Shown: piece after piece, positions 1-64,000 of the stretch
Numbering within the stretch: the first letter of the stretch is position 1
How the letters are laid out: each line of letters opens with the position of its first letter
DNA from: an uncultured Acidobacteriota bacterium
GTDB taxonomy: Bacteria > Acidobacteriota > Vicinamibacteria > Vicinamibacterales > 2-12-FULL-66-21
Assembly (NCBI GenBank): GCA_963820645.1
Contig: CAWGAS010000031.1
Span: 156,984-220,983, forward strand
Length of the DNA stretch: 64,000 nucleotides
Direction of reading: 5' to 3'
Notes under the pieces: generated by a model
Told to the model about the DNA's origin: nothing
The model's input: only the letters and a program-made list of their open reading frames with translations
Databases searched by the model: none
Translations under genes and position numbers: made by a program

Positions 1-85
1 GTGCTGGCCTTCAGGCCAGCCCGTGCACCAAAGTTTCCTGGGCCGACCTGAAGGTCGGCACTACAGCTTCAGGCCGGCCCTGCGA
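1..85. repeat. REP-type hairpins with GTAG head, arranged as an inverted doublet (REPIN-like)
   Basis: gtgctggcc-ttca-ggccagc (1-20) and gccgacc-tgaa-ggtcggc-actac (42-64) lie in opposite orientation. The same motif recurs at 9837, 59231, 61778-61880 and 63498-63600. Confidence 0.6.
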
Positions 86-115
86 CCACGTCGGTCCGAC
101 AGGAGGACCCGAGAA

Positions 116-427
116 CTACTTCAGGTGCTTGCCGACCAGCTTGGTCATGTCGAACATGTTGACCGAAGCCTTGCCGCCGAAGACCGGCTTGAGGGCCGCG
201 TCCGCATTGATCATGCGGCGGTTCTTCGCGTCCTGCAGTCCGTTCTTCTTGATGTAGGCCCACAGCTTCTTGGTGACTTCGGTCCGCGGCACCGGCTTGG
301 AGCCGATGACCTCGGCGAGCGCGGCGCTCGGCGTCACGGGCCTCATGAACGCGGCGTTCGGTTTCCGGGCGGTCTTCTTCTTCGCTGCGGTCTTCTTGGT
401 GGCGGTCTTCTTGGCGGTCTTGGCCAT
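116..427 (-). CDS. SWIB/MDM2 domain protein with a Lys/Ala-rich N-terminal tail
   Basis: Intact 103-aa ORF. KKTAAKKK tail followed by TEVTKKLWAYIKKNGLQD...MINADAALKPVFG, which is typical of the SWIB fold. Confidence 0.8.
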   Translation of the reverse strand: MAKTAKKTATKKTAAKKKTARKPNAAFMRPVTPSAALAEVIGSKPVPRTEVTKKLWAYIKKNGLQDAKNRRMINADAALKPVFGGKASVNMFDMTKLVGKHLK

Positions 428-654
428 CTACTCTCCTCTGTAAGACGCTCGCGGCGTCACGGCGTAGTATCGCGCAGTTTTGTGTACCGTAGAGAAGAAA
501 AGTGCATTTTTTCGATCGGTGCCTCAGCCAAAATCCGGTCAGGCTGCGTCAACTCCCAACCTCCCCACCTTCGCGCCGCGGGCCTCAGCGCGCTTCGGCG
601 AGGCCTCGCCAAAGCTTGTCGCTCGTGCCTTTTTATCGCGACAAGCGGCGGCGG

Positions 655-738
655 CAACTCCCAACTCCCAAGGAGAGCGGTAAAAATTCGAACCGTTTAC
701 CTTGGGAGTTGGGAGTTGGGCGTTTTGGGGGTTGGGCG
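655..738. repeat. Tandem-armed palindrome, class A (AACTCCC / GGGAGTT)
   Basis: Left arm caactcccaactcccaagg (655-673), A/T-rich loop, right arm ccttgggagttgggagttggg (700-720) plus a degenerate extension. It overlaps the last codons of modC. Confidence 0.85.
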
Positions 739-1398
739 CTCTGAATCGTCCAGCGCCCCCTCCGGCGGTCCTGAGCGTATGACCCGGCCGTCGTGCAGGA
801 CGAGGACGTGGTCGGCCAGCTGCCGGACTTCCGCGGCGTCGTGCGTCACGTAGAGGATCGGCACGCGGAGCTCGTCGCGCACGCGTTCGAGGTAGGGCAG
901 GATGCGGCGGCGGCGTTCGAGGTCCACGGCGGCGAGCGGCTCGTCGAGCAGGAGCACCTCCGGCGCGGACATGAGCGCGCGGGCGAGCGCCACACGCTGA
1001 CGCTCGCCGCCCGACAGCTCCGGCACGCGGCGGTCGAGCAGCGGCTCGATTTCGAGCATGCGCGCCACGGCGGTCACCTCGAGCTTCTGCCCGGGCCGCC
1101 GGCCGTAGAGCACGTTGCGGCGCACGCTCATGTGGGGGAACAGCGACACATCCTGCGCCACATAGCCGACGTGGCGACGGTGCGGCGGAAGATTCAGGCG
1201 GCTCGCCGAGTCGAAGAGCGCCCGCCCGCCGACGGCAATCGATCCCGATCCGGGCGTGCGAAGGCCGGCGATCGCGTCGAGGATGGTCGTCTTGCCGGCG
1301 CCCGACGGCCCGAACAACGCCGTCACGCGCGCGTCGAGCTGCTCACCGATCTGGAGGGTGAAGTCTCCCTGACGCAGGAGGAAATCGAGCGCAATCAC
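697..1398 (-). CDS. modC: Molybdate ABC transporter ATP-binding protein
   Basis: Walker A GPSGAGKTT, signature LSGGERQRVALARAL, Walker B LLLDEP. A GTG at 1398 overlaps the modB stop (GTGA); the listed ORF extends to 1440. The last ~13 codons are encoded by the class A repeat. Confidence 0.85.
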   Translation of the reverse strand: MIALDFLLRQGDFTLQIGEQLDARVTALFGPSGAGKTTILDAIAGLRTPGSGSIAVGGRALFDSASRLNLPPHRRHVGYVAQDVSLFPHMSVRRNVLYGRRPGQKLEVTAVARMLEIEPLLDRRVPELSGGERQRVALARALMSAPEVLLLDEPLAAVDLERRRRILPYLERVRDELRVPILYVTHDAAEVRQLADHVLVLHDGRVIRSGPPEGALDDSERPTPKTPNSQLPR

Positions 1399-2060
1399 GC
1401 GCGCACGCCCGCGCGCGACGACATCCAGTTCGAGAGCCACAGCGCCAGGAACGCGATCGCGGCGGAGATGCCGACGAGCACCAGCGCGTCGCGATCCCGT
1501 CCGGTTTCCGCCGCCGAGTAAATGCCGACCGCGAGCGTCCGGGTCGCCCCGGGAATGCTGCCGGCGATCATGACCGTCGCGCCGAACTCGCCGATCGCGC
1601 GCGCGAAGCCGAGGACCGCGCCGGCGATGACCGCGGGGCGGGCGAGCGGCAGCGTGATCGTGACGAACACGCGCATCGGCCCGGCCCCGAGCGTCGAGGC
1701 CGCCGCTTCGTAGCGGCGATCGACCTGTTCGATGCCCGCTTTCACCGTGCGGACGAGGAGCGGGAACCCCATGACGGTCATGGCGATGACCACGGCCTTC
1801 CAGGTGAACACGATCTCGATCCCCGCGCCTGCCAGCGCGCTCCCCAGGGGGCCCATCGGAGAGAACAGCATGAGCAGAACCAGGCCGATCGCCACCGGCG
1901 GCATCACGAGCGGAAGGGTGATGACCGTCTCGAGCAGCACGCGGCCTCGGAACGGGCCGCGCGCCAGGAGCCAGGCGAGCAGCAGGCCCGGCGGCAGCAT
2001 GAGCAGCGTCGCCAGCGAGGCCGTGGCGAGCGTGAACCAGGTGATGTGCCAGGCGTCCAT
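1395..2060 (-). CDS. modB: Molybdate ABC transporter permease
   Basis: ModB/CysTW-like permease with multiple TM segments (MDAWHITWF...EAAASTLGAGPMRVFVTITLPLARP). The start is taken at the internal ATG at 2060, just after the modA stop. Confidence 0.85.
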   Translation of the reverse strand: MDAWHITWFTLATASLATLLMLPPGLLLAWLLARGPFRGRVLLETVITLPLVMPPVAIGLVLLMLFSPMGPLGSALAGAGIEIVFTWKAVVIAMTVMGFPLLVRTVKAGIEQVDRRYEAAASTLGAGPMRVFVTITLPLARPAVIAGAVLGFARAIGEFGATVMIAGSIPGATRTLAVGIYSAAETGRDRDALVLVGISAAIAFLALWLSNWMSSRAGVRA

Positions 2061-2064
2061 CGCG

Positions 2065-2889
2065 TCAGCGCAGCGGCGCCAGCGGCGAGAACTTGTGCCG
2101 GCTGAAGATGGCGGTGGCTTCCGGACCGCGCAGAAAAGCGAGGAACCGTTCGGCGGCCGCACGGTTGCGCGTGGCCGACACGATGGCGGCCGGGTACACG
2201 ATGCGCGGCGCCGCGGCGCCCGAGATCACCAGGACGGCCTGCGCGCGCGTCGAGACTTCGATCACTATGGCGGCGTCGGTCTCGTACGCGATCGCGGCGT
2301 CCGCGCTGCCGTTCTCGACCGCCGCCACCGCCGCGCGGACGTTCGCGACCGGCACCAGCTTCGGCTGCAGCGCGTCCCAGATACCGATCGCCTGCAGGTA
2401 TTGCCGCGCGTACACGCCGGCCGGCACCGCGGCCGGATCCCCGACGGCGATCCGGCGAATCGCCGGCTGGAGGAGCGCGCGCGCGTCGTTCACGGGCACG
2501 GGCGCGCCGCCCGGCGCATGAGCACGGCGAGACGATTCCCGAGCAGGTCGATGCGGGTCCGCGCGTCGATCGCCGGCGCGGCGACATCCATCTGCGACTC
2601 GTCCGCGCTGATGAACAAATCGACCGGCGCGCCGTTGACGATCTGGCGCGCGAGCGTGTTCGAGCCGCCGAAATTGAAGCGGACCGGCCCGTGCCCCGCC
2701 GCCTGGTAGGCCCGCGCGATCGCGTCGAGCGATTCGGTCAGGCTGATCGCCGCCGAGACGGTGAGCCCCCCCTGCGGCGACCCGGCCACCACCGCGGCCG
2801 GCCCCGGCGACCCGGCCAGCCCCGCGGCGAGCCGCGGCGAGCCCGGCCAACACCGCGGCCAGCAGGCAGGCAAGAGCGCGCATGATCAT
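2065..2889 (-). pseudogene. modA: Molybdate-binding periplasmic protein, read in two frames
   Basis: The signal peptide MIMRALACLLAAVLAG and the C-terminal part (VGDPAAVPAGVYARQYL...AIAYETDA) are in one frame. The central part (LTVSAAISLTESLDAIA...FNFGGSNTLARQIVNGAPVDLFISAD) is in another. Frame switches lie near 2830 and 2510. Confidence 0.8.
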
Positions 2890-2952
2890 TGTGACTACAG
2901 TTTAATACGATTCAATATTGATTTTTGTCAAGGATTGACCGACTCTTGACGC
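2890..2952. promoter_or_regulatory. AT-rich divergent promoter region between modA and the TOBE regulator, with a 10-bp perfect palindrome
   Basis: This is the only AT-rich stretch in the locus. TCAATATTGA (2912-2921) is a perfect palindrome, and TTGACC/TTGACG hexamers lie at 2934-2950. Confidence 0.5.
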
Positions 2953-3396
2953 ATGGACCTCCTCACCCCGCGCGAGGCCGCCAAACGCCTCGGCGTCAGC
3001 TATCCCACGATCAAGCAGTGGATCTACAAGGGATCGATGCGGACGCGCCGCACCGCCGGCGGGCATCACCGCGTGCCCGACACCGAGATCGATCGCCTGC
3101 TCGCCGCCACGGGCCGGGCGCTGCCCCGGCCCCGGCGCGCGCAGGGCACGATCGTCACGCTCAGCGGCCGCAACCAGCTTCGCGGCATCGTCGAGGAGGT
3201 GCGCGTCGAGGGGTTGCTCGCCCAGATCCGGCTCCGCGTCGGCGATCAGACCCTGACCGCGATCATCACCCGCGACGGCGTGGACGAGCTCAAGCTCCGG
3301 CGGGGGGACGAGGCGCTCGCCGTCATCAAGGCGACCGAGGTGATGATCGGGCGCGCCGGAGAGGCGGTCGGTGCCAGGAAGCGCGCCCGGAGATAA
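2953..3396 (+). CDS. Excisionase/MerR-type HTH plus TOBE (molybdopterin-binding) domain regulator
   Basis: N-terminus LLTPREAAKRLGVSYPTIKQWIYKG (HTH_17-like). C-terminus LSGRNQLRGIVEEVRVEGLLAQIRLRVGDQTLTAIITRDGVDELKLRRGDEALAVIKATEVMI (TOBE/Mop fold). Divergent from modABC. Confidence 0.8.
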   Translation: MDLLTPREAAKRLGVSYPTIKQWIYKGSMRTRRTAGGHHRVPDTEIDRLLAATGRALPRPRRAQGTIVTLSGRNQLRGIVEEVRVEGLLAQIRLRVGDQTLTAIITRDGVDELKLRRGDEALAVIKATEVMIGRAGEAVGARKRARR

Positions 3397-3556
3397 CGGA
3401 GGGGACGGAGGTAGCGGAGATCACTTCAACACGGAGCAACGGAGGAACGGAGAAACGGAGGAAAATTGGTTTTTCAGAAACCAAATGCTCCGTTCCTCCG
3501 TTCCTCCGTGTTGAAGACCTTCGAATCGAAGGCCTCCGCTATCTCCGTCCCCTCCG
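3397..3556. repeat. Tandem-armed palindrome, class D (ACGGAG / CTCCGT)
   Basis: The left arm cggaggggacggaggtagcggag...caacacggagcaacggaggaacggagaaacggagg is mirrored by ctccgttcctccgttcctccgtgttg...ctccgctatctccgtcccctccg. The loop contains its own small hairpin ttggttt-ttcag-aaaccaa. It lies between convergent genes. Confidence 0.9.
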
Positions 3557-5413
3557 CTGACTCCGGCGCGCGCTTTCTTCCGCGCCGCGCGTTTGCCCAG
3601 CGCGCGCGCGAGCCGCGCCGCGAGGCGGCTCTTCTCCAGTGACTCGATCGGCTCCGGAAGCGCGATCGACCAGTTCGGCCACTCCGCGATCGTCGCCGGC
3701 ATGTTCGGCCGCTCGGTGACGAGCATCGCGTCGTCCAGCGTCGCGGTGAGGATGCGCGACGGGGCCGTGGCCATGCGCTTCGTGGACGCGGACGACCACG
3801 GTGGACAGGGGCGTGCGTGGGGTCGCGCCCGTGAGCCGCCTGACGCGCGTCAGGATCTCGCGCGTCCCCTGCTCGTTCGGCGACAGGCCGATGTCCTTCT
3901 GCGCCTGAAGATCGGATCCGGTCCACAGGCCGGCGATCGTCGGGAGGTCGTGCGTCGTGACCGCGGCGAGCGCCTGTTTCGGATACTTCGCCGGCGAGCG
4001 CTTCTCGAACCAGAGCAGCCGGTACGACAGCATGCGGCGCGCCAGCAGCTGCCCGCGCACGTCGTCTTCGACAGTGCCGAGATCCTCGCCGACGATGACC
4101 GCGCGGGCGCGGCGGCTCTCGAGCGCGACGATCGCCAGCAGATCCTGCGCCTCGCTGCGGACGTAGGCCCCCTGCCTGGCCTCCATGCCCGCGGGAATCC
4201 AGAACAGGCGGAACAATCCCATCACGTGATCGATCCGCAGCCCGCCGGAGTGCCGCACGCACGCGCGGATCGTCTCGATGAACGGCTGGTAGCCGGCCTG
4301 CCGGAGCCGGCGCGGCACGAACGGCGGCAGGCCCCAGTTCTGTCCTTTGGTGTTGAACTCGTCGGGAGGGGCGCCGACGCTGATGCCCTGCGCGAGCACG
4401 TCCTGGAACGCCCAGCCGTCCGCGCCGTCGGGGTCGAAGCCGATGGGCAGATCCTGCATGACCGGCATGGCGCGCGAGGCACGCGCCAGCTGCCGGTCTA
4501 TCTGGAGCTGCACCCACTGATGGAAACGGATGCGATCCGCCATCGGACGCTCGGTCGCGACGTCGCGCACCGCGGCCGACGACGGATGGCGGAACTCGTC
4601 CGGCCAGCCGTGCCAGCCGGACTGGAACCGCTCGGCGAGCGCGCAGAAGACCGCGAACTCGCTGGAGGCCGGGTCCCTGCTCCGCCGCGAACGTGTCGAG
4701 CTCCGGAAGATCGCGGCCGCGCACGCTCGCCCAGATCCGCTCGAGGACGCCCATCTTGAGCCGGTAGATCTCGTCGCGATCGATCCGTCGATCCGTGTTG
4801 AGCGCCCGCGCGCGTCACGGCGGTCGCCGACACGTCGCCCAGCGCCTGTGCCCCGTCCACCTCTTCGATTCGGAGATACAGCGGGTTGCGGAACCGGCGG
4901 CTCGACGGATAGTACGGGCTGGCTTGCTGCGGCACGACCGGCGTGGCGGCCGCCAGCGGGTTGATCAGCGCGATGCCGGCTCCGCTCCTGGCCGCCCATC
5001 GCCCCAGCCGCCGGAGATCCGCGAGGTCGCCGATGCCCCAGCTGCGCCGCGAGCGGGCGGCATACAACTGGATGGCCCATCCCCAGACGCGCAGCGACTC
5101 CGGAAGGAAACAGGTGGCCGGCGCGACGATGAGCCGCGCGGCGGTGCCGCCGGCCCGAGCGATCTCGTGATAGCCCACCGGCGTCCCGGCGGGCAGACGA
5201 TGGTCGATCGTGAGCGACGTGCCGTCTTCGAGGCGGATCTCCGCGGGGCCGAGCGCCGGGCGATCGCCTTCGGTCACGACGACGACCGGCGCGGGGCCGC
5301 CGGTCCGTTCGCCGATCGCGCGGCGGATGGCCGCGACCGCTTCCGGCGGCGACTCGCAGCGCCGGCCGAGGGCGTCGAGGTAGTGGGTCTGGACCTCGTC
5401 TGGCGGTGCTCAT
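3421..5413 (-). pseudogene. malQ: 4-alpha-glucanotransferase (amylomaltase), read in two frames
   Basis: N-terminal part RVWGWAIQLYAARSRRSWGIGDLADL, middle part FHQWVQLQIDRQL...PIGFDPDGADGW...FNTKGQNWGLPPF, C-terminal part ATLDDAMLVTERPNMPATIAEWPNWSIALP. Frame switches lie near 5395, 4750 and 3780. The ATG overlaps the glgX stop (ATGA at 5410-5413). The 3' end runs into the class D palindrome. Confidence 0.8.
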
Positions 5414-7536
5414 TTCGGCGCGATTCTTTTCAGGAGCACGAGGGACCACGCCTGGACGTGCGTGCGTCCGCCCGCCTCGATCTCCGGCCCGAGCTCTTCT
5501 TCGGACATGTAATCCATCTCGTCGGCCGTGTCGAGCACGACCGCCCAGCCGTCGCCCCACTTCGCTTCCGGGAGCGTGAATTCGACCGCATCATGATGCG
5601 CGTTGAACATCGTGTAGAAGCTGTCGTCGCGCAGGGGCTCGCCCCGTTCGTTCACCGTCGGGATCCCGCGGCCGTTGAGGAACACGCCGAGCGATTTCGC
5701 GAACCCGGCCCGCCAGTCCTCCTCGGACATCTCGGTGCCGGCGGGCGTGAACCAGCCGATGTCGCTGACCTGCGTCCCGTGAATCGGACGTCCCTGGAAC
5801 CAGCGGCGCCGGCAGAACACGGGATGGCGGTGACGGAGGCGAATCAGGCGGCTGATGAACTCCAGCAGGCTGCGGTCCACCGTCGCCCAGTCGTACCAGG
5901 ACATCTCGTTGTCCTGGCGGTACGCGTTGTTGTTCCCTCTCTGCGTGCGCCCGATCTCGTCGCCGCCGAGCAGCATCGGCACCCCCTGCGACAGGAACAG
6001 CGTCGCCAGGAAGTTCCGGGTCTGGCGCGCGCGCGCGGCGAGCACCTCCGGGTTCTCCGTCGGACCCTCCTCGCCGAGGTTCCACGATCGGTTGTGGCTT
6101 TCGCCGTCGCGGTTCTCTTCGCCGTTGGCCTCGTTGTGCTTGTCGTTGTACGACACGAGGTCGCGCAGTGAAAACCCGTCGTGCGCCGTGATGAAGTTGA
6201 TGCTCGCGTACGGCCGCCGCGCGGTGCCCTGATAGAGATCGGAACTGCCGGTGAAGCGGTACGCGAACTCGGCCAGCGTCTGATCGGTGCCGCGCCAGAA
6301 GTCGCGGACGCTGTCGCGGTACTTCCCGTTCCACTCCGACCAGAGCGGCGGGAAGTTGCCGACCTGGTACCCGCGCCCTCGCCGATGTCCCACGGCTCGG
6401 CGATGAGCTTGACCTGGCTGACCACGGGATCCTGCTGAATGAGATCGAAGAAGGACGACAGCCGGTCCACGTCGTGCAGCTCGCGCGCGAGCGTCGCGGC
6501 GAGATCGAAGCGGAAGCCGTCGACGTGCATGTCGTTGACCCAGTAGCGCAGGCTGTCCATGATGAGCTGCAGCACGTGCGGATGACGCATGTTCAGCGTG
6601 TTGCCCGTCCCCGTGTAGTCCATGTAGTAGCGCCGGTTGTCCGCCATGAGCCGGTAGTACGCCGCGTTGTCGATGCCCTTGAACGAGAGCATGGGCCCGA
6701 GGTGGTTCCCTTCGGCCGTGTGGTTGTACACCACGTCGAGGATCACTTCGATGCCCGCGGCGTGCAGCGTCTTGACGAGCTGCTTGAACTCCTGCACCTG
6801 CTCGCCGCGCTGGCCGGAGGCCGCGTACTCGTTGTGGGGGGCAAGATAGCCGATGGAGTTGTAGCCCCAGTAGTTGCGCAGGCCCCTCTGGGCGAGCGTC
6901 GAGTCCTGGACGAACTGGTGGACCGGCAGCAGCTCCACGGCGGTGACGCCAAGCTTCGTCAGGTACTCGACAGCCACCGGATGCGCCATGCCGGCGTAGG
7001 TGCCGCGCAGCGCCTCGGGTATGTCCGGATGCGTCTGGCTGAACCCTTTCACGTGCGTCTCGTAGACGACCGTGCGGTGCAACGGGGTGTTGGGCGGGCT
7101 GTCGTGGCCCCAGTCGAACGACGAGTTGATCACCACGCTCTTGGCGACGAACGGCATGCTGTCGAGAATCGTTGGTCGAGCTTTCCGGCTCATCGAAGCG
7201 ATACGGGAACATCGCCTCGTTCCAGTCCCACAAGCCGTCGACCGCCTTGGCGTACGGATCGAGCAGCAGCTTCGAGGGATTGCACCACTGCCCCTTCTCG
7301 GGCGCCCAGGGACCGTGCACCCGGAAACCGTAGCGCTGCCCCGGCCGGACGCCCGGCAAGTACCCGTGCCAGCACAAGGCCGTGCTTTCCGGCAGATCGA
7401 CGCGCGTCTGCTGCCCGTCCTCGTCGAACAGGCAGAGCTCGACGCGCTCAGCCGCTTCCGAGAACAGGGAGAAGTTCGTGCCCACGCCGTCGAAGAACGC
7501 ACCGAGGGGATACGGCTTGCCTGGCCAGATCTGCAT
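5410..7536 (-). pseudogene. glgX: Glycogen debranching enzyme, read in two frames
   Basis: [26 protein letters not shown]..., central GH13 part [13 protein letters not shown]...VDGFRFDLA...IAEPWD in the other frame, C-terminal [26 protein letters not shown]... back in the first. Frame switches lie near 7160 and 6375. Confidence 0.85.
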
Positions 7537-7545
7537 TCACGCTCC

Positions 7546-7686
7546 GTCTCAGGTCTCAGGTCTCTGGTCTCGGGTCTCAGGTCTCTGGTCGGTTCGGTCT
7601 TTTGGTCTTTTGGTCTTTGGTCTTTTGGTCTTTTAGTCTTTGGTCTTTGGTCCTACCTGAGACCTGAGACCCGAGACCCGAGACCC
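7546..7686. repeat. Tandem-armed palindrome, class B (GGTCTCR / YGAGACC) with a (GGTCTTT)n microsatellite in the loop
   Basis: Left arm gtctcaggtctcaggtctctggtctcgggtctcaggtctc, central 7-8 copies of GGTCTTT(T) at 7591-7653, right arm cctgagacctgagacccgagacccgagaccc. It lies between divergent glgX and the S9 peptidase gene. Confidence 0.9.
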
Positions 7687-7766
7687 TCCTACTCTACTTC
7701 CGTGAAGTTCAATTCCTGTGCCGCGACCGATGGGTTAAGCTTGGCATCGCCCACAAGGAGGACCGC

Positions 7767-9831
7767 ATGAATCACCGCGTCCGCTTGCTCGCCTTCTCGA
7801 TCGCCATCCTGCCGATGGTCCTGCTGTCAGGCGCTCCGGCGGCGCAGTCCTCGGGCGATCTGCCTCACGCTCGACATGTATCTCGAGATGGAAACCGTCT
7901 CGGATCCGCAGCTCTCGCCCGACGGCAGCCAGATCATTTACACCCGCGGCTGGATCGACAAGATGAACGACAAGCGCGAGTCGGCGCTCTGGATCATGAA
8001 CGCCGACGGCACGCGCAACCGGTTCCTCGTCAAGGGCTCGGGCGCGCAGTGGTCTCCGACCGGCGACCGTGTCGCGTTCGTCGCGCCGGGCGAGCCGAAG
8101 GGCTCACAGCTCTTCGTTCGCTGGATGGACGCGGAAGGGGCGACCTCCCAGGTGACGCGCGTCGAGCAGTCGCCGAGCGCCGTCGCGTGGTCGCCCGACG
8201 GCACGCAGCTGTCCTTCAGCATGCTCGCCGAGGATCGCAACACGTGGACGATCAAGATGCCGAAGGCGCCCGCGGGAGCCAAATGGACCGAGGCGCCGCG
8301 CATTGTCGAGCGCCTGCAGTACCGGAGCGACCGCACCGGATTCATCGACAACGGCTACCGTCACATCTTCGTCGTCCCGGCGATTGGCGGGACCCCGCGG
8401 CAGCTGACCTCCGGCAATCACAACCACACCGGAAGCGAGTGGACGCCCGACGGACGGCAGATCCTCTTCAGCGGCCTGCGCCCCGAGAACGACGACTACC
8501 AGTGGCGCGAATCGGAGATCTATTCGGTCGACGTGGCCTCGGGGGACATCAAGGCCCTCACCTCGCGCCGGGGACCGGACGCCAACCCGCGCGTCTCGCC
8601 GGACGGCAAACGCGTCGCCTACACCGGGAACGACTGGGCCAGGGACACCTGGATCGACAGCAAGATCTACGTGATGAACATCGACGGATCGAGTCCGCGC
8701 CTCGTGTCGGGCGACTGGGATCGAGCGCCGTCCGAGCTGCGCTGGAAGGCGGACGGCAGCGCGCTCTACTTCACCGCGCAGAACGAGGGATCGCAGAACT
8801 TCTACGAGCTGCCGCTCGCCGGCCCGAACGCGTCGAAGGTGCAGCCGATCACGCGCGGCACGCACATGCTGGCGGTCTCGGACGTGTCGCAGAAGGGTGT
8901 GGCGGTCGGAACGTTGACCAGCGCGGCCGCGCCCGGCGACATCGTGGCCTTCGACCTGAAGTCGCCGGCGAACATCCGCCAGCTCACGGCCGTGAACGAG
9001 GACGTGCTCACGGGGAAGACCCTCGGCGCGGTCAACGAAATCTGGTACACGTCGGTGGACGGCAAGCGCATCCAGGGCTGGTACATCACGCCTCCCTCCT
9101 TCGATCCGGCGCGCAAGTACCCGTTGCAGCTGCACATTCACGGCGGGCCGCACAGCATGTACGGCGTCGGCTTCAACTTCGGATGGCAGGAGCAGGCGGC
9201 CAACGACTACGTCATCCTCTACACGAACCCGCGCGGCAGCACGGGATACGGCAGCGCGTTCGGCAACGCCATCATGAACGCGTATCCGGGCAAGGACTAC
9301 GACGACCTCATGGCGGGCGTCGACGCCGTGCTGGCAAAGGGCTTCGTCGATCCGCAGAACCTGTTCGTCACCGGCTGCAGCGGCGGCGGCGTGCTCACGG
9401 CCTGGATCGTGGGCCACACCGACCGGTTCGCGGCCGCCTCGGCCAACTGCCCCGTCACCGACTGGCTCAGCTTCGTCGGCACGACGGACGGGGCGAGCTG
9501 GTACTACAACTTCGAGAAGCTCCCGTGGGAGGATCCGAGCGAGCACCTGCGCCGCTCGCCGATCACGTACGTCGGCAACGTCAAGACGCCGACGATGCTG
9601 ATGACCGGGGTCAACGACCTGCGGACGCCGATGCCGCAGACCGAGCAGTTCTACAGCGCGCTCAAGCTGCGCAAGGTGCCGGCCGCCATGGTCCGGTTCA
9701 ACGACGAGTGGCACGGCACGACGACGACGCCGTCGAACTTCATGCGCACGCAGCTCTATCTTCGGTACTGGTTCGACAAGTACAAGCGGCCGGCGGTGGA
9801 CCGCAAGACGACGACGAGCGAAGCGCGATGA
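7767..9831 (+). pseudogene. S9 family peptidase (TolB-like propeller plus prolyl oligopeptidase domain); the signal peptide is in a different frame
   Basis: Signal peptide MNHRVRLLAFSIAILPMVLLSGAPAAQ in the frame of 7767. The body from 7876 (LSPDGSQIIYTRG...GCSGGGVLTAWIVGH...NDLRTP) is in the next frame. The frame switch lies near 7865. Confidence 0.8.
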
Positions 9832-9836
9832 TCCAG

Positions 9837-9859
9837 GCAGGGCCGAAGCCCTGCGCTAC
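9837..9859. repeat. REP hairpin (GTAG family, reverse orientation)
   Basis: gcagggc-cgaa-gccctgc-gctac lies directly after the peptidase stop. Confidence 0.6.
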
Positions 9860-9878
9860 GTACGAACCGACGAACGAC

Positions 9879-11703
9879 ATGAAAAGAATCCTGGCGCTGA
9901 CGACGGCGGTTGCGCTGATCCTGACGCAACCGCTCTACACACAGCCCGACCTCGGCGTCCCCTCGCCTCAGGGGTCCGTCGTCTGCACCTCCGCGCCGGC
10001 CTGCGACGCTGGAGCCTCGGTGCTGGCGATCGGGGGGAACGCCGTCGACGCCGCGGTCGCCACGGCGTTCGCCCTGGCCGTGACGCACCCGAGCGCGGGC
10101 AACATCGGCGGCGGCGGGTTCATGATCGTCCGCACCCCGGGCGGCAGCGTGACGTCGTTCGACTACCGTGAGACGGCCCCGCTCAAGGCGACGCGGACGA
10201 TGTATCTCGGCGCGGACGGCAAGATCGACATCAGCCTGACGCGGGCGGGGTATCTCGCGCCGGGCGTGCCCGGTTCCGTCCGCGGGCTGGCGCGCGCGCA
10301 CGGGAAGTTCGGCAAGCTGCCGTGGAAGGACGTCGTGATGCCCGGCGTCCTGCTCGCCGAGCAGGGATTCCCGCTGTCGGCCGGTCTCGCGCGCAGCCTC
10401 AACCGCGAGCTCGCCGGCCGGATGGCCGACTTCCCTGTCTCGGTCGCCGCGTACGGGAAGCCGGGTGGCGGCGAGTGGCGCGAGGGAGACCGGATGGTGC
10501 TCGCCGATCTCGGCAAGACGCTCCGCGCGATCGCCACGGAGGGCCCCGACGTCTTCTACAAAGGCTGGATCGCGGACCGCATCGCCGACGACATGAAAGC
10601 GAACGGCGGCCTGATCACGCGACAGGATCTGGCGAAGTACCAGGCCAGGGAGCGCCCGCCGCTGCGCCGCCCCTATCGCGGCTACGAGATCGTCTCGATG
10701 CCGCCCGTCAGCTCCGGCGGCGTGGCGCTGATCGAGATGCTGAACATCCTCGAGCCGTACAGACCTCAAGTCGAAGGGGCTGCTGACCGCGCCGGCCCTG
10801 CACCTCCAGATCGAAGCGATGCGCCGCGCCTACCTCGACCGCGCGCGGTTTCTCGGCGATCCCGATTTCGTCAAGGTCCCGGTCGTGCGCCTGACGTCGA
10901 GGTCGCACGCCAGATCCGCCGCGTCCACGATCAATCCGGCGAGGGCGTCGAGCAGCGTCGATCTCGGCAAGGACATCGTCACCGCCGCGACCGCCCCGGA
11001 ACCGGACGAGACGACGCACTACTCGATCATGGACCGCGACGGCATGGCGGTCACGACGACGACGACGCTCGAGGGCGGCTTCGGCTCGCACGTCGTCGTG
11101 AAGGGCACGGGCTTTCTGTTGAACAACGAGATGGGGGACTTCAACCGGAAGCCGGGGGACACGAACCTGACCGGCGGCATCGGGACGCCGCCGAACCTGA
11201 TCGATCCCGGCAAGCGGATGCTCAGCTCGATGACGCCGACGATGGTGCTGAAGAACGGGAAGGTCGTGCTGCTGACCGGCTCGCCGGGCGGACGGACGAT
11301 CATCAACACCGTCCTGACCGTCGTGCTCGGCGTCACGGAGTACGGCCTCACCGGGCGCGAGGCGGTGGATCTGCCGCGGATGCACCACCAGTGGCTGCCC
11401 GATCGCGCGAGCCTGGAGCCGGCAGGCGTAGTGAGCAACGTCCCGAGAGGCGTCGTGAGCAACGTCCCGGCTGGCGTGACCAACGAGGTTCCGAAGGCCG
11501 TCGGCGACGACGTGCTGGACGCGCTCCGCGCGATGGGACACACCGTCGTGCGCGCCGCAGAACGACAGGGGGATGCGCATTCGATCTGGGTCGCTCCAGA
11601 CGGGACACCCTACGGGGTCAACGACCGCCGAACGGCGGATTCGAAGGCGGCAACCCCTGTCCCGAGCGCATTTGACAGTCCCGACCGGCGGGCGATAGGC
11701 TAA
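9879..11703 (+). pseudogene. ggt: Gamma-glutamyltransferase, read in two frames
   Basis: N-terminal half MKRILALTT...AVTHPSAGNIGGGGFMIV...MPPVSSGGVALIEMLNILE. C-terminal half from about 10800 in another frame (ETTHYSIMDRDGMAVTTTTTLEGGFGS...SSMTPTMV...GSPGGRTIINTV). It also contains a 3 x 24-nt in-frame tandem repeat at 11425-11496. Confidence 0.85.
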
Positions 11704-11709
11704 CGAGGC

Positions 11710-11787
11710 ATGTTTCGCGCGCAGCACCACCACCGGCACCATCATCACTCCTGCTCCGGCGGGCCGGTCGTGCTGCACGCGTACTGA
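11710..11787 (+). CDS. Putative his operon leader peptide MFRAQHHHRHHHHSCSGGPVVLHAY
   Basis: 25 codons, below the ORF-track size cutoff. 7 His in 8 consecutive codons, GAGG just upstream, followed by an intrinsic terminator and hisI. Confidence 0.6.
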   Translation: MFRAQHHHRHHHHSCSGGPVVLHAY

Positions 11788-11819
11788 AAGACGACGAGAC
11801 AAACAGCAGCCACCACGAG

Positions 11820-11851
11820 CCCCGCTGGACCCAGGTTCAGCGGGGTTTTTT
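11820..11851 (+). terminator. Intrinsic terminator (attenuator) upstream of hisI
   Basis: CCCCGCTG (11820-27), 10-nt loop, CAGCGGGG (11838-45), TTTTTT (11846-51). Confidence 0.7.
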
Positions 11852-11880
11852 CATTTGTGGGCTTCTCTCATCCGGACGCC

Positions 11881-12201
11881 ATGGATTACTCGAAATTGAA
11901 CGGACTCATCCCGGCGGTCATCCAGGACAGCGCGACGCGCGAGGTCCTCATGGTCGGCTTCATGAACCAGGACGCGCTCGACCGGACGATCGAGACGGGC
12001 TTCGCGACCTTCTTCAGCCGGACGCGCGGGGCGTTGTGGATGAAGGGGGAGACGTCCGGCAACAAGCTGAAGGTCGAGCGGGTCCTCGTCGATTGCGACG
12101 ACGACACGCTGCTGGTGCTCGTGACGAGGCTCGGCGACGGCAACGTCTGCCACACCGGCGAGCGGACGTGCTTCTACCGGGAGCTGGAGCCTAAGATCTA
12201 A
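11881..12201 (+). CDS. hisI: Phosphoribosyl-AMP cyclohydrolase (monofunctional, no HisE domain)
   Basis: LIPAVIQDSATREVLMVGFMNQDAL...WMKGETSGN...VDCDDDTLLVLV...CHTGERTCFY. The listed ORF starts at a GTG at 11857; the ATG at 11881 is preferred. Confidence 0.9.
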   Translation: MDYSKLNGLIPAVIQDSATREVLMVGFMNQDALDRTIETGFATFFSRTRGALWMKGETSGNKLKVERVLVDCDDDTLLVLVTRLGDGNVCHTGERTCFYRELEPKI

Positions 12202-12273
12202 ACAGGAGATCAGGAGATCAGGAGTTTTTGTTTTGTTTGTTTGGTTTTTCTCCGGATCTTCTGACCTCCTGTT
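12201..12273. repeat. Tandem-armed palindrome, class E (CAGGAGAT / ATCTCCTG)
   Basis: aacaggagatcaggagatcaggag, then a T-rich loop, then ctccggatcttctgacctcctgtt. It lies inside the his operon between hisI and hisG. Confidence 0.9.
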
Positions 12274-12294
12274 AAAGACGGGAACTGAGCGATT

Positions 12295-13191
12295 GTGATG
12301 GACCAGATACTCAAGCTCGGCATACCCAAAGGGTCGCTGCAGGATGCGACGATCCACCTGTTCGCCCGCGCCGGCTTCAACATCTACGCGAGCGCGCGAT
12401 CGTACTTTCCGGCCATCGACGACCCCGAGATCGACTGCATGCTGATCCGCGCGCAGGAAATGGCCCGGTACGTCTCCGACGGGGTGCTGGACGCCGGCCT
12501 GACCGGGCAGGACTGGATTGCCGAGCACGCCGCGGGCAACGGGGGCAACGCGGGGGTCACGGCGCTGGCCGATCTCATCTACGCGAAGCAGAGCTTCGGG
12601 AAGGTCCGCTGGGTGCTGGCGGTGCCGGAGGAGTCGGCGTACAAGACCGTCCGCGATCTCGAGGGCGCGACGATTGCGACCGAGCTCGTCCGCGCGACGC
12701 AGGCCTACTTCGCGCGGCACGGCGTGAAGGTCAACGTCGAGTTCTCGTGGGGCGCCACCGAGGTCAAGGCGCCGCGGCTCGCCGACGCGATCGTCGAGGT
12801 CACCGAGACGGGATCGTCGCTGCGGGCGAACCGGCTCAGGATCATCGACACGATCCTCGAGTCCAACACGCAGCTCATCGCCAATCCGGCGTCGCTGGCG
12901 GATCCGTGGAAGCGCAACAAGCTCGAGAACATCGCGCTGCTGCTGAAGGCCGCCATCGAGGCGCAGGGACGGGTCGGCATCATGCTGAACACGCGCCGCG
13001 AAGACCTCCCGGCCGTGCTGGCGCTGCTGCCGGCGCTGCAGCGCCCGACGATCTCGCCGCTCAGCGACGACGACTGGGTCGCCATCAACACGATCATCGA
13101 GGAGCGCACGGTCAGGGACCTCATCCCGAAGCTGAAGGCCGCGCGCGCCCAGGGGATCGTCGAATACCCGCTCAACAAGATCGTGATGTGA
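12295..13191 (+). CDS. hisG: ATP phosphoribosyltransferase, long form
   Basis: Intact 298 aa. [22 protein letters not shown]...[18 protein letters not shown] plus a C-terminal regulatory domain. Confidence 0.9.
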
Positions 13192-13192
13192 G

Positions 13193-14513
13193 ATGCCGCG
13201 TCCATCCTCCGGTTCCGTCGTGCGGATCATCGCGTCCCGGCAGCGGGCGGCCATTGCCGCGCTGCTCGACCGCGGCGCGCGCCGCGACGCGGGGCTCGAG
13301 CGGCGAGTCGCGCAGCATCGTTTCGCGCGTGCGCCGGGACGGCGATCGGGCGCTGCTGGCCTACGCGCGGCGCTTCGACCGTTTGACGGGGCCGATGGAG
13401 GTGCCTGCCGACGAGATCCGCGCCGCCGCGCGCGAGGTCCCGCGCGACGTCCGGGAGGCGATCGCGACGGCGGCCCGTCACATCCGCCGCGTCGCGGCAC
13501 AACAGGTCCCCGGGACCTGGTCGATCGAACCGGTGCGCGGCGTGCGGATCGCGCAGCGCGTGCTGCCGCTGGACCGCGTCGGCTGTTACGTGCCGGCCGG
13601 GCGGTACCCGCTCCCCTCCTCGCTGCTCATGACCGCGATTCCCGCGCGGGTGGCCGGCGTGCCGGAGGTCGTCGCCGTCTGTCCGCGGCCGGACGCGACG
13701 ATCATGTGCGCCGCGCGCGAGGCCGGCGTGTCGCGGCTGTTCAGGCTCGGCGGGGCGCACGCCGTCGCGGCGCTCGCGTACGGCACCGCCACCGTGCCGC
13801 GCGTGGACAAGATCGTCGGCCCCGGCAACGCGTACGTCGCGGCGGCCAAGGCGCTGGTGTCGTTCGACTGCGCGATCGATTTCCATGCGGGCCCGAGCGA
13901 GATTGCGATCGTCTCGGCCACCGGCCGGCCCGCCTGGATCGCCGCGGACCTCCTCGCGCAGGCCGAGCACGATCCGGACGCACGCGCCATCCTGTTCACA
14001 CCGTCGCGGGCACTGGCGGACGCCGTCGCGCGCGAGCTGCACGCGCAGATGCCCGAGGCCGGGCCCGCGCGGCACGCCACGGCGAACAACGGCGCCATCG
14101 TGCTGACGCGGTCGATGGCCGAGGCGATCGGCCTCAGCCAGCGCATGGCGCCCGAGCACGCCGTCTGCGACACGGCGGCGATCGCGCGGCGCCTCACGCA
14201 CGCGGGGACGGTGTTCGTGGGTGACTACAGCGCGCAGGCATCCGGCGATTACGCGACCGGGTCGAACCACGTGCTCCCCACGAGCGGCGCCGCCAGGGCG
14301 CGCGGCGGCCTCAGCGCGGCGGATTTCGTCCGCGTGAGCACCGTGCAGCGGGTGACGCAGGCGGGACTCCGGCGGATCGCGCCGGCGGCGATCTCGCTCG
14401 CCCGGGCCGAGGGCCTCGCGGCGCACGCGGCGTCGATCGAAATCAGATTCCCAAAGTCGCGTGTCGCGTCCGGCGTCAGCCGGACCCGGTCATCGAGAAA
14501 GGCTCAGCGGTGA
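13193..14513 (+). pseudogene. hisD: Histidinol dehydrogenase, read in two frames
   Basis: The first ~40 codons are in the frame of 13193. The rest (IVSRVRRDGDRALLAYARRFD...GPGNAYVAAAK...AGPSEIAIV...AQAEHD...GDYATGSNHVLPT) is in another. The frame switch lies near 13310. Confidence 0.85.
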
Positions 14514-15547
14514 GTTACGAATACGAGCGGGTCCTGACGCCGGCGTCCGGCCTGCGGCTGCACCTGAACGAGAACACGGCCGGCTGCTCGCCCGCCGTGG
14601 TCGCGGCGCTGCAGGCCCTGACGCGGCAGGACCTCGCGGTCTACCCGGATTACGACGAGGCGATTGCGGCGTGCGCGTCGCGGCTGCGCGTGCCCGCCGA
14701 CTCGCTGCTGCTCACGAACGGCCTGGACGAGGGGATCTTCCTGGCCGCGCTCGCGACCCTCCGCGGCGGTTCCACCGTGGCGCCGTTCGAAGCCGTGGTC
14801 GTCGTTCCCGCATTCGACATGTATGCCGCGTGCACCGATGCCGTGGGCGGCCGGGTCGTCGAGGTGCCGCTCGGACGCGGGTTCGAGTTTCCGCTGGAGA
14901 ACGTTCTGGCGGCAATCAACCGGCGCACCCGCATCGTCTGGCTCACGAACCCGAACAACCCGACGGGCCAGATCGTGCCGCGCGACGCGATCCGCCGGAT
15001 TTCGGCGGCCGCCGGCGAGGCGATGGTGTTCGTGGACGAGGCCTACGTGGACTTCTGCGGGGAGACGCTGCTCGACGACAACGCGCTGGAGGGCATGGCG
15101 AACGTGGTGGTCGGCCGGACCTTCGCCAAGGCGTACGGCCTGGCCGGGCTGCGTGCGGGGGCGCTCGTCGCGAGGCCGGAGCGGCTGGCCGCCATGCGGC
15201 GAGCCATCCCGCCTTACAGCCTCAACGTGTGCGCGGCCGTCGCGCTGCCGGCCGCCCTGGGCGACACCGCGCACTTCGACTGGTACGTCGATCAGGTCGC
15301 GCAGTCCAAAGCGATGCTCTACGACTTCCTCGAGCGGCGCGGCGTGCCGTACTGGAAGAGCGCGGCCAACTTCGTGCTCGCGAGGTTCGACGGACAGCCC
15401 GGCCGCGTGGCCGCCGGGCTCGCGGCACGGGGCGTTCACGTGCGCGATCGCTCGACCGACCCGGGGTGCGCGGGCTGCCTGCGCATGACGGCGGGCGTGA
15501 CCGGGCACACGGCGGCGCTGCTCGCGGCGCTCGAGGAGATTCTGTGA
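14510..15547 (+). CDS. hisC: Histidinol-phosphate aminotransferase
   Basis: Intact 345 aa. [12 protein letters not shown]...NPNNPTG...[13 protein letters not shown]. The start overlaps the hisD stop. Confidence 0.9.
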
Positions 15548-16131
15548 GGCGAGCCACCATCGATCGGGTCACGACGGAAACGTCGATCGCGCTCCGGCTG
15601 ACGCTCGACGGCAAGGGGCGCTACGACGTGCGGACGGGGATCCGGTTCCTGGATCACATGCTGGAGCTCTTCGCCCGTCACGGCGCCTTCGACCTGACGC
15701 TCCACGCGAAGGGGGATCTCGACGTCGATCAGCATCACACCGTCGAGGACGCCGGCATCGCGCTCGGGGAGGCGGTGGCGGCGGGGCTCGGCAACCGGAA
15801 GGGCATCAACCGCGCCGGATACTTCGTGATGCCGATGGATGAGACGCTGGCGGTGGCGGCGATCGATCTGAGCGGCCGCGTGCACGCGGTCGTCGACCTG
15901 CGGCTCAAGGTCCGCCGCGTGGGCGATCTGCAGGCGGAGCTCGTCGAGGACTTCTTCGAGGGATTCGCCCAGGGCGCGAAGGCCAACGTCCACGTGAAGG
16001 TGCTGTACGGCCGCTCGAGCCATCACCAGATCGAGGCGGTGTTCAAGGCGTTCGCCCGCGCGCTGCGCGTCGCCTGCGCGCGCGACCCGCGCATGGCGCG
16101 GATGCTTCCGAGCACCAAGGGGCTTCTATGA
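15544..16131 (+). CDS. hisB: Imidazoleglycerol-phosphate dehydratase
   Basis: [16 protein letters not shown]...[16 protein letters not shown]...[14 protein letters not shown]...[23 protein letters not shown] start overlaps the hisC stop (GTGA). Confidence 0.9.
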
Positions 16132-16907
16132 TCGCGCTCATCGATTACGGAGCGGGCAATCTCACCTCGGTCCGCAAGGGCTTCGCGGCCGCGGGCGCGG
16201 ACCTGTTCACGCCCGCCGACCCATCCGAGCTCGAGGCGTCGGACGGCATCGTGGTCCCCGGCGTCGGACACTTCGGCGCGACCGCCGCGCTCGACGGCGC
16301 GTGGACCGCGGCCATCCGGCGTGCCGCCGGGCTCGGCACGCCGCTGCTCGGCATCTGCCTGGGGATGCAGTGGCTGTTCGAGGGGAGCGAGGAGGCGCCC
16401 GGCGTCAGCGGGCTCGGCGCCGTCGCGGGCGTCTGTTCGCGGCTGCCGCGCGACGAGAGCGGCGCGCTCAAGGTCCCGCACGTCGGCTGGAATTCGCTGC
16501 ACGCGCCGCGGCGCTCGCGATTGCTCGACGGGATCGAGGAGGGCAGCCAGGTGTATTTCACCCACTCGTACGCGGCGCCCGTCACGGCGCAGTCGGTCGC
16601 GACGTGCACGCACGGCCGGACCTTCGCCGCGGCGGTAGAGGACGGCGACATCTTCGGCGTCCAGTTCCACCCCGAGAAGTCGAGCGCCGCGGGAATTCGG
16701 ATCCTCCGCAACTTCGTCGATGTTGTCCGGAGATCGAGATTGAACGTCGACGGAGATCGGGAGCCGGGAGGTAGGAATTTTGGAACAGAAACAAACAAGA
16801 AACACAAACGCAATCCAGTCAACTCTGTCGTGCTCCTGTTCGAGCTGGAATCATGCTGTCGAAGCGCCTCATCGCGTGTCTCGACGTGCGCAACGGCTGC
16901 GTCGTGA
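16128..16907 (+). CDS. hisH: Imidazole glycerol phosphate synthase glutaminase subunit, with an abnormal 3' end
   Basis: [15 protein letters not shown]...[11 protein letters not shown]...[20 protein letters not shown]. No in-frame stop follows NFVDV. The ORF reads about 55 codons through a degenerate repeat and into hisF, so a lost stop or an indel is likely. The other two frames stop near 16743 and 16773. Confidence 0.8.
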
Positions 16908-17608
16908 AGGGCGTCAACTTCGAGGCCCTGCGCGAGGCGGGCGATCCGGCGGCGCTCGCCCGGCGCTACAACGTGGAAGGCATCGACGAGGTCGTCGTGC
17001 TCGACGTGACCGCGACGATCGAAGGGCGGCGGGCGTTCGAGGCCACGATCCGCGCCGTCTCGAGCGAGCTGTTCATCCCGCTGACCGTCGGCGGCGGCAT
17101 CCGCACCGAGGCGGACGCCGCGGCGGCGCTCGACGCGGGGGCCGACAAGGTCGGCGTCAACAGCGCGGCGCTGGCCGATCCGGCGCTGCTCACACGTCTG
17201 GCCGCACGCTACGGCAGCCAGGCGGTCGTCGTCGCCATCGACGCGAAACGCAACGGCAGCCGGTTCGACGTCTTCGCGCGGAGCGGAAGCGCGCCGACGG
17301 GACGCGACGCCGTCGAGTGGGCGATCGAAGCCGAGTCGCGCGGCGCCGGCGAGGTCCTGCTCACCTCGATCGATCGCGACGGGACGCGCGCGGGCTTCGA
17401 TTGCGGCCTGACCGCCGCCGTGTCGGGGGCCGTCTCGATTCCCGTGATCGCGTCCGGCGGAGCGGGCACCTTCGATCATTTCACCGAGGTCTTCACCGAC
17501 GGACGCGCGGACGCCGCGCTGGCGGCCTCCGTCTTCCATTACTCCGAGCACGCGGTCGCCGACCTGAAACGGCACCTGCTCGCCAAGGGGATTCCCGTCC
17601 GATGCTGA
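16853..17608 (+). CDS. hisF: Imidazole glycerol phosphate synthase cyclase subunit
   Basis: Intact 251 aa. [19 protein letters not shown]...TVGGGIR...TSIDRDGT...ASGGAG. Confidence 0.9.
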
Positions 17609-18279
17609 TTCCTTCAATCGATCTCCAGGGGGGCAAGATCGTCCAGCTCGTCCAGGGCGAGCGGCTCGCCATCGAGACCGGCGACATCGACGCGTGGGTC
17701 ACGCGGTTCAGCGGCCGCCCGAAGGTGCAGCTGATCGATCTGGACGCCGCCAAAGGGGCGGGCGAGAACCCCGGGCTCGTCGCGCACATCTGCGGGGTGC
17801 TGCCCTGCCGGGTCGGCGGCGGCATCCGCAGCCTCGAGCGGGCCCAGGCGACCCTCGCGCTCGGCGCGGTGAAGGTGATCCTCGGGTCCGCGCTCTTCCG
17901 CGACGGGATCGTGGACGTGGACTTCGCCGAGCGCCTGAGCGACCGGATCGGTCCGGATCGCCTGATCGCCGCGGTTGACGGCCGCGGGGGAAAGGTCGTC
18001 GTCGACGGCTGGCGCACGACGCTCGACCTGACGCCGGCCGAGGCCATCGGGCAGCTCGAGGAGTTCTTCGGCGAGTTTCTCTACACCCACGTGGACCTCG
18101 AAGGGCTCATGCGAGGGACCGACATGGCCGCAATCAAGGCGCTCCGGAGCGTCACCGACCGGGCGCTTACCGCCGCCGGAGGGATCACGACGCGGGAGGA
18201 GATCGCGGAGCTCGACGCGATGGGGGTGGACGCGGTCGTCGGGATGGCGCTCTATACGGGGAAGCTGGAGCTGGACTGA
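17602..18279 (+). CDS. hisA: ProFAR isomerase
   Basis: [19 protein letters not shown]...[11 protein letters not shown]...[11 protein letters not shown]...[11 protein letters not shown]. The ATG overlaps the hisF stop. Confidence 0.85.
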
Positions 18280-18287
18280 AAGGACTG

Positions 18288-18362
18288 AGGTCACGAGACC
18301 AGGAGATCAGGAGTTTTTTGGCTTCAAGAATGAATCTCCTGACCTCCTGATCTCCTGTTCAA
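18288..18362. repeat. Tandem-armed palindrome, class E
   Basis: gaccaggagatcaggag, then loop ttttttggcttcaagaatgaat, then ctcctgacctcctgatctcctgttc. It lies directly after hisA. Confidence 0.9.
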
Positions 18363-18458
18363 GAGCGAGCGTACGGGTAAGCAGAGGCGTTCGGAGTCGT
18401 AGTGGGGCGGGTTTTTGGGATAAACCCCTCGCCGCCCGTTCTCGTCTAAGGCACCACT

Positions 18459-19152
18459 ATGCGAATTACTCCCCTCGTCCTCATCGCCCTCACCCTGTCG
18501 GCCGGGACCGCGGCGGCCCAGCAAAAAGAAACCGAAAACGTGGATCGGACGATAGCGTTTTCGCGGGGTGGAACACTGCAGACTGAAGAACTTCTCCGGC
18601 GACGTACGGGTCACCGGGACGTCCGGCAACGACGTCGTCATCCACGCGGTCCGGACCGCCACCCGCGACCGGCTGGACAACATCAAGCTCGACATCCAGG
18701 TCAACGGCTCGACCATCAATGTCGAAGCCAACCGCAAGGTCCCCGGCTGGGACGAGCGGGACAACAACGTCGTCGACACGCGCTTCGAGATCCAGGTCCC
18801 GTCGGCGACCAACCTGGACCTGCAGGTCTTTTCCAGCGATCTCATCGTGCGCGACACGACCGGCGACATCGAGGCGCACACCTTCAGCGGAAACATCGAT
18901 CTCGACGTGTCGGGGGCGAGCGCCGCTCCCGAGTTGAAGGCGGAAACCTTCAGCGGCGACATCAAGGCGCGCGTGCCTCAGGGCAGCAACGGCCGGGTCG
19001 CGTTCAACACGTTCAGCGGGGATCTGCGCAGCGATCTGCCGCTCGTGCTGCACGGCAAATCCCGCCGCAACGTCGACGCGGATCTCGGCGGCGGAGGCGG
19101 CTCGAGGCTCGAGTTCAAGACCTTCAGCGGCGATGTGAGGCTGGTCAAGTAA
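18459..19152 (+). pseudogene. DUF4097-like putative adhesin / beta-helix repeat protein; the signal peptide is in a different frame
   Basis: Signal peptide MRITPLVLIALTLSAGTAAAQ in one frame. The body with recurring FSGD(V/I/L) repeats (NFSGDVRV, TFSGNIDL, TFSGDIKA, TFSGDLRS, TFSGDVRL) is in the next frame. The frame switch lies near 18570. Confidence 0.7.
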
Positions 19153-19177
19153 GCGGGGTTGCATTACGCTGGCGGCG

Positions 19178-28942: not shown

Positions 28943-30313
28943 ATGACGTCACAACATAACCCTCCGCCGACGAGCGCCGACGGCTTCCCGGTGCTGGACC
29001 CGCACGTGGCGGGGATCGATGTTGGAAGCGAGCGGCATTGGGTGTGTGCACCGGCGACGACCGGGTTGGGCCGGGACGTGGCGGTCTTCGACGCGACCAC
29101 GCCGGGCCTGCAGCAGCTCGCGGCGTGGCTGCACGCCCGGCAGGTGCGGTCGGTCGCGCTGGAAAGCACCGGCGTGTACTGGATTCCGGTGCACGAAGTG
29201 CTTGAAGCTCAGAGCTTCGACGTGGTGCTCGTCGACACGCGAACGCTCGGCCGGGTTCCCGGGCGGACCAAATCGGACCGTCGCGACTGTGAGTGGATCC
29301 AGCGGCTGCACAGTTGCGGGCTGCTGCGCGGCGCGTTCCGGCCTGGCCCGCAGGTCTGTATGCTGCGCACCCTGGTGCGCGACCGGGCGACGCTGGTGGC
29401 CGAACGCGCCGACTGGGTGCGGCGGCTGCAGAAGAGCCTGGATCAGATGAACGTCCGCATCCATCGCGCCGTCTCGGATCTCGACGGGGTCACCGGCTTG
29501 GCGATGCTGCGAGCCATCGTCGCCGGCGAACGGGACCCGCACCAGTTGGCCACCTTGCGGGATCCACGCTGTCACAAGAGTGAAGCGGAGATCGCCGAAC
29601 AATTGACCGGCCATTGGCGAGACGACCATCTCTTCGCGCTCGGGCAAGGCTTGAAGATGTACGACGCGCTCACCGACACCCTGACCGCCTATGACGGGGA
29701 GATTCTGCGCCAGCTCGACGCGATGTCGCGCGCCGACAGCCCCAACGATCCGCCGCCGCCGGTCAATCGCGCGAAAGTCAAAGGGATCAAAGCCCGCGGC
29801 GAAGACCCCTTGCGCCGCGCCCTGTACCGCATGAGCGGGGTGGACCTCACCACGATCGACGCCCTCGGGGTCGCGACGGTGAGCGTGGTCCTGAGTGAAT
29901 ACGGGGCGGATCTGACCAAGTTTCCGACCGAGCAGCAGTTTGTCTCGCACGTGGGATTGGCGCCACACAAACCGATCTCCGGCGGGAAGGTCCTCAAGCG
30001 CAAGCGCAAGCCCGGCAGTGCCAGCGCGCGCGTCGGCGCCGCCTTGCGGATGGCCGCACTCACGATGCGGCACAGTCAGACCGCGCTTGGCGGCTATTAC
30101 CGGCAGATTGCCCGACGCGCCGGGGCCGACGTCGCGGTGTTTGCCACCGCCCGCAAACTCGCGCAATTGATTTATCGCCTCCTGCGATGGGGGCACCCTT
30201 ACATCGACGAAGGCGCCGCCGCGTATGAGAAGCGCTATCGTGAAGCCCGAGTCCACCGCCTCGCTGCCACCGCGAAAGATTTGGGCTACACCCTTGTTTC
30301 CGCCGAGGCGTAG
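28943..30313 (+). CDS. IS110 family transposase (DEDD RuvC-like N-domain plus Transposase_20 C-domain)
   Basis: Intact 456 aa. AGIDVGSERHWV, ALESTGVYWIPV, KSDRRDCEWIQRL, HVGLAPHKPISGGKV. Confidence 0.9.
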   Translation: MTSQHNPPPTSADGFPVLDPHVAGIDVGSERHWVCAPATTGLGRDVAVFDATTPGLQQLAAWLHARQVRSVALESTGVYWIPVHEVLEAQSFDVVLVDTRTLGRVPGRTKSDRRDCEWIQRLHSCGLLRGAFRPGPQVCMLRTLVRDRATLVAERADWVRRLQKSLDQMNVRIHRAVSDLDGVTGLAMLRAIVAGERDPHQLATLRDPRCHKSEAEIAEQLTGHWRDDHLFALGQGLKMYDALTDTLTAYDGEILRQLDAMSRADSPNDPPPPVNRAKVKGIKARGEDPLRRALYRMSGVDLTTIDALGVATVSVVLSEYGADLTKFPTEQQFVSHVGLAPHKPISGGKVLKRKRKPGSASARVGAALRMAALTMRHSQTALGGYYRQIARRAGADVAVFATARKLAQLIYRLLRWGHPYIDEGAAAYEKRYREARVHRLAATAKDLGYTLVSAEA

Positions 30314-30343
30314 GGGCAGTCTCGAAGAAGAGTTACAGACGAG

Positions 30344-30396
30344 GAGTTTCTTGTTTTAAAAGACAAATCTCCTGATCTCTTGACCTCCTGTTCAAC
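30344..30396. repeat. Right half of the class E palindrome interrupted by IS110
   Basis: gagtttcttgttttaaaagacaa (loop) followed by atctcctgatctcttgacctcctgttcaac. Confidence 0.75.
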
Positions 30397-30431
30397 GTGG
30401 TTTTGGAAGTTGGCAGTTTCGGACGTGTCCT

Positions 30432-31709
30432 CTACAGGAATGCAGGCGCGCCCCCTCTGAAGTCGGCGCCCAGGATGGCGGCGGAGTCGGCCCCCAGCCA
30501 GCGGTCGATGACGCGGGCGTAGACGGAGCGGAAGTCGGTCTCGTAGCGGCACGTCGTTGCCGCTGTTCTCGAGCGTCGGATTGTCGGCGGCGGGATTGCA
30601 GGTTCGGGGCCGTGCCGTAGATGCCGCCGTTCACGCCGCCGCCAATCGCCATCATCACGCTGCCGCGCCGTGGTCGGTGCCCTGGCTGCCGTTCTCGGTG
30701 ATGCGGCGGCCGAACTCCGAGAACTGCAGCACAGCGTGTCGCCGAGCAGACCCTGGTTCTGCAGGTCGTTGTAGAACGCGAGCACGGCGTCGTTCAGCGT
30801 CGACATCAGGTTGGAGTACGACCCGTTGGCCTGGTTGGGATTCTGCGCCGCGTGCGTGTCGTAGCCGCCGGTCTGCACCCAGAACACCTTGGTCCCGATG
30901 CCCCCCGACCATCGCCCCGGCGACCGCCTGGAACGCCTGCGCGAGATCCGTTGTTCGGATAGGTCACGCTCGACCGTACGACCGACCGGCGCGACGCGAT
31001 CGAGCGTCGCGAACGCCGCCTGCGCGGTGGCGTTCACGAATGACAGGTGCGGACGGTCGACCGGCAGATGCGACGAGATCCTCGTCGCCGCTCGCACGCG
31101 CGAACTGCGCTTCCGAGCCGCCGGTTGGGGCTCTGAAACGCGTAGCCCTGCGACGCTTGGAATCGCCGGCACGCCGACGATGCGCGACCAGCAGCGAGCG
31201 CGGCATCTCGCGCGTGGTGTCCACCCGACGAGCGGATCGACCGGCGACGGCAGCGTGTCGAGATACCGCCCCAGCCAGCCGGTGCCCTGCGGCGATCGGG
31301 ATCGGCCGTGGACCAGATGTCGGTGCCGAGAAAGTGCGAGCGGCTCGAGTTCGGATAGCCGGTCCGCTGAACATCGCGAGCCGGCCCGGAGTCGAAGATC
31401 GTCTCGCAGCCCGGTACAGCCGCGGGTGCAGCCCGAGCGCGACACCGCTCCTGTCGCGTGCCGATCTGCAGCACCTGACCGGCGGGGACGGCGATCGTGG
31501 GCCGGCGGCTGTAGTAGTTGCCGTCGGTGTACGGGCATGAGCGTGCTCAGCGAGTCGTTGCCGCCGCTCAGATAGAGCATGACGAGGATCGCCGGCTTGC
31601 GATGCCCTGCGCCTGCGCGAGCTCGCTGAGGAAGCGCGGCGCGGCGAAGCTCACCGTGAATGCGGCGACACCGCCGCGGAACGAACTCGCGTCGGGTGAT
31701 CCATGTCAT
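30432..31709 (-). pseudogene. DUF1501 (sulfatase-like) protein with a Tat-type N-terminus, multiple frame switches
   Basis: MTWITRREFV..., KPAILVMLYLSGGNDSLSTLMP, TKVFWVQTGGYDTHAAQN, YETDFRSVYARVIDRWLGADSAAILG. The intervening stretches are readable only in other frames. Confidence 0.7.
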
Positions 31710-31730
31710 CGTTCTGCGTTCCCGGAACGC

Positions 31731-33232
31731 TCAGACGAGCTGATACTCGCCGACGACCCGAGCGACAGATGCGCGAGTCCGGCGCGCCTTGGTCAGCGAG
31801 CTCGGCGTCGATCCCGTCCACGTGGCGCCCGCGCCCGGAGATAGTCGAGCAGCGTCACCGATAGGGCGCCGCTGTCGAAGGTGGCCGCCGTAGAGCCGAT
31901 CCAGCATCGAAGCGAGAAGCGAATCGGGCGTCTTCGCCGAACGGCTTGGCCGCAGTCGCGCAGCGCGAACTTCTGGTTGGTGGTCGAGCGCCGACGCGAA
32001 GTTCATGCGCGCCAGCATGGCCCCCGTCGAGAACCAGCCGCGACCCCGGTCCCACCCGTTCACGTCAGGCGGCTCGAACAGCTGCTGTCCCATGTTGACC
32101 AGCGGCGTCAGCGCGTCGTCGACCGAGAATCCGGTCCAGCCGACCTCCTTGAGCGACGCGGACGACGAACTCCACCGGCGCAGGAATAGCGCGCGAAGGA
32201 TGTCGACGGATCGCTGGAACTCCGGCGACCGCAGCACCGCCGACCACCGCTTCATGTTCGAAGCTGCGTCGGAGAACGTCCCGGCGATGCTGTTGACCCC
32301 GCTCGTCCGGCGGCTGTCGACTTCGCTGACGAAGAAGCGCGTACAGCTTTCGCGCCAGCCGGCGACCCGTCTCGGGATGGCGAACGACCGCAGCGATGCA
32401 GATCGATGCCGTCCTGCATGCCGGCGTCGGCGGCGCGGGCGGCAATCGTCCGGTTGCCGTCGCTGTAGATCGGGAACGAGAACTCTTCGCGGTCGTGTCG
32501 TGCTGCCCGGCGTTGTAGAAGAACGCGTAGCTGACGGTGGCACCATCGCCGGTCCGCCTCAGGTTCCATCCCGTGAACACGTGCGCGCCGGCGTACACGT
32601 CCGGCTCGGCGAAGGTGCCGACGCCGAACGTGAAGAGCTCCATCAGCTCGCGCGCGAAGTTCTCCTGCGGCCGGCCCTTCACATTCGTGCGCCCGTCGAG
32701 CCAGACGAGCATCGCCGGGTCTTTGGCGATCTCGATGAGCAGATCGCGGAAGTTGCCGAGCGCGTACTCGCGAAACAGCTCGATCTGCCCCTTGACTCCC
32801 GCCGGGTCTTCGGACGGCTTCGCCGCCATCATCCGGGTGGCGTCGGTGCCGCCGTAGACGCCGGCAATCTTGCTGTAGGCGGTCGCGAAGTGGTTGTGCC
32901 AGAAGAGCGTCATCTTCTCCTGGAGCGGGCGCGGGCGTATGCACCATGCGGAACAGCCAGCGCTGTCGGGCGTCGTTGATGATGGTGTTGGGCTGGAACC
33001 GCGCGCGACCGTGGTCAGAGACGTAACCCGGCGTGCCGATAGGCGTCGACATCGTCCGGGAACGCTTCGGAGTTGAGCAGGCGACGGACGCGGCCGGAGA
33101 AGCCGAGGTCCGAGTAGTCGTCGAGCTCGGCCGGCTGGCGCCGAAACCGGCGCGCCTCAGAAGGTGCTCGATGGGCTGCTCACCCCGGCGGGGTTTCTCG
33201 TCGCGTTGGCGTGGTGCGGGCCTGACTTGCAT
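31731..33232 (-). pseudogene. DUF1800 protein, multiple frame switches
   Basis: IEHLLRRAGFGAS..., MTLFWHNHFATAYSKI...NFARELMELFTFGVG, PPDVNGWDRGRGWFSTGAMLARMNFA. The pieces lie in three frames. It forms the classical pair with the DUF1501 gene downstream. Confidence 0.7.
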
Positions 33233-33261
33233 GGCGTTCCCGCTTTCTTGCTGCAGGCGCT

Positions 33262-34487
33262 TCAGAGCACCCGAGTGAACCCGAACAGCTCGTCGCCCCT
33301 GGCGGCCTCTCCCTGGAGCTGGCGCAGAAGTATCCGAGCGGCCAGCCAAGCAAAGCCCGCGCCGTGGCGCCCGGCCCCCATTGCGAACAAGTGGCGCGGA
33401 AAATTGCGGTGCAGCCCCACAAACGGCAGGCGATCCACGGTTTCGTAATGTACGAAATCCCAGGCCCACTCGGCCTGAATGCCTGAAATCGCGGGATAGA
33501 GCGTCGACAGCTCGTACATCAGCTGCCCGGTCCGCTGGACGAGCGCCTTGTCGCTCGCGCGGGGCGTGACTTCGGGCTGGTCGGCCCCGGAAAACATGAC
33601 ACGGTCGTCGCGCATCCAGCGGAGGAAGTGCGGCGGCGTCTCGCTGTCGCGCAGGGCAGCCGCCCGGCGGCCGACGTCGCGACGGACCGCCGCCGGCAGC
33701 GATTCGGTGACGACCGCGTAGCCGTGCCTGGCCTTGAGATGACGCCGCAGGGCCCGCAGGTCTGCGAGGGGGGCGCCGGTCGCAATCAGCACCGTGTCGG
33801 CCCGGACGGTGCCCGCGGCGGTCGTGATCTCGACCTGCTTCCGTCCGGCGCGGATCCGGCGGACGGGAGACTTCCCGTAGAGCGCGGCGCCGCGGCCGGC
33901 GGCGGCCGCGGCAAACGCCACGCACGCGCGGTACGGATCGAGCGCGGCCCCGCGGGTCCGGATCGCCCCGCGCCGCCCTCGAGGCCCGTCTCGCGCGCGA
34001 GCGCGGCAGGCGTCACCCAGCTGTGATCCAGCCCCGCCGCGCGGCGGCCCTGGTACTCCCGCTGCAGCTGACGGGCGGCGTTGGCGTCGCGGCGCGTGAA
34101 GATCAGCAGATCCGCCGGCGCGAGATCGCATTTGACTTCGAGGCGGCGGATCGCGGCCGGAAAATCGAGCGACGCCCGCCTCATCGCCTGCCACAGCGTC
34201 CGCGCCGATCGCAGGCCGTGCAGCGCCGACGTCTCCTGAAAGGAGGCGTCGAAGTCTTCGCGCACGAGCCCCAGCCCCCGCGCCGTCGCGCCGCCGCCGA
34301 TGGCGTCCGCTTCGAGCAGCACGACCTTCACGCCGGCCGCCGCGAAGGACAATGCACAGGCGCAGCCGGTGAGGCCGCCGCCGACGATCGCGACGGTCGT
34401 TTCCACGTTCCCGTGAAACCGCGGGTACGACGGACGACGGCTCTTCGGAAATCGATCGAGCCAGTAAGGGACGTTGCGAATCGGCAT
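33262..34487 (-). pseudogene. FAD-dependent oxidoreductase (DAO family), read in two frames
   Basis: VAIVGGGLTGCACALSFAAAGVKVVLLEAD (dinucleotide fold) in one frame. The C-terminal 230 aa (DTVLIATGA...FVGLHRNFPRHLFAMGAGRHG) are in another. The frame switch lies near 33970. Confidence 0.75.
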
Positions 34488-34550
34488 GCCAACAGAGCCT
34501 AAAGCCTAAGCGGGGCGGTGTCTACCTGCTTCCCGCTCCCCCCGCTCCCC

Positions 34551-35144
34551 TTACCTCTTCGATCCCCGGTACACCGCGACCGCCGACACGATCGTGCCGA
34601 TCACGGCCAGCGCGATCATCACGCCGACGATGACGGTGAACGTCGGTGACTCCATGACCGACAGGACGCGGCGGCCGTAGCGCGCGGCCAGGGCGCCTTC
34701 CACGCCGAAGCGCAGCAACCGGACCGCCGCGAGCGTCGTGAAGAAGCTCCACGCACTGACGCGCAAGGCGCCGCTCGTCAGCACGAACGCGGTGAACGGA
34801 AACGGCGGCGGGATGATCGCCAGCGCCGCGACGCCCACGGCCGCCTTCTGGCTCACGTGCTCCAGGCTCCGTTTCAGCCGCTTCGGGTTGATCAGTTTCG
34901 ACAGGCCGTGCTCCCCCACTTTGCGGCCGATCCAGAACGTGAGGCCGGCGCCGATTACGGAGCCGGCCGTCGCAAGCGGCGCGTACAACCAGAAGAGCTC
35001 GGGATGGCGCGCCGACAGGATGATGACGACGAAGTCGATGCCGAGAGGCAGGAAGAAGACCATGGACGAGTCGAGCGCCCCCATGACGACGAGGCCGCCT
35101 GGCGTCAGGAAGTAGCTCAGGAGCGATTGGAAGAGAGCCTTCAT
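34551..35144 (-). CDS. DedA/YqaA-type (VTT domain) membrane protein
   Basis: Intact 197 aa with 5-6 TM segments. GALDSSMVFFLPLGIDFVVI...PPPFPFTAFVLTSGAL. Confidence 0.65.
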   Translation of the reverse strand: MKALFQSLLSYFLTPGGLVVMGALDSSMVFFLPLGIDFVVIILSARHPELFWLYAPLATAGSVIGAGLTFWIGRKVGEHGLSKLINPKRLKRSLEHVSQKAAVGVAALAIIPPPFPFTAFVLTSGALRVSAWSFFTTLAAVRLLRFGVEGALAARYGRRVLSVMESPTFTVIVGVMIALAVIGTIVSAVAVYRGSKR

Positions 35145-35346
35145 GCGATGACAGGGTAAGCTGAAGCCTGGAAGTTGCGCATTCGGGGGTTCGAGGGCGA
35201 TGCATCCTCGAGGAACCGCGACAAACGCGCGGCGGGACCGGCTGCGTGTCCCTCAAATACTCAGGGTATTCTCGGTCGCGCCTGCCGCGAGGCGCTCGCC
35301 CGTCTCGGTGCGACGCCAGACTTTCACCACGGGCTGGGGATCTCAT

Positions 35347-36651
35347 ATGAGGAACGTGATGGCGGCCGCCTGCTGCCTGCTGATGGCAGGAGGACCGGCA
35401 GATCAAAGACCGGCTGCGGCAGCCCAACGAAGCACGATGGATACGATCGCCGAACAGTACGTGAAACTGGTCCTGGCTCTCGGGCAGCACGATGCCGACT
35501 ACGTGGACGCCTACTACGGCCCGCCGGAGTGGAAGAAGGCGGCCGAATCCTCCAAGAGCGATCCGGCGCGGATCGAGTCGAGCGCGGTCGAGCTCGTCTC
35601 CGCTCTGGCGGGCGAGCGTGAGCCCGCCGACGAGATGCAGAGACTGCGGCTCCACTACCTCCAGCGCCAGCTCTCGGCCCTGGTGGCGCGGGTGCGGATG
35701 CTGAAGGGCGCCAAGCTGTCGTTCGACGACGAGTCGCGCGCCCTGTACGACGCGGTCGCGCCGACGCTCCCCGAGTCGCACTTCCAGGAGATTCTCGACC
35801 GCCTCGCGAATCGATTCCCCGGCAGCGGGCCGCTCGTCGATCGCTACGAGGCCTTCCGCCGGAACTTCGTCATCCCTCGCGAGAAGCTCGACGCGGTCTT
35901 CCAGCGCGCCATCCAGGCGTGCCGCGAGCGCACGGTCCGGCACATGACGCTCCCCGCCGACGAGCGCTTCACGGTCGAGTACGTCACGGGGAAGTCCTGG
36001 AGCGGCTACAACTGGTATCAGGGCGGCTTCCGCAGCCTGATCCAGGTCAACACCGATCTGCCCATCTACATCGATCGCGCCGTCGATCTCGCCTGCCACG
36101 AAGGCTATCCCGGCCATCACGTGTACAACGCGCTGCTCGAGAAGCACCTCGTGAAGGACCGCGGGTGGGTCGAGTTCACGGTCTACCCGCTCTTCTCGCC
36201 GCAGTCGCTCATCGCGGAAGGCACGGCCAACTTCGGCATCGAGGTCGCGTTCCCCGGCCGCGAGCGCGTGGACTTCGAGCGGACCGTGCTCTTCCCGGCC
36301 GCCGGCCTCGACGGGTCCCGCGCCGCGGAGTACTACGACGTGCAGGCGATGGTCGAACAGCTCGCCTACGCCGGCAACGAGGCGGCGCGCCGCTACATCA
36401 ACGGGCGGATCGACGCGGCGGAGGCGACCCGGTGGCTCGAGCGGTACGCGCTGATGCCGCGCGATCGCGCCGCGCAGCGCGTCCGGTTCTTCGACCAGTA
36501 CCGCAGCTACGTCATCAACTACAACCTCGGCAAGGACATGGTCCGCCGCTTCATCGAGTCGCGCGGCGGCACGCCCGACAAGCCGGCGAAGCGGTGGGAG
36601 GAATTCGAGAAGCTGATCTCGTCGCCGCGGCTGCCGTCGGGCTTGCAGTAG
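35347..36651 (+). CDS. DUF885-like putative metallopeptidase (secreted)
   Basis: Signal-like N-terminus MRNVMAAACCLLMAGG and the motif ACHEGYPGHHVYN (HExxPGHH). The start is taken at the ATG at 35347 within the longer listed ORF. Confidence 0.55.
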   Translation: MRNVMAAACCLLMAGGPADQRPAAAAQRSTMDTIAEQYVKLVLALGQHDADYVDAYYGPPEWKKAAESSKSDPARIESSAVELVSALAGEREPADEMQRLRLHYLQRQLSALVARVRMLKGAKLSFDDESRALYDAVAPTLPESHFQEILDRLANRFPGSGPLVDRYEAFRRNFVIPREKLDAVFQRAIQACRERTVRHMTLPADERFTVEYVTGKSWSGYNWYQGGFRSLIQVNTDLPIYIDRAVDLACHEGYPGHHVYNALLEKHLVKDRGWVEFTVYPLFSPQSLIAEGTANFGIEVAFPGRERVDFERTVLFPAAGLDGSRAAEYYDVQAMVEQLAYAGNEAARRYINGRIDAAEATRWLERYALMPRDRAAQRVRFFDQYRSYVINYNLGKDMVRRFIESRGGTPDKPAKRWEEFEKLISSPRLPSGLQ

Positions 36652-36677
36652 GAGGGAGGCGCAGAGGATGCCTGAGA

Positions 36678-36772
36678 CAGCGGAGACGGTTTTCACCACA
36701 GAGTTAACGGAGTAAACGGAGAACAAGCAAAATTTGTTTTCTTCTCCGCTATCTCCGTTTACTCTGTGGTGA
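36678..36772. repeat. Tandem-armed palindrome, class D variant
   Basis: caccacagagttaacggagtaaacggagaa, then loop caagcaaaatttgttttc, then ttctccgctatctccgtttactctgtggtg. Confidence 0.85.
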
Positions 36773-36846
36773 ACACACTCTGACGATCTTCAACTCCGTT
36801 ACCTCCTGGCCGCGCCTCGGGGGCGCTCGTCCTGTGCGCCGCCGCG

Positions 36847-38104
36847 TTGTGCCTCGCCGGGTACGTGTTCGTGTATGCGACCGGGCGCGCGGGCGTGCCG
36901 ATTCGATCCGACGGGTTCAGCTACTACGTCTACCTGCCGTCGTGGTTCCTCTTTCACGACACGACGCTCGCCGCGGCCGCGCGCGATTGCTGCGGCGGTG
37001 AGTTTCCCGGCTACACGGCGATCATCCGCTGGCCCGGCACGCGCCGCTGGGTGAACGCGCACCCGATCGGCGTCGCGATCATGCAGGCGCCGATGTTCGC
37101 GGTCGCGCACGGGCTCACGCGGTGGACCAACCTCTCGCCCGACGGGTTCACGTTCTATTACCAGCACGGCGCGGGATTGTCCGGGCTGATCTGGATCGTC
37201 CTCGGCCTCTGGATGCTCCGGCTAATCCTGCTCCGCCACTTCAGCGACGCGGTCACGGCCGCCACGCTCGTGACGATCCTCCTCGGCACGAATCTCTATC
37301 ACTACGCGACGTTCGACAGCTCGTACAGCCACGCCTACTCGTTCTTCCTCTTCGCGGCGTTTCTCTATCTGACCGAACGCTGGCACGACACCCACAGCCG
37401 GCGGACGGCCGTCCTCCTCGGCCTCACGGCCGGCCTCATCGTCCTCACGCGGCACACCAACGTCCTGTTCCTGATCGTCTTTCCCCTCTACGGCGTCGTC
37501 GACAGGACGTCACTTCAGGCGCGCGCGTCCGTCATGAGGCGGGAGTGGCGTCAGGTCGCGTTGATGGCGGCGGTCGCAGCCGTGGTGGTCGCGCCGCAGC
37601 TCGCGATTTACCACCAGGCGACCGGGCGACCGCTCGTCAGCTCGTACGGCGAGCTCGGGTTCAATTTCCGATCGCCGAGAATCGCCGGCGTGCTGTTCAG
37701 CGTCCAGAAGGGACTTTTCTTCTGGTCGCCGGTGCTGCTCCTGGCGTGTGCGGGCCTCGCCGGCCTGATGCGCTCGCGACATTCGGCACGCGCGTTCGTC
37801 CTGCCGGCTGTGCTCTTCCTCGCTGCGGACACGTACCTGATCGCGAGCTGGTGGGACTGGCAGTTCGGGGGGAGCTTCGGGCACCGCGGCTTCACGGACG
37901 CGCTGCCGGTGTTCGCCATCGGGCTTGCGGCGTTTTATTCGTGGTCCGCGCGGCGCCGCTGGACCCTCACCGCCGTTGGAGCGATCGCGACGCTGTCGGT
38001 CATGCTCTCGGTCTTCCAGATGCTCCAGGTACTGGAACGGCGTGGTGCCGTTCAGCGACACGACGTGGGAACAGTACCGGGCGCTGTTCCTGCGGATGCA
38101 TTGA
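36847..38104 (+). pseudogene. GT-C-type (ArnT/PMT-like) polytopic membrane glycosyltransferase-like protein; frame switch close to the 3' end
   Basis: About 10 hydrophobic segments. After FQMLQ the natural continuation YWNGVVPFSDTTWEQYRALFLRMH-stop (stop at 38102-04) is in the +1 frame; the switch lies near 38028. The N-terminus may be truncated by the upstream repeat. Confidence 0.55.
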
Positions 38105-38106
38105 CC

Positions 38107-38535
38107 GTGCGCAGGCGACTCATTCTCGCGATCGGCTGCGCGCTGGCGCTCGTGGCGGCGCTCGCGTACCTGCGCGATCCGCCGTGGATCCTGTCGATGA
38201 CGTCGGGGATGCGCGAGTGGGAAACGGCCGCCGACGGCACGCGCTACCGGTGGACGGGCGGGCACGCGTCGTTCTTCGTGCCGTCCGATGCCGCCGCGGT
38301 GGAGATCCCCGTGCGGACGACGTTCGATGCGGCGAACGCGTGGCCCGTGGTCGTCACCGTGACGCTCGACGATCGTCCGGCCGATCGGATCGTGCTGACG
38401 GATGCGGCGTGGCGGCGGAGCCTCATCCGGCTGCCACCGCCACGCGGCCGGCGCGCGCGCCGGATCGACATCCGGGTCGACCGCATGCGCGACGACAATC
38501 ACGGCGTCGCGATCGGGGAGATCCGTGTCAAGTGA
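38107..38535 (+). CDS. Hypothetical membrane-anchored protein (single N-terminal TM segment)
   Basis: A GTG lies right after the stop of the preceding gene. RRRLILAIGCALALVAALAYL, then a ~115-aa soluble domain. The equivalent domain appears fused to the paralogous GT-C protein at 43512-45315. Confidence 0.45.
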   Translation: MRRRLILAIGCALALVAALAYLRDPPWILSMTSGMREWETAADGTRYRWTGGHASFFVPSDAAAVEIPVRTTFDAANAWPVVVTVTLDDRPADRIVLTDAAWRRSLIRLPPPRGRRARRIDIRVDRMRDDNHGVAIGEIRVK

Positions 38536-38540
38536 CGTGT

Positions 38541-38598
38541 CTAAAGTTCTAACGTTCTAACGTTCTAACGTTTCGAAACTTTAGAACTTTAGAACTTT
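38541..38598. repeat. Tandem-armed palindrome, class G (GTTCTAAC)
   Basis: agttctaacgttctaacgttctaacg-tttcg-aaactttagaactttagaactt. It lies between convergent genes. Confidence 0.8.
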
Positions 38599-39395
38599 AT
38601 TTCTCGATCGTCGCCTTCGTGACGTAGTCGAGCTTCGGAAATGCCTTGTTCAGGTACGCGTTGCCCTGCGACTGAATCCGTGGCTGCTCATCGCTCGGCG
38701 CGCCGCCGTACTGCGGGTTGATCTTGTCGACAACCTCCATGCCTGACAGGACCACGCCGAACGGAGCGAAACCATCCCGGTCGAGCCGCGAGTTGTCGGC
38801 GAAATTGATGAAGATCTGTGTCGTCCGCGAGTTGGGCGCCGCCGATTTCGCAAAGGTCACGTAGCCGCGCTTGTTGCTTTCCTTCACGGGGTCGTCCTGG
38901 ATGTTGGCCTCGCGCCACGCGGTGTTGACCGACGGATCGCCGTTGATGCCGAACTGCACCATGAACCCGGGGATGACGCGGAAAAAGCGCGACGCCCTCG
39001 AAGTAGCCGTACTTCACGAGGTTGTAGAAGCGGTCCGCGCCCTTGGGCGCCCAGTCGCGCTGCACCTCGATGACGAACGGGCCGGCGCTCGTATCGAACC
39101 GTGCCTTGAAGGTCGCCGGGGCGACGTCTTTCAGCTTGGCGGGCGTCCTGAGCCGTGCCCTGACCGCGGCGCTGGGCCCGGCCGCGGGCGTGGCGGGCTT
39201 TGTTCCGGGTTTGGCGGTCGTCGGGGCCGGCGGCTTCGGCTTGGGCTTGGTGGTCTGCGTGGCCGGTGTCGTGGGCTTGGCGGCCGGCGGGGCCGGAGGC
39301 TTCGGCTTGGGTTCCTGCCCGATGACCGATCCCGACGCGAACGCGCCGGCCAGTGCGATGATGACCAGCGTGCGTGAAGTCGAACGAGTTGTCAT
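38597..39395 (-). pseudogene. Cyclophilin-type peptidyl-prolyl isomerase with signal peptide and Pro/Lys/Thr-rich linker, read in two frames
   Basis: MTTRSTSRTLVIIALAG..., linker PKPKPPAPPAAKPTTPATQTTKPKPKPPAP, FKARFDTSAGPFVIEVQRDWAPKGADRFYNLVKYGYFEG, then in another frame MVQFGINGDPS...YVTFAKSAAPNSRTTQIFINF. The frame switch lies near 38975. Confidence 0.8.
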
Positions 39396-39413
39396 GCGTT
39401 GTTGTCTCCCGGA

Positions 39414-40377
39414 ATGAGTCTGTTGTGGCCAGAATATTCGCCGCGGGACGAAAATGGCAAGTGGCCTGGACCGGAGACCGGACAAGTGAAGAGCTGGCTC
39501 GACGTGCTGGATGCGCTGTACCAAGGGTCGTGGAGCCCGGGGCTGCAGCGCTACCGATCCCCGTTTGCGTTCCGCGGGTTGCCCCTTGAGAATCTGTCGC
39601 TGGCGAGCTCGCTCGTCCGGCTGGCCGAGCCGGGCGCCCGGCAGCCCGACGTGCGGCGGCTCGAGCTGTCGCTGCTGCGCAACTTCCGCAAGTACGCGCA
39701 CGCCGAGGCGCACGGCACCGACTCGATCTGGGACTGGCTGGCGCTCGGGCAGCACCGCGGGCTCCCGACGCGGCTGCTCGACTGGACCTATTCGCCGCTG
39801 GTGGCCCTGCATTTCGCGACCGAGAGCCCCGATCGAGTTCGATCAGGACGGCGTCGTGTGGTGCGTGAACTTCGTCGAAGCGAACAAGCGGCTGCCGCGC
39901 CAGCTTCGGCGAATCCTGCAGACCGAGGGGTCCGACACGTTCACCGTGGAGATGCTCGGCCGGTTCGAGACGCTGAGCGCGTTCGATGCGCTCAGCCGTC
40001 AGCCGTTCGTGGTCTTCCTGGAGCCGCCCGCCATCGACCGGCGCATCCTCAATCAGCACGCGCTGTTCTCCCTGATGTCGAGCCCGACCGCCACGCTCGA
40101 CGAGTGGCTGCAGGAGCATCCGAAGCTGTGCCGGCGCGTCGTCATCCCCGCGGCGCTGAAATGGGAGATCCGCGACAAGCTCGATCAGGCCAACGTCAAC
40201 GAACGGGTCCTGTTCCCCGGGCTCGACGGCCTCAGCCGGTGGCTGACGCGGTACTACATGCCGACCAGCAGCAGATACCCGGTGCCCGCGGAAGATCCGT
40301 TGACGATGCATCCCGCGCGACAGATTGGGAGACGGATGCGGAGCTCGAGCCGCGGCAGACTTCGCAGACCGCGGTAG
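39414..40377 (+). pseudogene. FRG domain protein, read in two frames
   Basis: FRGLPLENLSLASSLVR...LALGQHRGLPTRLLDWTYSPLVALHFAT, then in another frame VFLEPPAIDRRILNQHALFSLM. The frame switch lies near 39830. The 3' end runs into a REP-like array. Confidence 0.65.
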
Positions 40378-40545
40378 GGGCGGGGCGGCCGCGGCGACTT
40401 CGCACCCGCGGTAAGGGCGCTCGCTTCGCTCGCGTAGGGCCGCGGCAGCCTTCGCACCGCGCGTAGGGGCGCGCACTCCCTTCGCACCGCGCGTAGGGGC
40501 CGCGCTCGCTTCGCTCGCGGTAGGGACGCGATCGGTTCGCAGATA
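40358..40545. repeat. REP-like array, family 2 (6-7 contiguous CTTCGCACCGCGCGTAGGGGC-type units)
   Basis: Units of 26-38 nt follow each other without unique spacers, for example cttcgcaccgcgcgtaggggcgcgcactcc / cttcgcaccgcgcgtaggggccgcgctcg. Confidence 0.75.
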
Positions 40546-40555
40546 GAATCACGCG

Positions 40556-41567
40556 ATGCCGCAGCTCCCGAAGACGATGACGGCGATCGAGATCGAGCGG
40601 CCGGGCGGCCCCGAGGTGCTACGGGCGGTCGAGCGTCCCGTTCCGGAGCCGGGGCCGGGCGAGGTGCTCGTGCAGGTCGAGGCCGCGGGCGTCAACCGGC
40701 CGGACCTGATGCAGCGGCTCGGCAAGTACCCGCCGCCGCCGGGGGCGTCGGACATCCCGGGGCTCGAGATCGCGGGAACGATCGTGGCCGTCGCGGAGGG
40801 CGCGAGCCGGTGGCACGTGGGGGATCGGATCTGCGCGCTCGTTTCGGGCGGGGGCTACGCCGAGTACCTGTGCCGCTCCGGCGATCCAGTGCCTGCCAAT
40901 CCCGGAAGGCCTGAACGCCGTTGCCGCGGGAGCGATCCCGGAGACGTTCTTCACGGTGTGGACCAACGTCTTCGAGCGCGGCAGGCTGGCCGCGGGGGAG
41001 CGCCTGCTCGTCCACGGCGGCGCCAGCGGCATCGGCACGACGGCCATTCAGCTCGCGCGCGCGTTCGGCGCGATCGTGTTCGCGACGGCAGGCTCCGACG
41101 ACAAGTGCGAGGCGTGCCGCTCGCTCGGCGCGGCCGTCGCGATCAATTACCGCACGCAGGACTTCGCCGAGGTGGTTCGGAGTGAGACCTCCGCTGCCGG
41201 CGTCGACGTCATCCTCGACATCGTCGGCGGCGACTACTTCCCACGGAACATCGAGTGCCTCGCGAGGCACGGCAGGCTGGTGCAGATCGGCCTGATGGGC
41301 GGGCCGAAGGCCGAGCTCAACCTGAGGGCCGTCCTCGATCGGCGCCTCACGATCACCGGCTCCACGCTTCGCGCGCGCAGCGTGGCGGAGAAGGGCGCGC
41401 TCGCGCGCGAGGTCGAGACGCACGTCTGGCCGCTCCTCGCCGCCGGCCGCGTCGCGCCGGTCATCGATCGGGTGTTTCCTCTGACCCAGGCCGCCGAGGC
41501 CCACCGCCGTCTCGAGTCCGGCGAGCACGTCGGCAAGATCGTGTTAGAGGTCGGGCGCGAGGCGTGA
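40556..41567 (+). pseudogene. NAD(P)H:quinone oxidoreductase (PIG3/zeta-crystallin family MDR), read in two frames
   Basis: MTAIEIERPGGPEVL...VEAAGVNRPDLMQRLGKYPPPPGASDIPGLEIAG, then in another frame LVHGGASGIGTTAIQLARAFGA...HVGKIVLEV. The frame switch lies near 40880. Confidence 0.8.
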
Positions 41568-41712
41568 ACTGCAGCTGATAAAAGACGCGCGGCGCTCGCG
41601 TCGTCTGTGACGCGGTTGCGACGGACGCGCCGATGTACGGGCAACGCCGGCACTGGCCGGCCGCGTCCCTCTGCCGCGAGGCGGGAAAACGGCCTCGGCT
41701 CGTACGCTCGCT

Positions 41713-42183
41713 TTGTCCGGTGGCCGATCCACCATCGTGTTCTTTTCTCCGCCACTTCGAGGTTCTCTCTCTGCCGCATGGTCCGAGTCAACATGGTCTG
41801 TCCTCAATGGATGCGCAGCTGAGATTCCCAACAGAGACGGGACACTGTCGCTACGGATCGATGAAGACGGCCGCGTCGAGGTGTTCAGGTGGGCGGCGAA
41901 AGCTGATTCGACAGGCGTTGCGATCGAACCTCCGCCATGGCGTCATGGTCTCCCAAGTCTGACGCTTTTTTTATCAACGACGGCAAGCAATTCCGGCCAG
42001 ACTAGCGTGTTTCGACTCTTTAGAATTGTCGATAACGGCATTATCGAAGACAAACGCATCCAGGAACTGGCGGTCAAGCGTTTTCGCGGCCTAAAGCGGT
42101 GCCGATCCGAGGCGTTTGATCCGAATGTGTGGGGCTTGGGTGGTGGCCGACGCAACGCGACTGTACCTGTTTGTTCAAGCTAA
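41713..42183 (+). CDS. Orphan ORF in the low-GC segment (no recognisable domain)
   Basis: Open frame only. The start is unclear and a T7 run at 41966-72 could hide a frame error. Confidence 0.2.
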   Translation: MSGGRSTIVFFSPPLRGSLSAAWSESTWSVLNGCAAEIPNRDGTLSLRIDEDGRVEVFRWAAKADSTGVAIEPPPWRHGLPSLTLFLSTTASNSGQTSVFRLFRIVDNGIIEDKRIQELAVKRFRGLKRCRSEAFDPNVWGLGGGRRNATVPVCSS

Positions 42184-42189
42184 TCACCA

Positions 42190-42417
42190 TCAACCGTGCG
42201 GCGCATTGACTTCATTCATCGGCATGGTCTGAAACTGACGACGACTCGATCGCCGAAACACTTTCCGAGGCGGCGCTAGACGACGATTTTGATCCTTGCT
42301 GTATCGAAGGAGCGTATCGGCAAGTAGCAAGCAAGACTGGTCAAGATGTACGAGGATGGCCTCAAACGTTCCGGAGTTGGAGGTTCTCACCTTGAGCAGG
42401 TCATCCACTTGATCCAA
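42190..42417 (-). CDS. Orphan ORF in the low-GC segment, convergent with the previous one
   Basis: 75-aa ORF (TTG start, frame open further upstream) with helical-looking sequence LDQVDDLLKVRTSNSGTFEAILVHLDQSCLLLADTLL. No family recognised. Confidence 0.2.
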   Translation of the reverse strand: MDQVDDLLKVRTSNSGTFEAILVHLDQSCLLLADTLLRYSKDQNRRLAPPRKVFRRSSRRQFQTMPMNEVNAPHG

Positions 42418-42928
42418 CTCGATGGGTTGATCTTTGCTCAGTGCTCGTCCCCTAGAGCGGCCTCGGGAGTGGCGTTACTTGGCCTGCGCAGTGCCGGCGC
42501 TGGGCGGCCGTGGTCCCTTCCACCCCAGCGCGCACAAAACGCGCGCCGGGGACCCCGGCTTGGAGCGAGGCGCCGCACCGCGAAGCCGGAAAACGGGTGA
42601 AGCGATTCCCCGCGGCGAGTTCGGTCAGTGTGATCCGCGTAGATCCCACGCGACCACCGGCGCATCAGTGCGCATCTGGCATCTGTCGCCCACCCGCATC
42701 CCTACTCGCCGCGCTATCGAGCGAAGCGAGCGAACGAGCTGAGACTTTTCCTGATGCTCGCGGGGCCCCACCCCCACTCGCTCGCGCTGCGGCGCGCGAA
42801 GACGCGCTATCCTCGCGCGGCCGCAGGCGCTTTTCCCGCCTCGCGGAAGAGGGACGCGGACGCCCAGTGCCGGCACTGCGCACCGCCGGCAATTGAGTAT
42901 CGGGGGCCCAGACCGTTCGTTTTATCGG

Positions 42929-43354
42929 CTATCCGTACGTCGCCCGCACGCGCCGTGACAACTTGAGGTAAGCGATCCACCCCGCCGCGTGCGCCACGGC
43001 CACGAGCGCCAGCGGCAGGTGATCCCCCGGCATCGTCTGTCCGGGCAGCCACGACCAGTAGAGCGACTGGACCGCGGTCACGGCCGACGCCACGAGCGCG
43101 ACGACGGCGACTGCGGGCGCGCGGGGGTTGCCGATCCACAAGGCCCACGCGGCTGCGACGGCGATCGCCGCGACGGCCGCATGCGCGAGGAGCTCCACCA
43201 CTGCGCCGGGACCGCGCATTCCGATCGTGCCCAGCGACCCAGCCATCTCGCCGGCGAGCTTCCTCGGCTCCCACACGAACAGGAACACGCACAGCAGCAG
43301 CAGCCAGCCGCGCCGCCTCACTCGGACTGCTCCTTCATCCGGGCCGACGCGCAT
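42929..43354 (-). CDS. Small polytopic membrane protein (hypothetical)
   Basis: From the internal ATG: MRVGPDEGAVRVRRRGWLLLLCVFLFVW... with 4 hydrophobic segments. The listed ORF start at 43435 lies in the class F repeat. Confidence 0.5.
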   Translation of the reverse strand: MRVGPDEGAVRVRRRGWLLLLCVFLFVWEPRKLAGEMAGSLGTIGMRGPGAVVELLAHAAVAAIAVAAAWALWIGNPRAPAVAVVALVASAVTAVQSLYWSWLPGQTMPGDHLPLALVAVAHAAGWIAYLKLSRRVRATYG

Positions 43355-43381
43355 TCCCGGATTGTACTCAATGCCCTGACA

Positions 43382-43488
43382 GGGTTCCGCTGGGTTCCAC
43401 CGGGTTCCTCGGGGTTCCACGGGGTTCTGTTCCACGGGGTTCCACGAGGTTCTAGGTTCTAGGTTCTAGGTTCTTCCGGGTTCGGGAA
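43382..43488. repeat. Class F repeat unit (GGTTCC-N3-4 tandem), solitary arm
   Basis: gggttccgctgggttccaccgggttcctcggggttccacggggttctgttccacggggttccacgaggttctaggttctaggttctaggttc. About 85 % similar by eye to 48485-48575 and to the reverse complement of 49165-49262. Confidence 0.8.
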
Positions 43489-43511
43489 GTCGTGATACAG
43501 ATACGCTCGGT

Positions 43512-45315
43512 ATGCGTCGTCCGAGTTTCAGCCGGATGCGGCCGTCCGCCGCCGTCTCGGCCGCGCTGCTCATCACACTCTACGGCGGGCTCCTGAGACT
43601 CGACGCGTTCACGGGCAAGTACGGCACGCTGGATCGTCCCGGCTGGGCCCGGTTCATGACCCACGAGGTCGCGCCGCTCGCGCGCGCCGTTCAACCCTCC
43701 CGCGTCTCCTGGACCCGCGAGCGGCGGCCTGTACGTGGGCGGCGACCCGATCAACTACATCGCGTTCGCGCGCGAGATGACCCACTTCTATCAGCCGCAC
43801 GTGCGCGAGCCCGTGTTCCTCGCGCTGACGCGCGTCAGCCTCTGGGCCCTCGAGCAGCAGGACGCGGCGGTCAGCCTCGCGTCGGCGATCGGCTCGACGG
43901 CGGCCATCTTCGCAACCTACCTCCTCGGCGCCGCACTGATTTCCCCACTCGGCGGCCTCGCCGCCGCGCTGATCATGGCCATCGACTACCAGGCGATCGC
44001 CTGGTCGGTGGACGGGTGGCGCGACGACACGTTCACGGCCACCGTTCTGCTCAGCGCGTGGGGACTCCTCAGGCTGCGGAACCAGCCGTCGTTCGCGAAC
44101 GCGCTGCTCGCGGGCTTCGCGGGTGGAGCTGCCTGCCTGACTCGCATCACCGCGTTCTCGTTCATTCTGCCGGCTCTGGTGTGGCTGGTCGTCGACGGCC
44201 CACGTCCGCTCTGGCGCGAGCGCGCGAGGCATGCGGCGACGGCGCTGCTGATAGTTGCCGCCGTCGTTGCGCCGTATCTGATCAGCTGCGCGATCGGGAC
44301 CGGCGACCCGCTCATCGCGATCAACTATCACACCATCTACTACCGAGCGCACGCCGGGCTGCCGTTCGAGGAGCCGATGAGCGCCCGCGAGTACATCCTG
44401 TCCAGGTTCGCGGGGCATCCGCTCGCCACATTCGACATCGGCGTCACCGGCCTCTTCGTTCACCCGTTCATCGGGCAGTGGACCGGCCTGGACGTCTGGC
44501 TGAGGATCCTCAGGCCCACGCTCTGGTGGCTGGCGCTTGCCGGGCTGGCCGCGCTGCCGTTTTCGGCCGCCGGCCGCCTGCTGCTCGTGATCCTGCTCGG
44601 CTCACTGTTTCCGTACGCCTTCACGTGGAATCTGGGCGGCAGCGGCGGCGAGTGGCGATTCACGATGCACGCCTACCCGATCTACACCATCGCCGCCTGC
44701 TACGCGCTGGCCGTCGTCTGTCGCGCGGTGGCGGCGGTCGTGCGCGACCCGTCACGCGCAAGGCGATCGACCGTCGTCTCGATCGCCACGCGCGCGGCGG
44801 CCGTCCTCGCGATTGCCGCGCTCCCGGCCGCCGGTTACGTCGCGCTGCCCTGGCTGGTGACGCGCGAGGCCATCGTGAAGGGTGACTCGGTGAGCATCGA
44901 AACCGGAGACCGCGACCGCGTGTTCTACCGGAGCGGCTGGTCGCCGCCATACAACGACGGCGTCACCGTCCGCGTCTCGCTCGGCGAACGCGCCTCGGTG
45001 CACGTTCCACTCCCGGCGAAGCGCGCCTACGAGATCGTGCTCAGGCTCGATCCCGTCGCACCGGACTCACAGGATCGCGTGACCGTGCTGTTCAATCGCC
45101 AGCTGGCAGGCGTGCTGCGGCTGAAGTGGAATCCGGAGCGCGTGGGCTCGTACCCGCTGACGGTCCCGGAGCACATGGTGCGGGCCGGAAGCAACGAGCT
45201 CACGCTCGTGCCGGAGACGATCGTGGCGGCGGGCGCCGCCGGTCCGCGTTTCGCGTGGCTCGATCCCGCCCAGAAGATCGGCGTGCGCCTGTGGTATGTC
45301 CGCGTGGTGAAATAG
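43512..45315 (+). pseudogene. GT-C-type (ArnT/PMT-like) membrane glycosyltransferase-like protein with a C-terminal soluble domain, read in two frames
   Basis: N-terminal 70 aa (MRRPSFSRMRPSAAVSAALLITLYGGLLRLDAF...) in one frame, the rest from about 43730 (GGDPINYIAFAREM... about 11 TM segments ... soluble C-domain) in the next. Confidence 0.6.
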
Positions 45316-45390
45316 GTCACTGTTTTTCCGGGTAGTGGTCCATGCACTGCCCAGGGTGACTGAAAACCAGGAGTTTGAACACTCGAGTAA

Positions 45391-45773
45391 CTGTCACGCC
45401 CCGCTGCGCCTGACTCTCCAACACGGAGTTCACGGAGGCCACGGAGTCTCTAATTTCACCCTCCCGAACGCACTCGAGCCGCGCGGAGCGCGGGCATGTC
45501 AGGCGAGATCGAGGATGCAAACAGCCGGGAGAATCAGCGCTGCTTGCATGCCTCGATCTCACCTGACCTGCAACGCCGGCCGCTGCAACCTCCGGCCGGC
45601 GCTCGAGTGCGTTCCCGTCAGGGATATCGGCATCAGTGTTCTGATTTGTGCGCACGTGCTGCCAACTGAGCGATCGTGTCGAAATACGAGCTTCAACCCA
45701 ATCGCTTCGCTCCCGGAGACTCCGTGCACTCCGTGAACTCCGTGTTGGAAAAACAGCGAAGCCTGTTTGACAG
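45391..45773. mobile_element. MITE-like non-autonomous element, copy B (~383 bp), opposite orientation to copy A
   Basis: Same terminal inverted repeats as 22967-23362 (ctgtcacgcc...ccaacacggag / ctccgtgttgg...cctgtttgacag). The interior is inverted relative to copy A. Confidence 0.7.
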
Positions 45774-45880
45774 TGATGTCAGTTGAATAGATTGGAAGGC
45801 TGGACGAACGCGCCAGGAAGCGAAGACAACAAAACGGGCTTCTCCGCTATGTCCGTTAACTCTGTGGTGAGCACCCTGTG

Positions 45881-47794
45881 CTAGACGTCCAGCTCCTCCG
45901 CTTCCTCGGCTCGATCCATGATGAACCGGAAGCGCGCGGACGGGTCCTTGCCCATCAGCTCGTTGATGACGCGGTCGGTGACGATCTGATCGAGGATCTC
46001 GACCCGCAGCAGCCGCCGCGTCCGCGGGTTCATGGTCGTTTCCCACAGCACCTTGGGCATCATCTCGCCGAGCCCTTTGAAGCGCGTGATCTCGGGATTC
46101 GATCGGCCGTTCCCGTGCAGCTTCAGCAAGCGGTCCCGATGCGCGTCGTCGAGCGCCCAGAACGTCTCCTTGCCGACATCGATGCGGTAGAGCGGCGGCT
46201 GCGCGAGGAAGATGCGGCCGGCGGCGATGAGGCCGGGCATGTGGCGGTAGACGAACGTCAGCAGGAGCGTGGCGATGTGATGGCCGTCGGAGTCGGCGTC
46301 GGAGAGAATAATGACGCGCCCGTAGCGGAGCCTGGCCAGGTCGAAGCTCTTGCCGAGCCCGCAGCCGAGCGCGGTCACGAGGTCGGACAGCTCCTTGTTC
46401 TCGAGCACCTTGGCGAGCGACACGCTCTCGGTGTTGAGCACTTTGCCGCGGAGGGGCAGGATCGCCTGGCGCGTGCGATCGCGTCCCTGCTTTGCCGATC
46501 CACCGGCCGAGTCCCCTTCGACGATGAACAGCTCGCTGTCCTCGCGGCCGGGAGACGTGCAGTCGCTCAGCTTGCCCGGCAGCGTGAGGCGGCCGGAGGT
46601 GGCCGTCTTGCGCGCGACTTCCTGCTGCGCGGCGCGGCTCGCCTCGCGCGCCCTGGCGGCGAGGATCACGCGCGCGACGATCGACTCGGCGATGGTGATG
46701 TTGGTGTTGAGCCAGTGCTCGAGCGCGGGACGCACCTGCGAGTCCACCGCCGACATCACCTCGGGGTTGTTGAGCCGGTCCTTCGTCTGCCCCTGGAACT
46801 GCGGCTCGGCAACGAAGACGCTCAGCACCACCACCAGGCCTTCGCGGATGTCTTCGGCGGTCAGCGTCACACCCTTCGGGGACAGGTTGTGGGTCTCGAT
46901 GAAGTTGCGGACAGCTTTGCCGAGCCCGGCGCGGAAACCGTTCTCGTGCGTGCCGCCCGATCCCGTCGGGATGCCGTTCACATAGCTCCGCACGTGCTCG
47001 TCGGTGGACTGCGTCCATTGCAGCGCGAGGTCGAGCCGCAGGCCGCTGTCGTCGCCGTCCTTGGACAGCGTGAACGCCGCATCGTGCACCGGCGTCGCGG
47101 TCCGCTCGCGCAGGATGGTCTTCAGATAGTCGACGAGCCCTTCGGTGTGCTGGAAGACGTGCTTCTCGCCCTTCGTCTCGTCCTCGAAGACGATCTTGAC
47201 GCCCTTGTGCAGGTAGCTCGAGACCTCGAGCCGCTGCTTGATGATCTCCGCGTCGAACTCCACCTTCGGAAAGATCGTCGTGTCCGGGCGGAAGAACACC
47301 GTGCTGCCCGTCCCGCGCGCGGCGCCGTTCTTCTTCAGCGCCCCGACCGCCTTCCCTTGCTTGAACCGCATCTCCCACTCGGCGCCGTCGCGCCGGACGG
47401 TGGCGACGAGCTCCTTCGACAGCGCGTTGACGACGCTGGCGCCGACGCCGTGGAGGCCGCCGGCGGTCTTGTAGCTCGCCGCGTCGAACTTGCCGCCGGC
47501 GTGGAGCGTCGTGAAGATCACTTCCAGCGCGCTCGTCTTCGTCTTGGCATGCTTGTCGACCGGAATCCCCCGCCCGTCGTCCGCAATCGAGATCGACGCG
47601 CCATCCTCGTGCAGCGTGACGGTGATGTTCGACGCGTGCCCGTTCATCGCTTCGTCGACGGAGTTGTCGAGGATTTCCCACACGAGATGGTGCAGCCCGG
47701 TGGATCCGACGCCGCCGATGTACATGCCGGGACGCTTGCGAACGGGCTCGAGCCCTTCGAGGACGGTAATATCTTTCGCGGTGTATGTGGCCAT
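45881..47794 (-). CDS. Type IIA DNA topoisomerase subunit B (GyrB/ParE family)
   Basis: Intact 637 aa. LEGLEPVRKRPGMYIGG, HHLVWEILDNSVDEA, GGLHGVG, ELFIVEGDSAGGSAKQGRDR, PLRGKVLN, IILSDADSDGHHI. Confidence 0.9.
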   Translation of the reverse strand: MATYTAKDITVLEGLEPVRKRPGMYIGGVGSTGLHHLVWEILDNSVDEAMNGHASNITVTLHEDGASISIADDGRGIPVDKHAKTKTSALEVIFTTLHAGGKFDAASYKTAGGLHGVGASVVNALSKELVATVRRDGAEWEMRFKQGKAVGALKKNGAARGTGSTVFFRPDTTIFPKVEFDAEIIKQRLEVSSYLHKGVKIVFEDETKGEKHVFQHTEGLVDYLKTILRERTATPVHDAAFTLSKDGDDSGLRLDLALQWTQSTDEHVRSYVNGIPTGSGGTHENGFRAGLGKAVRNFIETHNLSPKGVTLTAEDIREGLVVVLSVFVAEPQFQGQTKDRLNNPEVMSAVDSQVRPALEHWLNTNITIAESIVARVILAARAREASRAAQQEVARKTATSGRLTLPGKLSDCTSPGREDSELFIVEGDSAGGSAKQGRDRTRQAILPLRGKVLNTESVSLAKVLENKELSDLVTALGCGLGKSFDLARLRYGRVIILSDADSDGHHIATLLLTFVYRHMPGLIAAGRIFLAQPPLYRIDVGKETFWALDDAHRDRLLKLHGNGRSNPEITRFKGLGEMMPKVLWETTMNPRTRRLLRVEILDQIVTDRVINELMGKDPSARFRFIMDRAEEAEELDV

Positions 47795-47880
47795 CAGTTG
47801 GTGGGGACCGGACGCAGCATCGGTGAATGGTACCAGAACTTTGACATTTCTCAGTCGAGGCCGCAGCCGCAGTCACGATT

Positions 47881-47950
47881 TACAGGAGGTCAGGAGAGCA
47901 AGAGGTTTTTTTCAAAGACAAAATTACTCCTGATCTCCTGATCTCTGTTT
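47881..47950. repeat. Tandem-armed palindrome, class E
   Basis: tacaggaggtcaggagagcaagagg, then loop tttttttcaaagacaaaatta, then ctcctgatctcctgatctctgtt. Confidence 0.85.
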
Positions 47951-48004
47951 TCTTTCACAGGCAAACATGCTGGTTGGATACTCTTAGACTCGCGGAATCA
48001 CGCT

Positions 48005-48505
48005 ATGCCACACGACACTGAAATCGATCGAATCCTGGACCAGCTCGCGCGGGAGCACGACGGCGATCCCTGGCACGGTTCGCCGTTGCGGGGCATCCTG
48101 AAGGGAGTGACTGCGGCGGCGGCCAGCGCGCGGCCCATCGCCGGCGGGCACTCGATCTGGGAGCTCGTGCTTCACATGACCGGCTGGAAAAATGAAGTAC
48201 GGCGGCGGCTCTCGGGAGCGCCGGCGAAGACGCCTGAAGGAGGAGACTGGCCGAAGGCCGGAGAGCCGACCGAGGCTCGATGGCAGGAGGCGCGCGAACG
48301 CCTGCAGCAAGCGCACGACGATCTCCTCAGCGCCATCCGTGCGCTTCCGGAAGAAAAGCTGTACACGCCCACGAACGATCCGCGCAGCAAACCGCTCGGC
48401 ACTGGAGTGTCGTACTACGTCCTGCTGCACGGCCTCGTCCAGCATGACGTTTATCACGCCGGGCAGATTGCGATTCTGAAGAAGGGTTCCGCTGGGTTCC
48501 GCTAG
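48005..48505 (+). CDS. DinB family protein
   Basis: Intact 166 aa. DPWHGSPLRGIL...HSIWELVLHMTGW...VQHDVYHAGQIAILKK. The last codons are supplied by the class F repeat. Confidence 0.8.
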   Translation: MPHDTEIDRILDQLAREHDGDPWHGSPLRGILKGVTAAAASARPIAGGHSIWELVLHMTGWKNEVRRRLSGAPAKTPEGGDWPKAGEPTEARWQEARERLQQAHDDLLSAIRALPEEKLYTPTNDPRSKPLGTGVSYYVLLHGLVQHDVYHAGQIAILKKGSAGFR

Positions 48506-48575
48506 GTTCCACGGGTTCCGCAGGGTTCTGTTCCACAGGGTTCGACTGGGTTCTAGGTTCAGGGTTCAGGTTCAG
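48485..48575. repeat. Class F repeat, left inverted repeat of the four-helix-bundle cassette
   Basis: ggttccgctgggttccgctaggttccacgggttccgcagggttctgttccacagggttcgactgggttctaggttc, followed by ggttcagg tandem copies up to about 48610. Confidence 0.8.
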
Positions 48576-49024
48576 GGTTCAGGTTCAGGGTTCTCGGTTC
48601 CGGGTTCCTGAGGTTCGGGCTTCGGCTTGGCTCGCGGCGGTGTGAACGGTTTCTTGCGGCCGCAGCGGCGCAAGTACTTGTGGAGCCGATTGCTCGCGCG
48701 AAGCGCGCGACAGGCAAGTCGCCAGGCATCGGTGAAGTCTTCCTCCGTGAAATACTTCTTGTCGCGGCCGTGGATCAAGTGGTCCTGCGTCTCCGATAGC
48801 GAGCTGCGGGCGATGTTCAGGAAGTGCGCGAACTCGGGCGGATCGAAGCGGGCGAAGCCTTCCGCCATGTTCCGCGGAGCGGAGCAGGCGGAGTCGCGGA
48901 TTTGATCCCGGAATCTGAAGTCCTTCAGTACCGGTCCCTGCTCGATCATCCGACAGACGAGATCGCGCAGCTTCACGGCGACCTGCCAGCAAATCAAATC
49001 CTCGAATCGCTTCGCTACGGCCAT
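48572..49024 (-). CDS. Four-helix-bundle protein (TIGR02436 / 23S rRNA IVS protein / Avd-like family)
   Basis: Intact 150 aa. FEDLICWQVAVKL...IRDSACSAPRNMAEGFARF...FLNIARSSLSETQDHL. The C-terminal tail PKPEPQEPGTENPEPEP is encoded by the repeat. Confidence 0.8.
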   Translation of the reverse strand: MAVAKRFEDLICWQVAVKLRDLVCRMIEQGPVLKDFRFRDQIRDSACSAPRNMAEGFARFDPPEFAHFLNIARSSLSETQDHLIHGRDKKYFTEEDFTDAWRLACRALRASNRLHKYLRRCGRKKPFTPPRAKPKPEPQEPGTENPEPEP

Positions 49025-49164
49025 GCCGCCCGAGGTGCAGAGGGCATGCCGAGTAAATTCCTTAGAGAATCGAAGTGTTCAGTCGAAAAGATCGCAGATT
49101 CGTCGTCATCAGTCAGGCGGGATGGTGGCGTTTTCTGCCACCCTCGTGCGCGGCGCGGAGCGCC

Positions 49165-49262
49165 GAACCAGAGGAACCGAACCTAGAACCTAGAACCCAG
49201 CGGAACCTCGTGGAACAGAACCCTGCGGAACCCCGTGGAACCCTGTGGAACCTTGCGGAACC
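49165..49262. repeat. Class F repeat, right inverted repeat of the four-helix-bundle cassette
   Basis: Its reverse complement, ggttccgcaaggttccacagggttccacggggttccgcagggttctgttccacgaggttccgctgggttctaggttctaggttc, aligns along its whole length with 48485-48575. Confidence 0.8.
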
Positions 49263-49263
49263 T

Positions 49264-50673
49264 TTAGTCGAGCAACATCGCAGACGGATCTTCTACGAGC
49301 TGCTTGATCCGAACCAGGAACTGAACCGCCTCAGCCCCGTCGACGATCCGGTGATCGTAGGTCAGCGCGACGTACATCATCGGCTTGATGACGACCTGGC
49401 CGTTCGCCGCAACGGGACGCTGCTGGATGGTGTGCAGGCCGAGGATGCCGACCTGCGGCGGGTTGAGAATCGGCGTGCTGAGCAGCGAGCCGAACACGCC
49501 GCCGTTGGTGATGGTGAACGTCCCGCCCTTGAGATCGGCGAGCGACAGCGACCCGTCTTCCGCGCGCTTCGCGAAGTCGCGGATCTGCCGCTCGATCTGC
49601 GCGAACGACATCCGGTCCGCGTCGCGCAGCACCGGCACGACGAGCCCTTCGCTCGCGCCGACGGCGACGCCGATGTCGTAGTAGTGCTTGAGCACCATCT
49701 CGTCCCCCTGGATCTCGGCGTTGATCCGGGGAAACGCGCGCAGCGCGCCGATGGAGGCCTTGACGAAGAACGACGCGATGCCCAGTCCGACGCCGTGGCG
49801 CTCCTTGAACGCCTGCTTGTGGCGCTCGCGCATCGCCATCACGGCCGACATGTCGACTTCGTTGAAGGTCGTGAGCATCGCGGCGGTGCTCTGCGCCTCG
49901 AGAAGCCGCTTGGCGATGGTCGCGCGCCGCTTCGACATGCGGATGCGCTCTTCGGTGCGATCGCCGGGCACGGCGCGCGGCTCCGCGATGGGCGCGGCAG
50001 GTCTCGCCTTCGCTGGCTCGGGCGTCGAAGGCCCCGCCTTCGCCTGGGGATCTCCGGCAGGCTTCGGCGCGGCAGGTTCCGCTTTCGCCTGGGCGGCAGC
50101 CGGCTCCGGCGGCGCACCGGCCTGGTCCGCCGATGCGGCGCTCTGACCGTTTCCACCGCCGGCAGCCGCCTGCTCGACGTCCCGCCGCATGACCCGCCCC
50201 GCGTCGCCGCTGCCGCGCACGCGGCTGAGATCGACGTCGCGATCTTCGGCCGCCTTCCGCGCGGCCGGCGTCGAGCGCGTCCGTTCGGTCGCCGGCTTCT
50301 GATCCGATTCCGCGTGCTTCGCTTCCGGCTGAGGCTCTGCCGGCTGCGGCGCGGCATTTTCCAATGCTCGCGGGGCCCCACGCCCACTCGCTCGCGCCTC
50401 ACGGCTCGAAGACTCGCCGTCGGCGCGGGCCGCAGGCGCTGCGTCCTCGACCACTCCCAGCACATCGCCGACCTTCACGTCGTCGCCATCCTTGCGGCCA
50501 ATCTTGAGGACGCCTCCCTGCGGGGCCGCGACCTCGAGGTCAACTTTGTCCGTCTCGAGCTCGACGAGCGGATCGCCGACCGACACGGCGTCCCCTTCCT
50601 TGCGGAGCCACTTCGCCACGCGCGCGTCCACGATGGACTCGCCGACTTCCGGGACGACTATGTTCGACGGCAT
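49264..50673 (-). CDS. sucB: Dihydrolipoyllysine-residue succinyltransferase (2-oxoglutarate dehydrogenase E2)
   Basis: Intact 469 aa. Lipoyl domain ([13 protein letters not shown]), Ala/Pro-rich linkers, PSBD ([22 protein letters not shown]), catalytic domain ([15 protein letters not shown]). Confidence 0.9.
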
Positions 50674-50685
50674 GCAGAGTCCTCA

Positions 50686-50776
50686 GTCTCGGGTCGGTCT
50701 CGGGTCTCGGGGTCTCAGGTCTTTGGTCTTCGTCTTGGGTTTCGGATCCCGAGTCCCGAGTCTCGAGTCCCGAGAC
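50686..50776. repeat. Tandem-armed palindrome, class B
   Basis: agtctcgggtcggtctcgggtctcggggtctcaggtc...atcccgagtcccgagtctcgagtcccgagac. It lies between sucA and sucB. Confidence 0.85.
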
Positions 50777-50783
50777 GCCGTGT

Positions 50784-53606
<2,823 letters not shown>

Positions 53607-53624
53607 AGCCTTCTAATCCTACCC

Positions 53625-53750
53625 TATGGCCGGCTCGCTAGCGCTCGCCGGTACGGGCGCGCGCTCACGTCGCTCCCGCGCGTAGGGGCCGCGGCTGGCT
53701 TCGCACACCGCGGTAGAGGCGCTCGCTTCGCTCGCGTAAGGCCGGCTCTA
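53625..53750. repeat. REP-like array, family 2
   Basis: ctcccgcgcgtaggggccgcggctggcttcgcacaccgcggtagaggcgctcgcttcgctcgcgtaaggcc. Confidence 0.7.
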
Positions 53751-56168
53751 CTCGTACCGCAGCGCTTCGATCGGATCGACCCGGCTGGCGCGGAACGCGG
53801 GCGCCCACGCGGCGACGAGCGCAACGGCGCCGAGCGTGGCGGCCACGGCCGCTATCGTCAGCGGATCGGCGGGTTGGACGCCGAACAGCAGCTGCGTGAG
53901 CGCGCGGCTGCCCGCGAGCAGCAGGCCGACGCCAATCGCCAGCCCCAGCGCCGACAGCCGGAGCACCTGCCCGAGCACCAGCCACATGACGTCGCGCCGC
54001 TGCGCGCCGACGGCGAGCCGCACGCCCATCTCGTGCGTTCGCGCGCTGACGGAGTACGACATCACGCCGTAAATGCCGACGGCTGCCAGCAGGAGCGCGG
54101 CCGCCGCGAACGCGCCCAGCAGGATCGTCGAGACGCGCTGCTGGAACGTCCTGGCCGCAATCGCCTCTTCCATCGTCTGGATCGCGTAGACGGGCTGTTC
54201 CGGATCGAGCGACACGACCGCGGCCCGCACCGCCGGCAGCAGTGAGGCCGCCGCGCCGTCGCCGCGGACCAGCAGGAACAACTGGTTCCACTCGACCTGC
54301 TGACGCACCGGCATGAAGATCTCGGGCCGGGTCGGCCGCGCCGGGCCGTCGTTCCTGAAATCCGCCACCACGCCGACGATCGTCGCGTAGGGCCGCCGGC
54401 GATCCGGGCTGCCGATCGCCACGCGCTGGCCGACCGGATCGGACCCCGGGAGGTAGCGCGACGCGAACGACTCGTTGACGAGGACGACCGGAGGCGCGTC
54501 GAGACGATCGGCGGGGCTGAAGATGCGGCCGGCCCGCAGCGGCACGCGCAGCGTCTCGAGGTGGCTCGGCGTCGCGACGGTGATGACCGCGGTCGGCAGC
54601 GTGGCGCCCGGCGGCTGGCCGCGCTCGAGGGCGAACTGCGTGTCGAGCGACCCCATCGACGGGAACTGCGACGCGGCGGACACCGCGCGGACGCCCGGCA
54701 GCGCTCCGACCCGCTCGACGAGCCGATCGAAGAACGCGCCGGCGGCATCGCCCGCGTATCGCTCGCGCGGCAGCGTCAGCCTCATCGTCAGCACGCCCCT
54801 CGGCTCGAAGCCGGGCTCGATGCGCTGCACGTTCAGGAAGCTGCGCAGCAACAGCCCCGCGCCGAGGAGGAGGACGACCGACAGCGCAATCTCCGCGACC
54901 ACCAGGATCTGCCGGACGCGCGCGCCCGCGCGTCCCGCGCCGGCGCGGCCGTCCGCCTTCAGCGATTCGTGCGGATCGGTCCGCGCGGCGTGGAGCGACG
55001 GGAGGATGCCGACCAGCAGCCCGGTGGCTGCCGCGAGCGCGACGCTCCACAGCAGCACGCGTCCGGTGACGCCCGCTTGGAGATCGAGCATCGCAAGCTG
55101 CGCGGGGATCACCGCGGCCGACGCCTTCAAGCCGACGTGCGCGAGCAGGAGTCCCGCGGCCGCTCCACCGAATGCGAGGAGGAGGCTCTCGGTCAGCAGG
55201 TGCCGGGCGAGACGCACGCGCCCGGCGCCGAGCGCAAGGCGCACGGCGAGCTCGCGCTGCCTCGTCGTCGAGCGCGCGAGAAACAGGTTCGTCAGGTTGG
55301 CGCACGCGATGAGGAGCACGAAGCCGACCGCGCCGAGGAGCATCAACGCGGCGGGGCGCACGTCCTGGAGCAGCGCCGCTGCCCACGGCGTCGCGGTCAT
55401 CCGCCAGCCTTCGTACTCCTTGAACCGGCCGCGTTCCGCCTGGTCGGTCGCACCCGCGATGGCCGCCAGCTCCGCGTTCGCCTGCTGCAGCGTGACGCCG
55501 GGAGCGAGACGCGCCAGCGTCGTGAACTGCCGGACGTTCCTCGGCACCAGCGAGGGATCGCCGCCCCACGGAATCCACAGATCCGTGCCGATGAGCACCA
55601 GCCCGCGCGGCATCACGCCGACGATCGACGCCGCCTCGCCTCCAATCCGGATTGCCCGCTTCAGGATGTCCGGATCGCCGCCGAAGCGGCTCTGCCAGAG
55701 GCGGTGACTGATGATCGCCACTCGCGGGCCCCCCGGCCCGAGCTCCTCGCGCGTGAAGCCCCGGCCGAGCGCCGCCGGCATGCCGAGGACCGGCAGGGGA
55801 TCGTCGAGCAAGAGCCCGGTGAACACGCGCTCGGGCACATCGCCCCCGGAGATGTTCCGGTTGCCGAGGTCGAACGCCGCGACGCGCGAGAAGGCGCGGC
55901 TCCCGCGGATGTCCGCGTATTCCGCCGGCGACATCGTTTCGACGTAGGTCGTGTCCGACGAGAACTTGGGAAACGTGAGCCCGACCGCGACGAGACGATC
56001 CGGCTCGGGATAGGGAAACGGGTGCAGGACGAAACCGTCCACCAGCCCGTAGATGAGGCTGTTGCCGCCGATGCCGATCGCCAGCGACAGCACCGCGATG
56101 GCCGTGAATCCCGGGCGGCGCGCGAACTGGCGCAGCGCGTAGCGGACGTCCTGCAGCAGCGTATCCAT
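53748..56168 (-). CDS. Duplicated FtsX/MacB-type ABC permease (ADOP family)
   Basis: Intact 806 aa. Characteristic N-terminus MDTLLQDVRYALRQFARRPGFTAIAVLSLAIGIGGN and two 4-TM FtsX modules. Confidence 0.85.
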   Translation of the reverse strand: MDTLLQDVRYALRQFARRPGFTAIAVLSLAIGIGGNSLIYGLVDGFVLHPFPYPEPDRLVAVGLTFPKFSSDTTYVETMSPAEYADIRGSRAFSRVAAFDLGNRNISGGDVPERVFTGLLLDDPLPVLGMPAALGRGFTREELGPGGPRVAIISHRLWQSRFGGDPDILKRAIRIGGEAASIVGVMPRGLVLIGTDLWIPWGGDPSLVPRNVRQFTTLARLAPGVTLQQANAELAAIAGATDQAERGRFKEYEGWRMTATPWAAALLQDVRPAALMLLGAVGFVLLIACANLTNLFLARSTTRQRELAVRLALGAGRVRLARHLLTESLLLAFGGAAAGLLLAHVGLKASAAVIPAQLAMLDLQAGVTGRVLLWSVALAAATGLLVGILPSLHAARTDPHESLKADGRAGAGRAGARVRQILVVAEIALSVVLLLGAGLLLRSFLNVQRIEPGFEPRGVLTMRLTLPRERYAGDAAGAFFDRLVERVGALPGVRAVSAASQFPSMGSLDTQFALERGQPPGATLPTAVITVATPSHLETLRVPLRAGRIFSPADRLDAPPVVLVNESFASRYLPGSDPVGQRVAIGSPDRRRPYATIVGVVADFRNDGPARPTRPEIFMPVRQQVEWNQLFLLVRGDGAAASLLPAVRAAVVSLDPEQPVYAIQTMEEAIAARTFQQRVSTILLGAFAAAALLLAAVGIYGVMSYSVSARTHEMGVRLAVGAQRRDVMWLVLGQVLRLSALGLAIGVGLLLAGSRALTQLLFGVQPADPLTIAAVAATLGAVALVAAWAPAFRASRVDPIEALRYE

Positions 56169-56183
56169 TTGGGTCTACCTATC

Positions 56184-56358
56184 CGTTCTTGGTTCTTGGT
56201 TCTTGGTTCTTGGTTCTTCTCGTTTTTTCGTTTTCGTTCTGCCGTTCGTTCGTGACCAAGAGGTGGACGAAAACGGGGCCAACGACAACAGCAGCCTTCG
56301 AACGACGACGGACGAACGGCGAACGAAGAACAAAGAACAAAGAACCAAGACCGACGGT
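56184..56358. repeat. Tandem-armed palindrome, class C
   Basis: ccgttcttggttcttggttcttggttcttggttcttctcg...cgaacgaagaacaaagaacaaagaaccaagaccgacgg. Confidence 0.9.
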
Positions 56359-57774
56359 TCAGTTCTTCATCCCGAAGCAGTACAAAGAATTCAGCGTCCG
56401 CACGTAGATCCGCCCGTCCACCAGAGCCGGCGTCGCGTAGATGTTGTCCTGCAAATCGTTGATCGCGATCGCCTCGAGGCCGCCGCCGGGAGGCAGGACG
56501 ATGACCTTGCCGTTCTCGCTGGCGATGTAAATCTTCCCGTCCCCCGCGACCGGCGACGCGTAGAACGTGTCGCTCGGCACCTTCAGCCGGCCCTGCTGAA
56601 TCAGCTCTCCCGTCTCCGGCTTCAGCGTCGTCACGATGCCGCCGGCGTCGTTGACCATGTAGAGCGCACCCTTGTACAGGAGCGGCGATGGGAGCTGTGG
56701 AATGCCCCGCTGATACTTCCAGCGGACGGCCGTCGCCGTCATGTCGCCCTTGCCACCCAGCTTGATGGCGAGCATGCCGTTTTCGGAGTCCGCCGCCGCC
56801 TTGTAGTAGTCCCACTCGTCGCGACTGAGGTGCTTGTCGCCGTCGAGATCCGTGTACGCCATCGATCGGCGCGCGTGCGTCGTCGGCATCTCGTCGGGCG
56901 ACAGCTTCCCGTCCTGGTTCGCGTCGCTCGCCGGGAACACGTCCACGGTCGGCGCCACCGTCACCTTGGCGCCGGGCTGGTTCTGTGACGACCCGAACCC
57001 GTTGATGTAGAGGGTGTCGCCGGAGATCACCGGGGTCGACTTCATCTCGAACGACAGTCCGCCGACCCACCAGAGCCGCGTCCCGTCGCGCGGATCGTAC
57101 GCCGACAGCAGGAACGAGCCGGGCACGAGAATCTGCGCGCGGCCCCCCGGCGGCGTGTAGACGATGGGGGTCGAATGGCCGCTCCTGGCTTCGACACGCG
57201 GCGTGCGCCACCGCTCACGGCCGGTCGTCTTCTCGAAGGCCGCGATGAACGAGCCGGTGCTCTGATCGCACGTGAGCACGACGAGGTCGTCGACGACAAT
57301 CGGGGAGGCCCCCATCCCGTAGATGTTGTTGAAGGGACCCAGAGGCTTGCGCCACAGCTCGCGGCCGTTCACGTCGTAGGCCAGCAGCCCGTAGTCGGCG
57401 AAGAAGAAATAGACGCGCTGGCCGTCCGTGGCAGCCGAGGCCGCGGCCGGATGATTGCGCTTGTCGAGCTTTTCCTTCCTGACGCGCGGCGCCTCGCGCT
57501 CCCACAGCACTTTCCCCGTCCGCCGATCCACCGCGAAGCTCACGAGCGTGTCCGCCCGGAACCCGGTCAGGAAGATCCGATTGCCGTGCACGATCGGCGA
57601 GGAGTATCCCTGCGGCAGGTCGGTCTTCCAGATCACGTTCCGGTCCGGCCCGAACTCCGTCGGCAACGCGGTGCCCTCCGACAGCCCGGAGCCGTTCGGC
57701 CCGCGGAAGCGGGACCAGTCCCCGGCCGACTGGGCAGACAGGAAGGCCAGGGCGACGATGAAAATTGCACTCAT
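56359..57774 (-). CDS. PQQ-like (BamB-type) beta-propeller protein with an inserted EF-hand-like segment
   Basis: Signal peptide MSAIFIVALAFLSAQSA, then WSRFRGPNGSG..., DANQDGKLSPDEM and DLDGDKHLSRDEW (two EF-hand-like Ca-binding loops) between propeller blades. Confidence 0.7.
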   Translation of the reverse strand: MSAIFIVALAFLSAQSAGDWSRFRGPNGSGLSEGTALPTEFGPDRNVIWKTDLPQGYSSPIVHGNRIFLTGFRADTLVSFAVDRRTGKVLWEREAPRVRKEKLDKRNHPAAASAATDGQRVYFFFADYGLLAYDVNGRELWRKPLGPFNNIYGMGASPIVVDDLVVLTCDQSTGSFIAAFEKTTGRERWRTPRVEARSGHSTPIVYTPPGGRAQILVPGSFLLSAYDPRDGTRLWWVGGLSFEMKSTPVISGDTLYINGFGSSQNQPGAKVTVAPTVDVFPASDANQDGKLSPDEMPTTHARRSMAYTDLDGDKHLSRDEWDYYKAAADSENGMLAIKLGGKGDMTATAVRWKYQRGIPQLPSPLLYKGALYMVNDAGGIVTTLKPETGELIQQGRLKVPSDTFYASPVAGDGKIYIASENGKVIVLPPGGGLEAIAINDLQDNIYATPALVDGRIYVRTLNSLYCFGMKN

Positions 57775-57939
57775 TGTGGATGCTGTCCTTGCTCCTGCGA
57801 TTGGGCCTGCACACACGCCGGGCGGCCGTCGCCGAACGACAGCCACATACCGGAGACGACTGCTGCCAGGACGCGAGGTCGGTTGTTCATGTTAGCTCTC
57901 TTCGATCGGCCCCACATGGTTCGGTTGTAGGCCCGATCG

Positions 57940-59199
57940 TCATCGACGCCGCGTGGGATTCTCGTACCAGACGACGCCAAGCCCCGGGTTGCCGGCCCTC
58001 GCGTTGTCGTTTTCCTCGCTGTTGATGATGTCGAGATCGTCATCGCCGTCCACGTCGAGCAACAGACTGAGATCGAATTTGACACCCTCGGGTCCGCTCA
58101 CATCGAAGACATCCCAGGCGGACTCGAGTGGAGACTTCCGGAATCGGAGCCAGACGATGCCCCGCTTACCGCTGCGCGCCTCTTCGCAGGCAAGGACGAT
58201 GTCCGGCCTGCCATCCAGATCGATGTCTCCAACCGCGACCGATTTCGGCCGCCCGGCAATCTCCGGGTAACGAACCGAGTATCCACGCCAGTCCCGGCCG
58301 CTTGCCGAGCTCGACTTGAAAACACTCATTCGCCAGTCGTTACCGAGGTAGTGAGGGACGACGATCTCTTTCACGCCGTCGCCGTCGAGATCGGCGGCTT
58401 CGATGAACATCGCTTCGCGTCCGGCGGCACCGACCGCATGGCTCGTCCAGGGTTTGCGCAGGCCGGTGGATCCGGCCCCTGGGTTCTCCAACCAGCGGAC
58501 GCCGGCCATCGGGCCACGCCGGTCGCTCAGCAGAATGTCGGGATGCCCGTCGTGGTTCATGTCCTCGCGGATGAGCGACATGATCCAGCCGGCGTCGCTG
58601 AGACGGTGAAGCGTCCAATCCTGAACCCGCCGCGGATTGGCTGGCGCCTCGAGCCACGCCACGCTCGCTCCCTCGTCTTTTCCCCCGATCACGAGGTCGC
58701 GGCCGCGCCGCTGGTCGATGTCCATGGGCATCGCGAACATCCACCGGCTGCCATTCGAGACGAGCGGCTCGGACGTCCATGCCTCTTCGGCAGCGTAGCG
58801 ATCGACGCTCCGGGGCGCCCAAAGCACCAGCACCCGCCGGGTTTCACCCTCGGTCGAGCTGATGACGTCGAGGACGCCGTCTCCGTCCGCGTCAAAGAAC
58901 ACCCCGTCCTCGACGTCCGGCGTCTTGCCGGCCGTGACGGCGCGCCACGCGGGACGCGTCTGGCCGGCGCGGGAGCTGAGGTAGATGCGCGTGATGCCGC
59001 CCTGTTCCCAGCCGACGACGAGGTCGGGAAGGCCGTCGCCGTTGACGTCGGCTGCACGCACGCCGTCGGCGCCTCTGGAAGAACTATCGATCAGGTGCCG
59101 GATCCAGGGGTCTGCGCTGCGAGGTTGCGCGGCCGGCCCGGCAAGCAGGTTCGCGGCGGCCAGGAGCCCGACACCGGTCATCGCCCGTGATCGCATCAT
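57940..59199 (-). CDS. FG-GAP/VCBS repeat protein (secreted)
   Basis: Intact 419 aa. Repeated D(V/L)(N/D)GDG(L/V/H)PD(L/I) motifs (DVNGDGLPDLVV, DADGDGVLDVIS, DMNHDGHPDILL, DLDGDGVKEIVV, DIDLDGRPDIVL, DVDGDDDLDIIN). Confidence 0.8.
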   Translation of the reverse strand: MMRSRAMTGVGLLAAANLLAGPAAQPRSADPWIRHLIDSSSRGADGVRAADVNGDGLPDLVVGWEQGGITRIYLSSRAGQTRPAWRAVTAGKTPDVEDGVFFDADGDGVLDVISSTEGETRRVLVLWAPRSVDRYAAEEAWTSEPLVSNGSRWMFAMPMDIDQRRGRDLVIGGKDEGASVAWLEAPANPRRVQDWTLHRLSDAGWIMSLIREDMNHDGHPDILLSDRRGPMAGVRWLENPGAGSTGLRKPWTSHAVGAAGREAMFIEAADLDGDGVKEIVVPHYLGNDWRMSVFKSSSASGRDWRGYSVRYPEIAGRPKSVAVGDIDLDGRPDIVLACEEARSGKRGIVWLRFRKSPLESAWDVFDVSGPEGVKFDLSLLLDVDGDDDLDIINSEENDNARAGNPGLGVVWYENPTRRR

Positions 59200-59230
59200 C
59201 CCGCCTCCGCCTCTGAGGGGCGTCAGAACA

Positions 59231-59253
59231 GCAGGCCGGAAGGCCTGCGCTAC
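59231..59253. repeat. REP hairpin (GTAG family, reverse orientation)
   Basis: gcaggcc-ggaa-ggcctgc-gctac. Confidence 0.6.
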
Positions 59254-59259
59254 GACTGG

Positions 59260-61770
<2,511 letters not shown>

Positions 61771-61777
61771 AACCGAA

Positions 61778-61880
61778 CGTGGCGTCCGGCTTTAGCCGGA
61801 CCAAGCGGGTTTGAAAGACTCAGGTCGTCGCTGGACAACCGTTTCGCGCCACCATGGTCCGGCTGAAGCCGGACGCCACG
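61778..61880. repeat. REPIN-like doublet of GTAG-family REP hairpins
   Basis: cgtggcgtccggc-ttta-gccggacc and ggtccggc-tgaa-gccggacgccacg are inverted, with a ~54-nt spacer. Confidence 0.7.
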
Positions 61881-61884
61881 AGCA

Positions 61885-62796
61885 TTGACAATGCGCTACC
61901 TCCACCTCGATGTCTTCACCGATCGTCCCTTCGAAGGGAACCAGCTGGCAGTGTTCCCCGAGCCGCGCGGCCTGACGCCGGCGCAGATGCAGAGCATCGC
62001 GCGCGAGATGAACTTCTCGGAGTCCACGTTCATCTTCCCGCCCGAGGCGGGCGGCGACTTCCGGATGCGGATCTTCACGCCCAACGAGGAGCTGCCGATG
62101 GCCGGCCACCCCACGATCGGCAGCACGTTCGCGCTGGCGGCTGAAGGCGCGATCACGCGGGGCCGGCCCGAGTTCGTCTTCGAGCTCGGCGTCGGGCCGA
62201 CCCCCGTCTCGCTCGAATGGGGTGATGCCGGGCTGTCGTTCGCGTGGATGACGCAGCCGCCGCCGGCGTTCGGCGCGATCGTCGCGGACCGTGCGAGGTT
62301 TGCGGCTGCCGTCGGGCTCGACGAATCGGATCTTGCGGCAGGACTCCCGGTCCAGTCCGTCTCGTGCGGCGTGCCGTTTCTCTTCGCACCGATGGCGTCG
62401 CGCCGTGCGGTGGACAGCGTCGCGATCGATCGGCGAGGGCTGGCGAAGAGCTGTGGATCAGCGGGGCTCGGCGAGCTGCCCGTCTTCTTTTTCACCACGG
62501 AGCCCGGACAGCCGCCACAAGCCGGCGAGACCGTCTACAGCCGGATGCTGGCGCCTGCCTACGGCATTGCCGAAGATCCGGCGACCGGCGGCGCGAGCGG
62601 GCCGCTCGGCTGCTACCTGGTCCAGCACCTCGTGGTCAGCCCCGAGGCCGCGCGATCGATGCTCAGCCTGCAAGGCGTGGCGATGGGACGCCCGAGCCGG
62701 ATTTACATTTCGATCGAGGGACGGCCGGGCGCTATCACGCGTGTTCGGGTCGGAGGACGCTCGGTGCTGGTGGGGCGCGGGGAGCTGCAGATCTGA
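61885..62796 (+). CDS. PhzF family isomerase
   Basis: Intact 303 aa. LHLDVFTDRPFEGNQLAVF...EMNFSESTF...RIFTPNEELPMAGHPTIGS...EDPATGGASGPLGCYL. Confidence 0.85.
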   Translation: MTMRYLHLDVFTDRPFEGNQLAVFPEPRGLTPAQMQSIAREMNFSESTFIFPPEAGGDFRMRIFTPNEELPMAGHPTIGSTFALAAEGAITRGRPEFVFELGVGPTPVSLEWGDAGLSFAWMTQPPPAFGAIVADRARFAAAVGLDESDLAAGLPVQSVSCGVPFLFAPMASRRAVDSVAIDRRGLAKSCGSAGLGELPVFFFTTEPGQPPQAGETVYSRMLAPAYGIAEDPATGGASGPLGCYLVQHLVVSPEAARSMLSLQGVAMGRPSRIYISIEGRPGAITRVRVGGRSVLVGRGELQI

Positions 62797-62885
62797 ATCA
62801 CTAATCACTAATCAAAGAATCCTTGAATCCGGATGAGATCGCGACATCTGATTCAGGGATTCGAGACAGGATTAGTGATTATGGA
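62797..62885. repeat. Tandem-armed palindrome, class H (AATCACT)
   Basis: aatcactaatcactaatc...aatccttgaatc...gattcagggatt...gattagtgatt. It lies between convergent genes and overlaps the last codons of the methyltransferase. Confidence 0.75.
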
Positions 62886-63492
62886 TTCGTTCCTTCGCCA
62901 CCCACGTCGTCATCGCGCGCTGATCCTGCACGACGGTGGTCTTGACGGGATCGAGGAGCGCTCCGTCGAGCCGTTCGGTCAAGTCGAGCAGCATCCGTTC
63001 GTCGACGAGGAATCGATCGCTGCCGTCCGGCAGGCGGTGCCGCCGCCCGGCAATCTGCCGCACGCGATTCTCGATGCCGATCGAGGACGCCAGACGGCAG
63101 AAGAGCATGCCGCGCGGGGCGAGCACACGCCACATGCTGGCGATCATCGCGTCGAACTGCGCCTCGTCCTCCGCAAAATGCAGGACCGCGCTGCTGATGA
63201 CGACATCCGCGCACGCGTCGGGGAAGCTCATCGCCTCGACGGCCTCGACGCGGAAGTTGGCGCCGGGAAGGTGCGGCGCGAGGCGCGAGGCCATCGCACG
63301 AACCGTTTCGACGGCGCCGGCGTCGCGATCGCACGCGGCGACGTCGAAGCCGTTCGAGAGCAGATAGACGAGGTTGCGCCCGTCGCCGCAGCCGGCGTCG
63401 AGCACGCGCAGGCCGGGGGCGATCCGCCCGCGCAGCAGCTGGTCGAACAGGTAGATGTCGATGGCGCCGAATTGATCTCTCAGCGTGGACAT
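62872..63492 (-). CDS. Class I SAM-dependent methyltransferase
   Basis: Intact 206 aa. RVLDAGCGDGRN (motif I), DVVISSAVLHF, RVLAPRGMLF. Confidence 0.8.
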   Translation of the reverse strand: MSTLRDQFGAIDIYLFDQLLRGRIAPGLRVLDAGCGDGRNLVYLLSNGFDVAACDRDAGAVETVRAMASRLAPHLPGANFRVEAVEAMSFPDACADVVISSAVLHFAEDEAQFDAMIASMWRVLAPRGMLFCRLASSIGIENRVRQIAGRRHRLPDGSDRFLVDERMLLDLTERLDGALLDPVKTTVVQDQRAMTTWVAKERIHNH

Positions 63493-63497
63493 TTGAT

Positions 63498-63600
63498 GTA
63501 GTGCTGGCCTTCAGGCCAGCCTCCGCGATCGCCTCGAGGCCAGCCCCGCGGCCGATGGCCAGCCCCGCGGTCGATGGGCCGGCCTGAAGGCCGGCGCTAC
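63498..63600. repeat. REPIN-like doublet of GTAG-family REP hairpins
   Basis: gtagtgctggcc-ttca-ggccagc and gggccggcc-tgaa-ggccggc-gctac are inverted, with a ~55-nt spacer. Confidence 0.7.
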
Positions 63601-64000
63601 ACGAGTGAATGGCGCACCACGGCGCCGGTGAGCGTCTCGTCATCGAGTGACAGATAGAGCTCGCGATCGTTGATCGACACGCTGAACGCCATGCGCCGCT
63701 CCAGGCGCGACGCCAGCGCCGCGATCAACGGGCGGTCGATCGCGTAGAGCTCGATCGCCTCCGCCCGGTGCATGCGTTCCCCGGTCAGGTTCCGCAGCAG
63801 CTGCCCGACGTCCTTGTGCGTGTAGACCGCGACGCGCGGCGCCAGCTTCGACGCCTTGTGCAGCCGCGCCGCATCGGGCGAGCCGATGTCGATCCACGCG
63901 CGCAGCGCCCCGGTCAGGTCGCGAACCGCGATCGCCGGGTCGTCCGGATCGCACAGCCCGCCGCGAGAACTCGATGCCCTCGGTGAACTCGAGGCATGTA
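63597..64000 (-). pseudogene. YaeQ family protein, C-terminal part (partial at the window edge, probable frame switch near 63955)
   Basis: My own translation of the minus strand gives DPDDPAIAVRDLTGALRAWIDIGSPDAARLHKASKLAPRVAVYTHKD...LYAIDRPLIAALASRLERRMAFSVSINDRELYLSLDDETLTGAVVRHSLV-stop. It is absent from the ORF track because there is no start codon inside the window. Confidence 0.6.

Follow-up and report, generated by a model that had tools for sequence, protein, structure and literature searches.

Short tandem arrays that occur as inverted pairs have been described in Geobacter and Xanthomonas. In G. metallireducens, Aklujkar et al. 2009 reported three classes of paired sites on opposite strands, built from GTTGCTYN x4 (class 1, 24 pairs), TCTCCGTS[Y] x3 (class 2, 21 pairs) and MTYCTGA x5 (class 3, 8 pairs) (PMC2700814). 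Pairs were found in operon spacers (nifD/K, proB/A, moaA/mosC), the IS110-family element ISGme8 had repeatedly inserted between the two sites of class 1 pairs, and the paired sites were read, without experiment, as binding sites of a global regulator (IHF/HU) (PMC2700814). In Xanthomonas, Rehm et al. 2015 described GGGAATC heptamer arrays that form 70-75 convergent inverted pairs per genome (~186 sites and 70 pairs in X. campestris, 183 sites and 75 pairs in X. citri); the arrays vary in length between species but keep their type (PMC4692102). That work focused on G-quadruplexes; its authors reported the arrays to be unassociated with mobile elements and made no mention of PF05635 (PMC4692102).

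Two further kinds of repeat are related. As far as the available accounts go, the heptanucleotide long SSRs of Mrazek et al. 2007 and the cyanobacterial STRR of Mazel et al. 1990 are likewise 7-nt intergenic units that are over-represented in certain lineages and fall into several families within a genome, but they are described there as direct arrays, and inverted pairing and gene association lie outside that definition (PMC4679880, PMC4692102). The 23S rRNA intervening sequences (IVS) of Coxiella and Leptospira are excised by RNase III and are regarded as selfish, with mobility unknown; the Coxiella IVS harbors strain-variable tandem heptamers (GACAGAT x2-3) just inside its 5' stem-forming end, and RNase III cleaves at the start of the first GACAGAT repeat (PMC4990558).

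Here, we analyzed a 64,000-nucleotide stretch of DNA from an uncultured Acidobacteriota bacterium (the window). Its tandem-unit hairpins are the repeat type previously seen, and left unexplained, in Geobacter and Xanthomonas. Given these precedents and that of the Coxiella IVS (PMC2700814, PMC4692102, PMC4990558), the view taken in a sequence-only reading of the window, that the architecture was undescribed, is not supported. As in Geobacter, there are several classes per genome, 3-5 tandem units of 7-9 nt and an opposite-strand partner at variable distance. Moreover, the reverse complement of TCTCCGTS gives the class D unit of the window, MTYCTGA resembles the class E unit and the unit of locus L033, and an IS110-family insertion in one class E copy (E4) parallels ISGme8 in the class 1 pairs. 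However, the window belongs to another phylum, the link to PF05635 was not made in Geobacter, and the window has longer arms (up to 7 units), nested arms, loops made of tandem repeats, solo arrays and a gene-carrying member. Xanthomonas shares intergenic heptamer arrays set as inverted pairs, but only one sequence class per genome is found there. Similar to an IVS with an S23p/PF05635 ORF, the window has an ORF inside a loop closed by a long stem of inverted ends; unlike the IVS, its elements lie in mRNA spacers and intergenic DNA and are mostly ORF-free, and their processing is predicted by analogy.

Tandem-unit hairpins in the window

We identified 12 strong hairpins with arms of tandem 7-9-mers (z -4.4 to -16.7; ViennaRNA folds, 100 shuffles per element). 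Direct reading of the sequence placed the palindromes where the sequence-only reading had listed them, and their proposed design, short tandem arrays of several classes set as inverted pairs around an A/T-rich or structured loop, proved real. The features are as follows, with the strand given where one was assigned.

655..738: A1 palindrome; arms CAACTCC x2 and GGGAGTT x3, added degenerate GGGNGTT units on the 3' side; C-rich arm first, a minority arrangement among the elements; z -8.9
3387..3566: D1 nested palindrome, between a convergent TOBE/HTH gene and GH77 gene; outer arms CGGAG-type, inner arms ACGGAGNA x4 and CTCCGTTC x3, two mini-hairpins; z -16.7
7546..7686: B1 palindrome, isoamylase / peptidase S9 divergent region; arms GGTCTCN x6 and GAGACCN x4, loop a GGTCTTT x8 array; z -7.7
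12201..12273: E1 palindrome, hisI-hisG spacer; arms CAGGAGAT x3 and complement, T-rich loop; z -7.1
18288..18362: E2 palindrome, 3' of hisF; z -4.4
21538..21708: C1 palindrome, ending 6 nt upstream of the ATPase_2 start codon; arms GGTTCTT x4-6 and AAGAACC x6.6, the AAGAACC array perfect; z -10.5
22979..23331, minus strand: MITE-like element copy 1, ~350-390 bp, without ORF; terminal inverted repeats CACGGAGNN x3 (class D unit)
25385..25420, plus strand: A2 solo array, GGGAGTT-type, 4.4 units; no self-folding
28631..28670, minus strand: A3 solo array, degenerate class A units (CAACTCCC)
28676..28703: E4 left arm, third unit interrupted by an IS
28704..30336, plus strand: IS110-family IS, 1633 bp, in the E4 left arm; transposase ORF 28943-30313
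30337..30395: E4 remainder (left-arm end, loop, right arm), 78% identical to E2, loop included
36684..36781: D2 palindrome; ACGGAGNA units, outer stem CACCACAGAG non-repetitive; z -8.1
38535..38599: G palindrome, convergent genes either side; arms GTTCTAAC x4 and TTAGAACT x3; z -6.3
43382..43488, plus strand: F1 solo direct array; GGGTTCCNNN 10-mers, then GGTTCTA 7-mers; 88% identity to the reverse complement of F3; z -0.3
45410..45762, plus strand: MITE-like element copy 2, downstream of gyrB
45838..45880: D3 half copy, matching the right half of D2 at 88% identity
47881..47950: E3 palindrome, gyrB / dinB divergent region; z -5.4
48484..48607, plus strand: F2 array, GGTTC-type; one arm around the PF05635 gene
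48572..49024, minus strand: PF05635 / TIGR02436 gene, four-helix bundle, '23S rRNA intervening-sequence protein', in the F2-F3 loop
49165..49262, minus strand: F3 array, GGAACC-type; inverted partner of F2
50686..50776: B2 palindrome, sucA-sucB spacer; z -5.4
56184..56353: C2 palindrome; arms GGTTCTT x4.9 and degenerate AAGAACN units, structured loop of 104 nt; z -6.2
62796..62885: H palindrome, convergent genes either side; arms AATCACT x2.7 and AGTGATT, C-rich arm first; z -7.7

Tandem repeats were counted with TRF (at least 3 copies, at least 85% matches). The window contains 11 non-overlapping period-7/8 arrays compared to 0.32 per dinucleotide shuffle (~34-fold), and period 7 dominates both in the window (8/16 arrays) and in 83 related loci (52/99). 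On an approximate gene map, tandem-unit elements occupy 20 of the 34 gaps of at least 60 nt and 17 of the 25 gaps of at least 100 nt, and other repeats occupy four further large gaps. The settings noted earlier were confirmed, namely 3' ends, convergent gene pairs, operon interiors (hisI/hisG, sucA/sucB) and divergent regions. Apparent frameshifts were seen in sucA, GH77/isoamylase and a DUF1800 gene. GTAG-headed REPs are also present (61778-61880, 63497-63601) and, as had been stated, are distinct from the hairpins.

The classes had been called unrelated. Several classes do exist, but a GGTYC/GTTC core is common to B, C, F and G, and a GGAG core to A, D and E. Class F had been counted among the palindromes; its arrays do not fold on themselves (z ~0), F1 being solo, but F2 and F3 are inverted copies located 611 nt apart on either side of a gene. 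The IS-split class E copy was borne out: excising the IS from E4 in silico restored the hairpin (-41.8 kcal/mol), and the transposase of this IS matches Pfam DEDD_Tnp_IS110 (7.7e-23) and Transposase_20 (2.7e-12).

Copies also have non-repeat parts in common (E loops, D2/D3 flanks, C1/C2 ends), as multi-copy families do, and C1 and C2 are 100% complementary over 35 nt. GGTTC cores lie 7, 8, 9 or 10 nt apart (68, 54, 117 and 71 counts, respectively), the core thus being conserved and the spacing variable. The G-rich arm is the 5' arm in 30 of 33 palindromes (p = 1.4e-6). When sense-strand folding was tested, B2, C1 and E2 gave the better RNA fold in antisense, and a sign of RNA-level selection was absent.

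Turnover of the arrays in related genomes

The window was compared to relatives sharing ~96% (L001), ~95-97% (L164) and ~86% (L002) identity with it, which derive from separate ENA samples, as well as to L003. The contigs of the relatives are Flye-style, and the L002 gene calls are fragmented. The elements D1, C1, E2, C2, B2 and E3, as well as the arms of class F, recur at orthologous sites across L001, L002 and L164 with different unit counts. D1 is conserved in both L001 and L002, again with different counts, and is lacking in L003; E3, B2 and C2 are each present in L164. The right arm of C1 has 3 units in L001, and the site is empty in L002. At the B1 site, L001 harbors a different array (GGTTCTT) between flanks that are 96% identical. 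The E1 site carries a GTAG REP doublet in L001 and a 35-nt spacer in L002, and the hisI-hisG spacer of many other Acidobacteriota contains unrelated arrays. E2 is also found in L001, while L002 has an unrelated GTGAATT-armed palindrome at this site. Finally, at the B2 site L165 has GAACC-core 10-mers (CAGAACCCTG x15.9) repeated directly over 150 nt. Arms therefore gain and lose units independently between ~96% identical genomes, and at orthologous sites entire elements have been lost or have given way to others. The comparison of orthologous spacers that had been proposed earlier thus revealed both presence/absence and arm-length polymorphism in L001, L002, L164 and L003.

PF05635 genes are bracketed by inverted arrays

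The gene enclosed by F2 and F3 belongs to PF05635 (Pfam 2.7e-23; TIGR02436 1.5e-20), and the tail of its ORF overlaps F2. In L164 and L165, the sucB-dinB site likewise contains an orthologue; the GGTTC arms are kept at the orthologous site though the protein has diverged to 65% identity. A profile search of acidobacterial loci (~1.7 Mb) found 5 PF05635 genes, and inverted tandem arrays flank 5/5. Among 73 testable metagenomic PF05635 loci, 52 had significant inverted arms, 49 of them periodic, compared to 1 of 308 control positions (pseudo-genes), i.e., 71% versus 0.3%; significant arms were not detected at the remaining 21.

This arrangement extends to cultured bacteria. Plasmid-borne PF05635 genes of Nostoc (2), Anabaena, Calothrix, Riemerella and Azospirillum all have arms (6/6, z 7.6-19.3), and short tandem arrays flank all four sampled Nostocales plasmid genes, with heptamers in 3/4. 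Xanthomonas, X. sacchari and Dyella share the order accB-[GGGAATN x4]-IVP-[NATTCCC x4]-accC, and the two arms around XCC0516 (PF05635) and its orthologues are the Xanthomonas GGGAATC heptamer. Array construction and G-rich-arm-first polarity around PF05635 genes were observed in at least five phyla.

The window classes are represented among these arms to different degrees. L098, L099, L112 and L126 have PF05635 genes flanked by class C and G units, the class G unit lying beside the gene in L098 and L126. E-like arms (TCAGGAG) were found in N. punctiforme, D-like ones (GACGGAG/GACAGAG) in Azospirillum. Arms of class A or H were seen around none of the PF05635 genes, and the D-like and E-like arms all came from other phyla; for A, D, E and H, the link to PF05635 is therefore drawn from architecture and core similarity. 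In the window, only 1 of ~13 palindromes carries the gene.

Discussion

We lean towards the view that the window elements are related to PF05635 stem-loop cassettes but lack the gene and evolve fast; they would be tolerated in operon spacers because they fold shut, and would vary in length by slippage. They would represent one kind of dispersed, fast-turnover stem-loop module consisting of inverted arrays with a 5-6-nt core and a variable 2-5-nt spacer (period 7-10 nt), the gene-less palindromes being to PF05635 cassettes what MITEs are to IS elements. B, C, F and G may belong with the GGTTC-armed PF05635 subfamily resident in the window genome, and the D-like and E-like cores match PF05635-flanking arms of Azospirillum and Nostoc, which suggests a link.

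An unlikely alternative is that the hairpins are MITE- or REP-like elements whose terminal repeats are transposase-binding arrays, mobilized in trans by a transposase encoded elsewhere. Like MITEs, they are non-coding, dispersed in multiple copies and 70-390 bp long, with terminal inverted repeats and with filled (C1 in the window and L001) and empty (L002) sites. A possible 7-bp duplication (ATCGTCC/ATCGTTC) was seen at C1, and the two copies of the ORF-free 350-390-bp D-type element, with their 35-nt repeat-built terminal inverted repeats, look like ordinary MITEs; the match of the PF05635 profile to the interior of copy 1 was non-significant (E 2.6). Unlike in MITEs, target duplications were not consistently seen, and the ends are tandem arrays of variable length, whose arm length and unit number vary far more than in typical terminal inverted repeats. 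Neither the window nor any of the loci compared contains a transposase with matching ends, the sole transposase found being the IS110-family one that interrupts E4. REPs are targets of IS110-family insertion sequences (IS621, ISPpu-type elements), and E4 is used in a REP-like manner. Like REP/BIME/REPIN elements, the hairpins are short multi-copy intergenic palindromes with several families per genome; a REP, in contrast, is one imperfect palindrome, 20-40 nt long, which has a GTAG head and lacks internal tandem periodicity. This head is absent from the tandem-unit elements, and the RAYT-type mobilizing enzyme that had been suggested was not found. The only gene found tied to the arrays, and lying within arms, is PF05635 and not a transposase.

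Quite unlikely, too, is an origin of the hairpins as mutational by-products, in which slippage favors 7-nt units and intra-strand template switching maintains complementarity, with no mobility, cognate protein or function. The dominance of period 7 irrespective of sequence, the independent unit changes in arms of near-identical genomes, C1 with one perfect and one degenerate arm, and the gain of unrelated arrays in the hisI-hisG spacer of many Acidobacteriota are all consistent with it, as is the polymerase-slippage idea of Mrazek et al. for heptanucleotide SSRs, as summarized in PMC4679880. Against this stand one unit with matching loop or flank at 2-4 unlinked sites within 64 kb, cores that are conserved while spacers vary, and the recurrence of the D core in Geobacter class 2, Azospirillum and Coxiella and of the E core in N. 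punctiforme and Geobacter class 3. Furthermore, neither the G-first polarity nor the strength of the PF05635 association would be expected from slippage alone.

We consider it improbable that the hairpins are binding-site arrays through which a global regulator or nucleoid protein (IHF/HU-type) controls adjacent operons, as Aklujkar et al. 2009 interpreted the Geobacter equivalents (PMC2700814). Placement in operon spacers and promoter regions, a core-plus-spacer structure typical of binding-site arrays and the accB-IVP-accC module conserved from Xanthomonas to Dyella would fit, but a period of 7 nt is out of step with the helical repeat and at least eight classes would require equally many regulators. 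Conserved operon regulation is also hard to reconcile with elements that differ in presence and class at the same operon junction between 86-96% identical genomes. If the regulator were the PF05635 protein, this explanation would merge with the one we prefer.

Last, an origin as assembly or consensus artefacts of long-read metagenome assembly, compatible as it is with the frameshifts, the Flye-style contigs and the fragmented L002 gene calls, is effectively refuted: the hairpins are not artefacts, because homologous copies stand at orthologous sites in four independent assemblies with differing unit numbers, and the design has published precedent (PMC4692102, PMC4990558, PMC2700814) and occurs in finished genomes and plasmids of cultured bacteria and in contigs named as by short-read assemblers (L049 k141, L024 NODE; platform inferred from the names).

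Returning to a derivation from PF05635 cassettes, the G-first polarity would be expected, since in such cassettes the ORF must be preceded by a purine-rich ribosome-binding region. PF05635 has, to our knowledge, no enzymatic or catalytic function, and for this reason the derivation provides no transposition mechanism. As a counterpoint to mobility, orthologous PF05635 cassettes are vertically stable (sucB-dinB; accB-accC across Xanthomonadales), and these stable cassettes look like a conserved host module rather than an active mobile element. The cognate PF05635 pentamer, a predicted binder, probably recognizes the repeat core, and array length may be altered by slipped-strand mispairing. In RNA form, the elements would be duplexes of 20-70 bp that RNase III would cleave, by analogy with the 23S rRNA intervening sequences. 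Their tolerance in transcribed spacers, flush to start and stop codons, may thus reflect paired arms that loop the insert out.

Tandem-array palindromes in the intergenic regions

The window has a G+C content of 64 to 73%, and its housekeeping genes include a his operon, sucAB and gyrA/gyrB. Searches centred on HisG place it within Acidobacteriota, in the neighbourhood of metagenome-assembled genomes of Vicinamibacterales. The sequence-only reading had described in its intergenic gaps palindromes of eight sequence classes (A to H) with arms made of tandem repeats, and by direct reading all the elements that it listed were found at their positions with the content described. Twelve of them (A1, B1, B2, C1, C2, D1, D2, E1 to E3, G and H) folded far better than shuffled sequences, with z values from -4.4 (E2) to -16.7 (D1), and in each an array is accompanied at a short, variable distance by a complementary array on the opposite strand. 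The class F arrays, which had also been described as palindromes, did not self-fold (z of about 0), and the solo or half arrays F1, A2, A3 and D3 have no paired complementary array. As determined by TRF and direct reading, the arms consist of at least three tandem copies of a 7- to 9-nt unit. This unit measures 7 nt in classes A, B, C and H, 8 nt in classes D, E and G, 9 nt at the ends of two 390-bp MITE-like copies (22979-23331 and 45410-45762) and 7 to 10 nt in class F. The classes had been considered unrelated in sequence. There are indeed several, but they fall into two loose groups that share a core, GGTYC/GTTC in B, C, F and G, and GGAG in A, D and E.

The window contains 11 tandem arrays of period 7 or 8, where dinucleotide shuffles lead one to expect 0.32. 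The most frequent period is 7, both in the window (8/16 arrays) and in 83 related loci (52/99). The elements are multicopy and intergenic, operon spacers included, and a tandem-unit element is present in 17 of the 25 intergenic gaps of at least 100 nt on our gene map, which is an approximate manual merge of ORF calls, Pfam hits and the gene calls of neighbours. Several elements lie within 6 to 25 nt of the adjoining stop or start codon. By direct reading, none has the form of an intrinsic terminator, that is, a GC-rich hairpin directly followed by a U-tract; downstream of the 3' arms come GTTCAAG, TTAAAG, ATCGTTC and similar sequences, and T-runs are found in the loops instead of behind the stems. 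Searching the 64 kb against Rfam 15 gave no match at the gathering score.

In independent assemblies, D1, C1, E2, C2, B2, E3 and the F arms are found again at the orthologous positions, with other numbers of units, and the elements are therefore not assembly artefacts. Exact unit counts need to be read with caution, since sucA (50784-53606), a GH77/isoamylase pair (3539-7536) and a DUF1800 gene (31731-33925) are overlapping or split across frames, which suggests residual indel errors of the long-read assembly. The tandem-arm design is also found in distant Acidobacteriota, for example in loci L049 (Terriglobia), L033 and L024.

Turnover and family structure

Orthologous intergenic regions were compared among relatives of the window, which include L001 (nucleotide identity of about 96%), L164 (95 to 97%), L002 (86%), L003 (75 to 80%) and L165 (70 to 87%). 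Both differences that the sequence-only reading had suggested looking for, arm-length polymorphism and presence or absence, were found. Arm lengths change independently between genomes: on its right arm, C1 has a perfect array of 6.6 units in the window and 3 units in L001, and the inner arms of D1 count 4/3 units in the window, 4/4 in L001 and 3/4 in L002. At the B1 site, L001 carries a different array despite 96% identical flanks. The E1 site, in the hisI-hisG spacer, holds a GTAG REP doublet in L001 (9965-10066) and is a 35-nt spacer in L002. In the latter relative, an unrelated GTGAATT-armed palindrome occupies the E2 site, and C1 is missing. The hisI-hisG spacer contains unrelated arrays or palindromes in many Acidobacteriota. 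Array density is uneven: the window, L001, L002 and L003 have about 4 arrays per 10 kb, L049 has 8.6 and, using the filter applied to the window, L004 and L005, the nearest GTDB relatives, have 0.

Slippage and template switching alone explain part of these observations. Copies of a class have non-repeat parts in common, namely the E loops, the ends of C1 and C2, and 42 nt of D2 and D3 at 88% identity; the classes are thus families related by descent and not independent local inventions.

PF05635 genes are, as a rule, bracketed by inverted arrays

Only one gene in the window is enclosed by a pair of arrays. It belongs to PF05635/TIGR02436, the family of the "23S rRNA intervening-sequence (IVS) protein", and is arranged as follows:

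48484-48607: array F2
48572-49024, minus strand: PF05635/TIGR02436 gene for a four-helix-bundle protein
49165-49262: array F3, inverted relative to F2

No other window element has a PF05635 ORF between its arms, and a profile search in all six frames found no second copy and no significant remnant in the window, the 390-bp elements included. At most, the remaining elements would be relatives of PF05635 cassettes that carry no gene.

In about 1.7 Mb of acidobacterial loci, five PF05635 genes were identified by profile, all of them (5/5) between inverted tandem arrays, and the flanking units are unrelated (GGTTC-type, GGTGCTA and GGCTTTG). When the same 1.7 Mb was searched for long-range inverted arrays around other gene families, the only finds besides the PF05635 cassettes were larger-loop palindromes and GC-rich chance matches. 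Many PF05635 homologues lie on contigs of 1 to 2 kb, and among 80 metagenomic PF05635 loci, 73 had enough flanking sequence for an arm test. Significant inverted arms were present at 52 of these 73 loci and were periodic in 49 of the 52, compared to 1 of 308 random 360-nt positions scoring in the acidobacterial loci. Similarly, all six sampled plasmid PF05635 genes of cultured bacteria are flanked by inverted arrays.

PF05635 genes bracketed by inverted arrays outside the window
Nostoc sp. ATCC 53789, plasmid: GGGAAAA-type units
N. punctiforme, plasmid: TCAGGAG
Anabaena sp. 90, plasmid: GGTGACA, gene between cas6 and cas4
Calothrix NIES-22, plasmid: GGGTGTA
Riemerella, plasmid: GGTTCAA
Azospirillum, plasmid: GACGGAG/GACAGAG
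L043, 14609-15052
L015, 17159-17693
L166, 2930-3372
L176-L181

Additionally, accB and accC of Xanthomonas campestris, the X. citri group, X. sacchari and Dyella enclose the orthologue of XCC0516, whose crystal structure is PDB 2GSC. This gene has GGGAATN x4 on one side and NATTCCC x4 on the other, and each unit of one arm is mirrored in the other arm. Array-bracketed PF05635 genes also lie inside operons elsewhere, so that accB/accC is joined by sucB/dinB, hisH/hisA and cas6/cas4. As a rule, PF05635 genes are bracketed by inverted arrays of 7- to 10-nt tandem repeats.

Repeat cores of gene-carrying and gene-less arrays

In the subfamily of the window PF05635 protein, a GGTTC core is kept, while the core-to-core distance is 7, 8, 9 or 10 nt and the spacer bases vary. 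At the orthologous sucB-dinB site, this core has been kept despite a divergence of the protein to 65% identity, and the arms at this site measure from about 100 to more than 300 nt. GTTC cores predominate among homologues that share about 45% identity or more with the window protein, and more distant ones have GTGCT, GTCCA, GTTTC or GTGCC cores. The units of classes C and G form the arms of PF05635 genes in L098, L099, L112 and L126, an E-like core (CAGGAG) flanks the gene in N. punctiforme, and a D-like core (GACGGAG) flanks that in Azospirillum. L165 also carries solo GAACC-core arrays in three other intergenic gaps, one of which is the sucA-sucB spacer, the B2 site of the window. Units of classes A, E and H were not found beside the 80 metagenomic PF05635 genes, and the class D unit was found once, 200 nt from the gene in L146, a locus not scored as a pair.

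Polarity of the palindromes

In a sample of 34 palindromes from the window, L001-L083 and L164/L165, with some orthologous duplicates, the 5' arm is the G-rich arm in 30 of 33 array-plus-partner palindromes (p = 1.4e-6). The PF05635-flanking pairs are all G-first. The window palindromes share these G-first inverted short-unit arms with the exception of A1, H and, marginally, G, in which the 5' arm has more C than G. Since a palindrome reads alike on both strands, arm order is an intrinsic property. An ORF in the loop of a cassette would need, whichever way it points, a purine-rich ribosome-binding region ahead of it, and only a G-first palindrome would supply one. Readings of the GGAG classes as CsrA-like GGA motifs or Shine-Dalgarno sequences were weighed as well, and G-first polarity fits the need for a ribosome-binding site. 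The G-first polarity of the gene-less copies would thus be explained if they descended from gene-carrying ones. MFE and G.U counts of both strands, set against the direction of transcription, gave no consistent bias indicative of RNA-level selection on the sense strand.

Relation to insertion sequences, MITEs and REPs

A fourth copy of class E (E4) is split inside its left arm by a 1,633-bp IS110-family insertion sequence (28704-30336), and excising the latter restores a hairpin of -41.8 kcal/mol. This is the one such case in the window. It parallels the class 1 paired sites of Geobacter, which carry ISGme8, also of the IS110 family, repeatedly inserted between them (PMC2700814), and because of this parallel, tandem-array palindromes seem to serve as IS110 targets.

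Transposase-driven MITEs also explain part of the data, as the elements have terminal inverted repeats, small size, no ORF and multiple copies. No autonomous partner with matching ends was present in any of the loci examined, and no consistent target duplication was seen at elements other than C1. There, a possible 7-bp duplication, ATCGTCC (21531-21537) and ATCGTTC (21709-21715), is apparent by comparison with the empty L002 site, as a single weak case. The 390-bp D-type elements look like ordinary MITEs.

The separation of tandem-arm elements from GTAG-headed REPs, made from the sequence alone, was borne out. The GTAG head is absent from the start of all tandem-arm elements, which do not have the form of a 20- to 40-nt REP. 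The REP doublets headed GTAG...CTAC are a separate repeat family:

61778-61880: REP doublet, z -9.2
63497-63601: REP doublet, z -6.0

RAYT is a Y1 HUH transposase; no Y1_Tnp hit was obtained among the roughly 46 ORFs searched against Pfam in the 64 kb of the genome that the window covers.

Other features were observed in the window:

21496-21535: two TTACGT-N-ACGTAA palindromes, conserved as a pair, a short way upstream of C1 and an ATPase_2 gene, also in L001-L004 and kept in relatives without C1; looks like an operator site
27567-27621, 40398-40530, 42747-42817 and 50357-50427: separate dispersed GC-rich repeat family, motif ...CGCGGGGCCCCACCCCCAC...GCGAGCG..., in both orientations and partly in 29- to 30-nt tandem copies, also at L004 18400-18590 and L165 7230-7300; one copy appears inside the sucB coding region
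41641-41695 and 42825-42879: 55-nt inverted repeats, 87% complementary, about 1.1 kb apart, enclosing ORFs without a Pfam hit; in L164, the syntenic stretch codes for a protein of 319 aa that matches TsiV weakly, and the window region may be an insertion or a disrupted gene
57721-59278: about 1.4 kb of extra DNA next to gyrA, compared to L164 1157-1331, encoding an FG-GAP repeat protein (57940-59199, minus strand); this is a strain-level insertion or deletion

Precedents

The sequence-only reading had not recognized the architecture as that of a described repeat family. It is in fact already recorded, as shown by paired sites in Geobacter and Xanthomonas and by the literature on heptanucleotide SSRs and STRRs, but it is still unexplained. 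In Geobacter metallireducens, three classes of opposite-strand paired sites made of tandem 7- to 9-mers lie in operon spacers and were proposed to be sites of an IHF/HU-type regulator (Aklujkar et al. 2009, PMC2700814). Class 2 (TCTCCGTS) is the reverse complement of window class D, and class 3 (MTYCTGA) matches the unit of L033 and resembles window class E. Host regulator sites of this kind would again explain part of our observations.

According to Rehm et al. (PMC4692102), the heptamer GGGAATC has about 186 sites and 70 inverted pairs in X. campestris, and 183 sites and 75 inverted pairs in X. citri; it is also the unit of the arms around the accB-accC PF05635 gene. The reports on this repeat and on the Beggiatoa TAACTGA repeats mention neither PF05635 nor IVS. 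According to passages in two reports, records of bacterial heptanucleotide repeats go back to 1990 (as STRRs), and heptanucleotides were shown in 2007 to be the most over-represented long SSR class (PMC4679880, PMC4692102). The Coxiella IVS, which has an S23p ORF, a terminal stem of 28 bp and GACAGAT heptamers that vary among strains, and which RNase III cuts at the first of these repeats (PMC4990558), fits the pattern of arrays plus PF05635. PF05635 genes in cas loci are on record in two papers without comment on their flanking repeats, and no statement of a general association between PF05635 and tandem arrays was found in the literature searched. The window elements add a new phylum and unusually many classes to a recorded, unexplained kind.

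Discussion

The best-supported account of the window elements is that they are gene-less relatives of PF05635 stem-loop cassettes. They would descend from cassettes whose protein recognizes the repeats and would be maintained as multicopy families, with slippage altering arm length. They would be tolerated in transcribed spacers because their arms pair, and their RNA would form duplexes of RNase III length, so that the stems may be processed by this enzyme. Against this account, the gene is present in only one window palindrome, no counterpart with a gene is known for classes A and H, and traceable PF05635 cassettes are vertically stable and not visibly mobile. Furthermore, the sense-strand test gave no sign of RNA-level selection, and the 390-bp elements resemble ordinary MITEs.

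For annotation, the elements matter because they occupy most of the large intergenic gaps of some soil Acidobacteriota, break short-read assemblies, may be miscalled as CRISPR-like arrays and, judging from E4, may act as landing pads for IS110.

PF05635 is a large and widespread protein family. Avd, an accessory subunit of diversity-generating retroelements, is to our knowledge the only member that is understood, and the standalone four-helix-bundle proteins are its relatives. We likewise know of no source or function found so far for heptanucleotide repeats. The window and the follow-up searches tie these repeats to PF05635 statistically and across phyla, and this link makes both the origin of the repeats and the role of the family directly testable. 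X. campestris is tractable in this respect, with XCC0516 inside accBC, a crystal structure and a flanking heptamer common to about 180 genomic arrays; Nostoc punctiforme and G. metallireducens are further tractable organisms.

Tentatively, and stopping short of calling it probable, we propose that PF05635 proteins and short-period arrays form one pan-bacterial system. Each subfamily would have a cognate 5- to 6-nt core, which would bracket its own gene G-first and also be scattered as gene-less palindromes and solo arrays. If true, this system would account for the heptanucleotide excess, including the cyanobacterial STRRs, the Xanthomonas GGGAATC repeats, Geobacter classes 1 to 3 and the eight window classes. 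The repeats, as DNA or RNA, would be what the PF05635 pentamer binds, which would give the family a nucleic-acid target, and the arrays would represent either the regulon of the PF05635 protein or the footprints of cassette spread.

Follow-up and report, generated by a model that had tools for sequence, protein, structure and literature searches.

The window analysed here, a 64,000-nt stretch of an Acidobacteriota genome of the order Vicinamibacterales, contains a histidine biosynthesis operon on the forward strand, where the promoter and leader elements described below also lie. The first structural gene is hisI (11881 to 12201), encoding a monofunctional phosphoribosyl-AMP cyclohydrolase (Pfam PRA-CH, 1.4e-30; NCBIfam NF000768, 140.5 bits against a cut-off of 126), and it is followed by hisG, hisD, hisC, hisB, hisH, hisF, and hisA (12295 to 18279), each identified by Pfam and NCBIfam matches. 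The order hisI-G-D-C-B-H-F-A obtained from these matches bears out the hisI-first operon of the original prediction, which was made from the sequence without database searches, and the host is indeed a member of the Acidobacteria-like lineage that it had suspected. Within the operon, hisF precedes hisA (hisH-hisF-hisA), and hisE is absent. The hisH frame (16128 to 16907) extends ~55 codons beyond the point where its conservation ends, into the beginning of hisF (16853 to 17608). The spacer between hisI and hisG (12198 to 12279) is filled by a long, near-perfect hairpin that is comparatively AT-rich (~40% G+C). Upstream of the operon, ggt is split across two frames at 10750 to 10775 (...LNILEPY, then DLKSKGLLTAPALHLQIEAMRR... 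in the +1 frame); the apparent extra A in ccgtacAgacctc (at ~10762) is either a real frameshift, which would make this a pseudogene, or an assembly error.

The stop codon of ggt (TAA, 11701 to 11703) and the ATG of hisI at 11881 are separated by 177 nt. This spacer contains a 25-codon, hisL-like open reading frame (ORF; 11710 to 11787), which encodes the peptide MFRAQHHHRHHHHSCSGGPVVLHAY followed by a stop codon. Codons for the end product of the hisIGDCBHFA operon are clustered within it; the stretch HHHRHHHH (11725 to 11748) includes 7 His codons, a mixture of CAC and CAT, in 8 consecutive codons. Spacer length, ORF position, and His count are all as first reported. A strict genome-wide scan for a short His-run ORF followed by a terminator found this single instance in the 6.6-Mb assembly (67.8% G+C). 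A second strict scan of the genome, for the combined signature of promoter, short ORF, and terminator, returned the His leader and two uninformative matches and nothing else.

Among named genomes, the nearest are metagenome-assembled genomes of the Acidobacteriota (class Vicinamibacteria, order Vicinamibacterales). To place the ORF in a comparative context, we extracted the DNA upstream of hisI from 60 relatives (of the same genus, family, and order), from 80 named loci, and from a phylum-wide sample, and scored a short ORF as His-rich when 4 or more of 8 codons specify His. Such ORFs, homologous to the one in the window, are present in 116 of 124 distinct hisI upstream regions of the Vicinamibacterales, compared with 1 of 124 on the reverse strand of the same regions. 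The leaders have 19 to 31 codons (median 24), including 4 to 12 His codons (median 7), and their stop codons usually lie 65 to 135 nt 5' of hisI. Several of the 8 regions scored as negative have weaker leaders with 3 His codons and a terminator; one region lies at the end of its contig, and in one the leader seems to be frameshifted. A strong GC-rich hairpin followed by a U-run lies between the leader stop codon and hisI in 111 of the 116 leader-bearing relatives, with the order-wide consensus arms GCCCCGCYGG and CCRGCGGGGC. The search of relatives for a His-run ORF followed by a terminator, suggested together with the original prediction, thus recovered both parts across the order. The gene upstream of the leader differs among the relatives.

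The His triplets themselves are maintained as codons, since conservation of the CA dinucleotide reaches 90% or more but the third base is variable (alignment A1, 37 sequences); across the leaders, CAC is used 418 times and CAT 299 times. The remainder of the peptide behaves differently. The tail SCSGGPVELHA appears to be conserved within the family, but across families its G-rich core falls in all three reading frames (frame counts 42, 17, and 7), indicating that this part is kept as RNA and not as peptide.

Alignment of the relatives also identified a promoter directly in front of the leader. The conserved layout, TTGACA-N18-TAGGCT-N8-ATG, spans 11672 to 11712; the -35 box (11672 to 11677) is inside the 3' end of ggt, and the -10 box TAGGCT (11696 to 11701), of the TAnnnT type, shares its last base with the first base of the ggt stop codon. 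Promoters with a -35 box matching at least 4/6 positions, a spacer of 17 to 19 nt, and a TAnnnT -10 box were recognised in 88 of 112 relatives, and the same test anchored at all opposite-strand ATG and GTG triplets succeeded at 5 of 2289. Among these 88, a perfect TTGACA is present in 72 and a spacer of exactly 18 nt in 77; the most frequent -10 box is TAGGCT (39), and the end of the -10 box is 6 to 10 nt from the start codon in 84. A consensus promoter scanner gave no match at the locus; it requires 4/6 in the -10 box, in which TAGGCT scores 3. Transcription normally starts 6 to 8 nt past the -10 box. Consistent with this, -10 boxes of a related promoter type are 7±1 nt from the start site (PMC3896937). 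The geometry therefore predicts a transcription start at 11708 to 11710 and a 5' untranslated region of 0 to 2 nt. The original prediction had listed the lack of a transcript 5' end upstream of 11710 as evidence against itself, which is mistaken, since the start predicted here lies at 11708 to 11710.

A GAGG tetramer had been noted before the ATG. It is present (11705 to 11708), but it is separated from the ATG by 1 nt and is neither usable nor conserved as a Shine-Dalgarno sequence. Tetramers resembling a Shine-Dalgarno sequence occur at a working distance in 3 of 112 leaders versus 45 of 112 hisI starts at the same loci, and the 8 nt preceding the leader start codon show no conservation. Because a sigma-70-type promoter ends 6 to 10 nt 5' of the start codon and a Shine-Dalgarno sequence is missing, the leader transcript is probably leaderless or preceded by only 1 to 2 nt.

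The same attenuator might instead be carried on a longer mRNA, produced by read-through from ggt or from a promoter further upstream, with GAGG or some other element serving as the ribosome binding site. The tetramer does exist, a terminator between ggt and the leader was not found, and the strict TTGACA-N17/18-TAnnnT sites in the genome (62, with no clear peak of long ORFs at 6 to 9 nt from them) are too sparse to show that leaderless genes are common. However, a tetramer 1 nt from the AUG is too close for Shine-Dalgarno function, such tetramers are nearly missing from the related leaders, and the promoter keeps a fixed distance to the start codon that the control anchors very rarely reproduce. 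In addition, in a near-identical relative (L003) with an identical HisI, similarity to the window begins within ~5 nt 5' of the -35 box, and the sequence further upstream is unrelated. A longer mRNA is therefore unlikely, and we retain the start at or next to the AUG as the preferred reading.

Downstream of the promoter, the leader RNA can be divided into four segments with alternative pairings. Segment 1 (11716 to 11737) overlaps the first His codons and is the 5' strand of the 1:2 (anti-antiterminator) hairpin. Segment 2 (11754 to 11781) begins with the outer antiterminator strand CUCCGGCGGG (11754 to 11763), continues as the 3' strand of the 1:2 hairpin (GCCGGU..GUGCUGC..CGCG, 11763 to 11781), and includes GCUGC (11772 to 11776), which doubles as the inner antiterminator strand. 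Segment 3 consists of GCAGC (11806 to 11810), the partner of 11772 to 11776, and of the terminator 5' arm GAGCCCCGCUGGAC (11817 to 11830), of which 11821 to 11829 pairs with 11755 to 11763 in the antiterminator. Segment 4 (11835 to 11851) comprises the terminator 3' arm (11835 to 11848) and the U-tract (11846 to 11851).

The terminator, GAGCCCCGCUGGAC-CCAG-GUUCAGCGGGGUUU, has a 14-bp GC-rich stem (11817 to 11830 with 11835 to 11848), a CCAG loop, T6 at 11846 to 11851, and a free energy of -26 kcal/mol. It had been described as spanning 11820 to 11851, which was correct as to its presence and too short as to its stem. The region 11700 to 11860 folds better than all of 200 dinucleotide shuffles (z = -3.6), and its minimum free energy structure consists of a long hairpin (11716 to 11781) plus the terminator. 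The previously noted pairing of ACCGGC (11732 to 11737) with GCCGGU (11763 to 11768) occurs inside this larger hairpin, in which 11716 to 11737 and 11763 to 11781 form the 1:2 structure (-34 kcal/mol) that overlaps the regulatory codons. Its three helices are 68% to 85% paired in 37 relatives, with some double-sided changes.

The outer antiterminator strand CUCCGGCGGG mimics the terminator 3' arm and can pair with the 5' arm (11821 to 11829). The complementarity between CCGGCGGG (11756 to 11763) and CCCGCUGG (11821 to 11828) in the original prediction is real, and the helix extends to 9 bp with U11755-A11829. The proposed 2:3 antiterminator is thus present and longer than claimed, as it also includes 11772 to 11776 with 11806 to 11810. 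This second helix matters, because it shares its strand with the 1:2 hairpin and so makes the antiterminator truly exclusive with it. The outer strand shares G11763 alone with the hairpin, giving a total overlap of 11763 and 11772 to 11776; the exclusivity of the two structures rests on the shorter inner helix plus the position of the ribosome.

These pairings are supported by the alignment of relatives. RNAalifold applied to A1 yields the terminator at full length, and when the sequences are cut before the 3' arm it yields exactly the 11755 to 11763 with 11821 to 11829 helix. In the 37 sequences, 97.3% of the cells of this outer helix are paired, and its only variable column pair (67/144) is GC in 16, GU in 16, AU in 5, and mismatched in none. 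The inner helix is 85% paired, with changes on both sides in 4 of its 5 pairs. Overall, 93% of antiterminator cells are paired compared with 29% to 48% when the partner is slid by 1 to 3 columns. In the terminator helix, 91% of cells are paired, and 5 of the pairs show changes on both strands. Covariation of the alternative stems, which had been proposed as a check, is therefore seen as GC/GU/AU exchanges in the antiterminator and as two-sided changes in the terminator. Order-wide, the pairing of the post-His region with the terminator 5' arm is matched by at most 5 of 100 dinucleotide shuffles of the same leader in 54% of 111 sequences (5% is expected by chance); about half of the sequences do not beat their shuffles, for which a crude definition of the arm may be the reason. 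The position of the antiterminator strand is constant: by median, 9 nt separate it from the end of the His run, 13 nt from the stop codon downstream, and 45 nt from the terminator arm.

The same observations bear on whether the ORF could instead specify a small His-rich protein with a function of its own, such as metal binding, with the hairpin serving as a plain terminator of ggt or of the small gene. His-rich peptides are able to bind metals, and the tail SCSGGPVELHA looks conserved within the family. However, the G-rich core of that tail is read in three frames in other families and is complementary, with covariation, to the terminator arm; further, the element is always 5' of his genes (hisI, or hisG or a hisZ-like gene elsewhere in the Acidobacteriota), and it is the upstream gene that varies. 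A stand-alone small protein is accordingly rejected as highly improbable. Equally improbable, and likewise rejected, is a sensor made of RNA alone, for instance a T-box or a riboswitch for uncharged tRNA-His or a metabolite, with the ORF incidental: some Firmicutes and Actinobacteria do regulate his genes by T-boxes (PMC9413887), but neither the T-box (RF00230) nor any other cis-regulatory Rfam family matches 11000 to 12500 at E values up to 10, the 177-nt region is too small for a T-box, and the His codons are conserved as codons with a variable third position. The permissive Rfam scan of 11000 to 12500 returned nothing beyond chance matches: the hisI-hisG palindrome hit miRNA models, and a Burkholderia sRNA model matched across the terminator at E 0.59.

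Together, these features very probably constitute a ribosome-mediated transcription attenuator of hisIGDCBHFA that reports the supply of charged tRNA-His. The 1:2, 2:3, 3:4 logic originally suggested in front of this hisI-first operon holds up, with leader ORF, terminator, and antiterminator pairing conserved across the order and with folds that agree. The elements in the sequence, the way they are conserved and covary, and the alternative folds predicted for them were obtained directly here; we infer the transcription start, the translation of the leader, the timing of ribosome and polymerase, and the response to histidine as predicted steps. The promoter TTGACA-N18-TAGGCT would start transcription on the AUG at 11710 or no more than 2 nt away from it, and the leader would be translated without a Shine-Dalgarno sequence. 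If no ribosome is present, segment 1 (11716 to 11737) would pair with segment 2 (11763 to 11781), leaving segment 3 free; the terminator (11817 to 11848) and its U-tract could then form, and polymerase would halt ~30 nt 5' of hisI. When histidine is plentiful, the ribosome would pass the seven His codons and be located on or just past 11755 to 11776 while segments 3 and 4 emerge, which would block the antiterminator and again lead to termination. When charged tRNA-His is scarce, the ribosome would stall with a His codon (11725 to 11745) in the A site, covering segment 1 and leaving 11755 to 11776 free. CUCCGGCGGG and GCUGC would then pair with GCAGC and CCCGCUGGA (11806 to 11829), and the antiterminator would trap the terminator 5' arm, such that polymerase reads into hisI.

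Folding under ribosome constraints gives structures of this kind. Ribosome-free nascent RNA to 11795 folds into the 1:2 hairpin (-34 kcal/mol), and the complete RNA folds into the 1:2 hairpin plus the terminator. Stalling was modelled by keeping the RNA single-stranded from 11710 to 12 nt past the hungry His codon, with the 3' end placed before the terminator 3' arm. With the A site on His codons from 11725 to 11743, the result is a single long antiterminator (-29 to -32 kcal/mol), comprising 11755 to 11763 with 11821 to 11829, 11770 to 11776 with 11806 to 11813, and small helices. A stall on the last His codon (11746) starts to cover the antiterminator strand, and the fold weakens to -22 kcal/mol. 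With a ribosome over 11739 to 11766, over 11757 to 11784, or at the stop codon, the terminator is the sole stable structure of segments 3 and 4. At equilibrium, the terminator (-26 kcal/mol) beats the antiterminator even with a stalled ribosome (A site at 11731, full RNA), suggesting that the switch must be kinetic, as in classical systems. Judged by its sequence, the element is a real, well-conserved histidine attenuator of the classical type. The mechanism itself is textbook; the less usual trait is the probable leaderless start.

Related leaders are present elsewhere in the phylum. His-rich leaders occur upstream of hisI in four further families (f45, f57, f92, and f90), including 8 of 8 upstream regions examined in f45 as well as 4 further f45 loci. 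In ~25 further families a His-rich leader directly 5' of hisI is absent; hisI is often fused or operon-internal there. A covariance model (R1) built from A1 recovered the hisI leaders in a search of 300 Acidobacteriota genomes. We inspected the 20 best R1 matches among those that lay neither in the order nor near a known hisI locus; since about half of these are plain terminators after unrelated genes, the R1 tally of 82 of 301 genomes overstates the family and is not a census. The inspected loci include His leaders with terminators before hisG in f94 (L200, MTVIRHHHHHGNKLQDLMLLR) and in f40 (L203 and L205, MWNGEHYHHHHHHGPMGRGGGVR), and a His leader (MFTTDRGHHAYWHHHHTGGG...) with a terminator before a HisZ/HisS-type gene in f47 (L213). 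In this phylum, operons beginning with hisI are therefore not the only ones to have a His leader.

Short ORFs rich in codons for other amino acids were found as well. A leader containing WWW (..VRNWWWFLNGR..) with a terminator precedes trpE in f38 (L206) and is a candidate Trp attenuator. A poly-Cys short ORF (VCVCCCCCCCTK..) with a terminator, located before a gene for a PLP-dependent enzyme that is taken to be cysteine synthase, is a candidate Cys attenuator in f65 (L216). A Phe-rich short ORF (MFDRASLSFVFLADF..) with a terminator before pheA (chorismate mutase/prephenate dehydratase) in f68 (L204) is a candidate for a possible Phe attenuator. The genome of the window itself has a promoter-like TTGACT-N18-TATAAA-N7-ATG on contig C4 (75400 to 76900), leading into a short ORF with 8 Cys codons (MFAGNPCACTCCRCCMCSAQGFPAFGLPR, then a stop codon) and a terminator (AAGCCCGGGAGG-TCAACA-CTTCCCGGGTTTTTG). 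A gene that begins ~55 nt further on encodes an N-terminus matching the siroheme-synthase NAD-binding domain, and a uroporphyrin methyltransferase-like frame follows it. The C4 element shares the layout of the His leader and is a candidate for a leaderless attenuator that senses cysteine. A looser scan picked up a Trp-rich candidate on contig C28, which was rejected because it forms the tail of a longer reading frame and no trp gene follows it. The first 300 nt of L215 (f54) have two tandem ~100-nt units in front of a PLP-dependent enzyme gene taken as threonine synthase; each unit holds GATTTAAGCAA(A/C)TTGCTCCACGTAAAAAA and ends in a terminator, and these units could be an unrecognised RNA element rather than a leader peptide.

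Beyond the his operon, the Acidobacteriota may sense amino acids in general by means of leaderless short-ORF attenuators. This tentative reading, for which the prospects are close to even, draws on the His leader in several families, where it has moved between hisI-, hisG-, and hisZ-first operons, on the Cys short ORF of C4, and on the Trp, poly-Cys, and possibly Phe leaders elsewhere. If it is true, the phylum would resemble the Actinobacteria in having "ribulons", sets of regulons read by the ribosome, all of them entered through leaderless initiation.

While the Acidobacteriota are among the most abundant soil bacteria, to our knowledge almost nothing is known about their gene regulation. 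According to a 2010 survey, almost no attenuator predicted in Acidobacteria had an assigned function (PMC2965389). The His attenuator offers, for a core pathway, a specific regulatory circuit that experiments can address, and its promoter (TTGACA, a spacer of 18 nt, and TAnnnT) is a conserved instance of the housekeeping type. It also offers indirect evidence, from promoter geometry, that leaderless translation probably occurs in the phylum, and it supplies an annotation rule that is ready for use in more than 100 genomes. Further, His-leader attenuation gains another independent origin, or at least a deep divergence, which bears on how easily such switches arise.

In the literature searched, His-leader attenuators are described in Proteobacteria and predicted in a few Firmicutes lineages and in Actinobacteria (PMC9413887, PMC2965389, PMC4833913). 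We found no paper on leader-peptide his attenuation in Acidobacteria, in agreement with the original prediction, which was not aware of a description for such a lineage; this is an absence from the literature searched, not proof.

The best-known case is the hisL attenuator of Escherichia coli and Salmonella (Rfam His_leader, RF00514; Johnston et al. 1980, cited after PMC3896937 and PMC9413887). Like hisL, the element described here combines a short ORF containing seven His codons with an intrinsic terminator ahead of the operon's first gene and with alternative pairings that depend on where the ribosome stands, and it shares the predicted logic in which stalling would give read-through and free or no translation would give termination. 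Unlike hisL, its first gene is hisI and not hisG, its His run is interrupted by Arg, its leader start has no Shine-Dalgarno sequence, and its promoter is placed for a leaderless mRNA. The two are without similarity in sequence or structure, as cmscan with permissive filters found no match to RF00514 in 11000 to 12500 at E values up to 10. The enterobacterial his leader is laid out in six segments (A to F), compared with four main segments and a short inner helix here.

Predicted His-leader attenuators of Firmicutes, in the B. cereus group (hisZ/hisS), Peptostreptococcaceae, and Erysipelotrichales, are a second point of comparison (PMC2965389 and PMC9413887). In these sources, as in the present case, an independent, lineage-specific leader with His codons and a terminator/antiterminator was found by comparative genomics and is unmatched by RF00514. 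They differ in phylum, sequence, and gene context; the Firmicutes leaders have 3 to 5 consecutive His codons, and leaderless geometry is not reported for them in the portions consulted.

Two actinobacterial systems can also be compared. Corynebacterium glutamicum has leader peptides upstream of trpE, leuA, ilvB, and aroF (PMC3890552). It shares with the present genome a high GC content and a TAnnnT-type -10 box, and it has many leaderless mRNAs and small leaders before amino acid operons. In contrast to the locus described here, its his genes have no His leader peptide, and a T-box-like element has been proposed for them (PMC3896937). Mycobacteria have leaderless sensory short ORFs (LL-sORFs), including polycysteine LL-sORFs, that make up a "ribulon" (bioRxiv 10.1101/834739). 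The transcript of a leaderless short ORF begins at RUG; in the His leader, the promoter geometry places the predicted start 0 to 2 nt before the AUG, and a Shine-Dalgarno sequence is absent. The Cys-rich short ORF before the siroheme synthase gene in the genome studied here resembles the polycysteine LL-sORFs, while the His leader differs from the mycobacterial LL-sORFs in phylum and in the amino acid sensed. Finally, the mycobacterial case that has been studied acts on translation by masking a downstream ribosome binding site, whereas the canonical intrinsic terminator in front of hisI points to control of transcription.

Follow-up and report, generated by a model that had tools for sequence, protein, structure and literature searches.

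A four-helix-bundle gene of the rRNA intervening-sequence family between inverted decamer-word arrays of a dispersed repeat family in an uncultured Acidobacteriota bacterium

What is a gene of the rRNA intervening-sequence (IVS) family doing between two protein-coding genes, enclosed by inverted copies of a repeat? The PF05635/TIGR02436 family comprises a very large number of orphan proteins, and to our knowledge its only functional clues are its occurrence in rRNA IVS and its kinship with the Avd proteins of DGRs. The locus described here lies within a 64,000-nt window (i.e., the whole stretch of DNA analysed) from an uncultured soil bacterium of the Acidobacteriota (genome G000), and connects these orphan proteins with a family of dispersed repeats.

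The gene (48572-49024, minus strand) encodes 150 amino acids that match the PF05635 profile (82.7 bits, E 2.7e-23, cut-off 33.8; domain at residues 8-100) and the TIGR02436 profile (72.6 bits, E 2.6e-20, cut-off 24), which upholds its initial annotation as a four-helix-bundle (4HB) protein of the rRNA-IVS family. Its nearest solved structure is 2GSC (XCC0516; E 5e-11), and the conserved S...N.AEG motif is present, with SAPRNMAEG aligned to SIPSNIAEG of 2GSC/XCC0516. The protein is thus homologous to a solved four-helix-bundle pentamer. PF05635 is the sole match of the ORF, which carries no transposase domain and in particular no IS200/IS605-like Y1 (HUH) transposase. We know of no nucleic-acid binding or catalysis for stand-alone PF05635 proteins. 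Evolutionarily, the dN/dS of the ORF against its orthologues is low (0.03-0.19), which indicates purifying selection and a functional protein.

On both sides the gene is flanked by a unit of a repeat termed class F. In gene orientation, the right unit (49165-49262; C31:206148-206245) is the 5' arm, with 11 GAACC words including GGAACAGAACC, and the left unit (48485-48616; C31:205468-205599) is the 3' arm, with 16 GGTTC words including GGTTCTGTTCC. A repeat search aligned 48513-48567 with 49179-49233 (55 nt, 89%) and gapped BLAST aligned 48485-48567 with 49179-49262 (84 nt, 85.7%, 87 bits, E 1e-21), the outer 83 nt of the left arm pairing with the right one. By comparison, the best inverted repeats over 300 random genome spans (300-450 nt) had a median of 19.9 and a maximum of 41 bits, so that the proposed position of the gene between two inverted units stands. 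The left unit had been delimited as 48485-48575; a complete inverted unit is found there, but the GGTTC run continues to 48616, and the last ~15 codons of the 4HB gene (from ~residue 136), together with its stop codon (48572-48574), are therefore arm-encoded.

The cassette had also been described as filling the gap between dinB and sucB. Its arms do meet both neighbouring stop codons: the right arm ends at 49262, 1 nt short of the stop (49264-49266) of a sucB-like E2 acyltransferase gene (49264-50673, minus strand), which is directly upstream of the cassette and co-directional with it, and the stop codon of the other neighbor (48503-48505) lies inside the left arm. That neighbor (48005-48505, plus strand, convergent with the 4HB gene), however, matches the DinB_2 superfamily (PF12867), and a dinB encoding DNA polymerase IV was ruled out; within the genus, a DinB_2 gene occurs at this locus only in G000 and G004. 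Further along, gyrB (45881-47794, minus strand) forms the second conserved border of a variable sucB-gyrB interval. In a computed fold, the sense RNA of the cassette reaches −377.6 kcal/mol (z = −9.1) with its arms paired end to end, i.e., the gene occupies the loop of an extended stem, and the likeness to rRNA IVS first drawn from this geometry holds, the Coxiella IVS being built alike (PMC4990558). The outer flanks (AAGAAG vs. TTTAGT) carry no target-site duplication, and neither an insertion event nor a recombinase was found for the cassette.

From the 5' arm to the start codon, a leader (49025-49164, minus strand) has a GC content of 0.60 vs. 0.68 for the genome, as its description as a lower-GC upstream region had implied. 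A small hairpin in this leader, GGTGGC-(7 nt)-GCCACC (49124-49142), carries in its loop the motif GCAGAAA(A)C, which recurs in orthologous cassettes. An Rfam scan of 47700-49600 (E <= 1) returned chance matches only, with no family in the leader and no rRNA, and a scan for sigma-70-like promoters and terminators found nothing in the cassette, leader included. Among orthologues, an extended −10-like motif is conserved just inside the 5' arm and directed outward to gyrB. The 4HB gene is oriented with sucB and gyrB in G000 and G004, whereas seven further species of this genus have it antisense to both. With most orthologous genes antisense to their neighbors and the −10-like motif directed outward, their mRNA may thus lack the 5' arm.

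Class F itself is a dispersed family, each unit consisting of ~95-130 nt of GGTTCCRCNN decamers plus the GGTTCTGTTCC signature. Only three units had been recognized initially, namely the two arms and a solitary one at 43382-43488; the latter is real (~43383-43483, plus strand, 11 GGTTC words, partner arm absent nearby), but a genome scan gives about 88 half-units, at ~50 loci besides the cassette. The family comprises 33 gene-less closed palindromes, ~19 half-units and a single opened copy, which is this cassette; it is, in other words, a gene between two inverted copies of a repeat that elsewhere occurs as hairpin doublets. The closed palindromes are 145-243 nt long (−63 to −167 kcal/mol) and typically lie 1-7 nt past a stop codon; 16 of the 33 are located between convergent genes, vs. 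a background of 22%. Class F copies differ at their free positions and are therefore not recent copies of one master. More broadly, at least eight word classes of palindromes are common in this genome (TRF census), the commonest word being AGCTTCC (131 loci), which a 4HB clade of sister species has in its arms; no 4HB gene was found for the two most abundant classes in the 70%-complete assembly. When other family members in the genome were checked for brackets, the second PF05635 gene was found to be bracketed too, although by inverted GGGACTC arrays. The words of both 4HB genes are also dispersed as closed palindromes.

To what extent this bracketing is general was evaluated from inverted repeats spanning the gene (>=35 bits). 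Such repeats occurred at 44 of 51 PF05635 loci of relatives (86%), against 3 of 250 small genes (1.2%) and 1 of 300 random sites (0.3%), both controls being drawn from G000 only and the gene calls being crude. At 43 of these 44 loci, the cross-gene repeat was stronger than any single-flank palindrome. Across the phylum, ~17 of 28 PF05635 loci were bracketed, as were 9 of 10 plasmid loci in Cyanobacteriota, Bacteroidota and Alphaproteobacteria. A sample of many phyla gave 21 of 70 loci vs. 0 of 63 shifted controls, for an estimate of ~30-40% of that sample. PF05635 genes wedged in cas operons, as previously reported (PMC3936711), were also seen among the loci examined here.

Arms of the GGTTC(+)...GAACC(-) type were present in all 12 genus orthologues or close paralogues (37-97% identical) and in none of ~45 other PF05635 loci, and such cassettes occupy at least four contexts (the sucB-gyrB gap, beside a thiolase gene, beside an ABC transporter gene, and elsewhere). 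Within the genus, 8-9 genomes have a 4HB cassette in the sucB-gyrB gap, as do four other genera. In 12 genus genomes the gap lacks a 4HB gene and measures 9-477 nt; some of these have only a short or degenerate spacer there, whereas G008 has a small closed palindrome of GGTTC words, G021 a lone arm and G014 a palindrome built from another word. The empty site sought at this junction was thus found in relatives alongside filled, closed-palindrome and solitary-arm states, with at least six changes on well-supported branches of a gyrB+sucB tree (32 genomes). Both checks that could have overturned the initial reading, on further bracketed genes in the genome and on this junction in relatives, came out in its favor. 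One gene-less genome, G035x, retains both arms and a ~70-nt loop in which the leader motif of the filled site in its sister G082x, AGTATCGCAGAAAC, is still present; this leader fragment indicates an internal deletion of the cassette rather than an untouched target. The gene and its arms are thus inherited, relocated and lost as one block. That the cassette is "mobile", as first suggested, is indirectly supported by its four or more contexts and its six or more gains and losses at one site, but no direct movement and no target-site duplication were seen.

Each clade of the 4HB protein tree has its own arm words, which change gradually along the tree. From species to species, the class F core variant and the cassette arms vary in step: both carry GGTTCC in G000 and G004 (167 and 316 matches, respectively), and seven other species have a GGTTCT core, with 0-11 CC matches among 51-318. 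Repeat count and gene presence are suggestively linked in the genus, but three genomes with 55-67 matches, all fragmented assemblies, show no orthologue; this link is confounded by phylogeny and assembly fragmentation, and we do not accept it as a test.

Our preferred reading, to which we give an even chance, is that the locus is an IVS-type cassette composed of a functional PF05635 gene and its own inverted word arrays, with the arms as the cognate target of the protein. Gene and arms are transmitted, moved and lost as a block, and gene-less palindromes of the same word include internal-deletion derivatives of cassettes, as one sister pair shows. From their pattern of conservation, the arms are series of words for recognition and not a stem maintained through selection on base pairs; the enclosed 4HB protein would be the word reader, with one word per protein lineage, as in REP/RAYT and NTS/Ssn systems. 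When co-transcribed, the arms would form a stem of ~84 bp; a sucB transcript that is not terminated must carry both of them, since only 1 nt separates the sucB stop from the arm. By analogy with 23S rRNA IVS, this stem may be an RNase III substrate that insulates the insert from host transcripts, and such processing is plausible. A wider and more tentative proposal, which we hold to be possible, would make PF05635 oligomers sequence-specific readers, and somehow propagators, of word arrays that co-evolve by lineage. The ~90 class F units would then be the REPIN-like population of this gene, and the intergenic palindromes of heptamers or decamers in Acidobacteriota, Xanthomonas, Geobacter and cyanobacteria would form one widespread protein-repeat system with ORF-bearing rRNA IVS.

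Could the arms instead matter only as structure? They would then be a hairpin that terminates or stabilizes convergent transcripts and whose cleavage by RNase III releases or silences the 4HB mRNA, with a protein that has some other cellular function and is unrelated to the words. The end-to-end fold (z = −9.1), the abutment of the arms on both neighboring stop codons and the enrichment of closed class F copies between convergent genes, just past stops, would all be expected, and RNase III excision of ORF-bearing IVS was demonstrated experimentally (PMC4990558). However, an arm is no more similar to its own partner (identity 0.81) than to arms of other loci (0.82), the core being invariant and the spacers free, i.e., partner arms do not compensate each other. 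Among the arm mismatches of 68 cassettes, likewise, those of G·U type were neither in excess nor biased to one strand (86 in sense and 75 in antisense, with 173 transversions). Together these observations argue that selection is not maintaining pairing as such, and complementarity through local compensation was ruled out. A purely structural role would also leave unexplained both the bracketing of 86% of PF05635 genes vs. ~1% of other small genes and the correspondence between words and protein clades; we consider it unlikely.

Alternatively, the arms could belong to the target: an armless segment of leader plus 4HB gene would enter the apices of pre-existing, REP-like class F palindromes, in the way that rRNA IVS are located at helix tips (PMC4990558). 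This would agree with each cassette arm being a complete, ordinary class F unit, and with the closed palindrome that occupies the site in G008. Yet GGTTC-type arms accompany the same protein clade at all four contexts, which under loop targeting would require word-specific targeting and hence, again, a protein-word relation. In addition, the gene-less sister site (G035x) retains its leader fragment, the inner segment has no defined ends or duplications, and arms and gene always co-diverge here, all of which makes such insertion rather improbable.

Chance nesting or local duplication, with a small gene caught between two independently arisen half-palindromes, might be entertained in a genome where at least eight palindrome classes fill many intergenic gaps and solitary half-units exist, but it is effectively refuted by the controls (86% of PF05635 loci vs. 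1.2% of small genes and 0.3% of random sites), by the superiority of the cross-gene repeat over any one-flank palindrome in 43 of 44 loci, and by a design kept in all orthologues and across phyla. Equally remote is an invertible switch, in which recombination between the ~95-nt arms would flip the gene and turn its expression on or off: gene direction does differ between G000/G004 and the seven other species, but it is fixed within lineages, no invertase gene was seen near the cassette, and the layout of G000/G004 is explained by inversion of the whole DinB_2+cassette block relative to L072. This larger inversion was preferred to a flip between the arms, the 4HB gene being convergent with DinB_2 in both layouts.

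If the arms are indeed the cognate target, (GGTTCCRCNN)n (unit GGTTCCACNG) is a candidate ligand, for which the GGTTCT word of sister species (GGTTCTAC) provides a natural specificity control. One conserved junction moreover offers a series from filled cassette through internal-deletion derivative, closed palindrome and solitary arm to empty site, and suggests a possible source for the word-array palindromes that pervade these genomes. Should the protein-word link be true, rRNA IVS, the 4HB genes wedged in operons and the heptamer arrays between genes would have a joint explanation, and programmable repeat-binding proteins could be obtained.

Among the open-access full texts searched, we found none in which PF05635 genes are connected, outside rRNA, with inverted arrays of words, and the closest known systems each share part of the design. 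TIR transposons and MITEs match in their internal-deletion derivatives and presence/absence polymorphism, but the transposase and target-site duplication are absent here. The gene-less heptamer arrays of Xanthomonas (GGGAATC) and Nostoc (GGGGAYT; PMC4692102) and of Geobacter metallireducens (PMC2700814) are likewise intergenic tandem short words (~4-5 or more copies), often in convergent inverted pairs; here, in contrast, the period is 10 and one copy bears a gene, and those papers make no link to PF05635. The Avd protein of DGRs (bAvd, PDB 4DWL) has a homologous four-helix-bundle fold and acts as a pentamer binding nucleic acid and the reverse transcriptase (PMC10053308), but next to the cassette there is neither a reverse transcriptase nor a template/variable repeat pair. 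A DGR was ruled out, the neighbors being DinB_2, sucB and gyrB, and the sole RVT_1 gene of the assembly lying on another contig (C47).

In NTS/Ssn systems (PMC11893778), a small gene is similarly framed by, and associated with, a repeat of hundreds of copies, which the encoded protein recognizes; Ssn is, however, a GIY-YIG ssDNA nuclease, whereas PF05635 has no nuclease fold and its word recognition is putative. The likeness to REP/REPIN-RAYT extends to a gene flanked by an inverted dispersed repeat whose other copies are post-gene hairpin doublets, to one class F-armed gene per genome with largely vertical inheritance, and to a repeat sequence proper to each gene lineage. The differences are a small four-helix bundle instead of an HUH/Y1 transposase, and a tandem word array with free spacers instead of a fixed ~20-nt palindrome. 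Finally, the ORF-bearing IVS of 23S rRNA (Leptospira, Coxiella burnetii S23p; PMC4990558) likewise hold a PF05635 ORF in a terminal-repeat stem loop, with tandem short repeats beside the ORF and a patchy distribution in common with the cassette. In Coxiella, the stem is 28 bp and the tandem heptamers are GACAGAT, and an old proposal has the IVS as a mobile element whose ORF serves mobility (PMC4990558). Unlike these IVS, the cassette lies outside rRNA, between DinB_2 and sucB; its arms are ~3 times longer, are made of decamer words, and are members of a family present at ~50 further loci of the genome; and its ORF is under clear purifying selection, whereas that of the Coxiella IVS is decaying.

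The 150-aa ORF at 48572-49024 (minus strand; hereafter the 4HB gene) belongs to the PF05635/TIGR02436 four-helix-bundle family, matching the PF05635 (23S_rRNA_IVP) and TIGR02436 ("four helix bundle protein") profiles with E-values of 2.7e-23 and 2.6e-20, and its S...N.AEG family motif aligns with XCC0516 (PDB 2GSC), the nearest solved structure (E-value 5e-11). Since dN/dS of the domain against orthologues is only 0.03-0.19 (dN 0.004 and dS 0.14 between the source genome, G000, and its relative G004), the ORF is, on sequence evidence, clearly functional. Its left neighbor (48005-48505, plus strand) encodes a DinB_2-superfamily protein rather than DNA polymerase IV, as the name "dinB" in the initial annotation had implied, with gyrB beyond it (45881-47794, minus strand), and a sucB-type E2 acyltransferase gene lies to the right (49264-50673, minus strand). 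This DinB_2 gene enters or leaves the sucB-gyrB interval, in varying orientation, between genera (loci L062, L064, L068, L072, L073, L076, L084, L090, and L098). The G000 assembly (6.58 Mb, 56 contigs, 70% complete) holds only two PF05635 genes, the second (L002, C11:16709-16858) matching model positions 1-52, i.e., the first half only, within a 112-aa open frame.

The initial annotation placed the 4HB gene between two inverted units of class F, a repeat family of GGTTC/GAACC word arrays, and this holds. A word-cluster scan delimits GGTTC/GAACC-rich units at 48485-48616 and 49165-49262, and these arms are complementary over 55 nt ungapped (89%) or 84 nt with gaps (85.7%, 87 bits, E-value 1e-21), vs. 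a median of 19.9 and a maximum of 41 bits in the same inverted-repeat test at 300 random G000 positions. The left arm contains the DinB_2 stop, its inner part encodes the last ~15 codons and stop of the 4HB ORF, and the sucB stop codon begins one base past the right arm; the arm ends show no target-site duplication. In the predicted sense-strand RNA fold of this cassette (gene, leader, and both arms), the arms pair end to end with the ORF in the loop (-377.6 kcal/mol, z = -9.1 vs. shuffles). The leader carries a hairpin of its own (GGTGGC-GTTTTCT-GCCACC, 49124-49142), whose loop motif, GCAGAAA(A)C on the sense strand, recurs in class F cassette leaders of other genera and is retained in the gene-less loop of L064.

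Class F is a REP-like dispersed family, with about 88 half-units in G000 by the same type of scan. These include 33 closed palindromes (GGTTC arm, 0-74 nt loop, GAACC arm; 143-243 nt long, RNA folding energies of -63 to -167 kcal/mol), about 19 solitary half-units, among them the one initially annotated near 43382-43488 and recovered here at ~43383-43483, and exactly one long-interior pair, the cassette locus (548 nt). Arms consist of ~four GGTTCCRCNN decamers, the signature GGTTCTGTTCC, one or two further decamers and a variable GGTTC(W)G tail, a layout present in full in both cassette arms. Closed copies usually start 1-7 nt past a stop codon, and 16 of the 33 lie between convergent genes vs. 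22% of all intergenic gaps (binomial p ~5e-4, calculated by us from counts that rest on a crude GC3-based gene call). The cassette amounts to a class F palindrome whose loop holds a gene; it has the same placement, between convergent genes and just past a stop codon, and its arms are shown to be copies from a family of dispersed 3'-end palindromes.

A hairpin kept for its structure alone would account for the predicted fold, but we consider it unlikely from the way the arms vary. Arm mismatches in 68 gene-oriented cassettes (86 sense G·U-type, 75 antisense G·U-type, and 173 transversions) displayed neither wobble excess nor strand bias (p = 0.43). Alignments of such repetitive arms are register-ambiguous. 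Within G000, class F arms had a median complementarity of 0.81 to their own partner and 0.82 to partner arms of other loci (0.87 for the cassette, rank 5 of 34), and no partner compensation was detected: R and NN vary freely, and the GGTTCC core and GGTTCTGTTCC are invariant. Between species, this core changes across the whole family, being GGTTCC in the cassette arms and genome-wide in G000 and G004 (167 and 316 double-CC hits), and GGTTCT in both cassette arms and genome in seven relatives (G001, G007, G014, G015, G012, G003, and G019; 0-11 CC hits out of 51-318); phylogeny confounds any link between repeat count and the presence of the gene. With wobble signature and partner compensation both absent and the core changing in concert, the arms have the pattern of a recognition-word array and not that of a stem preserved by selection on its individual base pairs; an 84-nt stem, ~85% complementary, would nevertheless form.

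A protein search of 26 genus genomes recovered orthologues and close paralogues (37-97% identical), and all of loci L034-L044 and L058 have a GGTTC arm and, across the gene from it, a GAACC arm; no GGTTC arms occur at more distant PF05635 loci. The cassette occupies the sucB-gyrB interval in eight genomes and adjoins gyrB in G010. It adjoins a thiolase gene in G014 (64% identical) and an ABC transporter in G013 and G022, and sits at yet another location in G021, with a sucB-gyrB gap devoid of the 4HB gene in all four. These comparisons show that gene and arms form a heritable unit that moves to new locations and is lost as a block.

On a gyrB+sucB tree (32 genomes placed), cassette presence at this site requires nine parsimony changes, at least six of which well-supported branches make unavoidable, and shows no clustering when compared with shuffles; no cassette insertion event was caught among the compared sites. 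Besides the full cassette, the site holds a small closed GGTTC palindrome in G008, a lone GAACC arm that occupies the gap in G021, and a ~290-nt palindrome of another word (GAATCC.../...GGGATTC) in G014 (L094:1204-1500), so that the word class at this one site varies between species; other gaps span 9-150 nt. Palindromes of this kind could be pre-existing hairpins into whose loops an armless gene segment inserts, a reading which we judge rather improbable: the "empty" site of G035x, sister of the filled G082x, retains its two arms around a ~70-nt loop in which the ORF is missing but the filled cassette's leader motif, AGTATCGCAGAAAC, survives. This site is, judging from its loop, an internal-deletion derivative, and at least one gene-less palindrome is thereby shown to derive from a cassette.

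Bracketing by arrays extends well beyond the genus. We compared the two 450-nt flanks of each PF05635 gene with each other and took the score of the strongest inverted repeat between them. By this measure, 44 of 51 loci in relatives of the same order reached at least 35 bits, 43 of them with a cross-gene repeat stronger than any within-flank palindrome, vs. 3 of 250 small G000 genes in a control with crude gene calls (one of the three beating its own within-flank palindromes). About 17 of 28 loci pass across the phylum, and 70 further loci from many phyla yielded 21 at ≥35 and 28 at ≥30 bits (shifted controls, 0/63). Inverted ~7-nt-word arrays also lie 9-60 nt from the ORF at 9 of 10 plasmid loci (Nostoc, Anabaena, Picosynechococcus, Geminocystis, Stanieria, Calothrix, Riemerella, Azospirillum). 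The array-bracketed gene is thus shown to be a hallmark of PF05635, and chance nesting between repeats, conceivable for a single cassette in a repeat-rich genome, is scarcely credible. Several plasmid genes are wedged in operons (cas10-4HB-cmr3, cas6-4HB-cas4); on plasmids of Anabaena sp. 90 and Picosynechococcus PCC 7003 (L147, L148), genes with inverted heptamer arms separate cas6 from cas4 and cas10/cmr2 from cmr3, leaving gaps of 35-45 nt. PF05635 genes are known within cas loci (PMC3936711), and this wedging may explain their scoring as "CRISPR-associated" in published surveys.

Every arm is built of tandem copies of a short word that differs from locus to locus (AGCTTCC, CAGTTRCC, GGGATYC, GTGCCACG, ACGTGCT, GGGACTC, and others). 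On the 4HB protein tree these words are clade-specific and drift gradually (CAGCTNT to CCAGCTT to CCAGTTT), GGTTC-based words being confined to one group of neighboring clades. L002 is bracketed by inverted arrays of GGGACTC, which is dispersed at about 57 G000 loci, also as closed palindromes. The commonest words in a G000 census are AGCTTCC (131 loci) and CCTGATCT (123 loci), the former making up the arms of a 4HB clade that occurs in sister species but was not found in the incomplete G000 assembly. The window also contains a GGGACTC-class array just upstream of sucB (~50747-50774) and a (GAACCAA)n array (~21643-21694). Gene-less heptamer arrays are in print (PMC4692102; PMC2700814), and we found no open-access full text linking PF05635 proteins to word arrays outside rRNA.

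We propose that the 4HB protein might read its own word array, as a cognate protein-repeat pair like REP/RAYT or NTS/Ssn (the latter a precedent; PMC11893778), a reading that we hold to be evenly poised. By analogy with rRNA intervening sequences (IVS), RNase III could in addition process transcripts containing both arms, as every sucB transcript that escapes termination necessarily does here. In Coxiella, RNase III excises an IVS with a 28-bp stem, GACAGAT heptamers in tandem, and an ORF of this family (PMC4990558). The 4HB gene is co-directional with sucB and gyrB in G000 and G004 and antisense to both in seven other species, as an invertible switch might produce, but this is highly improbable: comparison with L072 shows the whole DinB_2-cassette block to be inverted in G000 and G004, with no flip of the interior between the arms. 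Just inside the 5' arm, most orthologues conserve TGYTACGAT, pointing outward to gyrB, an extended -10-like sequence opposite GATCGTARCAYG (L035, L036, L037, L038, L040, and L058; the motif is absent at window positions 49140-49164), and gyrB starts as little as 15 nt past the arm (L035). Transcription of gyrB in these species may start within the cassette and run through the repeat arm, which would then form the 5' UTR. Because the gene is antisense to both neighbors, the motif points outward and gyrB lies so close, most orthologue mRNAs may lack the 5' arm, and the same features argue against an RNA role of the arms in most orthologues.

Among known systems, the cassette differs from TIR transposons in having neither transposase nor duplication, which rules out TIR transposon and RAYT identity alike, and from DGR Avd genes in having no linked reverse transcriptase, ruling out that identity too (the sole RVT_1 gene of the assembly, a 629-aa open frame at C47:76872-77513, is unlinked to both 4HB genes). 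Cassette and class F resemble REPIN/RAYT in population structure and differ in having no transposase. The cassette's location outside rRNA distinguishes it from, and rules out, an rRNA IVS, whose geometry it nonetheless shares.
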